A DNA stretch of 64,000 bases from a virus: positions 1 to 64,000 of IMG/VR virus record IMGVR_UViG_3300020214_000005; one strand, given 5' to 3'. The translations under genes and the position numbers were made by a program. Positions 1 to 64,000 of this stretch are shown piece by piece (positions within the stretch are counted from its first letter, which is position 1; every line of letters starts with the position of its first letter). The notes beneath the pieces are model-generated. The model was not told the DNA's origin and searched no databases. It worked only from the letters and a program-made list of their open reading frames with translations.

Positions 1-9706: not shown

Positions 9707-10225
9707 CTACACCAAACGCAAGTCAATCCTCTTCCAAGCCTCGTAGACGAGTTTACGGATCCTGTTCTTCGTTTTGTCCACGGGTAACTTGAATGCCTCG
9801 TCAACGATGTCCCCCCTCCTGCGCAGGCAGGCGTAGGTGACCTCGAGGATCATGTCGTCCCAGGCGTCGGTGTTCCTCGCCATCAGCCATGTCCTCGGGT
9901 CGTAGACGCCGTGCTTGGCGAAGGCATGGTCCTCGATGTCCGCCTTGGTGGCGACGATCTCCATGTGCCACCCGACGGTCCGCTCTATCGCGAACACGAG
10001 GTCCATCACTCCGCTCTCGCCACGGGCTTCCTTGATCGTCCTGACGGCGTTGACGAAGCGCTCCTCGGCGATCAGCGCGCAATGGGCGTCTATCTCGTCG
10101 AGCCTGTCCTTGAGTTGCTCGTCGTTCTCGTTCTCGGCGATCTCCCTCATTATCTCGTAGTCCTCGAAGAAATCAGGCATGTCGTCCTCCCCGAGACCAT
10201 CCGGCCAGTCCTCGTTTTCCATCAC
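9707..10225 (-). CDS. Hypothetical protein
   Basis: 172 aa, acidic N-terminus. Confidence 0.7.
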   Translation of the reverse strand: MMENEDWPDGLGEDDMPDFFEDYEIMREIAENENDEQLKDRLDEIDAHCALIAEERFVNAVRTIKEARGESGVMDLVFAIERTVGWHMEIVATKADIEDHAFAKHGVYDPRTWLMARNTDAWDDMILEVTYACLRRRGDIVDEAFKLPVDKTKNRIRKLVYEAWKRIDLRLV

Positions 10226-11250
10226 GAACCTAGCAGAACCCTCTGCACGGAGAGCTTCTTCTTCGTCGTCATCGAGCTCTCGTCCATGCTCGCTATCGCC
10301 AGCTCCTCGGTGCTCGTGTGGCGGTAGTGGTCAAGGTACTCGCAGGCGGCGTTGTAGACCGACCAGGCGTTGTGCCCGAAGCGACCCGAGTTCCTGTCCG
10401 ACACGTACACCTTCCCGATCAGGTTCCACACCGACTCCCTGAACTCCCGCTCCCTTTGCGACTCGTTCTTCTTCCTGGGTTGCACGATGTTGAGTATCCT
10501 CTCGTTGATCATCCTCGAGGTGTTGGACACGGACGCCAGGGACTCCACGGAGCGCCTCACCTCGTCCCCCCACTTCACGGATATCCCCAGGACCTCACGG
10601 GCGTCCTGGATGATGGAGTCCACGTTGCGGGTGTGCCTCGCCGTGAAGACCCTCCTCGCCTTCCGCTCCCCGAGGATTATCGTGTTGTTGCACACGGCCC
10701 TCACCTCGGTGTTGGCGTAGCGGATCGGCCAGACGCCGTCGTGGCCCGCCGAAATGACCAGGTACCGGGCGAGGGAGTCGTTGACGCCCGAGCACGCGAC
10801 GCTGAGCGACCCGAGGTCTATCGTCGCGAAGAAACGGGCGCCCCCCTTGAGGACGCCACAGGTGTCGATCACCGCCCGGCCGCGCGACGCATTGACGACG
10901 GCCAACGCCCGCTCGAGCACCTCCTTGTTCTGCCGAACCTCGTACCTCGTGCCCACGGTGGCGAGGGGATCGAAGCTCCCGTCGTTGTTCTGCCTCATGG
11001 TGGCCCTGCCGTCCGGGATGATGATCGCCGAACCGTCGGAGTTCCTGACCAGCCTGCCCGAGTCGTCAACGGCGGCGACCTTCGTCAGGACCACGTCGTA
11101 ATCGGCCTGCGAGGCGACGAGCATCTGCTCAAGGGTGCCCATGTTCCTCACGGGCGTGCCGAGACGGTGCCACGGGATCTGCCGGTCGTTGTAGGCGAAC
11201 CGGGTCCAGCCCGTCTTCGTCCTCTCCAAACCGTGAGCCATTTTGTTCAC
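10222..11250 (-). CDS. DUF932/DUF945-like phage/plasmid protein
   Basis: PWHRLG, VGTRYEVRQN, GHDG, RAVCNNT, RHT, AWSVYNA..EYLDH. Confidence 0.8.
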   Translation of the reverse strand: MNKMAHGLERTKTGWTRFAYNDRQIPWHRLGTPVRNMGTLEQMLVASQADYDVVLTKVAAVDDSGRLVRNSDGSAIIIPDGRATMRQNNDGSFDPLATVGTRYEVRQNKEVLERALAVVNASRGRAVIDTCGVLKGGARFFATIDLGSLSVACSGVNDSLARYLVISAGHDGVWPIRYANTEVRAVCNNTIILGERKARRVFTARHTRNVDSIIQDAREVLGISVKWGDEVRRSVESLASVSNTSRMINERILNIVQPRKKNESQREREFRESVWNLIGKVYVSDRNSGRFGHNAWSVYNAACEYLDHYRHTSTEELAIASMDESSMTTKKKLSVQRVLLGS

Positions 11251-11321
11251 CTCCCTGGCGCAATTATCTCACAAAAGCAAGACTAATAAATTTGCGGCTA
11301 ATCACGGGAAAGCGATAGGCA

Positions 11322-11350
11322 TTGCAAATCGCCACGGGTGACCGTATCGT
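11322..11350 (+). promoter_or_regulatory. Leaderless-type promoter
   Basis: TTGCAA-17-TATCGT, ATG 6 nt later. Confidence 0.65.
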
Positions 11351-11356
11351 TGGACC

Positions 11357-12157
11357 ATGCCGAACAACGAAGAATCAGACCTCCTCGCCGAACAGGCGAG
11401 CGCATACCGCAATGTGATGATGTCCATGAAGAAGCTCGCCGTGCTCGCGGAGAAGGGGCCGGTGGACATCCCGTCGATCCTCGTCATTCGCTTCGGAACC
11501 AGCACGGGCACCGACGCCTACAAGCTCGCGAAGTCGTACGAGGCGAAGTCGCACGAGGGGAACAGCAACATTTTCTACGAGGAGAACGGGGCCACCCCCT
11601 ACCTCCTCCACGAGGAGGACGGGGTCGCGCTCTGCGAGGCGATGATAGACCTGAACGAGTACGTGGGCAGGGGCTCGTACCCCGGCAAACACATCTACGA
11701 GGCCCTCACGCACTTCCACGAGGCCTACAAAAACGTTTCGCCCTGGACCGTCGCCCTCGTGGCCGACGGGATCGCCTGCCACGCCGCCGAGGACCCCGAG
11801 TGGCTGAAGTTCATCGAGGCCCCGGAGAATGCCGACAGGGGCTTCCACGAGCTCTTCTGCGACGAGCCCGAAGCCCAGAAATGGCTCGGCGAATGCATAA
11901 GCGTCTTCCTCATGTCGATCACGGGCGAGATGGTCTCAGCGAGCGTCAACTACTCCTACGGGGACAAAACTTTCCCCCCCGAGCCGATCTTCCAGCCGTC
12001 CACGGTGCGGCAGGAGGGCAGCGTTTTCGACAAGGACAGGGATTGGCTCCAGGGGCAGCGGGTCATCATCCAGATGGTCCTCTTCTTCGCCCACCTGGAG
12101 GCCGAGGAGGCCAAATCCTTCTCCGATCTGGGCGACCTGACCCAGGGCCGTGACTAA
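11357..12157 (+). CDS. Hypothetical protein
   Basis: 266 aa, strong coding bias. Confidence 0.8.
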   Translation: MPNNEESDLLAEQASAYRNVMMSMKKLAVLAEKGPVDIPSILVIRFGTSTGTDAYKLAKSYEAKSHEGNSNIFYEENGATPYLLHEEDGVALCEAMIDLNEYVGRGSYPGKHIYEALTHFHEAYKNVSPWTVALVADGIACHAAEDPEWLKFIEAPENADRGFHELFCDEPEAQKWLGECISVFLMSITGEMVSASVNYSYGDKTFPPEPIFQPSTVRQEGSVFDKDRDWLQGQRVIIQMVLFFAHLEAEEAKSFSDLGDLTQGRD

Positions 12158-12216
12158 TGTCACTTCAGAGAAAGTCCCTGTTAGGGGTTGCAATCCCCGT
12201 GGGTTGCCCATAGAGT
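12149..12216 (+). promoter_or_regulatory. CRP-like box plus promoter
   Basis: CGTGA-N6-TCACT (12149-12164); TTGCAA(12188)-17-TAGAGT. Confidence 0.55.
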
Positions 12217-12291
12217 CTCAGGCAAGCAAATGCAAACGACAAATAACATATAGCGAAATAGCAATCAACTACTAAAGAAAAGAGATACGAC

Positions 12292-13158
12292 ATGAAGACC
12301 AAGCCAACCGCCGAGGACATCGAAGTCAGCGTGCAGACGATCACCCCGGAGGACGCCAAGGTGCTGTTGCAGACGAACGTCAACAACCGCAACCTGAGCC
12401 GACGCCGAATCGGGATGTACGCCAACGACATCAAGCGCGGCATGTGGAAGCTCACGGGTGACAGCATCAAGCTCGCCAAGAACCCCAAGACGGGCGAGGT
12501 TCGCCTGATCGACGGGCAGCACCGCCTGCTCGCCATCATCGAGGCCAACCTCCCGGTCCAGACCGTGGTCGCCACGGGTCTCGAGGAGGACGCCTTCTCG
12601 GTGATCGACCGAGGCAAGACGAGGACCTACAACGACGTGCTCAACATGAGCAAGGTCAAGAACGCCAACACGGTCTCGTCCGTCGTCCGACCCGTCATCG
12701 TGCTCGAGGCGGGCCTGAACCCCTACGGGGCGGGCATCGACCTCGTCACGCCAGAGGACGTCGTGCGGTACGCCATGGAAAACGAGGAGATGGTCCAGTG
12801 GGCCGTGAACCGCTCGTTCAAGATGCGCGAACACCTGTCGGGATCGGGCACGGCGTGGGCGATGTTCGTGTACCTGCTCGCCAGGAAGCACGGGATCAAG
12901 TGCGCCGAGGCCTTCAGCAACAGCCTGCTCATGGGCGTCGGCTACGGGATCGGGGACGCACGGGCCGCCCTGCGCAACTGGGTGCTCCGCAACTACGGGA
13001 AGTACAAGGGCACGTCGCGCGGCGCGTACGACCAGTGCGCCATGATGATCAAGACCTACAACTACACCGTGACGAACCAGAAGGTCGCCCAGCTCCGCAT
13101 GACCGACATCGGAGGCGACAACTGGCCGGAGTTCAACGCAAAGAAGTTCTCCGAATAA
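12292..13158 (+). CDS. ParB/Srx-like N-terminal domain protein
   Basis: ITPEDAKVLL..N.NNR...YANDIKRGMW...IDGQHRLLAI. Confidence 0.75.
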   Translation: MKTKPTAEDIEVSVQTITPEDAKVLLQTNVNNRNLSRRRIGMYANDIKRGMWKLTGDSIKLAKNPKTGEVRLIDGQHRLLAIIEANLPVQTVVATGLEEDAFSVIDRGKTRTYNDVLNMSKVKNANTVSSVVRPVIVLEAGLNPYGAGIDLVTPEDVVRYAMENEEMVQWAVNRSFKMREHLSGSGTAWAMFVYLLARKHGIKCAEAFSNSLLMGVGYGIGDARAALRNWVLRNYGKYKGTSRGAYDQCAMMIKTYNYTVTNQKVAQLRMTDIGGDNWPEFNAKKFSE

Positions 13159-13170
13159 CGGCGATTCCCG

Positions 13171-13344
13171 ATGGAGCGTGCCGTGACCAGCAGGGACGCC
13201 CACGACACCGGGGAGCACGAGAGGGAGAGGAAGCTGATACGGCGGGTGCTGGAGAACCACGAGCGTGGTTTCATCCTGGACGCCGATCTCATCGCCGAAT
13301 TGCGCGAAGCGGTACGCAGGCACAGCGAGCAGGACGCGCGATGA
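13171..13344 (+). CDS. Small hypothetical protein (57 aa)
   Basis: Own translation; stop overlaps next ATG. Confidence 0.5.
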   Translation: MERAVTSRDAHDTGEHERERKLIRRVLENHERGFILDADLIAELREAVRRHSEQDAR

Positions 13345-13454
13345 AGCGCAGTACCATATACAGCAAGATGGTCCGCCACGGGCTCGCGCTGCAGTTCCTC
13401 CTCACGCTGTCCCTCCTCGTGATGCTCGTCGCCTTCGCCGTGCACTTCAACTGA
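13341..13454 (+). CDS. Small membrane peptide (37 aa)
   Basis: MKRSTIYSKMVRHGLALQFLLTLSLLVMLVAFAVHFN. Confidence 0.5.
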   Translation: MKRSTIYSKMVRHGLALQFLLTLSLLVMLVAFAVHFN

Positions 13455-13522
13455 AACGTGCCGTGACCAGCAGGGACACCCACGACATCGAGGAGTACGA
13501 GAGAGAGAGGAAGCTGACCGAC

Positions 13523-13957
13523 ATGAACGAGACCCAACAAAAGATAGAGGCCCTCAGGAGGAAGCTCCCCCGCAGCGAGCAGTACATACAGGTGGACGAG
13601 GGTTGGTACCAGCTGGTCATCGATTGCGACGCCGAACTGGCCGCGCTCAACGACAAGTACCAGCCGTTGCAAATCAAGGAGAAGTTCGGCGGCCTCCGCT
13701 ACTACTTCACCCCGTCGGCCGATACCACGGCCGAGCAGCGGGACGCGATGTACGGGGTGGTCGCCAAGTACGAGGCGATCGCAACCAAGACGTGCGAGGC
13801 GACCGGCAAGCCGGGCGTGCTCATGAAATCGATTGGCGGCTGGCTCAAGACGCTCGACCCCGAGTACGCGGAGAACACGAAGCACTACGCAAAATACTCG
13901 GTAGTCGAAATCATCCGCCACGAGACGTCACTCGGTGACCGCGAGAAGCCGGCGTAG
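13523..13957 (+). CDS. Conserved phage protein
   Basis: GWY.L...QIKEKFGGLRYY...TCE.TGKPG...GWLKTL motif. Confidence 0.75.
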   Translation: MNETQQKIEALRRKLPRSEQYIQVDEGWYQLVIDCDAELAALNDKYQPLQIKEKFGGLRYYFTPSADTTAEQRDAMYGVVAKYEAIATKTCEATGKPGVLMKSIGGWLKTLDPEYAENTKHYAKYSVVEIIRHETSLGDREKPA

Positions 13958-13961
13958 ACCG

Positions 13962-14117
13962 ATGGCCACGCGAAACGCCACGGGTGATTTCCAGCACAGG
14001 AACCGCCTCGAGCGAAAACTGGATCAATACAACCACACGATGGAGCTCGTCAGGACGATCATCCCCGTGATCGTGCTCGGTTTGCAAATTTTGATATTGA
14101 TACATCTGAGCAAGTGA
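13962..14117 (+). CDS. Small membrane protein
   Basis: C-terminal TM helix. Confidence 0.55.
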   Translation: MATRNATGDFQHRNRLERKLDQYNHTMELVRTIIPVIVLGLQILILIHLSK

Positions 14118-14181
14118 GCCGCCGACCGTTCAGGTCGGGCCACTAACCGTGCGAAGCCCGGCAATGTTCTAAAATCTACGC

Positions 14182-14598
14182 ATGGGAAAGCGTAAGCGCA
14201 AATTCACATACGCATTCAGCAAGATGCAACTCCAGATCACGATAGAGGCCTTGCTCATGGCGCGCAGCAACGGGGCGCACTGCGAGGTGCTGCTCATCGA
14301 GGAATCCGGCGTAGAGCACAAGTTCGACGGCATTTCGGACGACGGGGGGATCGACAACCTCGTGGACTCGCTCGAGGCGAGCCACACGGGCTACGAGATC
14401 AAGCTAAGCCCCACGGGCAGGCTGTACACCCGTTCCGAGGACAAGTCAATCGAGACCACGATCAACGCGCTCAATTACTCGCTCGGCCAGCTCGAGGAGG
14501 CCGAGACGGAGGAGATGGACAAACTGGCGGCCGAGGCGGCGCCGCAGGTGATCGCGGATATCTACAAGTTCCTCAGCGACGAACCAACGCACGGCTGA
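14182..14598 (+). CDS. Hypothetical protein
   Basis: 138 aa, coding bias. Confidence 0.7.
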   Translation: MGKRKRKFTYAFSKMQLQITIEALLMARSNGAHCEVLLIEESGVEHKFDGISDDGGIDNLVDSLEASHTGYEIKLSPTGRLYTRSEDKSIETTINALNYSLGQLEEAETEEMDKLAAEAAPQVIADIYKFLSDEPTHG

Positions 14599-14646
14599 GG
14601 GGTTGCGAGGGATCTTTACACCTCCGGCAGTTTCCGACAAGAAAAC

Positions 14647-14853
14647 ATGCAATTAGTGAGATGTCCTGCCCCGGGATGCGGCCTACAGACCGAAGTCCTC
14701 GGTCGGGCCTGTCTGGAATCCACCGACGGCCCCATCGAACACCTGGAAACCTGCTGTCCGCAAGGACACCAATTCTTCTTCCCGGTCTTTATGCTCGACC
14801 GTAAACCCTATTCGGGTACGATAACCGATCCAACGGAGACCGAAAATCCCTGA
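14647..14853 (+). CDS. Small Zn-ribbon-like protein
   Basis: CPAPGC...CPQGH. Confidence 0.55.
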   Translation: MQLVRCPAPGCGLQTEVLGRACLESTDGPIEHLETCCPQGHQFFFPVFMLDRKPYSGTITDPTETENP

Positions 14854-14889
14854 AACTGCCGTCGCAATTGACCAAGAGAGGAGTGGTTT

Positions 14890-15384
14890 GTGACCAAATT
14901 CCATATTGCTGGAACTGGCTCTCGCGAGTTGGTTCTAGACGAAGATAAGCGTCGTGAAGTTCGTGATTATCTTGCGAACCTCTTGACTAACGCAAAAGCC
15001 GAGCACGGTGACAATCTGGTCGTTATCAGCGGAATGGCGGAAGGCTTTGATGAAGCACTCGCGCGTGCCGCGATCATGGCCGGTGTGCCGTTCATTGCGG
15101 CGATCCCCAATACTGGCTACATTAAGTATTACTGGGGTAGGACCAGCATGCTCAAGCGTGACAGAATGGCTGAAGCAGAAGAAATTCTGTCAAAAGCAAG
15201 CGAAATCGTCCATGTCTGCGATGGCATATATGCGCCCGATGGTCGTCACGCCAACTTCCATCGCAATGAGTGGATGGTTGACCACGCAGATATCGTCTGG
15301 GTCTACAACCCGACTACTCGTGGTACTGCTCAATGCTATGCCTACTGTAAGAAGATGGGCAAGCGTACGATCATCATCGACTAA
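14890..15384 (+). CDS. SLOG-superfamily (YspA-like) protein
   Basis: IAGTGSR, VISGMAEGFD, RNEWMVDHAD, RGTAQC. Confidence 0.8.
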   Translation: MTKFHIAGTGSRELVLDEDKRREVRDYLANLLTNAKAEHGDNLVVISGMAEGFDEALARAAIMAGVPFIAAIPNTGYIKYYWGRTSMLKRDRMAEAEEILSKASEIVHVCDGIYAPDGRHANFHRNEWMVDHADIVWVYNPTTRGTAQCYAYCKKMGKRTIIID

Positions 15385-15407
15385 TTACCCGGGCCCCCCT
15401 TCCCGCG

Positions 15408-15770
15408 TCAAGCTCGGGGTGACCTGCCCGACAACTCGGCATGCCAAGGCGCCATATCCTTGATGGCTTCCAGCCTTTGCATCATTTCGGCAAGGTCTTC
15501 TTGGATCAAAGTAACCTCCCAAAACACAAACGCATCCACGGGCGCGGCATCGGGCCCGAACGCCTCGTCATAATATGCGACGAAATGATCCTTGATGGCA
15601 AGCAAGAGGTTCTTCAATTCAAGCATCTGCGCCTCGTCCAGGCGTTCTATGTTGGCGTATTTGATTTCTTTGTCCGGACTTTCATCTTCCCAGTACCATC
15701 CGTTTGTGATCTCCGGGTCGTACACGCGCTCCTGCGGGTTTTCTGGGTCGTATGCGTTCGGCTCGGTCAT
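15408..15770 (-). CDS. Hypothetical acidic protein
   Basis: ATG overlaps lysin stop. Confidence 0.6.
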   Translation of the reverse strand: MTEPNAYDPENPQERVYDPEITNGWYWEDESPDKEIKYANIERLDEAQMLELKNLLLAIKDHFVAYYDEAFGPDAAPVDAFVFWEVTLIQEDLAEMMQRLEAIKDMAPWHAELSGRSPRA

Positions 15771-16504
15771 TGCCTGAGCCTCGCCATGCATTCCGCCTTC
15801 ATGATGTTCAGATCAAGGTCGTTGGAGACCATCCCGTACCGCTTGCCGCAGTTGTCGTGCCCGGCGGCGAACTGCCAAATGTCCCAATCCTCCCAACCCG
15901 TCAGCGGCTTGGGTTGCTCGAAAGACAGCGCCCAGGCGGCCCAGTCGGCGGGCTTCATCGGCACGCCGTTCGCCTCGAACGCCTCGGGCGAGTACTGGAC
16001 GTACTTCGCCACCCACAGCGGGCAGTTGCCGTGCTTGCGCGACTGGACCCTCGAATTCCAGAACCAGTCGCCGCTGTATATCGCCGGGGGCTTCCCCAGT
16101 TCCGTGGTGGCGCGGGCGACGATGTGGTCAACCGCTTGCTTGACCAGTTTTGGGGGCAGGTCGCCGTGGTGTTCGATGTCTATCTGCGGGACGAGATTCG
16201 CCCCGTACGTGCGGTGCGCCTCGAGAAGCATGGATATCTGTTTCTCGGCGTCGAGTTCCGGTTTCACGTAGACGTAGTAGCCGAACGGTATCTCGTTGTT
16301 CTTCGCGCGCTTTGAGTTGTATTCGAGCAGGGCGTCCTGCTTCGTGCCGACGTTGCTCCTGATGTAGGCGAAATCGAATCCGAACGAGGCGACCTTCTTC
16401 CAGTTTATTGTCCCCTGGTACTCGGACACGTCTATGCCGGTGAGATATTTCTGATTCTCAGGCAACTTTTTCTTCTTTTTCTTCATAGACACTTTTTTCT
16501 CCAT
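15767..16504 (-). CDS. GH25 muramidase (probable endolysin)
   Basis: GIDVSEYQGTINW, GYYVY, IDIE, LWVAKY, WQF, DLN. Confidence 0.9.
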   Translation of the reverse strand: MEKKVSMKKKKKKLPENQKYLTGIDVSEYQGTINWKKVASFGFDFAYIRSNVGTKQDALLEYNSKRAKNNEIPFGYYVYVKPELDAEKQISMLLEAHRTYGANLVPQIDIEHHGDLPPKLVKQAVDHIVARATTELGKPPAIYSGDWFWNSRVQSRKHGNCPLWVAKYVQYSPEAFEANGVPMKPADWAAWALSFEQPKPLTGWEDWDIWQFAAGHDNCGKRYGMVSNDLDLNIMKAECMARLRQ

Positions 16505-16791
16505 CCTTCCGGCGTTCTAACGGCGTCAATTTCCCCGTTAGTTACGATATCGCTGGTGAAGCGCACCATGGCGTTCAACAGCTCGGTTTGTGTTGTCCCA
16601 GTCTCTTCCAACCAGCCGTCCATACGTCCTTCGGCGAAGTCATCCCATAGGGCTTGAATAGCGATTTTGCCGGTTGTGCCTAAGCCTAGATATTCTTCGC
16701 CAAGAACCTCATCAACTGTAAGTCCACAGTAATGGTCGGCAACCATGTCAACAATCGAGTTCTTTCTTGGTGTTGTCATAAATTTTTCCAC
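16483..16791 (-). CDS. Hypothetical protein
   Basis: 102 aa in minus-strand operon. Confidence 0.6.
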   Translation of the reverse strand: MEKFMTTPRKNSIVDMVADHYCGLTVDEVLGEEYLGLGTTGKIAIQALWDDFAEGRMDGWLEETGTTQTELLNAMVRFTSDIVTNGEIDAVRTPEGWRKKCL

Positions 16792-16921
16792 CGCCGAAAC
16801 GCATTTGCCCGACGGCCCTGATGCCCAACTGGGCGATCATGAGCATCGTAGCAAGCCCGGCCAAGATGGCGGCGATGGAGAAATACGGAATGGTGCGTCT
16901 CGGCGACTTCACGAAACCCAT
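16748..16921 (-). CDS. Small single-TM protein upstream of lysin
   Basis: Own translation MGFVKSPRRTIPYFSIAAILAGLATMLMIAQLG... Confidence 0.4.
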   Translation of the reverse strand: MGFVKSPRRTIPYFSIAAILAGLATMLMIAQLGIRAVGQMRFGGGKIYDNTKKELDC

Positions 16922-16967
16922 GCTACCCCCGGCGCACGGTCGGCAAAGATCTGCCGCATAAACGAGA

Positions 16968-17006
16968 CACCCCGATGTCCCATCTCGTTCGAGGGACTTC
17001 GGGGTG
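16968..17006 (-). terminator. Stem-loop downstream of structural gene
   Basis: CACCCCGATGTCCC...GGGACTTCGGGGTG. Confidence 0.5.
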
Positions 17007-17058
17007 CTGCGTCTGGTCGCTTCAACGCCAGGGTGGGCCGGCGTCTATGCGATTCGAA

Positions 17059-17439
17059 TTAGGCTGAGTTGCGGACTCCGTCGTAGGCGATCGCCACGGT
17101 GAGGCCTGCTCCCGCGACGGTCGAGCCGACTTGGTCCACGTCGACCGAGAGTAGGTCGCCAGCGGCGAACGTCCTCACGGAATGCTCGCCGGCGACGGCG
17201 CTGGTGGCCGACGCGTTGATCATCGGGCGGTTTGCCTGGGTGCCGAAAATCGTCGTGCCGTTCTTGTTCACGTCCGCCTGCAGGGATGCCCCCGTGGGCG
17301 CGGTCGCGACGGCTGTCGTGACTCCGGTGATCGTCCCAGCGAAAGGCATGCGGACACGCGCCTTCGTTGTTCCTGCTGTCAGGTCTCCGTCGACCTGGAG
17401 AGTTACGACTCCCCTGAACTTCCTGTATCCGAGTGCCAT
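17059..17439 (-). CDS. Beta-rich virion structural protein (decoration/minor tail-like)
   Basis: AAGGAGG RBS; APTGASLQADVNKNGTTIF...AGDLLSVDVDQVGSTVAGAGL. Confidence 0.7.
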   Translation of the reverse strand: MALGYRKFRGVVTLQVDGDLTAGTTKARVRMPFAGTITGVTTAVATAPTGASLQADVNKNGTTIFGTQANRPMINASATSAVAGEHSVRTFAAGDLLSVDVDQVGSTVAGAGLTVAIAYDGVRNSA

Positions 17440-17842
17440 GTCTGTATTGCCTCCTTGCGTGCCTCGGCACGCAGCTAGTGGTTTCCCGAGATCAAGAATA
17501 CCACCACGGGCAACTCCGCGATGAACCACGGGACTGCAAAGCGGTCGTTCCTAAAACGCCGGCGGGCGTCCCCCGCCGACGGAGTAGGGCGACCAGCCAG
17601 GTCGTCGAACGGGGAGAGAAGCAAGCGACGATGATTGAGCAACGCAGTTTTCGGGTTGGGGCGCGCAAAACGGCGTGAAAACAGGGAGTTCTTAAACAAC
17701 GCGCCTCAGGTGCGCGCCAGACATACGAAAACGAGTAGCGCAGATCGGAGGAGGCGCAGTCTCGAACTCCGGAAGCGAGGATACAAGGGCGAGGACTCGG
17801 CCGCCGAGCGGCGCGACCGATGACGGTCAGGATGATCATCAA

Positions 17843-19035
17843 CGGGACTAGCGAACAGTCGTCCCCAACACGAAGTGCCGAGCGTGAGCGCCAGCGAACC
17901 AGCGAGGTCCGCAGGCGAGCCTGCAGCGAAGCCTGCGGATTGGTGGCGACGAGACCCACGGGACTAGCGAACAGTCGTCTCCAACACGAAGTGCCGAGCG
18001 TGAGCGCTAGCGAACCAGCGAGGTCCGAGCGCCGGGCGAGGATTGGTGGCGACGGGTGACGGTCAGGAGAATCATCAACGGGACTAGCGAGCAGTCTTCG
18101 CCAGCACGAAGTGCCGAGCGTAGCGAGTAAGTGAGCCCGGTGCGAGCGTTGGCGAGACGGGACCCACTGTGCGACCGAGCCCGTCGGGGAGGTTCGTGTA
18201 CCTACGGGAGCCTAACCGAGGGAGCATTTGGAGTTATTCCGCAGGAATAAGGACAAGCGAGTACGTGGCGAGCGACAATGCGACCGATCGTGGTCGTAGC
18301 GGAAGCGGAGAAGGCGAAGCGGAGGGGACGAACCGTGGCAACTGGGATCGGGACCGGCGAGCGAGCGGAGGAGGTTTTGAGTTCACGGCGAGTGTGTCGT
18401 GTCCAACGACTGGGATGTAGCCGTGGCGAAATCGTCAGTCGTTGAGCGGTCGTCTTCCGTCCAAGGGACGCACTGCCGAGACCGGAGGTCTCCAGTGCGA
18501 GGCGTGTCCTGCGCCGAACCCTTGGCTGGAAGCCGCCGAACGAAACCGAAGAGGCTTCCCGATGCCGAGGCACTCGGCGATGTGGATGCCGCGGAGAACG
18601 AGTCCGCAGGATGAACGAGAACGACGGAGCGAGCGAGCCAGTCGAGCGAGCCAGTGCGGACTGGAACGAGTGCGGAGTGAGCGGAGGATTCATTCCGGAG
18701 CATCTCGGACGGAGCACGAGTCCGTGGGGCACGGGCGAGCAAGATCAGGGTTCGTACGACCCGGTGGGTCGTCCGCCGACACCCGGAGCGAAGCGAACGG
18801 GGCTTCTGAGCGGTCGTGAGTGCGTCGGTCGCCGAGCGCAACCGAGAGACGCCTGTGGCGTCTCAAGGCGCTCGGGGAAAGAGCGAAGCGACTGACGAGC
18901 CCGACTCAGGCGCACTGCGACCCTGGCAGTCGTCCCCAACACGAAGTGCCGAGCATGAGCGCCAGCGAACCAGCGAGGTCCGCAGGCGGAGCAGGCGAAG
19001 CCTGCAGCGAAGCCTGCGGATTGGTGGCGACGGTC
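17843..19035 (+). repeat. Repeat family A (CAGTCGTCCCCAACACGAAGTGCCGAGC...GGATTGGTGGCGACG)
   Basis: Copies near 17845, 17960, 18080 (partial), 18927. Confidence 0.85.
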
Positions 19036-31807: not shown

Positions 31808-31977
31808 CCGTGATCAACGAGACCCACGTGATCAACGAGCTCTGCAGGGTCGCCAGGGAACGCTACGGCGACAACGCCGTCGAGGCCCTGGTCGGCGCGC
31901 TGGCGAGCGTCTGCACACCCGAGCAACTCGAGACGCTGCTGACCCGCTGGCGGGCGCGGGTGCAGGAACGCAAATGA
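31804..31977 (+). CDS. Small protein, paralog of N-terminal half of 39851-40285
   Basis: Own translation: NEL...YGDNAVEALVGALASV..EQLETLL. Confidence 0.7.
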   Translation: MTVINETHVINELCRVARERYGDNAVEALVGALASVCTPEQLETLLTRWRARVQERK

Positions 31978-32186
31978 CCCTCGACGTGGGGACGATGCGC
32001 GACGCCCTGATGGGCAGGAGGATCAGGCTCGTCGCCACCGACGACCCCTGGACGAGGCTCCGCTCCGGCGAGGAGGGCGTCGTCACGGCCGTGGACTGCA
32101 CGGGGACCGTGCACGTGCGCTGGGACTCGGGCGGGCACCTCGGGCTGGTCGAGGAGGCGGGCGACCGCTTCGTGGTCGTGGACTGA
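31974..32186 (+). CDS. DUF4314-like protein
   Basis: GRRIRLV..DDPW..L..GEEGVV..VD..GTVHVRWDSG..LGL. Confidence 0.75.
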   Translation: MTLDVGTMRDALMGRRIRLVATDDPWTRLRSGEEGVVTAVDCTGTVHVRWDSGGHLGLVEEAGDRFVVVD

Positions 32187-32196
32187 CGGGGACGCC

Positions 32197-32520
32197 ATGA
32201 AGAAAGCCGTGAAGATAACCACGCGCGGGCAGATCACGATCTTCGACCTGGGCCTGAACGAGCTCGAGCAGCTCCAACGGGCGGTCGGGGGCTACGTCCA
32301 GGCCGTGAACCTGAACGACGACGTCACGCTCTGGTGCAACGAGGAGGGCAAGATACACGGCCTCCCGCACAACGCCATGGCGCAGAGGCTCTGGGACAGG
32401 ACCTTCGGGGCGGACACGGACCACATCGTGGGCGACGTCGTGCTGACGGGCCTCGCCGACGACGGCGAGACGACGGGCCTGACCGACGAGCAGATGGACG
32501 CGTGGGTGGTCAGGCCGTGA
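32197..32520 (+). CDS. DUF3846-like protein
   Basis: LEQLQRAVGGYVQAV...CNEEGK..GLP.N...IVGDVVLTG. Confidence 0.8.
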   Translation: MKKAVKITTRGQITIFDLGLNELEQLQRAVGGYVQAVNLNDDVTLWCNEEGKIHGLPHNAMAQRLWDRTFGADTDHIVGDVVLTGLADDGETTGLTDEQMDAWVVRP

Positions 32521-32858
32521 GCACCTCGCTCGGTTACCTCGTGAACTCGCTCACCGGGGAATCGGTTCCGCTGGAGCGGTGCCTGGTGATCGTGGGCTCG
32601 GGCGCGGGCCGCCCGATCGTCTGCGACAAGACCAACGGCATCCACTACCAGACGGACCCCGCGTGGGTGTTCGTCGAGGGGGCGGACGACTCGGCGGCCG
32701 GGATGATGAACCACCCCTCGTTCCGACTGGAGATGAAGGGCAAGGCGGTGCGGAGCGGGCAGGACCTCGCCGTGCTGGCCAACCTCGGGAAGTGGAACAC
32801 CCTGCTCGAGACGATAGAGAAGATGTCAAGGACCGGAGGAACGAATGGAAGAGACTGA
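32517..32858 (+). CDS. Hypothetical protein
   Basis: GTGA overlap, coding bias. Confidence 0.65.
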   Translation: MSTSLGYLVNSLTGESVPLERCLVIVGSGAGRPIVCDKTNGIHYQTDPAWVFVEGADDSAAGMMNHPSFRLEMKGKAVRSGQDLAVLANLGKWNTLLETIEKMSRTGGTNGRD

Positions 32859-33120
32859 ACTGACGCGCGTGGAGGACCTGGTGGGCGCGCGCGAGATCGC
32901 CGAGAGGCTGAACTGCACCAGCAGCAAGACGGTGCACGGGTGGCACAAGCACCACGCGGACTTCCCGGTCCCGGTCAAGCAGCTGTCCATGGGCATCATC
33001 TGGGACTGGAGGGAGATCGAGCAGTGGCACGAGAGGTTCGAGCGCAGGAAGACCGCCAACTGGAGGACCACCGGGCGGACGAGCTACAAGGACGCGGGAG
33101 TCCCGGCGGTCGCCAGCTGA
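32845..33120 (+). CDS. AlpA/excisionase-like HTH protein
   Basis: DLVGAREIAERL...TVHGW....DFPVPV...IWDWREIEQW. Confidence 0.75.
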   Translation: MEETELTRVEDLVGAREIAERLNCTSSKTVHGWHKHHADFPVPVKQLSMGIIWDWREIEQWHERFERRKTANWRTTGRTSYKDAGVPAVAS

Positions 33121-33176
33121 TGGAGATCCTCACGTTCTTCACGTTCTGCGTCTTCGTGGTCTGGCTCTGGAGCTAG
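33120..33176 (+). CDS. 18-aa hydrophobic peptide, copy 1
   Basis: MEILTFFTFCVFVVWLWS; TGATG overlap; two paralogs. Confidence 0.7.
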   Translation: MEILTFFTFCVFVVWLWS

Positions 33177-33367
33177 AACAGCGACTCCTGCGATGCGACC
33201 ACCCTGCCGCTCTCGCAGCATATCCTGTGCGCGTAGATGAACCTCTCCTGGACCCCCATGGCGCCGCTCGTCTTGCCCACCGGGAGCCAGCACTCCACCC
33301 TGCGGGCCACCCCGGAGGCCTTCACGTCGGCGATTACGATGTCGCAAAAGAAGCACCTGTACTGCAC
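33173..33367 (-). CDS. Small Cys/His protein
   Basis: CFFC...HRIC. Confidence 0.5.
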   Translation of the reverse strand: MQYRCFFCDIVIADVKASGVARRVECWLPVGKTSGAMGVQERFIYAHRICCESGRVVASQESLF

Positions 33368-33393
33368 ACCGAGACTATAACGCGAGGTAGGAA

Positions 33394-33699
33394 ATGGAAG
33401 AGAAAATGACGCCCGAGGAGATCCTGCAGGACCTCGTCGCGCTCCTGCGCGAGAGCTACTGGCACGGGCCGGTGACGGGGGCGGAGGCGATGCGAGACAT
33501 ATGGTCGGAATTCGCCGACAACAGGGAGGGCTTCGAGGAGACGGCGCGCGACATGTCCGTCAGCGTCGACGACTTCCACCGGGCCGCGAACGTGCTGGCG
33601 GACTGGCTGAGGACCAACGGGATGATGGACAGGAGCCCGCTGGGGGCGTCGGCGGACATACGCAAGGAAAAGCTGAAATTCCCGGAACACAGCAAGTGA
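33394..33699 (+). CDS. Hypothetical protein
   Basis: 101 aa, RBS GAGGT. Confidence 0.7.
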   Translation: MEEKMTPEEILQDLVALLRESYWHGPVTGAEAMRDIWSEFADNREGFEETARDMSVSVDDFHRAANVLADWLRTNGMMDRSPLGASADIRKEKLKFPEHSK

Positions 33700-34216
33700 G
33701 CACCCCGGGCCCCGGGGCGTCGACGCGCCGTTCCTGAGTCCAGCCCGCCGCGGACGAAACCCGGGAAACGACGAAAAAGGCGAAAAAGGCGAAAAACGGG
33801 ACCGCGGAGCCGCGGGCCGAGAAGATCAAAAAGGCCGCCGACGGCCAGGACGCACCGTTCGCGCCGTTCCGGAGTCCAGCCCGTCGCGCCGACGCGCGGA
33901 AGCCCCACCAGACCTTCGCCGGAAGCCGTCTCGACACCGGTCGCGACGCACGCGCGACGAAACCAGCGAAGACGGGACCGGGGAGCGCCGCGTCCCCCGA
34001 AGACGGGACCGGGGAGCGCCGCGTCCCCGGGATGTCAGTCGACGTGCGAAAAACGCCCAGGTTACGATCGACTCGGCGCGCGCCGTTCCGGAGTCCAGCG
34101 GGAGTGCGCGGAAGAAAGAAACCGTCGGGACCGCGGAACGGGGCGCGCCGCGCGCGCTTGCCTTGGTATCCCGACGGTGGCGGAAGAGCCGGTGGCCGCC
34201 GGGGCGGCCCGGGGGG

Positions 34217-34642
34217 TCAGAGGTACTTCGCCACCGAGTTGTAGGTGCTCGCGCTCACCGTCTGATCGTCCGTGAGCCTGAGCACCCGGATCGCCTGCGA
34301 AATCTCCTCGACCTCCCGCCTGTACTCGTAATCTTGGTAGGTCTCGGGGGCTTCCGGCTCCTCCGGGAGCGACCCGGCGGGCAGCAACACGACCACGTTG
34401 AACCCGATCTTGTTCCCGCGCTCCTTCGACCTGTCGTAGTAGGCCAGCCTCGACGCCTCCCCGACCTCGACCTTGCCCGCCCTGACGAGCTTGACGACCG
34501 CGCGGTTGTACGCCTCGATCGCCTTGTCGTACTCGGCCTGTTCCCTTCCTCTGTTCTTGTAGCGGGCGTGCCGCTCGGCAAGACCCTTCTCGAGGTGAGA
34601 AATGAGAACGCTCGTTTTCACCTTTACCCTCACTGTGGACAT
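34217..34642 (-). CDS. Hypothetical protein
   Basis: GGGAGG RBS, own promoter. Confidence 0.75.
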   Translation of the reverse strand: MSTVRVKVKTSVLISHLEKGLAERHARYKNRGREQAEYDKAIEAYNRAVVKLVRAGKVEVGEASRLAYYDRSKERGNKIGFNVVVLLPAGSLPEEPEAPETYQDYEYRREVEEISQAIRVLRLTDDQTVSASTYNSVAKYL

Positions 34643-34667
34643 TGCTGCCTCCCTTTTCCTGCCAACC

Positions 34668-34722
34668 ACGCTACGGACGAACCTAGCACCTTACAACCCA
34701 CAAGGGTGTGATCCACGTCACG
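34668..34722 (-). promoter_or_regulatory. Promoter plus CRP-like box
   Basis: TTGTAA-17-TAGCGT; TGTGA-N6-TCACG at 34707-34722, 10 bp gap. Confidence 0.7.
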
Positions 34723-34868
34723 CGGCGGGCCGGGGGCGGCCGGGGCGGGTTGCGCGCGGGGCGCTCAGCTCCGGAGTCCAGCGCGTCGGGGCGCGGCGGC
34801 GACCGGGGGCGGGACCGCGGATTTGCCGCGGGACGGCACGGCCGTACGCCGGTGGCCGCCGGGGCGCG

Positions 34869-35096
34869 CTATTGCTCCGGGTCCCCCAGCGCGAACTGCT
34901 CGAGGGCCGCCATCGGGTTGAGGCCCTCGGTGAAGGCGAGTTGCTCCCAGTCGACCTGCGCGTCCCCGGGCGAGTACCCGCCCCCGCGGATCGAGTCGAG
35001 CATCCCCCGGTAATAGTGGATCGCCCGCTCCAACTCGTGGGCGAGGTCCTCCAGGTCCTCCTGTTGCTTCTCGGAGAGAGGGTTGTCGTTTTCCAT
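34869..35096 (-). CDS. Small acidic protein, leaderless
   Basis: TTGCAA-17-TAGCGT, ATG 7 nt later. Confidence 0.7.
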   Translation of the reverse strand: MENDNPLSEKQQEDLEDLAHELERAIHYYRGMLDSIRGGGYSPGDAQVDWEQLAFTEGLNPMAALEQFALGDPEQ

Positions 35097-35317
35097 GCCC
35101 CGAACGCTATCGCCACTTCTTGCGAGTTGCAACCAACAAGATGCGGCCCTCGGGTAGATCCGCGCCGCGCACGCGGCGGCGACCCGCGGCGCGCTCCGGA
35201 GTCCAGCGCGTCGCGCGCGTCCCCGCGGAGGGTTGCGGCGCCCGTCACGGGTCGTCGGGACCGCGGAACGAAACGCGCCGCGGGGGGCTTGCGGGTGCGA
35301 CGGTGGCGGATGGGCCG

Positions 35318-35815
35318 CTAGCCCATCGAGTGGACGATGTCCAGGATCCGCGACTCAATCGCGTCGCGGAGGTCGCCGCGACCGTCGGTCTCGACGAGCG
35401 GGTCGCCCGGGTCGTCGGCGAAACGCATCACGGAGGTCATCCGGTCCAGGCCCTCGATCACGATGCTCAGCCTGACCTTCCGCCTCCCGGGGTGGTCGGC
35501 CGGGGCGGTGTCGGGCAGGTCGCCAGGGGCGGCCCAGCCGTGGGACACCAGGACGAGGGCGCAGCCCGCGCGGACGGCCTGGGCGAAGTCGGGGTGCTCG
35601 ATCCCCGCGTATGGGTCGGGCGCGCAGCCGTCGTACGCGATGCCGCCCTCGAGTGCCCTGTACAAATGGAAGAAGCCGGACTGCCTGTCGGGCTCGACGC
35701 CGGCCTCGCGCATCTGGGCGAGGAGTGCCTCCTCGTGCGCGGGCTCGACCCTGGGCCTGACCACGTCGTGGATGATCGCCTCCACCGCGCGGGCGAAACT
35801 CGTGTCGCGCCCCAC
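35318..35815 (-). CDS. Hypothetical protein
   Basis: 165 aa, coding bias. Confidence 0.7.
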   Translation of the reverse strand: MGRDTSFARAVEAIIHDVVRPRVEPAHEEALLAQMREAGVEPDRQSGFFHLYRALEGGIAYDGCAPDPYAGIEHPDFAQAVRAGCALVLVSHGWAAPGDLPDTAPADHPGRRKVRLSIVIEGLDRMTSVMRFADDPGDPLVETDGRGDLRDAIESRILDIVHSMG

Positions 35816-35816
35816 C

Positions 35817-36224
35817 TCAGGCCCCCACGTGGTGCAGGCCCGCGAGCTCGTCGAAACGGGCGACGAGGTTGGGGACGTAGAGCCTGACGCGGCCCTGGTC
35901 GTGCCCCCACCAGGCGAAAACCTCCACGTTCGGGCCGTCGTGGCTGTCCCACGCGACCTCGCACCGCGGGCCCCCGCAGGTGCGCAGCACGATCACGGTG
36001 GCCCCGTGGTCGTAGCCCCTGACGTCCACCCTCACGGAGACGTCCAGGACGGTCTCATTCACCCACAGGGAGAACGGATCCTCGCCGTGGTCGACGAGGT
36101 CGTCCATCTCGAGGGACTTCAGCGCGTCGGCCGCCCCCTCGCCCCCGGACAGGGCCGCGTCCAGGGCGCGGACCTCGTCCGCGATGTGCTGGGCGTACTC
36201 CTGGGCCTCGTTCTGTTCGTTCAT
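35817..36224 (-). CDS. Hypothetical phage protein
   Basis: GGAGG RBS; LRTCGGP...AWWG motif. Confidence 0.75.
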   Translation of the reverse strand: MNEQNEAQEYAQHIADEVRALDAALSGGEGAADALKSLEMDDLVDHGEDPFSLWVNETVLDVSVRVDVRGYDHGATVIVLRTCGGPRCEVAWDSHDGPNVEVFAWWGHDQGRVRLYVPNLVARFDELAGLHHVGA

Positions 36225-36249
36225 AAACCCCTCCATTCCTAGGCCAGGA

Positions 36250-36343
36250 ACGCTACCCGGCCGCCTTGTTGGTTGCAACCGTTAAAGGTGTGAAAAACGT
36301 CACACACTTAAAGGTTGCAAGGGGCAAGGCGGGCTCGTAGCGT
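36250..36343. promoter_or_regulatory. Symmetric divergent promoters sharing a central CRP-like box
   Basis: TTGCAA-17-TAGCGT in both directions; TGTGA-AAAACG-TCACA at 36289-36304, 10 bp from each -35. Confidence 0.8.
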
Positions 36344-36349
36344 GGCGGT

Positions 36350-36622
36350 GTGCAAATCTCCACGATCACGGACAGCCTCTCCAGCAGGTACGCGGCGACC
36401 GACGAGGTCGCCGTGGCCTGGTGGGACAGGGAATGGTTCGAGCGGATGCTCGACCAGAAGCTCTCCGACGAGCAGTGGGACGCCGTGCTCCTGGCCGCCG
36501 AGAAGGTGCTGGAGTTCTCCAACCTGGGCGACTGGATGACGGACGCCGCGGCGGACACCATCTACGAGCTCGAACGGCGGCGGATGACCGACAAGAAACC
36601 AAGGAAGAAACGGAGCAAATAG
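36350..36622 (+). CDS. Hypothetical protein, leaderless
   Basis: GTG 6 nt after -10. Confidence 0.7.
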   Translation: MQISTITDSLSSRYAATDEVAVAWWDREWFERMLDQKLSDEQWDAVLLAAEKVLEFSNLGDWMTDAAADTIYELERRRMTDKKPRKKRSK

Positions 36623-36623
36623 A

Positions 36624-36887
36624 ATGACCAGGAAGCGCAAGACCACCTACTACGTGTACCACGCGGGAACGGACACGCTCATCGACGCCGCCGACGGAAC
36701 GTTCGTTTTCAGCGACGAGGACTTCAGCGACGAGGAGCGAGAGGCACTCGACGACAACCCGTACCTCGCCAAGGACGTGGGCGTGCGGCTCACGACGCTC
36801 ATCCGCGCCTACGAGAAGCTCTGCGCCGAGGAGGCCGCCCGGGCGAAGAGGACCAGGAAGAAGAACGGGAAGAAGGGGAGGAAATAA
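36624..36887 (+). CDS. Hypothetical protein
   Basis: Operon context. Confidence 0.7.
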   Translation: MTRKRKTTYYVYHAGTDTLIDAADGTFVFSDEDFSDEEREALDDNPYLAKDVGVRLTTLIRAYEKLCAEEAARAKRTRKKNGKKGRK

Positions 36888-37435
36888 TGGGACTCGACCA
36901 ATACCTCTACGCGAGGAAGCACATCTCCGGGTACGAGTTCTACGGCGAGAAGGCCAGGGCGGAGTTCGCCGCGGTGAAGGAGGCGGCCGGGATGTCCGCG
37001 GTGAAGGCCGACGGCGGGATCGGCGTCGGCCTCAACGGCAGCGTCTCGTTGTGCGTGGCGTACTGGCGCAAGGCCAACGCCATCCACGGATGGTTCGTCA
37101 GGGAGTTCGCCCGGGACGGCGTGGACGACTGCCGCGAGATGTGGATCCCCCGCGAGGGGCTCGTCTCGCTGCGCCACGTCTGCGAGGAACTGCTCGCCGA
37201 CAGGGACCCGCAGAAGGCCGCGCAACTGCTGCCGCCCACGGACGGGTTCTTCTTCGGGTCGTACGAGATCGACGACTGGTACTGGGGCGACCTCTCGCAC
37301 ACCGTGTCGCAGATGAACTCGGTCCTGAACGACTGGTTCTCGGCCGGCCGCAAGCCCGCGGGCCTCAGGATCGAGGCCGAGGAGACGACCGCCCCCCTGG
37401 GCGACATCGACTTCTACTACCAGGCGAGCTGGTGA
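36887..37435 (+). CDS. Conserved phage protein
   Basis: MGLDQYL...YWRKANAIHGWF...LLP..DGFFFGS...YYQASW. Confidence 0.8.
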   Translation: MGLDQYLYARKHISGYEFYGEKARAEFAAVKEAAGMSAVKADGGIGVGLNGSVSLCVAYWRKANAIHGWFVREFARDGVDDCREMWIPREGLVSLRHVCEELLADRDPQKAAQLLPPTDGFFFGSYEIDDWYWGDLSHTVSQMNSVLNDWFSAGRKPAGLRIEAEETTAPLGDIDFYYQASW

Positions 37436-37439
37436 CGCG

Positions 37440-37706
37440 ATGGGACGCATCTCGACCGAGGGAATGATCGAGGCCGGCGACGAGCTCGGCCTGCCCAGGC
37501 GGCAGCAGCTGCTCTGGCACCTGTCGTCCAACCACTACCCCCCGGTCCACCCCAGCTTCGCGGGGACCGCGGAGGAGGCGATACGCCTCGCCGATCTCGG
37601 CGAGTGGGACGCCGAGGTGACGATGCCCAACGGCCTCGTGCGCACCGCGGCGTTCATAGTCGAGGGCCTCCACCTGAAGCCCTTCCTGGCCGGGGAGGAG
37701 GACTAG
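37440..37706 (+). CDS. Hypothetical protein
   Basis: WHLSSNHYPPV motif, operon context. Confidence 0.7.
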   Translation: MGRISTEGMIEAGDELGLPRRQQLLWHLSSNHYPPVHPSFAGTAEEAIRLADLGEWDAEVTMPNGLVRTAAFIVEGLHLKPFLAGEED

Positions 37707-37722
37707 CCGTGAGCCGGGGGCG

Positions 37723-37899
37723 TCAGAACCCCTTGGTCCGGTTCCTCCTCGCGTAGACGAAGTTGTGCAGCGAGCAGCACGGGTTGCGGTTGTACGAGTT
37801 CAGGACCACGTCGCAACCGGGCTCGGCGCACGTCCTGGGGCCGTCGCCGTACTTCCTCCTGTGCCTCCAGTCGCGGTGGTACTTCGCATCGTGTCCCAT
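37723..37899 (-). CDS. Small Cys/His Zn-binding protein (58 aa)
   Basis: Own translation: RTCAEPGCDVVLNSYNRNPCCSLH. Confidence 0.6.
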   Translation of the reverse strand: MGHDAKYHRDWRHRRKYGDGPRTCAEPGCDVVLNSYNRNPCCSLHNFVYARRNRTKGF

Positions 37900-37974
37900 C
37901 AGGCACCCATCCTAGCGGGAAGACGCGCCCGCGCGCCGTTCCGGAGTCCAGCGCGCCGCGGTAGGATGGTGGTC

Positions 37975-38048
37975 GCCGGCGTAGCCCAACCGGGAGAGGC
38001 GCGAGACTTAAAATCTCGAGAGTGAGAGTTCGAACCTCTCCGCCGGCA
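37975..38048 (+). tRNA. tRNA-Leu(UAA), short variable arm
   Basis: GCCGGCG/CGCCGGC acceptor stem; CGAGA-CTTAAAA-TCTCG anticodon arm; GTTCGAAC T loop. Confidence 0.9.
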
Positions 38049-38197
38049 CGACGCGCGCCGTTCCCGAGTCCAGCGCGCCGGGCCGCCGACGGCGGCCGGC
38101 CGCTCGGGACCGCGGAGCGGGACGACGGGGAACGGGACCGCGGAGCCCGCCGCGGGAGCCCCGGGGGGCTCCGTATCCGACGGTGGCGGATGACCCG

Positions 38198-38425
38198 TCA
38201 CCAATGGCGCCAGGTCCTCCCCCATCTCGGGGACGTCGAGCGCAGGTAGTCGGCCGCCCCGGGCAGCCTGCCGCCGATCACCTCGGGCAGGACCACGTGC
38301 ACGAGCAGGTCCACCACCCTCACGAACCTGCACGGGGAACCGAAGCGCGTCCTGCTCACGGGGAGCAGCTCGTGGCCCCGGGCCAGCAGCAGGCGCGTGC
38401 TGACGCGGACGAAGATCCCGATCAC
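38198..38425 (-). CDS. Small protein, paralog of 421-663
   Basis: RFGSPCRFVRV and YLRSTSPRWGR shared. Confidence 0.8.
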   Translation of the reverse strand: MIGIFVRVSTRLLLARGHELLPVSRTRFGSPCRFVRVVDLLVHVVLPEVIGGRLPGAADYLRSTSPRWGRTWRHW

Positions 38426-38464
38426 GCCCCCGCCGATCGCATCCGTTGGTTGTCCATCCCCCGA

Positions 38465-38558
38465 ACGCTACCTGGCCGCCTTGTTGGTTGCAACCCACAA
38501 GGCTGTGAAGAATGTCACACACTTAAAGGTTGCAAGAGGCAAGGTGGGATCGTAGCGT
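38465..38558. promoter_or_regulatory. Second copy of the symmetric divergent promoter with CRP-like box
   Basis: TGTGA-AGAATG-TCACA at 38504-38519; near-duplicate of 36250-36343. Confidence 0.8.
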
Positions 38559-38565
38559 GGTGGCC

Positions 38566-38805
38566 ATGGAAACAAAGTACCCAGACATAAACATCCCGAT
38601 GGTCGGCGAGGACGGCAACGCCTTCTCGATCCTCGGCCGCATCAGGCGCATCATGCGACGCGCCAACCTGCCCGACTCCGAGTGGGAGGCGTTCCGCGCC
38701 GAGGCGACCTCGGGCGACTACGACAACCTGCTCGCGACCGTCATGCGATGGTTCGAGGTGGATCGCGACCTGGACGACGACCACGAAGACGAGGACTACG
38801 AATGA
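38566..38805 (+). CDS. Conserved small phage protein, leaderless
   Basis: GEDGNAFSILG...EATSGDYDNLL. Confidence 0.8.
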   Translation: METKYPDINIPMVGEDGNAFSILGRIRRIMRRANLPDSEWEAFRAEATSGDYDNLLATVMRWFEVDRDLDDDHEDEDYE

Positions 38806-39200
38806 GCACGAAGCTCCAGGCCGACTACGAGAAGCACGACGCCTACGACCTGGACGAGGGCTGGGCGGCGACCCGCGAGCACGCGGAGAACGCGATCCTC
38901 ATCGCGTTCGACGGCTGCCACAAGATCTACCTCGCCATGGACGAGGCCCAGGCGAGGTGGTTCCGGGACAACTACAACGGCCGGGGCTGCGACGACCGCA
39001 CCTTCGCCGGCTCGCCCGACCAGATGTTCGACCAGCTCACCGAGTGGTACGAGGATTCCTGCTCGCTGCGGTTCATCCAGGCGGTCTGGAAGAACGAGGA
39101 CGACCCGAACGCGGGCTTCGTTTCGCTCATCGACCAGGGCGCGGGCGACCCGAGGGACGAGTACGAGGACGACGAGGACGACGAGGACTACGATGGCTGA
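38802..39200 (+). CDS. Hypothetical protein
   Basis: ATGA overlap; AFDGCHKIY...WYEDSCSLRFI. Confidence 0.75.
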   Translation: MSTKLQADYEKHDAYDLDEGWAATREHAENAILIAFDGCHKIYLAMDEAQARWFRDNYNGRGCDDRTFAGSPDQMFDQLTEWYEDSCSLRFIQAVWKNEDDPNAGFVSLIDQGAGDPRDEYEDDEDDEDYDG

Positions 39201-39456
39201 CCCGGTGCTGTACCACGGCACGCCCGTGGCGTTCCCGAGCCGCACGCGCAAGGTTCACCCCACGCCGACGACGCAGGACACGGGCGGCTACCCGCCGGGT
39301 TGGCGCATCGCGCACGCGACCAGCGACATGGCCGAGGCGCGGCGATACGGCGCGGTCGTCTACGAGGTCGCATTCGACGAGCACACGCAAGAGGGGTACG
39401 GCGACACCTGCTACTTCAGCGAGCGCGGGTTCCGCATCGTCAGGCGGGTGTCCTAG
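39193..39456 (+). CDS. Small protein, possible ADP-ribosyltransferase fold
   Basis: LYHGT...HATSD..EARRYG..VYEV. Confidence 0.45.
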   Translation: MADPVLYHGTPVAFPSRTRKVHPTPTTQDTGGYPPGWRIAHATSDMAEARRYGAVVYEVAFDEHTQEGYGDTCYFSERGFRIVRRVS

Positions 39457-39849
39457 GTGGGCACCCCGACCCGCGAGGAGTTCCGGGCGTTCCGCGCCCA
39501 GCGCCCCGACGCCATGGGCGTGCACGACGACATGAGGACGGAGTACGGCCCGGTGGGCCCGCTCCTCCCGGCCGTCCACGGCGCCGACGGGAGGCCGACC
39601 AAGGAGACCATCGAGGCGTACGAGAAGCTGAGGGGGGTCTGCGCGAGCCGCTCGGCGGTCGGATCGGTCTGGACCGTGTACGAGGAGACCGCGGATTCCG
39701 CGGTCACCCGGAGGGACCGCGTCTATGCGCGCAACAAGCTCGAGCTGAACAGCCACAGCGACAGGATAAAGGTCCTCGGATGGGTCGTCACCGCCAAGGC
39801 ATCGGGCCCGGTGTACCAGGTCTACCTCCTCGACAGGGACGAGCTCTGA
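39457..39849 (+). CDS. Hypothetical protein
   Basis: Operon context. Confidence 0.65.
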   Translation: MGTPTREEFRAFRAQRPDAMGVHDDMRTEYGPVGPLLPAVHGADGRPTKETIEAYEKLRGVCASRSAVGSVWTVYEETADSAVTRRDRVYARNKLELNSHSDRIKVLGWVVTAKASGPVYQVYLLDRDEL

Positions 39850-39850
39850 C

Positions 39851-40285
39851 ATGACCGACTCCGACATGATCGACGCCGGGAGGGAGAACGAACTCGCGTC
39901 CCTGGTGCGGACCGTCCACGGCGAGAACGCCGTGGAGTACCTCGTCGGCGCCCTCGCGTCGGTGACGACGGGGCCCCAGCTCGACCACCTGCTCCGCCAC
40001 CTGGCCGGGGCGATGACGCGGCCCCTCGCGCCGGCCGAGGCCGAGCGCCTGATCAGGGCGATATTCGACGGGGACCTCGTCGCGGACGACGGGGCGGCGA
40101 CGACCGACTACCGGATCCGCGTCGCGTTCACCGCGAGCCGCCCGCTCACCAAGCACGAGATCGACTCCCTCAGGGACTCCATCGCCACCCGGGTCGGGGA
40201 CCCGAGGTCCTGGCGACGACAGGAGCGCGGGACGTACGCCGAACCAGGGTTCGGCGTGAGCGACGTCGCCGTGGACGTGCGATGA
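39851..40285 (+). CDS. Two-domain hypothetical protein
   Basis: Halves resemble the 31804 and 40440 proteins. Confidence 0.7.
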   Translation: MTDSDMIDAGRENELASLVRTVHGENAVEYLVGALASVTTGPQLDHLLRHLAGAMTRPLAPAEAERLIRAIFDGDLVADDGAATTDYRIRVAFTASRPLTKHEIDSLRDSIATRVGDPRSWRRQERGTYAEPGFGVSDVAVDVR

Positions 40286-40377
40286 GCAGGGTGACCGACG
40301 CGCTCGCCCGCCTGTGGGGGATCGTGACGACCGTCACCGAGTGGGTGCTGTCGCTGGTCTGGGAGGGGATCTTCTGA
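40282..40377 (+). CDS. 31-aa Trp-rich peptide
   Basis: ATGA overlap; MSRVTDALARLWGIVTTVTEWVLSLVWEGIF. Confidence 0.5.
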   Translation: MSRVTDALARLWGIVTTVTEWVLSLVWEGIF

Positions 40378-40404
40378 CGACGGTGGCGGATGTGCCCTTA
40401 GGGG

Positions 40405-40433
40405 TTGCAACCGGCCAGGTCGGCCGATAGGAT
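40405..40433 (+). promoter_or_regulatory. Promoter
   Basis: TTGCAA-17-TAGGAT. Confidence 0.65.
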
Positions 40434-40439
40434 GTTCCA

Positions 40440-40796
40440 ATGAGAAGAAAAAAGGAGGCCCCAGTGGCCAAGAAAAACGAGAAGAACAAGAAGAGGCAGC
40501 TCTCGAGGCGCGTGAGGGACCTGGAGAACGAGTTCTCCGCCATCATGCGGGCCCTGCAGACGCACACGCAGCCGATCGTCGAGCACAAGACGCCCAACAC
40601 GTACGTTGCGACCGTCTCGTTCTCGGCCGACCGCAAGCTGACGGCCGAGGAGATCGACAGGCTCGCGTTCGCCATCAGCGTGCAGGTGGAGGATCCCTCC
40701 GGCCTCGACGACGAGAAGCGCGCCGAGTTCTCCACCGCCCAGGTGAGGACGATCATCAAGCGCACGCGCAGGCGACGACGCGCCGTCGGGAAGTAG
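40440..40796 (+). CDS. Hypothetical protein (alternative start GTG at 40464)
   Basis: Leaderless ATG or AAGGAGG RBS. Confidence 0.7.
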   Translation: MRRKKEAPVAKKNEKNKKRQLSRRVRDLENEFSAIMRALQTHTQPIVEHKTPNTYVATVSFSADRKLTAEEIDRLAFAISVQVEDPSGLDDEKRAEFSTAQVRTIIKRTRRRRRAVGK

Positions 40797-40801
40797 CCGG
40801 C

Positions 40802-41317
40802 ATGGGGTACCACATCGAGGCGACGGAGATCTCCGTGCGCATCAAGACCCAGGACGAGGACGCCGCCTTCAGGGCGATCTGCGCGTTCAACGCCGAGTGC
40901 CCGCCCACGATGAAGCGTGGCGGCACCGTGGGCGAGGACGGCAAGGAGGAGAAGTGGTTCTCGTGGATGCGGGCGGACTTCTCCGAGTACGCCGACCTGC
41001 GCGAGGTCCTGCGCGAGATGGGGTTCTCGCTCGACGCCTGGGACGGATGGATGGTCCTCACCGGGTGGCACGGCGACAAGCGCGGGCAGGAGGACCTCCT
41101 CATGGAGTCGATCGCCCGCTGGGTGGAGCCCGGCTCGTACGTCAACTGGATCGGCGAGGACTGCGCCCGGTGGCGCTGGGAATTCTCCGACGACAGGCTC
41201 TGGGTCCGCGCCGCGACGACGGGGTGGGCCACCGAGAAGTCGACCCCGACCGAGAACCACATGGCCGGCATCATCCGCGCGGAACGCTTCGCGCGGCTGG
41301 CGGCCAGGGAGGCCTGA
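40802..41317 (+). CDS. Conserved phage protein
   Basis: MGY...KWFSWM...DKRGQE...PGSYVNWIGED..RWRWEF. Confidence 0.75.
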   Translation: MGYHIEATEISVRIKTQDEDAAFRAICAFNAECPPTMKRGGTVGEDGKEEKWFSWMRADFSEYADLREVLREMGFSLDAWDGWMVLTGWHGDKRGQEDLLMESIARWVEPGSYVNWIGEDCARWRWEFSDDRLWVRAATTGWATEKSTPTENHMAGIIRAERFARLAAREA

Positions 41318-41373
41318 TGTGGACGCTGCAATTTTTCGCGTTCTGCGCGTTCGTCGTCTGGCTGTGGAGCTGA
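41317..41373 (+). CDS. 18-aa hydrophobic peptide, copy 2
   Basis: MWTLQFFAFCAFVVWLWS. Confidence 0.7.
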   Translation: MWTLQFFAFCAFVVWLWS

Positions 41374-41395
41374 CGGTGGCGGATGATAGGGTGAA

Positions 41396-41632
41396 ATGAT
41401 GGAGAAAACGCTGAACAAGGCAAGGACCTTCACGGCCGCGGACAAGAGGAAGCACCGCTCGGTCGTCGGAAGGGTGGGGTTCGTCGCGGTGGACGACATC
41501 TCGGTGGCCGTCAAGGTCGTCGGGGAACGCTTCAGGTACGGCAGGCTGGACCTCCAGGTCAAGCCGCTGGCCGGCAGGGGCAGCCGATGGGTCGAGTTCC
41601 ACAACGTGCACCTCTCGAAGAAAGGGGAATGA
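41396..41632 (+). CDS. Small beta-rich (SH3-like) protein
   Basis: V.VKVVGERFRYGRLDLQVKPLAGRGSRWV. Confidence 0.65.
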   Translation: MMEKTLNKARTFTAADKRKHRSVVGRVGFVAVDDISVAVKVVGERFRYGRLDLQVKPLAGRGSRWVEFHNVHLSKKGE

Positions 41633-41751
41633 TGGAGTTCTGGATCAACGAAATCGCAATCGCCGCGATCGCCGCCCTGGCGGCGGTGGTCGTGGCGGCG
41701 AAGGCCTGCGTGCGCATATTCGCGCGCGGAGAAAACGAAAACGACGCGTAG
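41629..41751 (+). CDS. Small membrane protein (40 aa)
   Basis: ATGA overlap, TM helix. Confidence 0.55.
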   Translation: MMEFWINEIAIAAIAALAAVVVAAKACVRIFARGENENDA

Positions 41752-41773
41752 ACCCCCTTCGCGGCCATTTCGA

Positions 41774-41809
41774 CCCCGGGTACCGAAAGGCGCCCGGGGT
41801 TCTTTTTTC
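41774..41809 (+). terminator. Intrinsic terminator
   Basis: CCCCGGGTACC-GAAA-GGCGCCCGGGG followed by TTCTTTTTT. Confidence 0.8.
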
Positions 41810-42580
41810 ATACCAAAACGCCCGGGCGCGGGTACCTGCAGTCGCTGCGCGGCGCGCTCCTGAGTCCAGCGGGCGCCGCGCGGGGTACCGAAACGGCCGG
41901 CCGGCGCCACCCGGGTACCGAAACGCGCGCTCCTGAGTCCAGCCCCGCGATCCCCCGAAGAAACGACCCCTCGGGACCGCGAAACGGCGCGCGGGCCGGG
42001 AAACGAGCCGAAAACGGGACCGGAATTCGCCGCGCGCGAGTCGCCGGTTGTCCAGGTCTTCCGACGGTGGCGGATGAGGGGCCGGGCCGGGGGCCCTCGT
42101 CGCCGACGGTGGCGGATGGACGAGCCGCCGCCCGGGCAGAAAGGAGAAAAGACCCGGGCGGCGACCCTGATAGCTCGGGAAAGGGGGGTGATCACCGAGC
42201 GATGACGATTGTAGCCCGGGACGCCCGTCCCGGCCGCAACCCCCCGGAGGGCGACCAAGGTCCTTGACGAAGGGGGTCTGGGCGCGCTAGAAACGTCTGA
42301 AAAAAGTTAGTCGTGATGCCTCCCCGACCCCGTGGACGACGGGACGGTCGGGTCGGTGGGCTGTCGTACTGGAACGACGAAGGCGTCGTTCCGATACGAC
42401 GACGGACTCCCGCGTTGCGAGGGACGTCCGGTAAGTACAACTTGTGGTACGTACTCTCTACAAGGGGTCCGCGCGAGGCGTTCGCACGATGCGGTCGGGA
42501 GTCTGCCCCGGGGGCGGCCGATCGCCCTTGACCGCGCGGCCGGGGCGGTGTACGATGTCCGCGTGCAGGGGGTGCTATTC

Positions 42581-42952
42581 GTGACCGAACCGGGGCGTGG
42601 GAGAGCCGGCAAGTACGCGCGGCGCAGGAAGAAGGCCGCCGCGGCCGGCGCCGGCGACGTGATGCGCGTGTGGAACGAGTGGGTGCGCGTGCACCGGCCC
42701 GGGCAGGAGAACAGGGTCAGGCTGACCGAGGAGCGCGAGGAGAGGATCTCGTGGGCCGTGGCCACCTACGGCGCCGACGCGTGCGTCGAGGCGATAGAGG
42801 GCTGCAGGCTCAGCCCGTTCCACCAGGGCGACAACGACCGCCGGCGCAAGTACGACGACGTGGAGCTCATACTGCGCGACGCGGCCAAGATCGAGAGGTT
42901 CCGCGAGATCGCGAGGGAGCACCGCGCGCGGCCGAGGGGCACCGACTTCTGA
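42581..42952 (+). CDS. Putative replication initiator/organiser-like protein
   Basis: LTEEREERI...AIEGC..SPFHQGDNDR..Y..VELILR...IERF; promoter TTGACC..TACGAT upstream. Confidence 0.5.
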   Translation: MTEPGRGRAGKYARRRKKAAAAGAGDVMRVWNEWVRVHRPGQENRVRLTEEREERISWAVATYGADACVEAIEGCRLSPFHQGDNDRRRKYDDVELILRDAAKIERFREIAREHRARPRGTDF

Positions 42953-43431
42953 TGGACCGCGAGTCGGCGGGCAGGGTCGTCGTGGCCTTCTACAACGCCT
43001 GGAACGAGCGCATCCCCAAGGGGACCGACTGGGACGAGCTGCTCTCCACCTGGGCCCGCTTCTTGTCCGACGTGAGCGTCGAGGAGGCCCGCCACGCCTA
43101 CCGCCGCCTCGTGGCCCAGGACTCCAACTGGCTCCCGAGGCCCGGCACCGCGCGCCGGGTCGCGATCGCGTCGAGGGGCGGGCAGCCGCCGAGGGAGTGG
43201 GAGGCGTGGGCGCAGCTCCGCAGGATCGCCGAGGCCTCGTACGCCGGCGTCGGCTCGGGCGAGAAGCTCCACGCCGTCGTCTCCGCCACGCTCGCCTCGC
43301 TCGGCGGCAGGGACGCGCTCGAGCTCCACACGAACGGCGACCGCGAGCTCTTCTTCCGCGCGTACCGCGAGAAGCTCGCCGACTGGGAGGCCGCCGAGTA
43401 CGGGGTCCCCCCGGCGGAGGGGAGGGCGTAG
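42952..43431 (+). CDS. Putative helicase loader/inhibitor (G39P-like)
   Basis: TW..FLSDV..EEA..A...L......WLP.PG..R. Confidence 0.5.
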   Translation: MDRESAGRVVVAFYNAWNERIPKGTDWDELLSTWARFLSDVSVEEARHAYRRLVAQDSNWLPRPGTARRVAIASRGGQPPREWEAWAQLRRIAEASYAGVGSGEKLHAVVSATLASLGGRDALELHTNGDRELFFRAYREKLADWEAAEYGVPPAEGRA

Positions 43432-43443
43432 TAGCCTCGCCCC

Positions 43444-43629
43444 GTGGCGAACGGGAGAGGCGGCAGGCCGGCCAAGAGGGCCGACGGGGACTGGGCGACG
43501 GTGACCGTGCGCGTGCCCGCCTGGTTCAAGAACCACCTGATCGAGGTGTCCGAGGGCTACGACATGTCGATCACCGACTACGTGAAGGCCCTGGTGCTCA
43601 GGGATGCCCCGCCGCCCGACGCCTCCTAG
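43444..43629 (+). CDS. Ribbon-helix-helix protein
   Basis: TVTVRVPAWFK..L......MSITDYVKALV. Confidence 0.7.
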   Translation: MANGRGGRPAKRADGDWATVTVRVPAWFKNHLIEVSEGYDMSITDYVKALVLRDAPPPDAS

Positions 43630-43945
43630 GGGCGACGACGACCCCCACCAGGTCTGCGTGCGGATCCCGGGCTGGCTGAAGGGCAGGGTGCTGGCGATCT
43701 GCGAGCGCGACGGGATCTCCGTCAACGCGTTCGTCTCCAACGCGATCCGCGAGTCCGAGAGGGCGGGCCGCGGGCTGCCGTCCCCGCCCGAGGGCCGTCC
43801 CAACCCGGGGATAGCCGAGGTGCTCGCCGCCTACGCCACCGGGGGGAGGGTCGTGAGACCCTGCGGGAGGACCAGGTGCGACCAGAGGCTGGTGCGCCTG
43901 GACGGGCGCGAGTTCTGCGACGAGTGCGGGATCAGGGTCGGATAG
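43604..43945 (+). CDS. RHH protein with C-terminal Zn finger
   Basis: VRIPGWLK...GISVNAFV..AI; C..C...CDEC. Confidence 0.7.
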   Translation: MPRRPTPPRGDDDPHQVCVRIPGWLKGRVLAICERDGISVNAFVSNAIRESERAGRGLPSPPEGRPNPGIAEVLAAYATGGRVVRPCGRTRCDQRLVRLDGREFCDECGIRVG

Positions 43946-43949
43946 ATCG

Positions 43950-44135
43950 GCCCGCGCGCGTAGTTCTATTTTTTCTTAGCCTCGCATAAATTAGCCCGCG
44001 CACGCGCGGTCGCAATTTTTTTTAGCCGCGATTATTCCCGGTCTCGCATAGATTAGCCCGCCCGCGCGCGGCCACGATTTTTTTTCGCCGCATAAATTAG
44101 CCCGCACGCGCGCGGCTACGATTTTTTTTCGCCGC
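43950..44135. repeat. Three imperfect tandem repeats CGCATARATTAGCCCGC..GCGCGG...T-run-GCCGC
   Basis: Units near 43984, 44045, 44089. Confidence 0.85.
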
Positions 44136-44286
44136 TTCGGGCCGGCCGCTTTCCCTCCCCCGCCGATCCGGGCAGGCACGCCTGGCAAACACAAAATCCC
44201 GGCCCGGGGCTCGAACCGGCCCCGCGGCCGTTCGCGCGGGCGTTCAGGCGGCCATCCTGCGTTCGCGCGGGCGTCCCGCATCCGCG

Positions 44287-44652
44287 TCACTCGCCCCACA
44301 TCTGGCTGAGCGTCGGCCTCGTCGGCGCGATCCCCCTGCGCTTCTGCTCGGCGGCCAGCTGCCTCGAGGTCAGGCCGGCCCACACGCCGTGCATGTCGGC
44401 GGCCGGGAACTCCAGCGCGTAGTCGAGGCACCTCGGCCGGACGGTGCAGTGCGCGCACATCTCGCGCGCCTCCTGGATGTAGCTGATGTCCTTGTGCCCC
44501 TTGGGGAACATCTTGTCCGTCTCGCCCCGGCACCTGGCGTTCTTCATCCACCCGTATCTTGGTATATCGGGCGCCCGCGGCCCGTCGGCCCGTTTCCCCC
44601 CGCCCCCGCCCGTCGGCCGCTTGCGCTCCCGGGCGTCCCTCTTCCTCGGCAT
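44287..44652 (-). CDS. whiB: WhiB-family transcription factor
   Basis: W...ARC...CAHCTVRPRC..YAL...GVWAG. Confidence 0.9.
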   Translation of the reverse strand: MPRKRDARERKRPTGGGGGKRADGPRAPDIPRYGWMKNARCRGETDKMFPKGHKDISYIQEAREMCAHCTVRPRCLDYALEFPAADMHGVWAGLTSRQLAAEQKRRGIAPTRPTLSQMWGE

Positions 44653-44702
44653 GTCGCCTCCCTGGGGGGCGAGATTACCGGATGGCTACTAACTAATTGG
44701 CG

Positions 44703-45356
44703 CTACTGCTTGCGCCTGTTTTTCCGGGGGACGTTTTTCCTGCGGCTACTTCCCGCGCGCCTCTTCTGGTGCTGGGTGGCGACGTGGAACGGCGCCCCCG
44801 TCCCCGGGTCGAACCTGCTCGCGACCGAGAGCGCCTTGAGCACCGAGTTGCGCGCCGTCAGCACCGACCTCCCCCAGCCCGTGGCCGTCAGCGCCCCCAG
44901 GGCGTAGTGCGCCCCGCTCCCGACGGCGTACAGGCCCGAGGCGTCCGAGATCCAGCTGTAGTCCCCGTCTATCGGGTAGGCCCTGCCGTTCACCGCCACT
45001 ATCAGCTCGCTGTCGAACTCCGTCTTCCCCGGGTGGTCCTTGATCACGGGGGCGTACCCCGACTTCTCCAGCACCTCGCGCAGGGACGGGACGAACTCGG
45101 CCGAGACGAACCTGTCGAGCCCCTGCCCCGAGAGCGTGGGCCTGGGCGCCGGCGGGTTGAAGTTGTGCGACAGCACGTTGATCGCCCTGAGGTCGCCCGC
45201 CGCCCCGATCAGCCACGGCCCGTTCTGGACGACCTTCCTCTGGCTCTCGGCGAGGACGTGGATCTCCGCCCTGCCCTCGCCGTCGGTGACCGAGATCCGC
45301 GAGTCCCAGCCCACGATGCACCAGCCGTCGCCCTGGACGGCGACTATGGTCGTCAT
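44703..45356 (-). CDS. N-terminal Thr protease (proteasome beta/HslV-like)
   Basis: M-TTIVAV...DSR..K...GAAG...AVGSGA.YALGAL...D..TG. Confidence 0.85.
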   Translation of the reverse strand: MTTIVAVQGDGWCIVGWDSRISVTDGEGRAEIHVLAESQRKVVQNGPWLIGAAGDLRAINVLSHNFNPPAPRPTLSGQGLDRFVSAEFVPSLREVLEKSGYAPVIKDHPGKTEFDSELIVAVNGRAYPIDGDYSWISDASGLYAVGSGAHYALGALTATGWGRSVLTARNSVLKALSVASRFDPGTGAPFHVATQHQKRRAGSSRRKNVPRKNRRKQ

Positions 45357-45465
45357 CGGTCGCTCCCGCGCCGGTGCCCCCTTGGCGTCGCTGGGACGGT
45401 GCCACAAGGAGGGCTTTGAGGGGTGCGTGTCTGGTCGGTGGACAAGTGCGTTCCTCGTTCCCGGC

Positions 45466-46701
45466 CTAGGACGCCTTGACGACGGGGGGCTTGGTCTTCC
45501 GCGCGTCGTACTCCCTGCCCCTGAACATGGCGTAGCCGTCGTAGATCGTGACCACCTCGTAGCTGAAGAAGTTCTTCCCCGTCTCCTCGTAGGTGACGAG
45601 CCCGACGCCCTGCTGCCAGTCCTCCACGACGGTCTTGGGGCGCCCCCAGGCGTCCACCCCGCCCTTGGTGGACGGCACCGCGCCGTCTATGCGGGCGAGC
45701 GTGCCCGGGCTGGCGGCCATGATCGTGCGGGCCCCGTCCCAGTCGTGGCGGGTCCTGTAGGCCAGCTCGATCCTGTGGATGTGCCCGTAGATCACCGAGA
45801 GCTTCTGCTCGTTGAGGTAGATGTGGGCCGTCGAGCCGCGGGAGCGGACCCTGGTTCCGTGGATGCAGGCGAGCTGGTTGTTCAGCAGGTAGCGCCCGGC
45901 CGGGTAGCCGCTCTCGAACCCCACGCCGTACTCCTCCATCCTGCAGAGCGACGGGATCGACATGTCGGGCCACGCCTTCGGGGTGTTCCCCTTGGTGATG
46001 CCGAAGGCGGCCTTGGCGTTGTCGAGGATGTAGTTGGTGAGCCTCTCCTCGTGGTTGCCGGCCAGCCACACGATCTTCGCCTTCGGCGCCGCCGACCTGA
46101 GCTCGGCGCACAGGGTCGTCGCCCTGTCGATCGACGCCTGCGTCGTGAGCGCGAACGCCGGGCTGAGCCTGTACTTGCCGAACTCCGGCAGGTCCAGGTT
46201 GTCGCCGAGCAGGACGATCTGGTCGGGACGTATATCGTTCACCATCGACATCATTATCGCGATAGCTTTCTCGTCGTGCGTGGGCACGAGTTCGCCGTCG
46301 ATGTCCCGGAAATATCCGATCTGTATATCGGGCACGATGATGGCGGTCTTCTTGTCCGAAGCGTTCCTCGGTTTCACCTCGGACTTTTGTATTTGCACCG
46401 GGGGGCCCGGCTTGGGCAGTTCCCACTTCGGGCCCTCCTCCCACGCGGGGGAGAACTGGATCGCCTGCAGGTCGTGCACCTGGAAGTCGCCCTCCGCGTC
46501 CTTCGTGACCTGCTGGTAGATCGAGACCTTCTTGATCGACCCGATGTCGGATATGTCGATGCCCTTGGCGCGGATCATCTCCTCGATGGCGTTGAGGATG
46601 CGTCTCGATTTGGTGGCGTCGGCGGCCTTGTCCTTCATCCGCTTCATCCCCTCGGCCAGTCTCGCGTTGTCGGGTCTGACCTTTTTCATATTCCCTCCCA
46701 T
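45466..46701 (-). CDS. Calcineurin-like metallophosphoesterase
   Basis: PDIQ, LGDNLD, GNHE, HG, GHIHR, WQQG. Confidence 0.88.
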   Translation of the reverse strand: MGGNMKKVRPDNARLAEGMKRMKDKAADATKSRRILNAIEEMIRAKGIDISDIGSIKKVSIYQQVTKDAEGDFQVHDLQAIQFSPAWEEGPKWELPKPGPPVQIQKSEVKPRNASDKKTAIIVPDIQIGYFRDIDGELVPTHDEKAIAIMMSMVNDIRPDQIVLLGDNLDLPEFGKYRLSPAFALTTQASIDRATTLCAELRSAAPKAKIVWLAGNHEERLTNYILDNAKAAFGITKGNTPKAWPDMSIPSLCRMEEYGVGFESGYPAGRYLLNNQLACIHGTRVRSRGSTAHIYLNEQKLSVIYGHIHRIELAYRTRHDWDGARTIMAASPGTLARIDGAVPSTKGGVDAWGRPKTVVEDWQQGVGLVTYEETGKNFFSYEVVTIYDGYAMFRGREYDARKTKPPVVKAS

Positions 46702-46728
46702 GGTTTCCTGAATGCCCCCGCGTTTTTT

Positions 46729-47058
46729 TTATTGGCCGAACTTCTCGTCCAGCCCGCACTTGTCCTCGTGGGCGCACGAGCAGACCCTCGCCCGGTAGTC
46801 GTAGACCGTCTGGCGGGCGATCCTTATCCCCGACGCCCGCATCTCGCGGATTATGTCGCTCGTGGTGGTTATCTGGTCGTTGAGCACGTCGTACAGGCAC
46901 TGGCTGGTCTCGTCGTCGAGCCTCTTCAGGATCTTCGCCATCGGGCACACGAGGTGCGTGCATTCCTTCTCGGCGTTCGTCCCTATCTTTTTCAGCCTCT
47001 GGGAGAGCCTGTCTATTTTCCGGTCTATCTTCAGCGTCTTCTTCGGGTCTTTGGCCAC
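46729..47058 (-). CDS. Hypothetical protein
   Basis: GGAGGAG RBS; C...R..CSC. Confidence 0.7.
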   Translation of the reverse strand: MAKDPKKTLKIDRKIDRLSQRLKKIGTNAEKECTHLVCPMAKILKRLDDETSQCLYDVLNDQITTTSDIIREMRASGIRIARQTVYDYRARVCSCAHEDKCGLDEKFGQ

Positions 47059-47118
47059 ATCTCCTCCTCCGCGGCAACCTTATACCACGGAGGGGCGTTC
47101 GCACAATAGTATAAGTCG

Positions 47119-47556
47119 GTGACCTCAGGGGAATACAGAAAGCACTCGATAGACGACGCCCTCGCGAAGGCGATAAGGGACAGCGTGGGCGACGACGACG
47201 AGGCGCGCCGGCTCGCCCAGAAGGTCATGAAGCAGCTGGACAAGCACGGGTTGATCTACTACTCGGCCCCCGACGAGATCAGCCTGCTCAGCGCCGCCGG
47301 CCGGCTCCTCGTGGCCCTGGCCGAGACCCCCAACGCGACCCAGCGGTCCCTCGCCGTGTTCCTGGGCGTGAGCGAGGGGGCGGTCCGCAAGTCGGTCGAC
47401 CAGCTCGTGGCGGCGGGCCTGGTGGCAAAGACAAAAGTCAAGAACAGGAACCTCCTCGTGATCGTCCCCAGGAAGGTCGCCGAGACGAGCGATATCAGGA
47501 GGTTCGGGGCGCTGCTCAGGGTCGCGTCGGCGGGCGGGGACGACGAGCTCTTCTGA
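47119..47556 (+). CDS. Winged-HTH DNA-binding protein
   Basis: ATQRSLAVFLGVSEGAVRKSVDQLVAAGLV. Confidence 0.75.
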   Translation: MTSGEYRKHSIDDALAKAIRDSVGDDDEARRLAQKVMKQLDKHGLIYYSAPDEISLLSAAGRLLVALAETPNATQRSLAVFLGVSEGAVRKSVDQLVAAGLVAKTKVKNRNLLVIVPRKVAETSDIRRFGALLRVASAGGDDELF

Positions 47557-47567
47557 TATCTTGGGGC

Positions 47568-47741
47568 ATGCAACTGCTCTGGTTCCTCATCGGACTGCTC
47601 GTCGGTCTCGTCCTGGATTTCTTCCTCGTCGTCTGCTTGCTCCGGCCCATCATGGCGCGCGTCGCGGAACTGGAGCGCTCGAATCTCTGTCTCCACGGGC
47701 GGATCCGGGGGGAGGTGGCGCCCGAACCGGACCACAACTAG
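47568..47741 (+). CDS. Small membrane protein (57 aa)
   Basis: Own translation MQLLWFLIGLLVGLVLDFFLVVCLLRP... Confidence 0.55.
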   Translation: MQLLWFLIGLLVGLVLDFFLVVCLLRPIMARVAELERSNLCLHGRIRGEVAPEPDHN

Positions 47742-47827
47742 TGTGACCAAAGTCACACGATTTTTTTGGTAGTTATTTGAAAAAAATCCCCTTACGGGTT
47801 GCAATGCCGAACGCCGTGCCCTAGCGT
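47742..47827 (+). promoter_or_regulatory. CRP-like box plus promoter
   Basis: TGTGA-CCAAAG-TCACA at 47742-47757; TTGCAA(47799)-17-TAGCGT. Confidence 0.7.
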
Positions 47828-47864
47828 GTCCCATAAGTTATCCAACTACATAGGAGAAGAGGAC

Positions 47865-48278
47865 ATGAAAGAGAAGCAGAAGAAACCGGCCAGCGCGATG
47901 CAGGCGGCCCGAGCGTTCGCCGACGCCAAGTCGTGCTACGACGAGGCGGTCAAGACGAAGAAGCTCGCCGAGCAGAACTTCATCGAGGCGTGCGCCAAGG
48001 AGGGCGTGGAGTTCTCGGTGATCACCAACGACGCCGGCGTTTCGTCCAAGGTGTTCGTGCGCCGCACGATCCGCACCAAGGTCATCCTGGACAAGCTGCG
48101 CAAGCTCGTCAAGCCGGCCGTGCTCAAGAAGCTCGTAGTCGAGGAGCTCGACCAGAAGCTGGTCGCCAGCGCCATCAACATGAACATACTCGACCAGGCC
48201 ACGGTAGACCAGGCCAGCGAGGCCACCACCGTCGTCTCGGTCATGATCGCCGAGCTCGAGTCCAAGATCGACGCCTGA
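47865..48278 (+). CDS. Hypothetical protein
   Basis: GAGGA RBS, coding bias. Confidence 0.75.
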   Translation: MKEKQKKPASAMQAARAFADAKSCYDEAVKTKKLAEQNFIEACAKEGVEFSVITNDAGVSSKVFVRRTIRTKVILDKLRKLVKPAVLKKLVVEELDQKLVASAINMNILDQATVDQASEATTVVSVMIAELESKIDA

Positions 48279-48334
48279 TGCAGCCGATCTTGTTCTTCGC
48301 GTTCTGCGGGTTCATCGTCTGGCTGTGGAGCTGA
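48278..48334 (+). CDS. 18-aa hydrophobic peptide, copy 3
   Basis: MQPILFFAFCGFIVWLWS. Confidence 0.7.
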   Translation: MQPILFFAFCGFIVWLWS

Positions 48335-48441
48335 CCGACGACCCGGCCGCTCGCAACGCGACGACGCACCAGTACGCTCGCCATGGGGACGATGTCCCCA
48401 TGGCGAACGGGAAAACAAAACGATAGGGTCAGGAGGACCAG

Positions 48442-48666
48442 ATGAAGAGAACGATAAGCACAGTGGAGAAAGAAGTAGCCAAGCGCCTTCGCGCGGCCCG
48501 GACGAGGGCCGAGATGTCGCAGGGCAACCTCGCCGACGCCGCGGGGATCGAGCGCAAGACCGTGAACCGGATCGAGAACGGACATTTCTCGCCCAACTTG
48601 GAAACGCTCACCCGCCTTTGCGCGGCGCTGGGCACCAAGCTCTCGGCGTTCCTGAAAGGGATTTAA
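48442..48666 (+). CDS. XRE-family HTH regulator
   Basis: LRAARTRAEMSQ..LA..AGI.RKTV.RIENG..SP.LETL. Confidence 0.9.
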   Translation: MKRTISTVEKEVAKRLRAARTRAEMSQGNLADAAGIERKTVNRIENGHFSPNLETLTRLCAALGTKLSAFLKGI

Positions 48667-48750
48667 CCGAGTAGAAGAGCGGCCCCCGGGGTCTCCCTCC
48701 CTTTTCCGACCTCGGGGACCGGCTTCACTATATTACGTCAACGTAATTCC

Positions 48751-48824
48751 GTCCTCGTAGCTCAGCCGGATAGAGCGACGGCTTCCTAAGCCGCAGGTCG
48801 CAGGTTCGACTCCTGCCGGGGACG
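48751..48824 (+). tRNA. tRNA-Arg(CCU)
   Basis: GTCCTCG/CGGGGAC stem; anticodon loop TTCCTAA; GTTCGAC. Confidence 0.92.
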
Positions 48825-48827
48825 CAG

Positions 48828-49145
48828 TCAGTTGACGAAGGCCTCGTTGATGGCGGCGACGACCTTGTCCGGCCCCATCGCCCCGACGATGGACGAGACC
48901 TTCCGCCCGCCGGCGAACATCAGGAGCGTGGGGATGCTCAGCACGTTGAAGCGTCTCGCCAGCTCCGGGTTCTCGTCCACGTTGCACTTGTAGAAGGCGA
49001 CGGCCCCCTCGTAGATGACCGAGATGTCCTCCAGCATCGGGCCCATCACCTGGCACGGCCCGCACCACTCGGCCCACATGTCGACGACGACTGGGTCCCC
49101 CTGGTCGAGGATTGCGTCGAGCTCGTTGTCGCCTATTTCCCGCAT
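48828..49145 (-). CDS. trxA: Thioredoxin
   Basis: WAEWCGPC, SIPTL. Confidence 0.92.
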   Translation of the reverse strand: MREIGDNELDAILDQGDPVVVDMWAEWCGPCQVMGPMLEDISVIYEGAVAFYKCNVDENPELARRFNVLSIPTLLMFAGGRKVSSIVGAMGPDKVVAAINEAFVN

Positions 49146-49216
49146 GAAAGAATTTTATCGCCCGGGTTGCCGCCCGGGGAGGATGGCCGTAGGGTGGACC
49201 TTACTACCTACAAGGA

Positions 49217-49459
49217 GTGTTTACCATGATCTACATACCAGGAGAATCTTGGCGACGCAAAGCGAAGTGCGCGACCATACCTCAGACCAACGACTTCTTC
49301 CCGGTCGGGAGGAAGCACCCGAAGATCGCGCTGCAGGCGTGCTCCGTCTGCTTGGTCCGCAAGCCCTGCCTCAAGTACGCTCTGGACAACGACATAGAGC
49401 ACGGCATATGGGGCGGCAAGACCGAGAGCCAGCGAAGACGCATGAGGAAGTGCAAGTAG
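49217..49459 (+). CDS. whiB: WhiB-family transcription factor
   Basis: W..KAKC...FFP...CSVC.V..PC..YAL...GIWGG.TE..R. Confidence 0.9.
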   Translation: MFTMIYIPGESWRRKAKCATIPQTNDFFPVGRKHPKIALQACSVCLVRKPCLKYALDNDIEHGIWGGKTESQRRRMRKCK

Positions 49460-49468
49460 GGGGCAAGC

Positions 49469-51412
49469 GTGAACCAACGTTATCTTTGGCTCGGTGACGG
49501 GGAGCTCGTGATGGATTTCCCCTACGACGCGGGCGACGTCCAGGCGATCAAATGCATACAGGGCGCCCGCTGGGACAAGCTCGGCAAGGTCTGGAGGCTC
49601 CCTGCCACGAGCATCCGCGAGGCCAGGCATTTCGCCTCGTCGCGGGGTTTCAGGATAGACCCGGCGGTTCTGAAGTTCGATGCCCCCGCCCGGCTCCACG
49701 ACCCAGCAGGGATCACCTGCACGGCCTCCTGGATCTACGTGGACTTTTCGTGGGACGAGGTGAAGGTCCGCCAGGTCAAGAAGATCCCGGGCGTCACGTG
49801 GAACTCGAAGACCAAGGCTTGGAAGGTGCCGAAGACGTCGGCCATGGAGGTGATCGGATTCGCAGAGTCCTTCAAGATGGGGGTTCCCGACGACCTCCGC
49901 GAGTACGCGGAACGCCGCAAGCTCGAGAGCAAGACCATGACGGAGGCGTCCAGGGCGGAGTCCGCAGACATCAAGGTGGACGACATCAACGGCAACCTCC
50001 TGCCGTACCAGCTGGCGGGCGTCAGCTACGCCTTCAATGCCCGTCGCTGCTTCATCGCCGACGACATGGGCCTCGGCAAGACCCTCCAGGCGATAGCGAC
50101 CCTCGAGTACGCCGAGCAGAACGGGTCGTCCCCGTTCCCGGTGGTGGTCGTCTGCCCGCCGAACCTGGTCCTCAACTGGAAGGCGGAGTACGCGAAATGG
50201 GCTCCGCACCGGTCGGTCGCCGTGGTGACCGACAGGAAGAACCTCCCCGAGGACGAGCACGACGTGCTCATTGTGGGGTATTCGAACATCGACCACTGGG
50301 CCAAATTCCTGAACGACTACAAGAGCCTCGTGTGCGACGAGTCGCACTACCTCAAGACCAAGGACGCGCAACGGACCAAGGCGGCGACGAGGATCGCCAA
50401 GCGGGTCGGCACGGGAATAGTCCTTTGCCTCACTGGCACCCCTGTCACCAACAGGCCGATGGAGTACGCGAGCCAGCTCGGCATAATCGGGCGGCTCGAC
50501 GAGTTCGGCGGCGAGTGGGGTTTCTACCGCCGCTACTGCGCGGCCTTCAAGGACAAGTTCGGCCACTGGATTCTCAGCGGCGCGTCCAACCTGGAAGAGC
50601 TGAACGACAGGCTCCGCTCGTCCTGCTACATCAGGAGGACCAAGGACCAGGTGCTCGCCGAGCTCCCTGACGTCGTGCACGACATGTACCACGTGGGCAT
50701 GTCGGAGAAGCACGCCAAGGAGTACGTCAAGGCCGAGGACGACATCGTGGAGTACCTCGTGGCGCGGGCGAGGAAGATCGCCGAAGATCTCGGCACGTCC
50801 CCGGGGTCGGCCGCCGTCATGGCCAGAATGAAGACCGAGTCGCACCTGCATCTTGTGAAGATATCCGTGCTCCGCAGGCTGGCGGCCAAGGCGAAGATGG
50901 AGGCGATCAAGGAGTGGGTGCAGGCGAACATCGACGCCGGGGAGAAGGTCGTGATCGCGGCCCACCACAGGGACATCGTGGACGAGCTGGCCCTGCATTT
51001 TGGTGGTCTCAAGATTCAGGGGGGAATGAAGGTGGAGGAGGTCGAGGATGCCAAGAAGAAATTCCAGACCCTCCCGATTGAGGATGCCCCTGCGATCGTC
51101 CTGTCCATCCAGGCGGCGAAGACTGGCCACACCCTCACGGCGGCGCAGAAGGTCCTCTTCGTGGAGCTTCCGTGGACGCCGGCCGACGTGGATCAGCTCT
51201 ACTCCCGCTGCCACAGGCTCGGCCAGAAGGGGTCCGTGATGGTCACCTACTCCATCGCCGACGGAACGGTGGACGAGAAGATCTACGGCCTGATCGAGTC
51301 AAAGCGGGATGTCGTCAACGCCGCAGTCGACGGAATCTACGAGGACCTCGAGAGGGAAAACGCCGAGCAGCTCATGCTCTCCCTGCTCGACAGGGGTTTG
51401 AAAAGTAGGTAA
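49469..51412 (+). CDS. SNF2-family helicase with two N-terminal HARP-like repeats
   Basis: ADDMGLGKT, CDESH, LTGTP, RCHRLGQ; repeated F.YD...V..IK.I.G..W....K.W. Confidence 0.9.
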   Translation: MNQRYLWLGDGELVMDFPYDAGDVQAIKCIQGARWDKLGKVWRLPATSIREARHFASSRGFRIDPAVLKFDAPARLHDPAGITCTASWIYVDFSWDEVKVRQVKKIPGVTWNSKTKAWKVPKTSAMEVIGFAESFKMGVPDDLREYAERRKLESKTMTEASRAESADIKVDDINGNLLPYQLAGVSYAFNARRCFIADDMGLGKTLQAIATLEYAEQNGSSPFPVVVVCPPNLVLNWKAEYAKWAPHRSVAVVTDRKNLPEDEHDVLIVGYSNIDHWAKFLNDYKSLVCDESHYLKTKDAQRTKAATRIAKRVGTGIVLCLTGTPVTNRPMEYASQLGIIGRLDEFGGEWGFYRRYCAAFKDKFGHWILSGASNLEELNDRLRSSCYIRRTKDQVLAELPDVVHDMYHVGMSEKHAKEYVKAEDDIVEYLVARARKIAEDLGTSPGSAAVMARMKTESHLHLVKISVLRRLAAKAKMEAIKEWVQANIDAGEKVVIAAHHRDIVDELALHFGGLKIQGGMKVEEVEDAKKKFQTLPIEDAPAIVLSIQAAKTGHTLTAAQKVLFVELPWTPADVDQLYSRCHRLGQKGSVMVTYSIADGTVDEKIYGLIESKRDVVNAAVDGIYEDLERENAEQLMLSLLDRGLKSR

Positions 51413-51440
51413 TCGGTGTACACTGGTCCTGCAATCCCAA

Positions 51441-51820
51441 GGGGCTGACAGGTTTCGACGATCGGTCTGTCCGGAGAGGATGCGACCCGAGTTGCTCAGA
51501 CTCGTTAAACAGGGCAAAAAAATAACTGCCAACAAGCAGTTCGCTCTCGCCGCCTAATCGGGCGACAGGGGAGCAACCGTGAGCCGCAAGGTCGCACGGG
51601 GCCGATCCACCGCAGCCCGGCAACAGAAGCGGGGATGACGACGGGAAAGGCCGTTGACCTCGGGGAACGAAAGCCCGACGACCTCTCGGAAAGACGAGAC
51701 GCGGCCTGGGCGACTAGGCGGCCGACCCGTCGGCGGCGGAGCGACAACGTCACAACGGGGATGGTCGTAGCAGTCTCCTCGGTATCCGCTCGGACGGGGG
51801 TTCGATTCCCCCCAGCTCCA
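51441..51820 (+). ncRNA. ssrA: tmRNA; tag (A)ANKQFALAA
   Basis: 5' GGGGCTGACAGGTTTCGAC; 3' GGTTCGATTCCCCCCAGCTCCA; tag ORF at 51528-51557. Confidence 0.93.
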
Positions 51821-51842
51821 CTCTCGGGACCGCCCGGTGCCG

Positions 51843-52703
51843 TCAGCCGCCGCTAGGCGGATACCCCGAAACGGCGCCGGCGCCGCCGGTCAAAACTTCG
51901 ACGCCCGTCCCGGTTACCAGCACCGTGTGCTCGAACTGCGCCGTTCGTTTCCCGTCGGCGGTCACGGCCGTCCAGCCGTCGTCCCACATCCTGTGCCGCC
52001 AAGTGCCGAGGGTGATCATCGGCTCGATCGTGAAGGTCATGCCCGGCCGCATCCGCAGGTGGCTGTAAGGGTCGAAGAAATGCGGCACCTGGATGTCGGT
52101 GTGGAACTGCTCGCCGATGCCGTGGCCCACGAACGCGCGCACCACGCCGAGTTTGTGGGCCTTGGCGTGGTCTTCGATCGCCCGACCGATGTCGCTCAGC
52201 GGTCGCCCCGGCCTCACCGCCCCGATGCCGCGCCAGGCGCACTCCTCGGTCACGCGGATCAGATCGCGGCTCTCGGCGTCGATCTCGCCGACGGCGAATG
52301 TCGCGTTCGTGTCGCCGTGCACCCCGCCGACGAAGCACGTCACGTCCAAGTTGACGATGTCGCCCTCGGCCAGCTTGCGCGAGTCGGGTATGCCGTGGCA
52401 GATCACCTCGTTCACCGAGGTGCAGACGCTCTTCGGGTAGCCCATATAGTTCAACGGGCTGGGGTACGCGTTGTGCGCGATGCACAACTCGTGCACGACC
52501 TTGTCGATCTCGTCCGTCGTCACGCCGGGTTCCACCGCTTGTCCGGCCAGGCGCAAGACTTCCGCCGCCGTCGCGCCTGCGTGTCGCATGCGCTCGATGA
52601 TCTCTGGCGACTTGACCGCCGGTTCGTTCCATCTCACCACTTCGCCCGAGTCGGCGTACGGTGGGCGGGCGATCGTGCTCGGCACGTCGCGCCGCGGGCT
52701 CAC
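51843..52703 (-). CDS. map: Type I methionine aminopeptidase
   Basis: CTSVNEVICHGIPD, GDTN, GHGIG, FTIEPMI, AQFEHT. Confidence 0.95.
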   Translation of the reverse strand: MSPRRDVPSTIARPPYADSGEVVRWNEPAVKSPEIIERMRHAGATAAEVLRLAGQAVEPGVTTDEIDKVVHELCIAHNAYPSPLNYMGYPKSVCTSVNEVICHGIPDSRKLAEGDIVNLDVTCFVGGVHGDTNATFAVGEIDAESRDLIRVTEECAWRGIGAVRPGRPLSDIGRAIEDHAKAHKLGVVRAFVGHGIGEQFHTDIQVPHFFDPYSHLRMRPGMTFTIEPMITLGTWRHRMWDDGWTAVTADGKRTAQFEHTVLVTGTGVEVLTGGAGAVSGYPPSGG

Positions 52704-52978
52704 GATGAGACGCGGTTACCGTCTCGTGGTGGTATCTTGCCGTCCAGTAGGTGGGCGAGGATGAATTTGACGTGGGCGTTTCCGTCCTCGTCGACTGCCG
52801 TCACCTCGGCCTGGGTCAGCTCAATCAATCCCCTTGCGATGTCGCCGCAACGATCGAACCATTCCGATTGGTCCGTGTCCTCGGCCTCGGGGTCAAAGGA
52901 CATCTCAAATATGGCGTCTTGGAACTGGTCAATTACGTACAATCGCGCCTTCTCGGGCGTCATCGGTCCTGTGGTCAT
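52700..52978 (-). CDS. Hypothetical acidic protein
   Basis: Stop overlaps map start. Confidence 0.65.
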   Translation of the reverse strand: MTTGPMTPEKARLYVIDQFQDAIFEMSFDPEAEDTDQSEWFDRCGDIARGLIELTQAEVTAVDEDGNAHVKFILAHLLDGKIPPRDGNRVSS

Positions 52979-53074
52979 AGCCTTCAGGCTATCACGAAAC
53001 TACCTCTTGACGACAACCACCCCCCGTGATATGCTGCAAGTGGCGAATTCAACCGACACGAGGAGGATATTGAC

Positions 53075-53545
53075 ATGTCACTAGCGCCTGTAACAATCAC
53101 CGGAAATCTCACTGCCGATCCGGAGGTGAGGTACTTCGATTCGGGAACATCAAAGCTCCAGTTCTCGGTCGCAGTGAACAACTACTGGACCGACGCCAAG
53201 GGCGAGAAGCAAGAAAAGACATCGTTCTTCAACGTCGTCGCTTGGAGAAACCTTGCGGAGGACGCAGCCAACATTCTCGCCAAGGGATTGCGGGTCACCG
53301 TCACTGGCCGTCTCGAGCAGGAAAGCTGGGACGACAAGGAGACCGGCAAGAAGCGTTCAACCGTCCACATTCTGGCCGACGAGATCGGCGTTTCGGTCCG
53401 CTCGATCGAGAAATTCGATCGCAAGCAGCGTCCGCAGGGCGATGGCAACGGCAAGGAACAAGCACGTCCGAGGCCACAGGCTAAGCAACCCGCCCGGGTT
53501 GGCGGCGGGAACCCCGACGCCTTCAACGGCGAAGAACCCTTCTGA
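53075..53545 (+). CDS. ssb: Single-stranded DNA-binding protein
   Basis: GNLTADPE, F.VAV, G.RV.V.GRL, acidic EEPF tail. Confidence 0.95.
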   Translation: MSLAPVTITGNLTADPEVRYFDSGTSKLQFSVAVNNYWTDAKGEKQEKTSFFNVVAWRNLAEDAANILAKGLRVTVTGRLEQESWDDKETGKKRSTVHILADEIGVSVRSIEKFDRKQRPQGDGNGKEQARPRPQAKQPARVGGGNPDAFNGEEPF

Positions 53546-55077
53546 CCCTAACTTTCGGCAGTCTTTTCGCCGGCGTCGGTGGCTTCGATCTTGGCTTCGA
53601 GGCCGCCGGTTGGCGTTGCCAATGGCAAGCGGAATGGGACGAGCAGTGCCAGCGGATTTTACGCAAGCACTGGCCCAACACCCCCAAGTATTATGATGTG
53701 AAAGACGTTGACGGAAGGCTCCTGGAGCCGGTGGACGCGATCAATTTCGGTTCGCCGTGCCAGGATCTTTCCGTCGCCGGTAAGAGGGCCGGCCTAACTG
53801 GTTCTCGTTCTAATTTGTTTCACGAGGCAATGCGGATTATCAGGGAGATGCGCGATGCAACAAACGGAACTTTTCCAAGGCTCGCAATATGGGAGAACGT
53901 CCCAGGGGCCCTCAACTCCAACAAGGGAGCTGACTTCGGGGTCGTCCTCGACGAAATGGCTCTCGCAGGGGCTGTGGCTATCGAGTGGGCAGTCCTGGAT
54001 GCGCAATACTTCGGAATCCCCCAGCGACGGCGCCGCGTTTTCGTGTGTGCTCTCTTCGATTCTGGCGCCGCAGAACGAAGTTCCTTCCCGATATTATCTG
54101 TCTGCGAGGGCGTGCGCAGGAATTCTCAGAAGGGCAATAAGAAGAAACAAGACCCTGCCTCCGCGCTTGAAGGCGGCGCTGCAGGCGGTGGTGGACAAGG
54201 ACCCGGACCGGGACAGGGACAACTCGAGTTCGGAGTGAATGAGGAGCAGGACTCCACGGCGTTCAGGATGCGCGGCTTCGGCGACTACACATCGGACGGG
54301 ACGGTCTCCGCGATCAAGGCGCGCGATCACAAGGACGCTACCGATCTGATCGTGTCCGAACCGGAACCGTTCACTGCTACGAGTTTCGCCAAGTACGTCG
54401 AGGGAGTGGGAACTCTCCGGGCTGCCGGTGGGGACCTCGGCGGGGGCAGCGAAACGCTTCTTGCCTACGAAGATCCGGACACCATGGTGTTCCACCCGCA
54501 CCGTCAGGACGGAGTGAGAATGCAGGGCGACACGATCAACACGCTCACCGCCTTCATGGGGACCGGGGGCCTCAACACCCCGATGGTCGCCCAGGCGATC
54601 GGTTTCTCCCACACCCAGTGCCTCGATGCCCAGCCCTCGGAGGTGGCTTTCCCCACGCTGAGGACGGGCGGGGCGGGTCACGCCGTCGCCCACGCCGACA
54701 TGAACGACGGACTGGCCATGACATTGAGATCTGGCGGGGACGGAGGGGTGCCCTCGTCCCGCGGGGAGAACCTAGTCATTGAGCCGGACCGACCGATCGC
54801 CTACGACGAGTACAACGACAGGCTCGTCGACGGCGACGTGCATCACTCCCTTCGGGCCGGGACCAAGCAGTCGAGCGGCGTCATCCAGAACATGGTCGTG
54901 AGGAGGTTGATGCCGTCGGAGTGCGAGGCCCTAATGGGCTGGCCGAAAGACCACACTAGGTACACCGACGACGGCAAGGAACTCAGCGACACCCATCGGT
55001 ACAAGCAATGCGGTAACGGGGTGGCGGCGCCGGTGGCCGAATGGATCGCACGAAAATATGCGGTCATTTTTGAATAG
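53542..55077 (+). CDS. C5 cytosine DNA methyltransferase (probable CTG start at 53542)
   Basis: Motif I SLFAGVGG lies upstream of the called start at 53698; GSPCQ, WENV, QRRRR, RYKQCGNGV. Confidence 0.88.
   Translation: MTLTFGSLFAGVGGFDLGFEAAGWRCQWQAEWDEQCQRILRKHWPNTPKYYDVKDVDGRLLEPVDAINFGSPCQDLSVAGKRAGLTGSRSNLFHEAMRIIREMRDATNGTFPRLAIWENVPGALNSNKGADFGVVLDEMALAGAVAIEWAVLDAQYFGIPQRRRRVFVCALFDSGAAERSSFPILSVCEGVRRNSQKGNKKKQDPASALEGGAAGGGGQGPGPGQGQLEFGVNEEQDSTAFRMRGFGDYTSDGTVSAIKARDHKDATDLIVSEPEPFTATSFAKYVEGVGTLRAAGGDLGGGSETLLAYEDPDTMVFHPHRQDGVRMQGDTINTLTAFMGTGGLNTPMVAQAIGFSHTQCLDAQPSEVAFPTLRTGGAGHAVAHADMNDGLAMTLRSGGDGGVPSSRGENLVIEPDRPIAYDEYNDRLVDGDVHHSLRAGTKQSSGVIQNMVVRRLMPSECEALMGWPKDHTRYTDDGKELSDTHRYKQCGNGVAAPVAEWIARKYAVIFE
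53855..54238 (+). CDS. Alternative-frame nested polypeptide of the methyltransferase (M.EcoHK31I beta-like)
   Basis: LSSIL....VPSRYYLSARACAGILRRA..R.K.LP..L..AL. Confidence 0.6.
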   Translation: MQQTELFQGSQYGRTSQGPSTPTRELTSGSSSTKWLSQGLWLSSGQSWMRNTSESPSDGAAFSCVLSSILAPQNEVPSRYYLSARACAGILRRAIRRNKTLPPRLKAALQAVVDKDPDRDRDNSSSE

Positions 55078-55702
55078 GTTCAACCCAGCGCCCCTCAAGA
55101 CATGGAACGACTCGGCGGCCAACGCCCTGTTGATGTTTCTCCCCGGCGACCACGGCCAGTACATTTGCGAGCCGTTCCCCCTGCCGCACTACTTCCCGAT
55201 GTTGAAACACGACTCCGACCTCATGGGCAGACTCGGCAGGCTGAGGATGTCGGTGGACTATCTCATCGCCCACCAATTCGAGGAAGACGGAAGCATCAAG
55301 GCGTCCAGCGTTGCGGCCGACGGCGTCATCCAGTCCTGGCGGCAGATCGGTTTTTACGGTAGGGAGTTCGGCACCGTGGCGTGTCCGTTCTCCCCCCTGG
55401 ATTTCAAGAGCGTGGCCAAACACGTCCACCACGTGCTCGTGCGCAAGCAGACGGACTACGGGCACGAGAACATCAGGAGGTTCGGGAGAATCGGATTGAT
55501 CGTTCGCATGCACGACAAGGTGGCGAGACTTGAGAACTTGGTAGCCCGCGGGGCGATCGACGACCCGCGCAACGAGTCCATCTTCGACAACGTCGTGGAT
55601 GTGATGGGTTACTCGGCGATAGGCATCATGTGGGAGTCGGACAGTTTCCTTCTGCCCCTCAGGGAGGACGCTCAGTCTCGGCTGGAGGTCTTGCCGCTGT
55701 AG
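55058..55702 (+). CDS. DUF1599/Nmad1-like (MazG-fold) nucleotide-modification-associated protein
   Basis: RKQTDYG...VRMHDKVARLENL...ESI.D...D..GYS. Confidence 0.75.
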   Translation: MRSFLNRFNPAPLKTWNDSAANALLMFLPGDHGQYICEPFPLPHYFPMLKHDSDLMGRLGRLRMSVDYLIAHQFEEDGSIKASSVAADGVIQSWRQIGFYGREFGTVACPFSPLDFKSVAKHVHHVLVRKQTDYGHENIRRFGRIGLIVRMHDKVARLENLVARGAIDDPRNESIFDNVVDVMGYSAIGIMWESDSFLLPLREDAQSRLEVLPL

Positions 55703-55884
55703 ATGTCGTAGACGGTGGCTATCCCGAGGGCGTTTTGCCAATCAAACTTGGGAAGTTCGCCCAGCGGTTTTTCGTTTTTGTCCCGCGGACGGGCGAGCCG
55801 GACCACGAGCGTCTCGAGCTCCGAGATTCTGCGCTCCATTTCCTCGAACCTCTCGTCGATGTCAATCCTGTCGTTGTCTTTCAT
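55672..55884 (-). CDS. Small coiled-coil protein
   Basis: ATG overlaps nuclease stop. Confidence 0.55.
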   Translation of the reverse strand: MKDNDRIDIDERFEEMERRISELETLVVRLARPRDKNEKPLGELPKFDWQNALGIATVYDIYSGKTSSRD

Positions 55885-56282
55885 TTGTGTTTGAATTCCA
55901 CCCAGGTCTTGTCGCCGACGCCATAGTACTCCCGTGCGTAACCGGACTGGATGATGTCCTTGTTGAGGCATGCCGTCGTCGGATCGTCGATCTCGTCGGA
56001 CGAGTAGATATTGGCGAGGATTCGCCCGTACTTGTCGTTCTTGTCCGGGATCGTGTTGACGAAAACCCAGTCATGATTGGTCAGCCAGTCCAAAGTAAAC
56101 GACTTCGCCTTCAATCCGAGCTCTTTTTCCTTGAGGTCTTTTGTCCGCGACTCTGGTGCGTTGACACCGAACAAGCGGACGCGGATCTTATGGTGGATAT
56201 TGAAACCAAGGTCGATCATCAGGTCCAGGGTGTCGCCATCCACGACGTTGAGCACCTTGGCTCCGTACCAGAACCTTTGCAT
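55881..56282 (-). CDS. Staphylococcal-nuclease-like (SNase) protein
   Basis: VVDGDT, RVRLFGVNAPE, DKYGRILA. Confidence 0.9.
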   Translation of the reverse strand: MQRFWYGAKVLNVVDGDTLDLMIDLGFNIHHKIRVRLFGVNAPESRTKDLKEKELGLKAKSFTLDWLTNHDWVFVNTIPDKNDKYGRILANIYSSDEIDDPTTACLNKDIIQSGYAREYYGVGDKTWVEFKHK

Positions 56283-58087
56283 CAGTTACTCCCGAAATTT
56301 CTTCCGGGACCCCTTTGGCGACCTCGGTTCGGATTATTCGGCGTCCTAGTTATCGGTTGCATACGAGACGGAGGATTCTTTGGCACGTTGCGACCCGGAA
56401 TTTCGCGAGGATTTACGGTCGCCGGTCTTGGTCGTGGGTTGTCGTCGGTCGGCATTCTTCTCGGGTAAGTGGGCTCTTGTCGCGGTCTCATTGGTCTCAT
56501 TGGTCTCCGTGGGGCGGACGGCCCTCGTTCAAACCCTCGTCCGCCCCTCCCGCCATCCCCCCTGCGGGGCGGGTTCGGGTACCTGTCGGCGGGTCTCGGG
56601 TTGCCCGTCGCAGCCGATGGTCCTGGCGGACCGGACGGCCCTGGTTCAAACCCTCGTCCGCCCCTCCCGCCATCCCCCCTGCGGGGCGGGTTCGGGTACC
56701 TGTCAGCCGGTCTCGGGTTGCGCGTCGCCGGGGAAGGTCCCTCGGGCGTCTGACCGGGCGGGTACTTTTTCGGCGGGGGGTTGGGGTACCTGTCGGCCGG
56801 CTTGGGATTTTTGGTCGCCGCGGATGGGGGTTCTGGCTTCTGTCCCGGCGGATATTTCTTCTGCGGGTCAGGGTACCTGTCGGCCGGCTTGGGATTGGTG
56901 GTCGCCGGAGAACGGACCCTCCCTCTTTCGATTCGATTCTCCTCCTCGAGTCCTGCCATGTACGTCATCTTGTCGTACGCAGCGCGAGCCTTCGCGCGGG
57001 CGTCCCTCTCCTTCTGCGAGCGGTCCTGCACCTTCGGGTTGCGCTTGATGCCCTGTCTCCTTAGTTCCGAGCGGACGAACTTCCTGCGATCCATTTCGTA
57101 CTTGTTGTTGCTCTGCCTCTTGTACGGGGCGCGCTGCTCCTGCGGGGTCCCCTCGAAAATAATTCCGTCCATGTCGTGGTCGATCGCCTCGTCGGCCGGT
57201 CCCATGGAGCCCGAGCCGATCGCGGCGCCGAGAGCCTTGACCGACGGGCGGACGGCGACGGACTTCGTCTCGGTGATCGGGCCTCCCGTCACCCACGCGC
57301 GGCAGGTCCTCTTCGACGCGCACTTGAAGTCGAACGCCTCGCAGTAGCCGAGCCCGCCGGCCGCGTCGATCGCGTCCCACTCGTCCTTCCGCGTGGGACC
57401 GGTCACGCCCTTCTGTATGCACGATTTCATCTCGGGCGTGACGATGAACATCGAGCAGTTGCCGCACATCTGCTTGCGGGCCTGGTCTGGGGCGACAGCC
57501 CACTCCGTGGCGAGCTTCTTGTAGAAGGCGTCGTTGGGCTCGTCGGGGTTGAGGGGCCCGTACGTGGCCGTCTTGATGGCCTTCGTCCTGTTCTTCAGGT
57601 TGGTGGCGATGTCTCTCGTGGCTTTCGGGCAGTTCCCGGAATTGGCGGGTTCCTCCTTGATCTTCATCCTGCGCTTCCCGACGTTGGTGGGCATGACGGG
57701 CATCTGAGCGGCCGGGTCGTAGACGCCCTTCACCACGCCGTCTGGGATCACGGCGAACCTGCACTTGCCGCCGTCCTCGACCTTCTGGGCGATTATCTTG
57801 CAGACCCCGTTCCCCGCGTACAGGGCGCAGTTTGCGCACTTGACGCCGATGTGCGCGACGACGTTGTCCTTGGCCGGCTCGTAGCCCGCCCATATCCCGG
57901 TCTCGTCCTCGTTGAACTTGCCGTACTTCTTGGCGATGGCGATGAGGGCATCGGCGAGCTCCTGCTCCTCGGCGGCTAGCTTGGGCTTGACCTGCGCCGG
58001 CTTTTCTGGCTCGTCCTGAACGACCATTACGATCTCGCCTGAAACAAGCCTGCCGAGAATGTCGTTGATGTCCAAGAAATCTCCCAA
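56282..58087 (-). CDS. Cys-cluster protein with Pro/Arg-rich repeat tail, head region
   Basis: CANCALY..C..C; CGNC..C..C..C..CRAW; 4x NP(K/R)PADRYP. Confidence 0.75.
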   Translation of the reverse strand: MGDFLDINDILGRLVSGEIVMVVQDEPEKPAQVKPKLAAEEQELADALIAIAKKYGKFNEDETGIWAGYEPAKDNVVAHIGVKCANCALYAGNGVCKIIAQKVEDGGKCRFAVIPDGVVKGVYDPAAQMPVMPTNVGKRRMKIKEEPANSGNCPKATRDIATNLKNRTKAIKTATYGPLNPDEPNDAFYKKLATEWAVAPDQARKQMCGNCSMFIVTPEMKSCIQKGVTGPTRKDEWDAIDAAGGLGYCEAFDFKCASKRTCRAWVTGGPITETKSVAVRPSVKALGAAIGSGSMGPADEAIDHDMDGIIFEGTPQEQRAPYKRQSNNKYEMDRRKFVRSELRRQGIKRNPKVQDRSQKERDARAKARAAYDKMTYMAGLEEENRIERGRVRSPATTNPKPADRYPDPQKKYPPGQKPEPPSAATKNPKPADRYPNPPPKKYPPGQTPEGPSPATRNPRPADRYPNPPRRGDGGRGGRGFEPGPSGPPGPSAATGNPRPADRYPNPPRRGDGGRGGRGFERGPSAPRRPMRPMRPRQEPTYPRRMPTDDNPRPRPATVNPREIPGRNVPKNPPSRMQPITRTPNNPNRGRQRGPGRNFGSN

Positions 58088-58156
58088 AAGATGGTAGTTA
58101 GATTATTGCACGTCTACGATGAAATAAACATAACCCATGTTCGCCGTGAAAGGCAA

Positions 58157-58199
58157 CGCCCCCGTCCCTGCCGAATGTTCCTCGGCCGAGACGGGGGCG
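58157..58199 (-). terminator. Stem-loop after major capsid gene
   Basis: CGCCCCCGTC...GACGGGGGCG. Confidence 0.55.
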
Positions 58200-58224
58200 A
58201 CGCTTATTCCTGCGTTAGTTCGGA

Positions 58225-59559
58225 TCAGGCTGGTGCGCTGTTGAAGGTAACCTTCACGAAGGCTTCCGGCCTCTTGACCGCCAGCGCCAGGCGCTGCTCG
58301 GCCAGGATGACGATCGCGTTGCGGACGAAGAAGTCCGAGTGCTGTTCGCTGACTCGGATGCTTGCCTGCTCGCGGTCGTATAGCTGGGCGCCGGTTCCGA
58401 ACGCACCGACGAGGGCGGTGCCCTCGGCGATTGCCGGTGACTCGACAACCGAGGTCCTCCACAGCCTCGGCTGACCGCCGAGAGCCACGGAAACCGCGAC
58501 TAGGTACTGACCGTTGTCATCTTTCGAGAGTTCGATCTTCTCCCAGTCGCTCGGGTGCATGACCACGCCGGTCGGCTCGTAGTAGGCAAGGAACGACAGG
58601 GTCAGGGCGCGACGAATCGCGTCTCCCCTATTGTCCCCGGTCTGACCAGACGACCAGTTGTAGGTCTGGATTCCCGCCGTCTGAAGGACGCCCCTCAGGT
58701 TCTCGCCCGACCCGCTGCCGTTGAGGATTTGCGAGTCCTCAAGGAGACGCAAACCGTACATGAGCTCGTTGTCGATGATGCTGCGGAGCTGCGGTTCGTC
58801 GGCCAGCACGTTGCGGTGCGCGGCTTCCCAGTGGGCAAGCGTGCGGACCGAAGCGGCTTCGGCGACGAACTGGAGGCTCGACTGCGGCTTGGCAGCGAAC
58901 ACGTCCGGGTTCGGAGTCGTGTCTCGCTGTGCCACCGCAGCAGCGGCGTTTGTTGCCGTCGTTCCCGGCGTTGTGTAGCCGAGGTGACGGAAGTACTCGA
59001 TCACGGCCGCAGTGGTCGTGCGCGACGGGAACAGGTCCCTGACGCGCTTCGTCCTCGTCGGCTGGGTGACCATCGGGTCGCGCTGCACGGTTCCGAAGTT
59101 CGCCGTCGCACCGTTGGCAAGGTTGCCCGTCGGCATCGCCGAGAACACGTCCTTGACACCGTACTCGGTGAGCGAACCGGTGTACTGCCATGGTGAGGCC
59201 ATGTTGGCACCGTTGCGTCCCCCGTTGAGGGCCTTGAACTCCGGTGAGTCGACGAACTGTTGTCCGATCGACCTCGGGGCTTGCTGAACTGGTGCGATGA
59301 CCGCTGCTTGGGCGGCTATCGATGCATCGGCCGGGGATGAACCCCAGTCCTTCACCTGGTTGAGCGACTCGAGACCCTCAATGAGTCCCTTGATCTCGCG
59401 GATGTCGGACATGTTCTTGTCGAAGGCCGACTTCTGCTCGGTCGTAACGACGACCGTTCCGTTGTCAACGCGGAATGAGTCCGCGATCTCTTTGTTTTGC
59501 TGCATCTTTTCGCGGAGTGCTGACTGCAACTCGCGGAGCCTGCTCGTGTCTTCCGACAT
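58225..59559 (-). CDS. HK97-fold major capsid protein with delta domain
   Basis: Coiled-coil N-terminus; KP.S.LQF; LAHW; EDSQILNGSG; F.RN...ILAE.RLALAV.RPEAFV. Confidence 0.95.
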   Translation of the reverse strand: MSEDTSRLRELQSALREKMQQNKEIADSFRVDNGTVVVTTEQKSAFDKNMSDIREIKGLIEGLESLNQVKDWGSSPADASIAAQAAVIAPVQQAPRSIGQQFVDSPEFKALNGGRNGANMASPWQYTGSLTEYGVKDVFSAMPTGNLANGATANFGTVQRDPMVTQPTRTKRVRDLFPSRTTTAAVIEYFRHLGYTTPGTTATNAAAAVAQRDTTPNPDVFAAKPQSSLQFVAEAASVRTLAHWEAAHRNVLADEPQLRSIIDNELMYGLRLLEDSQILNGSGSGENLRGVLQTAGIQTYNWSSGQTGDNRGDAIRRALTLSFLAYYEPTGVVMHPSDWEKIELSKDDNGQYLVAVSVALGGQPRLWRTSVVESPAIAEGTALVGAFGTGAQLYDREQASIRVSEQHSDFFVRNAIVILAEQRLALAVKRPEAFVKVTFNSAPA

Positions 59560-59684
59560 GATTTTGCCTCCTGGGCATTATTGTTGTTGCTGTTCTACTA
59601 GACAGCGCTAGGTGAGCACCCGCTGCTTGCGTCTGGATTCAAAGTTAGCAGAATACTAAACGCCGTAGTGTAAGTAGCGTATTT

Positions 59685-59891
59685 TTATGTGGCTATGTCT
59701 ATGCCGTAACCGTGGCTACGCATGTCTGCGTAGATGTCCTTCAATTTGTCAAGCATTTTGCGATTTTCTGGGGTGTCGGCAAGTCCGTAATGGGACAGGG
59801 GTTGGTCCAGACACGCCGCGAGTTGCAGCGCCTCAAAGGCGTTCAGGCCTGCGCCGGCCCTCGGTCGATCGGAAATCCTGTCGTCGCTCAT
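59685..59891 (-). CDS. Small hypothetical protein
   Basis: GGAGG-N5-ATG. Confidence 0.55.
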   Translation of the reverse strand: MSDDRISDRPRAGAGLNAFEALQLAACLDQPLSHYGLADTPENRKMLDKLKDIYADMRSHGYGIDIAT

Positions 59892-59893
59892 CC

Positions 59894-62800
59894 CTACCTC
59901 CCAGAGAACGGAATAGTTATCGTTTGCGTCTTGCGCACCTCAATTTTACTGCCATCGGGGGCTGTCCTGTCCTTGTACAAGTATCTTAACAGGTAGGGGT
60001 GCTTTATCTGGAGGATCTGCGGCGCACCCAGCTGCCCGAGGAGCATCTGTCCGACGAGGAGGGGTTTCGTCGGGTCCTTCTCCGAGTCCCAGATGTACAA
60101 CTCGTCGAACAATTGCCTCTCAATGATGATGGGAAGTATCTGCTGGAGGTTCCACTGGATCTGTTCAACTATCCCTTCCGGCACGTGACGCCCGAACTGA
60201 TCTTCCCTGTTCAGCACCCTTTTTTGGATGACTGGCAACGGTGCGAAGAAGTAGTGGCCGACGATGTTGTATCCCTTCTTGCGCCAGTCAACCAGGTCCT
60301 GGAACCCGTCGTTGAACTGTCCGCTGGTGTCGTACACGAGGTCAAGCCCCTCCTCCGTGGCGGCCCTCGCCATCACGGCTGCCACCTGCCGCGACTCTCG
60401 GTGCACCAGGCCGGACGCGCTCTCCAGCCTGCGCGCGTACCAGAGCCTCGTCTCGGGCATCATTATTTTTGCGTCGTCCGGATCCGCCACGATGGCGCTG
60501 TCGTAGTTCGGTATGCCCGCCAAACCCATGTTCCTCGCCGTGGACTTCCCGGTCCCTGATCCTCCCCCGAGTATGTAGGCGGTCGGTCTCTGCTGGTCGT
60601 TGGGAATGTCGCCCCTCCTCGCCCGCTCGAGACTCAACTCCACGTACGGCCTCCATAACTGCTCCACCCGGTCCTTGTCGCCCCAGGCCGCAAACAGGTC
60701 GTCCCCGCCCCTCGAGGTGCCCACCCTGTAGAACCCTGCGGTGTCGCTGCCCTTTTCGAGGTGACTCGGCGGCATCTTGCTTTGCACCGACAGGAGACCG
60801 AGCTCGCGTGGCAGCGAATCATCTATGGGTTTGTCCGACATGCCCGCCTCGGCGCCCGGTCCGAATCTCCAGGTGGATGCGGCGACCCTGTTGCCCCACG
60901 GCATCAACGGGTGGGGCATCTTGTTCGATCCAAGGAACAGCTTCCTCCCCGTGGCCCTGCGGATGTCGTTTATCTGGGCGATCATCTTCTGGTTCCTCAC
61001 CCTCGCCGCCCGCGCAAGCATCCCGAGTCTTCTGTTGATCGACAGACTCAGGTCGCCGTACGGATCCGACGACGGATCGTTCTGCAGGTTTGCGACCGCC
61101 CTTCGTATCCACTCGGCATGGCCGAAGGCGAGCCTGTGCTGGCCCGCGGCTATCTCGGAGAGAGGAACCCAGCGAGCTCCCGACGCATCCGAGGCGGCGA
61201 CGAGTTGCGTGTCCCAGGGGACGACGAACATTCCGGCGCCGACCCTCACCCCGTTGACGAACCTCGGGTCCCAGTCTGGGGCTTCCATGGCGCCGAGGTA
61301 ATCCGCCTGCAGGGCGTTCTCAAGGGAAACCCCCACCTCTTCGAAGGTCTCGCGGGTCGCGGTCGTCATGAGGTCCTCGCCATCGTCCTTCAATCCGCCG
61401 ACGAGCGCCAAGGCATTCCTGTACGGGCCGCTCTTGCGCGTGATCATCGCTATCTCCGCCGTGCGAAGATCCAAGTCCCTCATCCTTATCATCACGGAGT
61501 CGGCCCCCTCGACGTAGATCGCGTCCTTGTTGAAGGACCAATTGCTGGTGCTCCAGTTGATGTCGTCTTCGGTGTAGTCAAGGTTGTGAAAGATGTTGAA
61601 CGGCGATCCCATGGATATGTTGTCGGCGACCTTTCGCAGTTCCGATTCGCTCATATCGACGTCCCCGTAGACCCCCTCGAAGTAACGCCTCTGATCGACT
61701 TCTTCGGAGCGAGCGAAGTTCCCGACGATGGGCTCGATCATGTCGGCGAAGTTCCTCGCCATCCCCGCCTCGGCGTCGTCGGTCTCGTCCGGCATGTGCT
61801 CGTCGTTGTCGAAGTACAGGCGCATGCTTGACTTCAGTTTCGTGAGTCGCGTTTGTTCCGAGTTGTCGGTCACCATCGCGTCCGCCCTGTCCATGGCGTG
61901 CCTTATCGCCCCCAGGAGGTCCGCCGGTTCCTGGCCGTTGTCACCGAAAATGAGACGAGAGTTCGTTGGGCGCACGGCGTCCGCCGAGAACGGGGATTCC
62001 CCTCCCCTGAAGTCCACGGGGGAGATTTCATTGCTCGCCGCCATCAGTGAGTAGATGTCCATTAGGCGCTCGACCTCGTCGACCAGCTCCCCGTCGGTGG
62101 CCGTCCCCACGGCGACCGATATGCGTCGGTCCGAGTTAAACCACATCCCGTTCGCGAGGAGTTTGTTTCGCTTGAGGTCGTCACTTCTGTCCGTAGAGTT
62201 TGTTCTGGCGCGACTTGGCGACATTCCCGCCTCCGGACTCAACGGCATTCCGCTCAAAACCCTTGCCGTAGCAATTGTCGCCTCGATGACGTCCGGGCTT
62301 ATGTTCTTTGATCGAAGCGCCTGTTTCACGCCGTCGTCGTTTTCGTTGCCCCTGAGCCTGTCGTTGAGAATCGCCAGGATCAGGTCGCCGAGGTCAATGA
62401 ATTCGTTGCCTCTTTGCGAGGAGGCCTTGAGTGCGCCGATCAGCGCCCGGTGTGCGGCCTTCGTCCATTTGGTGGGTTTCGGGGAGGGACCGTCCTTCGG
62501 GGTGGTCACGCCTTGGAGGGCGTTGATCATGTTCTCTACCGAGATGTTCAGTCTTCTCAGGGCCGTCAAGTACGTACCAGTTTCGGGGTGGGTCATCACA
62601 TATCTCCAGGCCCCCAACAGGAGGTGTCCTGCGTTTACATCGGGCGACCCCGACTTCGCCGCGTCCTCGTAGGCTTCCACGATTGAGAAAACTGTGTCGT
62701 TGGTGAACCGGGCCATCACCATTCTGGTCAGTGCGGACATGCCCGCCTCCGCGCCGGTTCCTCTGTCGCCTCTGTCGTAGGTCAGCTCGGGGAATCCGTT

Positions 62801-64000
62801 GGCGTCCAGCCATTCGTTGAAGGTTAAGAGCTTCGCGAATCTCTCGTCGTCGCTTAGCAGCGAGTCCTTGATCGGGTCTATCATCTCCCTCTTGTACCTC
62901 GGCAGCAAAATCCTCCGTTTGCGCGCCCGCTCGGTCGCAAGTATGAAGGGCTCCATCTCCCTGACGGCCTCGCCGAGCGTCTTGACCGACCCGTAGATGC
63001 CGCTCCGTATGTGCTGCTCGAAAAGGGTGCCCAAAGTATCCTGGGCCTCGGCGTAGTACCTGTTGTACCGGGTTAGGAATTCGCTCTGCTCGGGGGTGAG
63101 CTGACGAACATCGTCGGCGCCGTCGGCACCCGTGTGCCGTGCGATAATTCCCAAGAAAGTGACCCAACCGTCCTGGTCGTCGTGAATCTTTTCTACGACA
63201 GTCTGGCCGAATTCCAAATCACCGAACAGGGAATGGACGTGCGCGCGGGCGACCTCCTCCGCCAGCTTAAGGTGCGTCTCGTCGTTGATGGATCCGCTCT
63301 CTCGCAGGGTGTTCAGGAGTTGCTCTATGACATACATTTGTGTCTGGAAATCGGTCTGTCGCATCCCAATCCCAACCCTCATAGTGTCCAAGCCATTCTT
63401 GAACGCGGCGACCTGCCTGTATCCGATTTCCATGTTGGATCGGTGGGTCTGCAGGATGCCCTTGATCAGCGGTATCATGAAATTGTTTCTAAAATCGTTA
63501 GACTCAGGCCCGTCGGGTCTGCTCAGGATTGTGTGGGCCAAAGTCAGGTGCGGTTTTCCCCCGAACATTGTGATCACTTCGAGCGGTGACGTGATAAACA
63601 TTTCTTTCATCGCATTGATTGACTCCGAGAAACTCTTGCCCGTGACGGGGTAGATGTCGTCCATTCGGTCCAGGTCCAGCCACGGGAAGATATTCTTCAG
63701 CTGACGAAGGACGGCGTCTTTCGTCACCGTTCCCGCTGGGATCCCTTTGATGATGGGCCCGATCCACTCGTCGAAGCGGTCCAGTTCGGCGACTGGGTAG
63801 CCCATTCCCAGAAGCCGTCCAAAAGCCCTTTTGAGCAACTGGCTCGGTTTCTCCTCGACGAGCGCGGCATCCTCGAAGGCAATCATCGACGAAACGTAGT
63901 CCGCGAACTCCTCGGGGTGCATCTCCAGTATCTGATCGTCCCCGAGTTCACCGTAGGCGGATGCGGTCTCCCACCAGTACTTCCCCGGGGTCTCGTCTAT
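59894..64000 (-). CDS. Giant multidomain protein, 5'-truncated by window: Clp-N repeat domain, Nudix hydrolase, zeta-toxin-like P-loop kinase
   Basis: Frame open to 64000; ARFT...GHLLLG...IDLGDLILAIL; GGLKDDGEDLMTTATRETFEEVG; GGGSGTGKST, DPDDAK, YDTS. Confidence 0.85.
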   Translation of the reverse strand: MDETPGKYWWETASAYGELGDDQILEMHPEEFADYVSSMIAFEDAALVEEKPSQLLKRAFGRLLGMGYPVAELDRFDEWIGPIIKGIPAGTVTKDAVLRQLKNIFPWLDLDRMDDIYPVTGKSFSESINAMKEMFITSPLEVITMFGGKPHLTLAHTILSRPDGPESNDFRNNFMIPLIKGILQTHRSNMEIGYRQVAAFKNGLDTMRVGIGMRQTDFQTQMYVIEQLLNTLRESGSINDETHLKLAEEVARAHVHSLFGDLEFGQTVVEKIHDDQDGWVTFLGIIARHTGADGADDVRQLTPEQSEFLTRYNRYYAEAQDTLGTLFEQHIRSGIYGSVKTLGEAVREMEPFILATERARKRRILLPRYKREMIDPIKDSLLSDDERFAKLLTFNEWLDANGFPELTYDRGDRGTGAEAGMSALTRMVMARFTNDTVFSIVEAYEDAAKSGSPDVNAGHLLLGAWRYVMTHPETGTYLTALRRLNISVENMINALQGVTTPKDGPSPKPTKWTKAAHRALIGALKASSQRGNEFIDLGDLILAILNDRLRGNENDDGVKQALRSKNISPDVIEATIATARVLSGMPLSPEAGMSPSRARTNSTDRSDDLKRNKLLANGMWFNSDRRISVAVGTATDGELVDEVERLMDIYSLMAASNEISPVDFRGGESPFSADAVRPTNSRLIFGDNGQEPADLLGAIRHAMDRADAMVTDNSEQTRLTKLKSSMRLYFDNDEHMPDETDDAEAGMARNFADMIEPIVGNFARSEEVDQRRYFEGVYGDVDMSESELRKVADNISMGSPFNIFHNLDYTEDDINWSTSNWSFNKDAIYVEGADSVMIRMRDLDLRTAEIAMITRKSGPYRNALALVGGLKDDGEDLMTTATRETFEEVGVSLENALQADYLGAMEAPDWDPRFVNGVRVGAGMFVVPWDTQLVAASDASGARWVPLSEIAAGQHRLAFGHAEWIRRAVANLQNDPSSDPYGDLSLSINRRLGMLARAARVRNQKMIAQINDIRRATGRKLFLGSNKMPHPLMPWGNRVAASTWRFGPGAEAGMSDKPIDDSLPRELGLLSVQSKMPPSHLEKGSDTAGFYRVGTSRGGDDLFAAWGDKDRVEQLWRPYVELSLERARRGDIPNDQQRPTAYILGGGSGTGKSTARNMGLAGIPNYDSAIVADPDDAKIMMPETRLWYARRLESASGLVHRESRQVAAVMARAATEEGLDLVYDTSGQFNDGFQDLVDWRKKGYNIVGHYFFAPLPVIQKRVLNREDQFGRHVPEGIVEQIQWNLQQILPIIIERQLFDELYIWDSEKDPTKPLLVGQMLLGQLGAPQILQIKHPYLLRYLYKDRTAPDGSKIEVRKTQTITIPFSGR

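Follow-up and report, generated by a model that had tools for sequence, protein, structure and literature searches.

What could three similar open reading frames of only 18 codons, each fastened to the end of a different gene, be doing in the genome of a single phage? The DNA analysed here (the window, 64,000 nucleotides) belongs to a 97,935-base record, itself only about 65% complete, of an uncultured phage with a genome of about 100-150 kb, and the micro-ORFs sit in its early/regulatory region. An earlier note had reported 18-codon ORFs at 33120, 41317 and 48278, and all of them were found on the plus strand: c1 (33120..33176, 18 codons and TAG), c2 (41317..41373, 18 codons and TGA) and c3 (48278..48334, 18 codons and TGA). 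The A of each ATG is also the last base of the TGA that ends the gene before it, so that the claimed TGATG overlap is seen at all three upstream stops, and the synonymous differences that had been listed (CTC/CTG, TTC/TTT, TAG/TGA) reappear in the three-copy alignment. At 57 nt each ORF does fall under the usual gene-caller cut-offs, and the three upstream genes are unrelated, as had been supposed, with no protein pair below E = 0.1 in BLASTP. The phage host is probably a member of the freshwater acIV Acidimicrobiia, an assignment based on a tag search with the phage-borne tmRNA. A betaproteobacterial host, first guessed from the tmRNA tags, was dropped when that search led to acIV Acidimicrobiia.

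The copies are confined to these sites. A 33-nt degenerate pattern derived from their common 3' part, allowing up to 3 mismatches, matched the window exactly three times, at c1, c2 and c3 (0.00 expected from 100 shuffles), and matched nowhere else in the whole 97,935-base record. A genome-wide filter for micro-ORFs (14-24 codons, an ATG overlapping a stop, GRAVY of at least 1.3, uncharged after residue 3) returned c1, c2, c3 and only two unrelated ORFs over 98 kb.

Several lines of comparative evidence indicate that c1-c3 are real coding genes overlooked by gene callers, because they are conserved in an uncultured lake phage group and change in step. First, 25 copies were located on 17 viral or metagenome contigs, and they comprise 16 different DNA sequences for 15 different peptides. 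The ATG, the 18 codons, the stop and the xTGATG overlap are kept in all 16 distinct sequences without a single indel, and frame-disrupting variation, on the absence of which the earlier note had staked its peptides, does not occur among them. Secondly, GC content at codon positions 1, 2 and 3 is 0.36, 0.44 and 0.91, the last of these comparable to the GC3 of around 0.9 in the genes of the phage genome. The third base varies at every four-fold degenerate core codon (positions 8, 11, 14 and 16), and F9, C10, W15, L16 and W17 are invariant across the 18-codon copies, conservation within this 18-residue clade being strongest over the C-terminal 13 residues. The ATG is invariant and stands a fixed 5 codons ahead of the core, although those codons themselves vary. 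The core has a pN/pS of 0.35 in c2 and of 0.48 in c3, values only moderately below 1, and for c1, with three sequences, it is not below 1. Thirdly, no copy has a charged or amide residue at positions 6-18. About 26% of single-base replacements would yield a charged residue, an amide residue or a stop, yet none of the at least 15 replacement events in this segment did so (P about 0.011). The proposal of a real peptide family is thus strongly supported by the comparison, since start, length, stop and hydrophobicity are maintained in the orthologs and the GC content has a period of 3.

Could the conserved unit nevertheless be a nucleic-acid element with an incidental reading frame, for instance a site bound by a protein, a structured RNA or a linker for recombination at module boundaries? 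The three copies are direct repeats of roughly 40 bp (about 85-90% identity) placed at spots of lineage-variable gene content, and a binding protein of shifting specificity could explain the parallel base changes in all copies just as well. However, the period-3 GC, the fixed spacing between ATG and core, the stop that is always kept and the lack of indels argue against such an element, as do the paralogs of a distant relative, G009, which are alike in amino acids and unlike in codons. The period-3 GC and these paralogs led us to reject a pure DNA motif. An RNA structure was rejected as well: the consensus fold of the alignment reached only -1.05 kcal/mol with no compensatory pairs, single-sequence folds were no better than shuffles (z-scores of +0.1 to +0.6), and no Rfam family overlaps the three loci. 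Altogether we regard a nucleic-acid element as very improbable. Still less credible is a -1 ribosomal frameshift by which some of the upstream protein would gain a hydrophobic C-terminal membrane anchor. Relative to the upstream gene the peptide does lie in the -1 frame, which here is open for many codons before c2 and c3, but a stop in the peptide frame lies two codons before the c3 ATG in lineages B and F and six codons before it in lineage C, which therefore leaves no space for a slippery site. In addition, no X XXY YYZ heptamer precedes the copies, and the ATG is invariant in all of them. On the basis of the stops just ahead of the ATG in several lineages, we rejected the frameshift extension.

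If the micro-ORFs are genes, do they belong to the genes that they follow? In this record c1 follows a 91-aa DNA-binding/excisionase-like protein (32845..33120, plus strand; matches to phrog_597 and phrog_66), the gene of which has a GC3 of 0.96 and does not occur in the 19 kb of lineage B that are syntenic. The orthologs of c1 on L080/L089 and L096 have equal length and the same xTGATG start, and in lineage B and L096 the gene to which c1 is directly coupled, stop to start, is the ortholog of gene Y (32517..32858, plus strand; defined by tblastx and ORF translation). We rejected the idea of the 91-aa gene and the peptide as a mobile cassette, since no relative of this gene was found in viral contigs. 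The gene upstream of c2 encodes a 171-aa viral hypothetical protein (40802..41317, plus strand; match to phrog_38862), which is 63% identical in G002 and has only viral hypotheticals as Atlas neighbours. Six distinct orthologous sequences of c2 were found, with CTG for Leu16 in all, and in G008, another distant relative, the micro-ORF at the c2 site is preceded by a different gene. We therefore rejected a constant functional tie between peptide and upstream protein, because the partner is swapped for c1 and, in G008, at the c2 site.

Downstream of c2 a spacer (41374..41395, plus strand), which is almost the same in lineages A-D and can still be recognised in G009, may be a ribosome-binding site and/or a -10-like element, and is followed by the gene for a 78-aa protein (41396..41632, plus strand), a conserved neighbour of the c2-site micro-ORF. 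The gene upstream of c3 (47799..48278, plus strand) likely starts at the ATG at 47865, giving 137 aa; its product has twenty homologs of 132-157 aa with 56-93% identity and matched no Pfam or PHROG family. For c3 itself there are seven distinct orthologous sequences, including that of L067, which was located through the flanking protein alone. An XRE-type HTH gene (48442..48666, plus strand; Pfam HTH_3 at 2.9e-13) begins 107 nt after c3. A second lineage has the three sites in syntenic arrangement; a megablast comparison of 18 kb with the phage database gave no match. As far as sequence comparison can tell, stop-start coupling is constant while the neighbouring genes change between lineages.

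The more distant relatives extend this pattern. In G008 and G009 the c2 site and the position behind the HTH-gene ortholog are occupied by other hydrophobic micro-ORFs, 16-21 codons long, which overlap the preceding stops as TAATG, ATGA or TGATG; in the farthest relatives micro-ORFs are absent. Judged from these genomes, what is kept over evolutionary depth is size, apolarity and coupling, and not sequence.

An arrangement of this kind also invites the explanation that the micro-ORFs act in cis, a stalling nascent peptide or a coupling relay setting the expression or stability of the adjacent cistron while the free peptide is idle. Regulatory leader and arrest peptides (TnaC, the Erm and Cat leaders, SecM) are encoded by short ORFs between or ahead of cistrons, and the micropeptides resemble them in their position between cistrons and in their close-clade conservation near the C-terminus. 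Indeed, the micro-ORFs always lie between cistrons with a stop-start overlap, the next gene often starts within 2-27 nt, and the 13 best conserved residues of the 18-residue clade are those nearest the peptidyl-transferase centre. However, the C-terminal motif varies over the wider clade, with four different endings, although the ribosome tunnel is conserved, and apolarity is held even at variable positions, where a tunnel effect would not need it; leader and arrest peptides differ in both respects. Nor is there a conserved downstream RNA switch or target gene as in those systems: three lineages have different genes after c3, the gene after c1 also varies between lineages, the copy linked to the HTH gene in G008 and G009 precedes a terminator hairpin and not a gene, and the stop context of the micro-ORFs is not conserved. 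We consider action in cis unlikely.

A further property, not contained in the earlier note, is that the copies of one genome resemble each other. They share a lineage-specific C-terminal motif, often written with different codons, and because of this the sequences point to co-evolution of the copies within genomes. In lineage B all three copies have Met13 and Thr18, the threonine codons being ACC, ACA and ACC, and the paralog-specific Leu16 codon is untouched despite the shared Met13 and Thr18. The last six residues of the two copies in G009 are alike except for one, with synonymous differences in 3 of the 5 shared codons, and the copies in G008 show the same pattern. Together with the exchange of partner genes between lineages at c1 and at the c2 site, this co-evolution is what the comparison appears to add to the first description. 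Gene conversion over short tracts could also produce shared motifs of this kind, and so could a signalling code that is matched to a receptor.

The last of these possibilities deserves attention. Some hydrophobic bacterial signals, such as leaderless communication peptides (LCPs) and the SHP/Rgg signals, are unprocessed or C-terminally derived. As communication (pherotype) peptides, the micropeptides would be hydrophobic signals, whole or C-terminally trimmed, that are read by a cognate receptor, and all copies of a genome would bear the same lineage code, as in LCPs, SHP/Rgg and arbitrium. A C-terminal motif that is common to the copies of one genome and different between lineages has the pattern of a signal code, and the micro-ORFs adjoin small HTH regulators. 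Such signalling systems are known in Firmicutes and are not known in Actinomycetota. The micropeptides have in common with LCPs and SHP/Rgg signals an origin in ultra-small ORFs, strong hydrophobicity with aromatic and aliphatic residues, and a code that changes between close lineages. LCPs, which undergo no processing, are very hydrophobic 8-10-mers of aromatic and aliphatic residues encoded by tiny ORFs, and close relatives use different codes (PMC10518010). On the other hand, the micropeptides have 16-21 residues in place of 8-10, lack an export signal, occur in 2-3 copies coupled to unrelated genes, and belong to another host phylum. In addition, the neighbouring HTH proteins (74-145 aa) have no peptide-binding repeat domain, and neither RGG_Cterm or RNPP_C receptor domains nor any TPR-type receptor domain were found in the 98-kb record, the record being about 65% complete. 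A role in communication therefore seems improbable to us.

The reading that we favor, with a probability of roughly 0.55, is that the peptides are trans-acting, membrane-embedded early products that would work together or on one common partner. Their GRAVY values are 1.0-2.0 and 5-8 of the 18 residues are aromatic (28-44%). A membrane location, as supposed in the earlier note, is a reasonable inference from the apolar, aromatic composition, which is free of charge over residues 6-18. With 18 residues in total the peptides would barely span a bilayer, and there are no basic residues flanking the apolar stretch. No basic residue is thus available to fix topology, and the aromatic share is unusual for a transmembrane helix.

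As a mechanism we propose that the ribosome would end the preceding gene and restart on the overlapping ATG, and that the peptide would therefore be made in a fixed ratio to the early operon, whatever gene precedes it. The peptide is too short to exit the ribosome before termination, and consequently partitioning into the membrane would take place only after release, when it might enter the cytoplasmic membrane and lie there as a minimal helix, single-span or membrane-embedded. Within a genome the two or three copies would then act jointly in trans, either by mutual packing or on one common host or phage partner; we infer joint action because every copy has undergone parallel change in the lineage-specific C-terminal motif. 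As a downstream effect the peptides might perturb the membrane, control a membrane protein, or serve in exclusion or counter-defence; the roles offered in the earlier note (modulation of a host membrane protein, superinfection exclusion or toxicity) are speculative. A conserved membrane partner encoded by the phage was not found in the c3 operon, whose only small TM protein (57 aa, 47568-47741) has no counterpart in relatives. We rejected mimicry of a host transmembrane segment after a search of five Ilumatobacteraceae genomes, which gave no exact matches and near-matches no commoner than in the control. A more specific and tentative version, which we hold to be improbable, is that the copies form a matched peptide set with a C-terminal recognition code, either as a hetero-oligomeric membrane device or as a pherotype-like signal to a receptor. 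If true, this would be the first such system in Actinomycetota phages, and it would come from the smallest gene class.

The Ibs type I toxins of enterobacteria are hydrophobic peptides of 18-19 residues, and the micropeptides are like them in size class, in near-total apolarity, in having several paralogs per genome, in being missed by gene callers and in their expected action on the membrane, although we know of no likeness in sequence beyond composition. Unlike Ibs, which is expressed from a dedicated, repressed mRNA, the micropeptides would be expressed by stop-start coupling to the preceding gene; they are phage-borne, their setting is actinobacterial, and no antisense RNA partner is evident, with no Rfam match and no stable structure over the loci. 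The small single-span regulators MgrB, AcrZ, KdpF and SidA have 29-50 residues with flanking charges and are single-copy, usually separate genes. As short apolar helices of lineage-specific sequence that bind a larger membrane protein they offer a predicted likeness to the micropeptides, which are, in contrast, shorter, multi-copy, stop-start coupled and without flanking charges.

Genes of 18 codons escape standard annotation, and here comparison by itself shows that such genes can be retained, present in several copies and co-evolving in the phages of an abundant, uncultured group of freshwater bacteria. Three synthesisable peptides and their natural variants, which differ at two or three positions, provide cheap and useful test objects for the question of how apolar peptides this short work during infection. 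Moreover, searching for stop-overlapping hydrophobic micro-ORFs at syntenic operon junctions is a recipe that could expose hidden genes elsewhere. Catalogues of small genes from microbiomes and phages reportedly contain conserved small ORFs, many of them predicted to be transmembrane and many on mobile elements. The micropeptides belong to the same general class, and are set apart within it by their triplication, their obligatory stop-start overlap and their within-genome co-variation.

Three micro-ORFs of 18 sense codons each lie on the plus strand at 33120-33176 (c1), 41317-41373 (c2) and 48278-48334 (c3), and reading the window bore out what an earlier note had claimed about their places, their length, their overlap with the preceding gene and their common core, FFxFCxFxVWLWS. 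In each, the A of the ATG start is the A of the preceding gene's TGA stop. The synonymous differences that the same note described between the three copies are real, as seen in their alignment, and BLASTP among the three upstream proteins agrees with its statement that these are mutually unrelated. A degenerate 33-nt pattern of the shared 3' part (at most three mismatches) matches only these three sites in the window, with a chance expectation of 0.00, and the whole IMG/VR record of 97,935 bases holds no further copies.

Pattern scans covered viral, metagenome and genome collections and returned many chance matches in low-GC DNA without the ATG and stop structure, from which the true copies were sharply set apart. 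Combined with retrieval through flanking proteins, they yielded a family of 25 copies on 17 contigs, some of which are near-identical assemblies of one phage, with 16 distinct DNA sequences and 15 distinct peptides. Flank retrieval, which does not depend on the pattern, gave the identical outcome and added one variant (locus L067) that the first pattern was unable to match. The ATG, the 18 codons, the stop and the xTGATG overlap are kept in 25 of 25 copies; frame-disrupting variation, named beforehand as evidence against a peptide, occurs in none, and the frame is always intact.

The composition of the micro-ORFs points in the same direction. GC content at codon positions 1, 2 and 3 is 0.36, 0.44 and 0.91, and positions 1 and 2 are held T-rich against the GC pressure of the genome, which position 3 follows. 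F9, C10, W15, L16 and W17 are invariant in the 18-residue family, and the third base is variable in every four-fold degenerate core codon. Core pN/pS is 0.35 for c2 and 0.48 for c3; for c1 it is not below 1, three sequences being too few to show such a ratio. Moreover, at least 15 amino-acid replacements at residues 6-18 include no charged, amide or stop outcome, although about a quarter of the possible single-base replacements would produce one (P about 0.011 for zero). The peptides contain neither Lys nor Arg and hence offer trypsin no site. The earlier proposal of a real peptide family is supported by the start, length and stop kept across relatives and by the period-3 GC, and on these grounds we consider it very likely that the three ORFs are real genes.

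Readings at the level of nucleic acid fare poorly. A structured RNA element is ruled out by the weak consensus fold of the aligned loci (-1.05 kcal/mol, zero compensatory pairs), by single-sequence folds that are no better than shuffles, and by the lack of any overlapping Rfam family at the loci. A -1 frameshift that would extend the upstream protein is ruled out by a stop in the peptide frame 2-6 codons before the ATG in several lineages, and no slippery heptamer is present before the copies. A pure DNA motif is ruled out by the period-3 base composition, by the fixed five-codon distance from ATG to core over non-conserved codons, and by the paralogs of one relative, G009, which have residues in common and different codons.

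Relatives were retrieved through up3, the gene before c3 (47799-48278, plus strand), and dn2, the 78-aa gene after c2 (41396-41632, plus strand). Two of them, G008 and G009 (up3 54-68% identical, genome GC about 0.55), are without the 18-residue family; in its stead both genomes have a pair of different apolar micro-ORFs, again in stop-start overlap. The first of the pair, of 19 and 21 codons, occupies the c2 site; the second (16 and 17 codons) directly follows the XRE-type HTH gene, which in the window lies after c3 (48442-48666, plus strand), and precedes a terminator hairpin. An unbiased whole-genome filter returned essentially these micro-ORFs alone in each genome; the c1 site is not covered in G001, G008 and G009. 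In farther relatives (dn2 44-47% identical, GC 0.46-0.48) dn2 directly overlaps the upstream gene and the micro-ORF is absent, as it is in distant relatives of the 171-aa gene. The micro-ORF trait is therefore a clade-specific invention, in which size (16-21 residues), apolarity and coupling are kept over depth and sequence is not.

At the C-terminus, copies within a genome are more alike than positional counterparts across genomes. The endings are WLWS in lineage A, WLWT in lineage B, VWFS and IWFA in G008, and ACVG and CCVG in G009. Lineage B has Met13 and Thr18 in 3/3 copies, with Thr codons ACC, ACA and ACC, and lineage D has Leu7 in both c2 and c3, which are on two contigs of one sample series and presumably come from one phage. 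Recent gene conversion could homogenize copies in this manner. Wholesale conversion is a poor fit, however, to the Leu16 codon, which lies between positions 13 and 18 and stays paralog-specific (CTG in 6/6 distinct c2, CTC in 3/3 c1), and to the shared ending of G009, where codons differ at 3/5 shared residues. Very short conversion tracts might still lie behind the shared endings; parallel selection on a shared motif fits the co-variation. Taken alone, the 18-residue clade gives a rough P of about 0.01, so it is chiefly the recurrence of the pattern in three clades that carries the case. With 100 degrees for each residue, a helix would place positions 4, 7, 11, 14 and 18 on a single face, and three of the co-varying positions (7, 14 and 18) are among them; this is arithmetic and not structure.

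The neighbours of the micro-ORFs change. A contiguous 19 kb of lineage B holds the three sites in identical order and with similar spacing. There and in L096, the gene whose stop overlaps the start of c1 is the ortholog of gene Y (32517-32858, plus strand), whereas in the window a 91-aa DNA-binding gene separates c1 from gene Y and supplies the stop at which c1 restarts. Three lineages have a different gene after c3, and at the c2 site dn2 and a 21-nt spacer are kept while the upstream gene is replaced in G008. The coupling mechanism is conserved and the partner is not, a pattern that speaks against partnership with one specific protein and in favour of autonomous peptides riding on any translated early gene.

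Two features of these junctions may be added. The spacer after c2 (window 41374-41395, CGGYGGCGGAWGATAGGRTGA) is kept in lineages A-D and recognisable in G009, and its conservation exceeds that of the end of the gene before c2; it could serve as a ribosome-binding site and/or provide a -10-like TAGGGT for a leaderless dn2 start. Lineages B, C, D and F have a gene 2-4 nt behind c3 (L066/L067, 3510 onward) whose partial similarity to the 130-aa gene of the window (39457-39849) points to the duplication or the move of a gene at this junction.

Conserved coding, stop-start coupling, apolar constraint, co-variation of copies and partner swapping, all read from sequence comparison, form the base of the mechanism that we propose. 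Ribosomes would reinitiate after the upstream gene, and consequently the dosage of the micropeptides would follow the early operons. The 18-mer would leave the ribosome whole and enter the membrane afterwards. The copies may act jointly, either packing against one another or targeting a single common partner, which would vary between phage or host lineages. We give this mechanism as a whole a probability of roughly 0.55.

Ibs type I toxins have 18-19 residues, and MgrB, AcrZ, KdpF and SidA are small single-span regulators. These are the nearest in size and composition, in a comparison confined to size and apolarity. Leaderless communication peptides and SHP signals (PMC10518010) have a lineage-specific code, as the micropeptides do, but the micropeptides are longer, and no Rgg- or RNPP-type receptor domain was found in the 98-kb record (about 65% complete). 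Arrest or leader peptides are defined by a conserved stall motif and a conserved target, and both features fail here. For these reasons we file the micropeptides outside any named family, as a variant of the very small hydrophobic peptides known from bacteria and from mobile elements.

The record represents part of the genome of an uncultured phage, with an estimated completeness of about 65%, and in it c1, c2 and c3 lie inside a 16-kb block of small early-type genes. The block also encodes DUF4314 and DUF3846 proteins, an excisionase-like DNA binder, MarR-like and XRE-type HTH proteins, a replication-initiator-like protein, an SNF2 helicase and a C5 methylase. In this phage only, the c3 operon encodes a 57-aa protein whose N-terminus has a transmembrane segment (47568-47741, plus strand); its place in relatives is taken by non-coding or tRNA sequence. 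A GC-rich hairpin with a T-rich tail behind the XRE-type HTH gene (window 48670-48730) is clade-wide, with counterparts at about 9830-9920 in L243 and about 9900-9990 in L244; in G008 and G009 it sits behind the micro-ORF, not behind the HTH gene.

Elsewhere, about 12.5 kb (window 17700-30300) is without coding signal by codon-position GC and is purine-rich on the plus strand (GC and AT skew both about +0.2), and the plus strand of window 1-4000 is almost A-free (AT skew about -0.8) at 68-73% GC. The late region has giant minus-strand ORFs (G000 59894-74812, 4972 codons; 76240-81849, 1869; 87862-96399, 2845), the first of which enters the window at 59894-64000 and runs on past its end.

A tmRNA gene (window 51441-51823, plus strand; RF00023, 103 bits) with the tag ANKQFALAA is also present in the relatives G001, G002 and G008. 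About 90 species genomes match the tag pattern; most are MAGs of Ilumatobacteraceae and other freshwater Acidimicrobiia (acIV), and some belong to Planctomycetaceae. Over its full length the phage copy matches Ilumatobacteraceae tmRNAs at about 81% identity; because of this distribution and identity the host is probably an acIV actinobacterium. The only match of the peptide in genome collections, a 3.9-kb contig in a Deltaproteobacteria MAG from Lake Tanganyika, is read as a binning artefact. Two tRNA genes on the plus strand, tRNA-Leu(TAA) at 37975-38049 and tRNA-Arg(CCT) at 48751-48825, serve codons that a high-GC genome seldom uses; the latter is retained in relatives, and G001 adds a tRNA-Gly(TCC) just upstream of up3.

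Follow-up and report, generated by a model that had tools for sequence, protein, structure and literature searches.

A repeated linker peptide in giant head-module ORFs of an uncultured tailed phage: candidate sites for processing by a prohead protease

A giant ORF beside the capsid gene

The window (the whole 64,000-nt stretch of DNA analysed here) is part of a 97,935-bp contig, estimated to be 65 per cent complete, whose source is an uncultured tailed phage with a large genome of about 150 kb and several giant head-module proteins, probably polyproteins. One of these is encoded by a 4972-aa ORF on the minus strand at contig positions 59894-74812. The window cuts this ORF, which is open at the window edge and continues beyond it; its full extent was read on the parent contig. 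The initial annotation had placed the giant gene just upstream of the capsid gene, and the gene at 58225-59559 does encode the major capsid protein, with 46 per cent identity to the capsid protein of Brevibacterium phage Cantare. The features in the window are as follows.

58225..59559, minus strand: major capsid protein gene, directly downstream of the giant ORF (phrog_10, 2.4e-59)
59894..64000, minus strand: 3' part of the giant ORF in the window (last 1368 codons of the 4972-aa ORF)
59969..60778, minus strand: zeta-toxin/AvrRxo1-like P-loop kinase module (aa 4679-4948; Pfam PF06414, 2.4e-19; model residues 730-999)
60839..60850, minus strand: EAGM linker motif before the zeta-kinase module (aa 4655-4658, PGAEAGMS; pLDDT<50 stretches 692-705 and 707-712)
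61046..61585, minus strand: Nudix hydrolase module (aa 4410-4589; Pfam PF00293, 1.1e-8; model residues 461-640, VIA Z about 16; also matched by Foldseek)
61760..61771, minus strand: EAGM linker motif before the Nudix module (aa 4348-4351, DDAEAGMA; pLDDT<50 stretch 386-423)
61811..62194, minus strand: helical module, no assigned fold (aa 4207-4334; folded block at model residues 258-385)
62222..62233, minus strand: EAGM linker motif between the ClpC-N-like and helical modules (aa 4194-4197, LSPEAGMS; pLDDT<50 stretch 237-257)
62246..62719, minus strand: ClpC/ClpC1 N-terminal-domain-like module (aa 4032-4189; VIA-align Z 17.2, rmsd 2.2 A, 137/137 residues aligned)
62738..62749, minus strand: EAGM linker motif before the ClpC-N-like module (aa 4022-4025, GTGAEAGMS; pLDDT<50 stretch 63-84)

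Folds were taken from an AlphaFold2 model covering aa 3950-4972 of the giant ORF. As modelled, the ClpC-N-like module is a structural look-alike of the Clp N-terminal domain (Foldseek TM about 0.8); no Pfam Clp_N match was found in the giant ORF at E<=1, though the fold spans the full-length ClpC N-terminal domain. The Nudix module scores 35.5 bits against a PF00293 cut-off of 21.1 bits and is nearest in fold to the NrtR/NadM ADP-ribose pyrophosphatases. Its Nudix box (GX5EX7REUXEEXGU) is readable in the translation with one conservative deviation and appears intact, and on Pfam match, modelled fold and box together the module classes as a Nudix hydrolase. The last module scores 70 bits against a PF06414 cut-off of 22.3 bits and resembles epsilon/zeta, PezT and AvrRxo1 structures (VIA Z 15-16.6, the best over model residues 737-996; Foldseek matches 1gvn, 3q8x, and 4z8q). 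With this Pfam match, a predicted P-loop kinase fold and a Walker A sequence of GGGSGTGKS in the translation, it belongs to the zeta toxin family. The helical module between these had no Pfam or PHROGs family match and no entry among the structure matches listed.

Most other modules of the giant ORF likewise have no family match in Pfam or PHROGs, and an N-terminal segment at aa 113-190 is common to several of the head-module giants. Neither database gave a match to a Phage_Mu_F (MuF), MPTase or peptidase domain in the 4972-aa protein, most of which has no detectable family, so that a divergent domain is possible. A single ORF beside the capsid gene holds several unrelated effector-type domains (ClpC-N-like, Nudix, and zeta/AvrRxo1-like).

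EAGM copies and their position between folds

The initial annotation had recorded EAGM at four domain boundaries, with Met codons at 62740, 62224, 61762, and 60841. All four are present on the minus strand, and the DNA at these sites reads GAGGCGGG(C/A/G/C)ATG. A scan of the rest of the ORF brought the count to ten, against 0.085 copies expected from composition; in 200 shuffles, no 4-mer of any kind reached more than six. Two further minus-strand head-module ORFs carry four copies (2845-aa ORF) and one copy (707-aa ORF), giving fifteen over three ORFs, and the major capsid protein has none. The sole EAGM elsewhere in a six-frame scan of the contig sits in the tmRNA gene and is non-coding. The consensus for the linker peptide is G-x-G-(A/P)-E-A-G-M-(A/S/G). 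Residues flanking the motif are atypical in the 707-aa ORF (EDEAGMID), and relatives have no orthologous motif at the aa 2308 site.

Four of the fifteen sites, those in the window, fall in the modelled region, at model residues 73-76, 245-248, 399-402, and 706-709. Each is in, or directly flanked by, a stretch with pLDDT<50, and the ClpC-N fold (model residues 83-240) fills the space between the first two. Only 13 per cent of model residues have confidence that low, so finding four of four motifs in low-confidence coil would have a chance of about 3e-4. In the model these motifs lie in coil between folded blocks and not inside folds, in keeping with the domain boundaries recorded in the initial annotation.

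The motif in related phages

We found 367 capsid relatives in IMG/VR. The initial annotation had staked its proposal on the motif being present in homologs, and relatives do carry a motif of their own at the orthologous linkers, with words including xAGM, TASM, ISGRM, ITGAM, GVSGKM, and GLSSG. The site at aa 4022-4025 corresponds to ANAGMS in G006 (the closest relative with orthologous sites), TDAGMS in L009, and PVASMS in L010. At aa 4194-4197 relatives have PSAAMG, AEAGMS, and PTASMS, and at aa 4348-4351 they have ASAGMA, PEAGMT, and PTASMG. The linker before the zeta module shows twelve lineage variants (AEAGMS, VNAGMS, PTASMG, GPVGKMA, SISGKMS, VIAGKMA, GVSGKMS, SISGRMS, KITGAMG, GVTGKMS, DGLTGAI, and RRGLASSG). 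As read from these alignments, orthologous linkers switch together from one motif to another between phage lineages, a concerted change.

About nine sites could be matched one-to-one with the G006 ortholog, and at each G006 has D, S or N where our phage has E; at orthologous sites in close relatives generally, D, S, N, M, Q or T stands in place of Glu. The constant core is small-small-Met-small. Met is the most conserved residue across lineages, followed by A, S or G, though the GLSSG and LTGAI lineages have no Met. G006 has twenty-seven strict xAGM-small sites in four giants, including the protease-bearing one described below, as well as further AAM variants; at x the residue is D, S, N, E, M or Q, and the codons are mixed. 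In G005, a complete 137.8-kb relative, all thirteen ISGRM copies and one ASGRMG lie between portal and capsid, and the rest of the genome has one ISGKMT and one non-conforming RSGRMR.

Synonymous variation, which the initial annotation had listed as a check, is extensive. Third positions of the Ala and Gly codons vary, and within ISGRM the Ser is encoded by both TCN and AGY and the Arg by both CGN and AGR. Because codons vary this freely, across both Ser and both Arg families, selection acts on the peptide and not on the DNA.

A prohead protease in syntenic relatives

Searches for a protease of the S78, S77 or ClpP family found none on our 98-kb, 65 per cent complete contig. An S78 domain is present in eight of the ten relatives tested, namely all five complete ones and G006, G007, and G009, and it varies little between lineages even where their motifs are different. 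In G006 and G007 this domain occupies roughly aa 48-200 of motif-bearing giants (4384 and 4580 aa, respectively) right after the portal gene. In relatives with a separate protease ORF, and in G007, a motif copy comes after the protease at about aa 317-372; G001, G005, G007, and G009 have such a copy behind the protease domain. In G006 the portal gene is followed by the first giant ORF, to which the S78 protease is fused, then by roughly 62 kb of giants with the motif, and then by the capsid gene. Our gene order matches this throughout; the contig stops inside the ortholog of a 1807-aa ORF that, in G006, lies downstream of the protease giant, and so ends before the protease position. By synteny with G006, the S78 protease of this phage would lie beyond the contig end.

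Giants in G006 reach 5348 aa, with up to eleven strict motif copies per ORF, compared with four to ten sites in the giants here. The portal/protease-to-capsid block of putative polyproteins takes up about 35 kb of 138 kb in the complete G005 and about 62 kb in the incomplete G006.

Probable proteolytic processing and its alternatives

We think it fairly probable that these ORFs encode protease-processed, probably packaged, effector polyproteins, and that an HK97-type (S78) prohead serine protease encoded by the phage itself is the enzyme that most likely recognizes the linker peptide. Prohead-protease cleavage was one of two readings in the initial annotation, and it is the better supported of them because of the linker position of the motif, its recurrence in head-module giants, its concerted change, and the S78-giant fusion in syntenic relatives. 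The same annotation's suggestion of a cut after Glu, in the manner of T4 and phiKZ, finds no support here: Glu varies among orthologous positions, and the protease linked with the motif belongs to S78, not S77. The scissile bond is probably next to the invariant Met. The steps that we infer (cleavage, its scissile bond, the cutting enzyme, packaging, and injection) might run as follows. The giants, encoded at the usual place of scaffold and internal proteins, would be co-assembled into the procapsid, where the S78 protease would cut the linkers, probably between Gly and Met or between Met and the following small residue. Once freed, the modules would remain inside the head until, together with the DNA, they passed into the host to act as early effectors.

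Some features of the motif also fit an in-frame translation start. As the initial annotation pointed out, GAGG stands 5 nt before an in-frame ATG, and this holds at 15/15 sites here, so that GAGG-N5-ATG could serve as Shine-Dalgarno and start for nested, N-terminally truncated products, possibly besides cleavage. The Glu codon is GAG at all fifteen sites, compared with about 65 per cent GAG in the same context (P about 0.002); the residue after the highly conserved Met is A, S or G, a choice also seen at many natural N-termini; and lineages with TGAM often read GGAG-N3-ATG. This arrangement is not kept at the DNA level in the homologs G006, L009, and L010, however: GAGG occurs at only 2/27 sites in G006, where Glu is GAA at two of four, all three EAGM copies in L009 use GAA, and the TASM sites of L010 (ACN GCN TCN/AGC ATG) have no purine-rich tract. 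The mixed Ser and Arg codons of ISGRM again indicate that the peptide is conserved, not the DNA, and two lineages manage without the Met. Moreover, with no stop codon between modules, internal starts would yield nested C-terminal sets instead of separate modules, and we regard them as very unlikely. The initial annotation had coupled this possibility with serial gene fusion, in which each ATG with its upstream GAGG at a domain boundary would be the relic of a ribosome-binding site and start codon; Nudix domains are indeed found as separate genes in other phages. Relics would decay independently, but here each genome has one peptide, which differs between genomes at orthologous positions, and the A-G spacer is kept as amino acids with varying codons. 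We consider fusion relics highly improbable, and the second reading as a whole sits badly with both the G006 count and the concerted change.

Two further explanations were considered. The site may truly be cleaved, but by an enzyme other than S78, from the host or from the phage, and possibly after injection. The capsid protein itself has no motif copy, and S78 is conserved while lineage motifs differ; both points count against the S78 enzyme, as does the outcome of the protease searches on our contig, and post-injection processing is among the possibilities that Iyer et al. consider for polyvalent proteins (PMC5512222). Against this, the motif keeps to the block between portal and capsid, several protease ORFs carry a copy after their own protease module, lineage-specific concerted change suits a phage-encoded partner more than a conserved host enzyme, and a search of the giants detected no other peptidase domain; a different enzyme is in our view unlikely. 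Alternatively, the motif may not be cut at all. The giants are encoded beside an HK97-fold capsid gene, and a peptide this short and rich in Gly, Ser and Ala, set in their disordered linkers, could be a preferred flexible linker, or could dock onto the inside of the capsid, onto a scaffold or onto a chaperone, in the style of encapsulin cargo loading. Against this, targeting peptides of encapsulins usually occur singly and at a terminus. No generic linker would hold an invariant four- to five-residue word at fifteen to twenty-seven sites and change it in concert between lineages, and where one word recurs in many head proteins, the precedent is recognition by a protease (PMC10052503). An uncut motif seems to us quite unlikely.

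Comparison with known systems

RNA viruses, retroviruses, and African swine fever virus translate many functional proteins as one chain, from which a virus-encoded protease frees them by cutting at a repeated consensus site; site and protease evolve together. There is no homology between those systems and this one, which belongs to a tailed dsDNA phage and is probably tied to a capsid-maturation protease, and the products here appear to be accessory effectors, not replication or core structural machinery. We tentatively propose, at somewhat less than even odds, that a whole clade of about 140-170-kb uncultured phages devotes a large share of the genome to this, makes effector polyproteins in the style of RNA viruses, loads them into the procapsid, cuts them at a linker word co-evolving with the protease, and injects them as a counter-defence arsenal. 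If so, dozens of swappable effector modules would be made as a few giant chains, one of them headed by the S78 protease. We found no published description of phage polyproteins with such a linker motif.

Among phages, the closest parallels in processing are T4 (gp21) and phiKZ/SPN3US (gp175/gp245), where one protease recognizes one motif in many head proteins, including itself, and some substrates are cut several times (PMC10052503, PMC5694885). In SPN3US and phiKZ a single short motif directs the prohead protease to many proteins of the head, ejection proteins among them (PMC10052503), and in T4 and phiKZ/SPN3US the products of head proteolysis are retained within the head and then reach the host by ejection (PMC10052503, PMC5694885). 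The present phage and its relatives similarly have one short motif in several head-module proteins, including, in relatives, the protease polypeptide. The T4/phiKZ/SPN3US enzymes, however, are S77 proteases that cut after Glu (LxE, AxE), whereas the motif here is associated with S78 and its Glu is not conserved. Their substrates are of ordinary size and mostly lose N-terminal propeptides, while the candidate substrates here are giants in which the sites separate unrelated folded domains.

Phages and conjugative elements also encode polyvalent proteins, for which packaging, injection, and release by proteolysis have been proposed (Iyer, Burroughs, Anand, de Souza, and Aravind 2017; PMC5512222). 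In that article zeta-toxin-like kinases are listed among their domains and NUDIX appears only fused or adjacent to InPase domains. As in our giant ORF, unrelated effector-type domains share one very large phage protein in a late or virion gene context. The proposed release is autoprocessing by an embedded zincin-like MPTase, whereas our candidate is the prohead S78 enzyme. In the text of that article the word 'linker' does not occur and the passages on cleavage name no motif; as described there, polyvalent proteins differ from the giants here, where an explicit, co-varying, putative cleavage word marks the junctions.

Brevibacterium phage Cantare and Gordonia phage Gray are cultured relatives of the same capsid lineage, with capsid protein identities of 43-46 per cent. 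No EAGM-type motif was found in these cultured phages. Cantare gp13 and Gray gp34 are S78 proteases with a C-terminal extension, encoded between portal and capsid as in the relatives of our phage. The Cantare and Gray protease genes are 417-455 aa long and directly beside the capsid gene, whereas in this clade the extension runs to thousands of residues and further giant ORFs are inserted.

A repeated word in the giant head-region ORF

The minus-strand ORF beside the major capsid gene runs past the window edge. In the parent record, a 97,935-bp IMG/VR virus contig that is 65% complete by CheckV, it spans contig positions 59894-74812 and encodes 4972 aa (P0002). The initial annotation had pointed to four (A/P)EAGM motifs in its in-window part. 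All four are where that annotation put them, with Met codons read off the minus strand starting at 62740, 62224, 61762, and 60841, and the DNA at each follows the pattern GAGGCGGG-N-ATG.

The wider scan for EAGM suggested there found ten copies across the whole ORF (Met at aa 711, 876, 1094, 1725, 2311, 3009, 4025, 4197, 4351, and 4658), against 0.085 predicted by composition; in 200 shuffled versions of the ORF, the maximum for any 4-mer was six copies. The head block has five further copies on the minus strand: four are in a 2845-aa ORF, and a 707-aa ORF holds the fifth. A six-frame search of the contig identified a single EAGM outside these three ORFs, at window position 51626 (+). This copy was dropped as a coding instance, being within a non-coding gene:

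51441-51821, plus strand, tmRNA gene (tag peptide ANKQFALAA)

The extended consensus of the motif is G-x-G-(A/P)-E-A-G-M-(A/S/G). Orthology alone revealed two weaker candidate sites (aa 520, EAMAAMG; aa 2335, EPAGGM). For the EAGM at aa 2308, relatives show no motif at the orthologous position. We also dropped GAGM at aa 4525: it is part of the Nudix fold, and the related contig G006 has GAGL there.

Position of the motif relative to folded modules

We modeled aa 3950-4972, which include the four in-window sites, from a 14-sequence alignment (mean pLDDT 73). Only 13% of the model has pLDDT below 50 (model residues 1-11, 63-84, 237-257, 332-344, 386-423, 692-705, 707-712, and 788-790), and each of the four motifs (model residues 73-76, 245-248, 399-402, and 706-709) is in, or directly flanked by, such low-confidence coil. 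The motifs thus do not fall inside the folded domains; a position inside them would have counted against the original proposal. Its domain calls were also correct: Nudix and Zeta_toxin exceed Pfam cut-offs, and the model gave the following fold matches:

Model 83-240, ClpC/ClpC1 N-terminal domain (Z 17.2, rmsd 2.2 A, 137/137 aligned)
Model 461-640, Nudix ADP-ribose pyrophosphatase of the NrtR/NadM kind (Z about 16)
Model 730-999, zeta toxin, PezT, and AvrRxo1 (Z 15-16.6)

In structure, the module at window 62246-62719 (minus strand) closely resembles the ClpC/ClpC1 N-terminal domain, although Pfam gave it no match. The ClpC N-terminal domain binds adaptors and phospho-arginine; going by the modeled fold, the phage module might interfere with host Clp-dependent proteolysis.

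Lineage-specific words in relatives

IMG/VR contains 367 relatives of the capsid protein. We fetched eighty of the loci, and in most of them ORFs of 1000 to >3200 aa precede the capsid gene. A short word recurs in many of these giant ORFs, and it varies by lineage.

Table. Recurrent words in giant ORFs upstream of the capsid gene, by capsid-region locus.
Word; loci
(D/S/N/E)AGM; L008
(E/D)AGM; L009
(P)TASM; L010
(S)ISGRM; L024, L036, L039
ITGAM; L063
GLTGAM; L081
GVSG(K/R)M; L017, L050
GP(I/V)GKM; L044
(G/R)LSSG; L019, L033, L051, L072

Alignment places these words in the same linkers. The zeta module has a conserved start, P-x-D-D-S-L, and the lineage word directly precedes it as AEAGMS, VNAGMS, PTASMG, GPVGKMA, SISGKMS, VIAGKMA, GVSGKMS, SISGRMS, KITGAMG, GVTGKMS, DGLTGAI, or RRGLASSG. 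G006, the contig carrying L008, encodes a 5348-aa ortholog of P0002. About nine sites correspond one to one between the two proteins, and position -3 is E in our phage wherever G006 has D, S, or N. The change is concerted across many independent sites, as would be predicted for a set of substrates tracking a single recognition factor.

Selection on peptide or DNA

The (A/P)EAGM sites also resemble a Shine-Dalgarno tract followed by ATG, and the initial annotation had offered internal starts, or relics of gene fusion, as a second reading. Some real Shine-Dalgarno support exists in this phage, where the Glu codon of the motif is GAG at 15/15 sites; GAG makes up ~65% of the Glu codons before Ala in the same genes (P about 0.002 for 15/15). 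The relatives, in which we examined synonymous variation as that annotation had proposed, largely lack the GAGG tract and use mixed codons while keeping the peptide. GAGG occurs at only 2/27 strict sites in G006, where the four Glu codons comprise two GAG and two GAA and the Ser codons are of both the TCN and the AGY type. The three EAGM copies in L009 use GAA, L010 sites read ACN-GCN-TCN/AGC-ATG without a purine-rich tract, and codons from both Ser families and both Arg families appear at ISGRM sites. Because the GAGG/GAG pattern fails in all these lineages, selection acts on the peptide. Some lineages, moreover, have no Met in the word, and starts alone could not release the modules since there are no stop codons between them. 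On these grounds the second reading is largely rejected; use of the motifs as internal starts in addition, in this particular phage, is weakly plausible. The GAG bias is a residual oddity; putative recent replacements of Asp (GAC) by Glu, in a genome rich in GC, may account for it.

A prohead protease within a giant ORF of relatives

Pfam models for S78 (the HK97-type prohead protease), S77 (the T4/phiKZ type), ClpP, and portal had no match on our 97,935-bp contig. In the cultured relatives Brevibacterium phage Cantare and Gordonia phage Gray, the capsid gene adjoins an S78 protease-scaffold gene. BLAST searches with their genes gave matches to the capsid protein, and none to portal or protease, on our contig and in the relatives' loci. 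S78 was found in 5/5 complete relatives tested as well as in G006, G007, and G009. It forms roughly aa 48-200 of giants of 4384 aa (G006) and 4580 aa (G007) that bear the same linker word themselves, and G001, G005, G007, and G009 have a copy of the motif after the protease module, at about aa 317-372.

The portal gene (Pfam) lies immediately upstream of the S78 giant in relatives, which removed the need to consider the 707-aa ORF as a candidate portal, and we dropped it. The gene order in G006 is portal (740 aa), S78 giant (4384 aa), two ORFs of 604 and 705 aa, then ORFs of 1807, 3781, 943, 717, 1828, 376, and 5348 aa, and the capsid protein; the protease-to-capsid interval covers about 62 kb, mostly giant ORFs. 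Our contig is syntenic with G006 throughout and breaks off within the gene orthologous to the 1807-aa ORF, which places the expected protease giant shortly past base 97,935. Protease and portal are probably missing because the contig is incomplete and, by synteny, ends before them.

In G005 (complete, 137.8 kb), the portal-to-capsid interval contains 13/13 ISGRM copies plus one ASGRMG. Six-frame translation outside this block gave only one ISGKMT and one non-conforming RSGRMR. The ISGKMT copy, which may mark a further substrate or be fortuitous, is in a 1698-aa ORF (7419-12512, minus strand) on the strand opposite to the portal-capsid block.

Several otherwise unrelated head-module giants share an N-terminal segment (aa 113-190 of P0002), which also occurs in the 1869-aa and 918-aa ORFs and in the G006 giants, the protease giant among them. 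The segment may target these proteins to the capsid.

Proposed processing of the giants

From these comparisons, the best explanation is that the giants are protease-processed polyproteins and the linker word is the protease recognition site. Encoded in the slot usual for scaffold and internal head proteins, they would be packaged in the head, cut at the word by the protease, and then injected. We infer packaging and injection from gene position, the shared N-terminal segment, and the precedents of T4, phiKZ, and SPN3US. The prohead-protease reading in the initial annotation, with effectors released by cuts after Glu as in T4 and phiKZ, has support in outline; the candidate protease is of a different type (S78), and the cut position probably differs. 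Because Glu varies while a small-small-Met-small pattern is kept, the scissile bond is more likely G|M or M|small than one after Glu. Two less likely readings are that an enzyme other than S78 cuts the linkers, and that the word is an uncut docking peptide.

Two known ideas are combined here. One is single-motif cutting in head maturation, as by T4 gp21 and in phiKZ and SPN3US; the other is that of polyvalent proteins (Iyer et al. 2017), for which packaging and autoproteolysis by embedded metallopeptidases were proposed. A text search of that article (PMC5512222) gave no instance of 'linker', and the cleavage passages name no motif. Our incomplete coverage of the literature found no description of giant phage polyproteins with a lineage-specific cut-site linker word. 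Searching INPHARED by tblastn with the in-window segment returned distant single-domain matches only, mostly to Nudix genes; no cultured phage there shows the same architecture.

Should the linkers prove to be cut, this would amount to a true polyprotein strategy in tailed phages, with a new route to load many proteins into the capsid at fixed ratios from one gene. This would pose a physical puzzle, as megadalton amounts of cargo protein would have to fit inside a capsid for a roughly 150-kb genome. The set of words (EAGM, xAGM, TASM, ISGRM, ITGAM, GVSGKM, GLSSG, and others) would be a natural experiment on how HK97-type prohead protease specificity evolves. The motif is also an annotation tool, splitting thousands of otherwise unannotatable residues into discrete modules that are candidate injected effectors. 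Among these, the ClpC-N look-alike, the ADP-ribose-type Nudix, and the AvrRxo1/zeta-type kinase could affect host proteolysis, nucleotide signaling, or NAD metabolism.

Neighboring ORFs and other contig features

Pfam, PHROGs, PDB sequence-profile, and ESM Atlas searches gave no informative match for the 707-, 191-, 918-, 1869-, and 2845-aa ORFs; the 191-aa protein had one weak PHROGs match (phrog_6439, a family without assigned function, E 1.8e-4). No search supports this Cys/His-rich protein as a metalloprotease, and that candidate was dropped. Its near-invariant core, which includes CAWLHHETTGLWPNEGCHHP.MKNC, is identical in seventeen aligned sequences (our own and sixteen relatives). Homologs occur in thirty-seven loci, the gene always being just upstream of a conserved ~700-aa ORF.

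Contig 83925-84500 (L004:9926-10501), minus strand, 191-aa protein
Contig 74886-75836, 316-aa ORF with a DUF5872-like segment

Relatives' giants match the 316-aa ORF at their N-termini. At its N-terminus, P0002 itself has a DUF3721-like, Cys-containing segment (aa 26-91). In many relatives, a homologous stretch makes up the C-terminal part of ~240-aa proteins encoded directly upstream of the capsid gene. Relatives also conserve a 'KDP.GGLTAAGRAHF' stretch after the S78 protease.

Other genes in the window are:

55881-56282, minus strand, endonuclease (phrog_452), two genes downstream of the capsid gene, after a 601-aa ORF
53698-55077, plus strand, DNA methyltransferase, next after the endonuclease
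48751-48825, tRNA-Arg(CCT)
37975-38049, tRNA-Leu(TAA)

GC skew is strongly positive at about 18-33 kb. In window positions 1-4000 the plus strand is nearly without A, with an AT skew of -0.78 to -0.84 at 68-73% GC.
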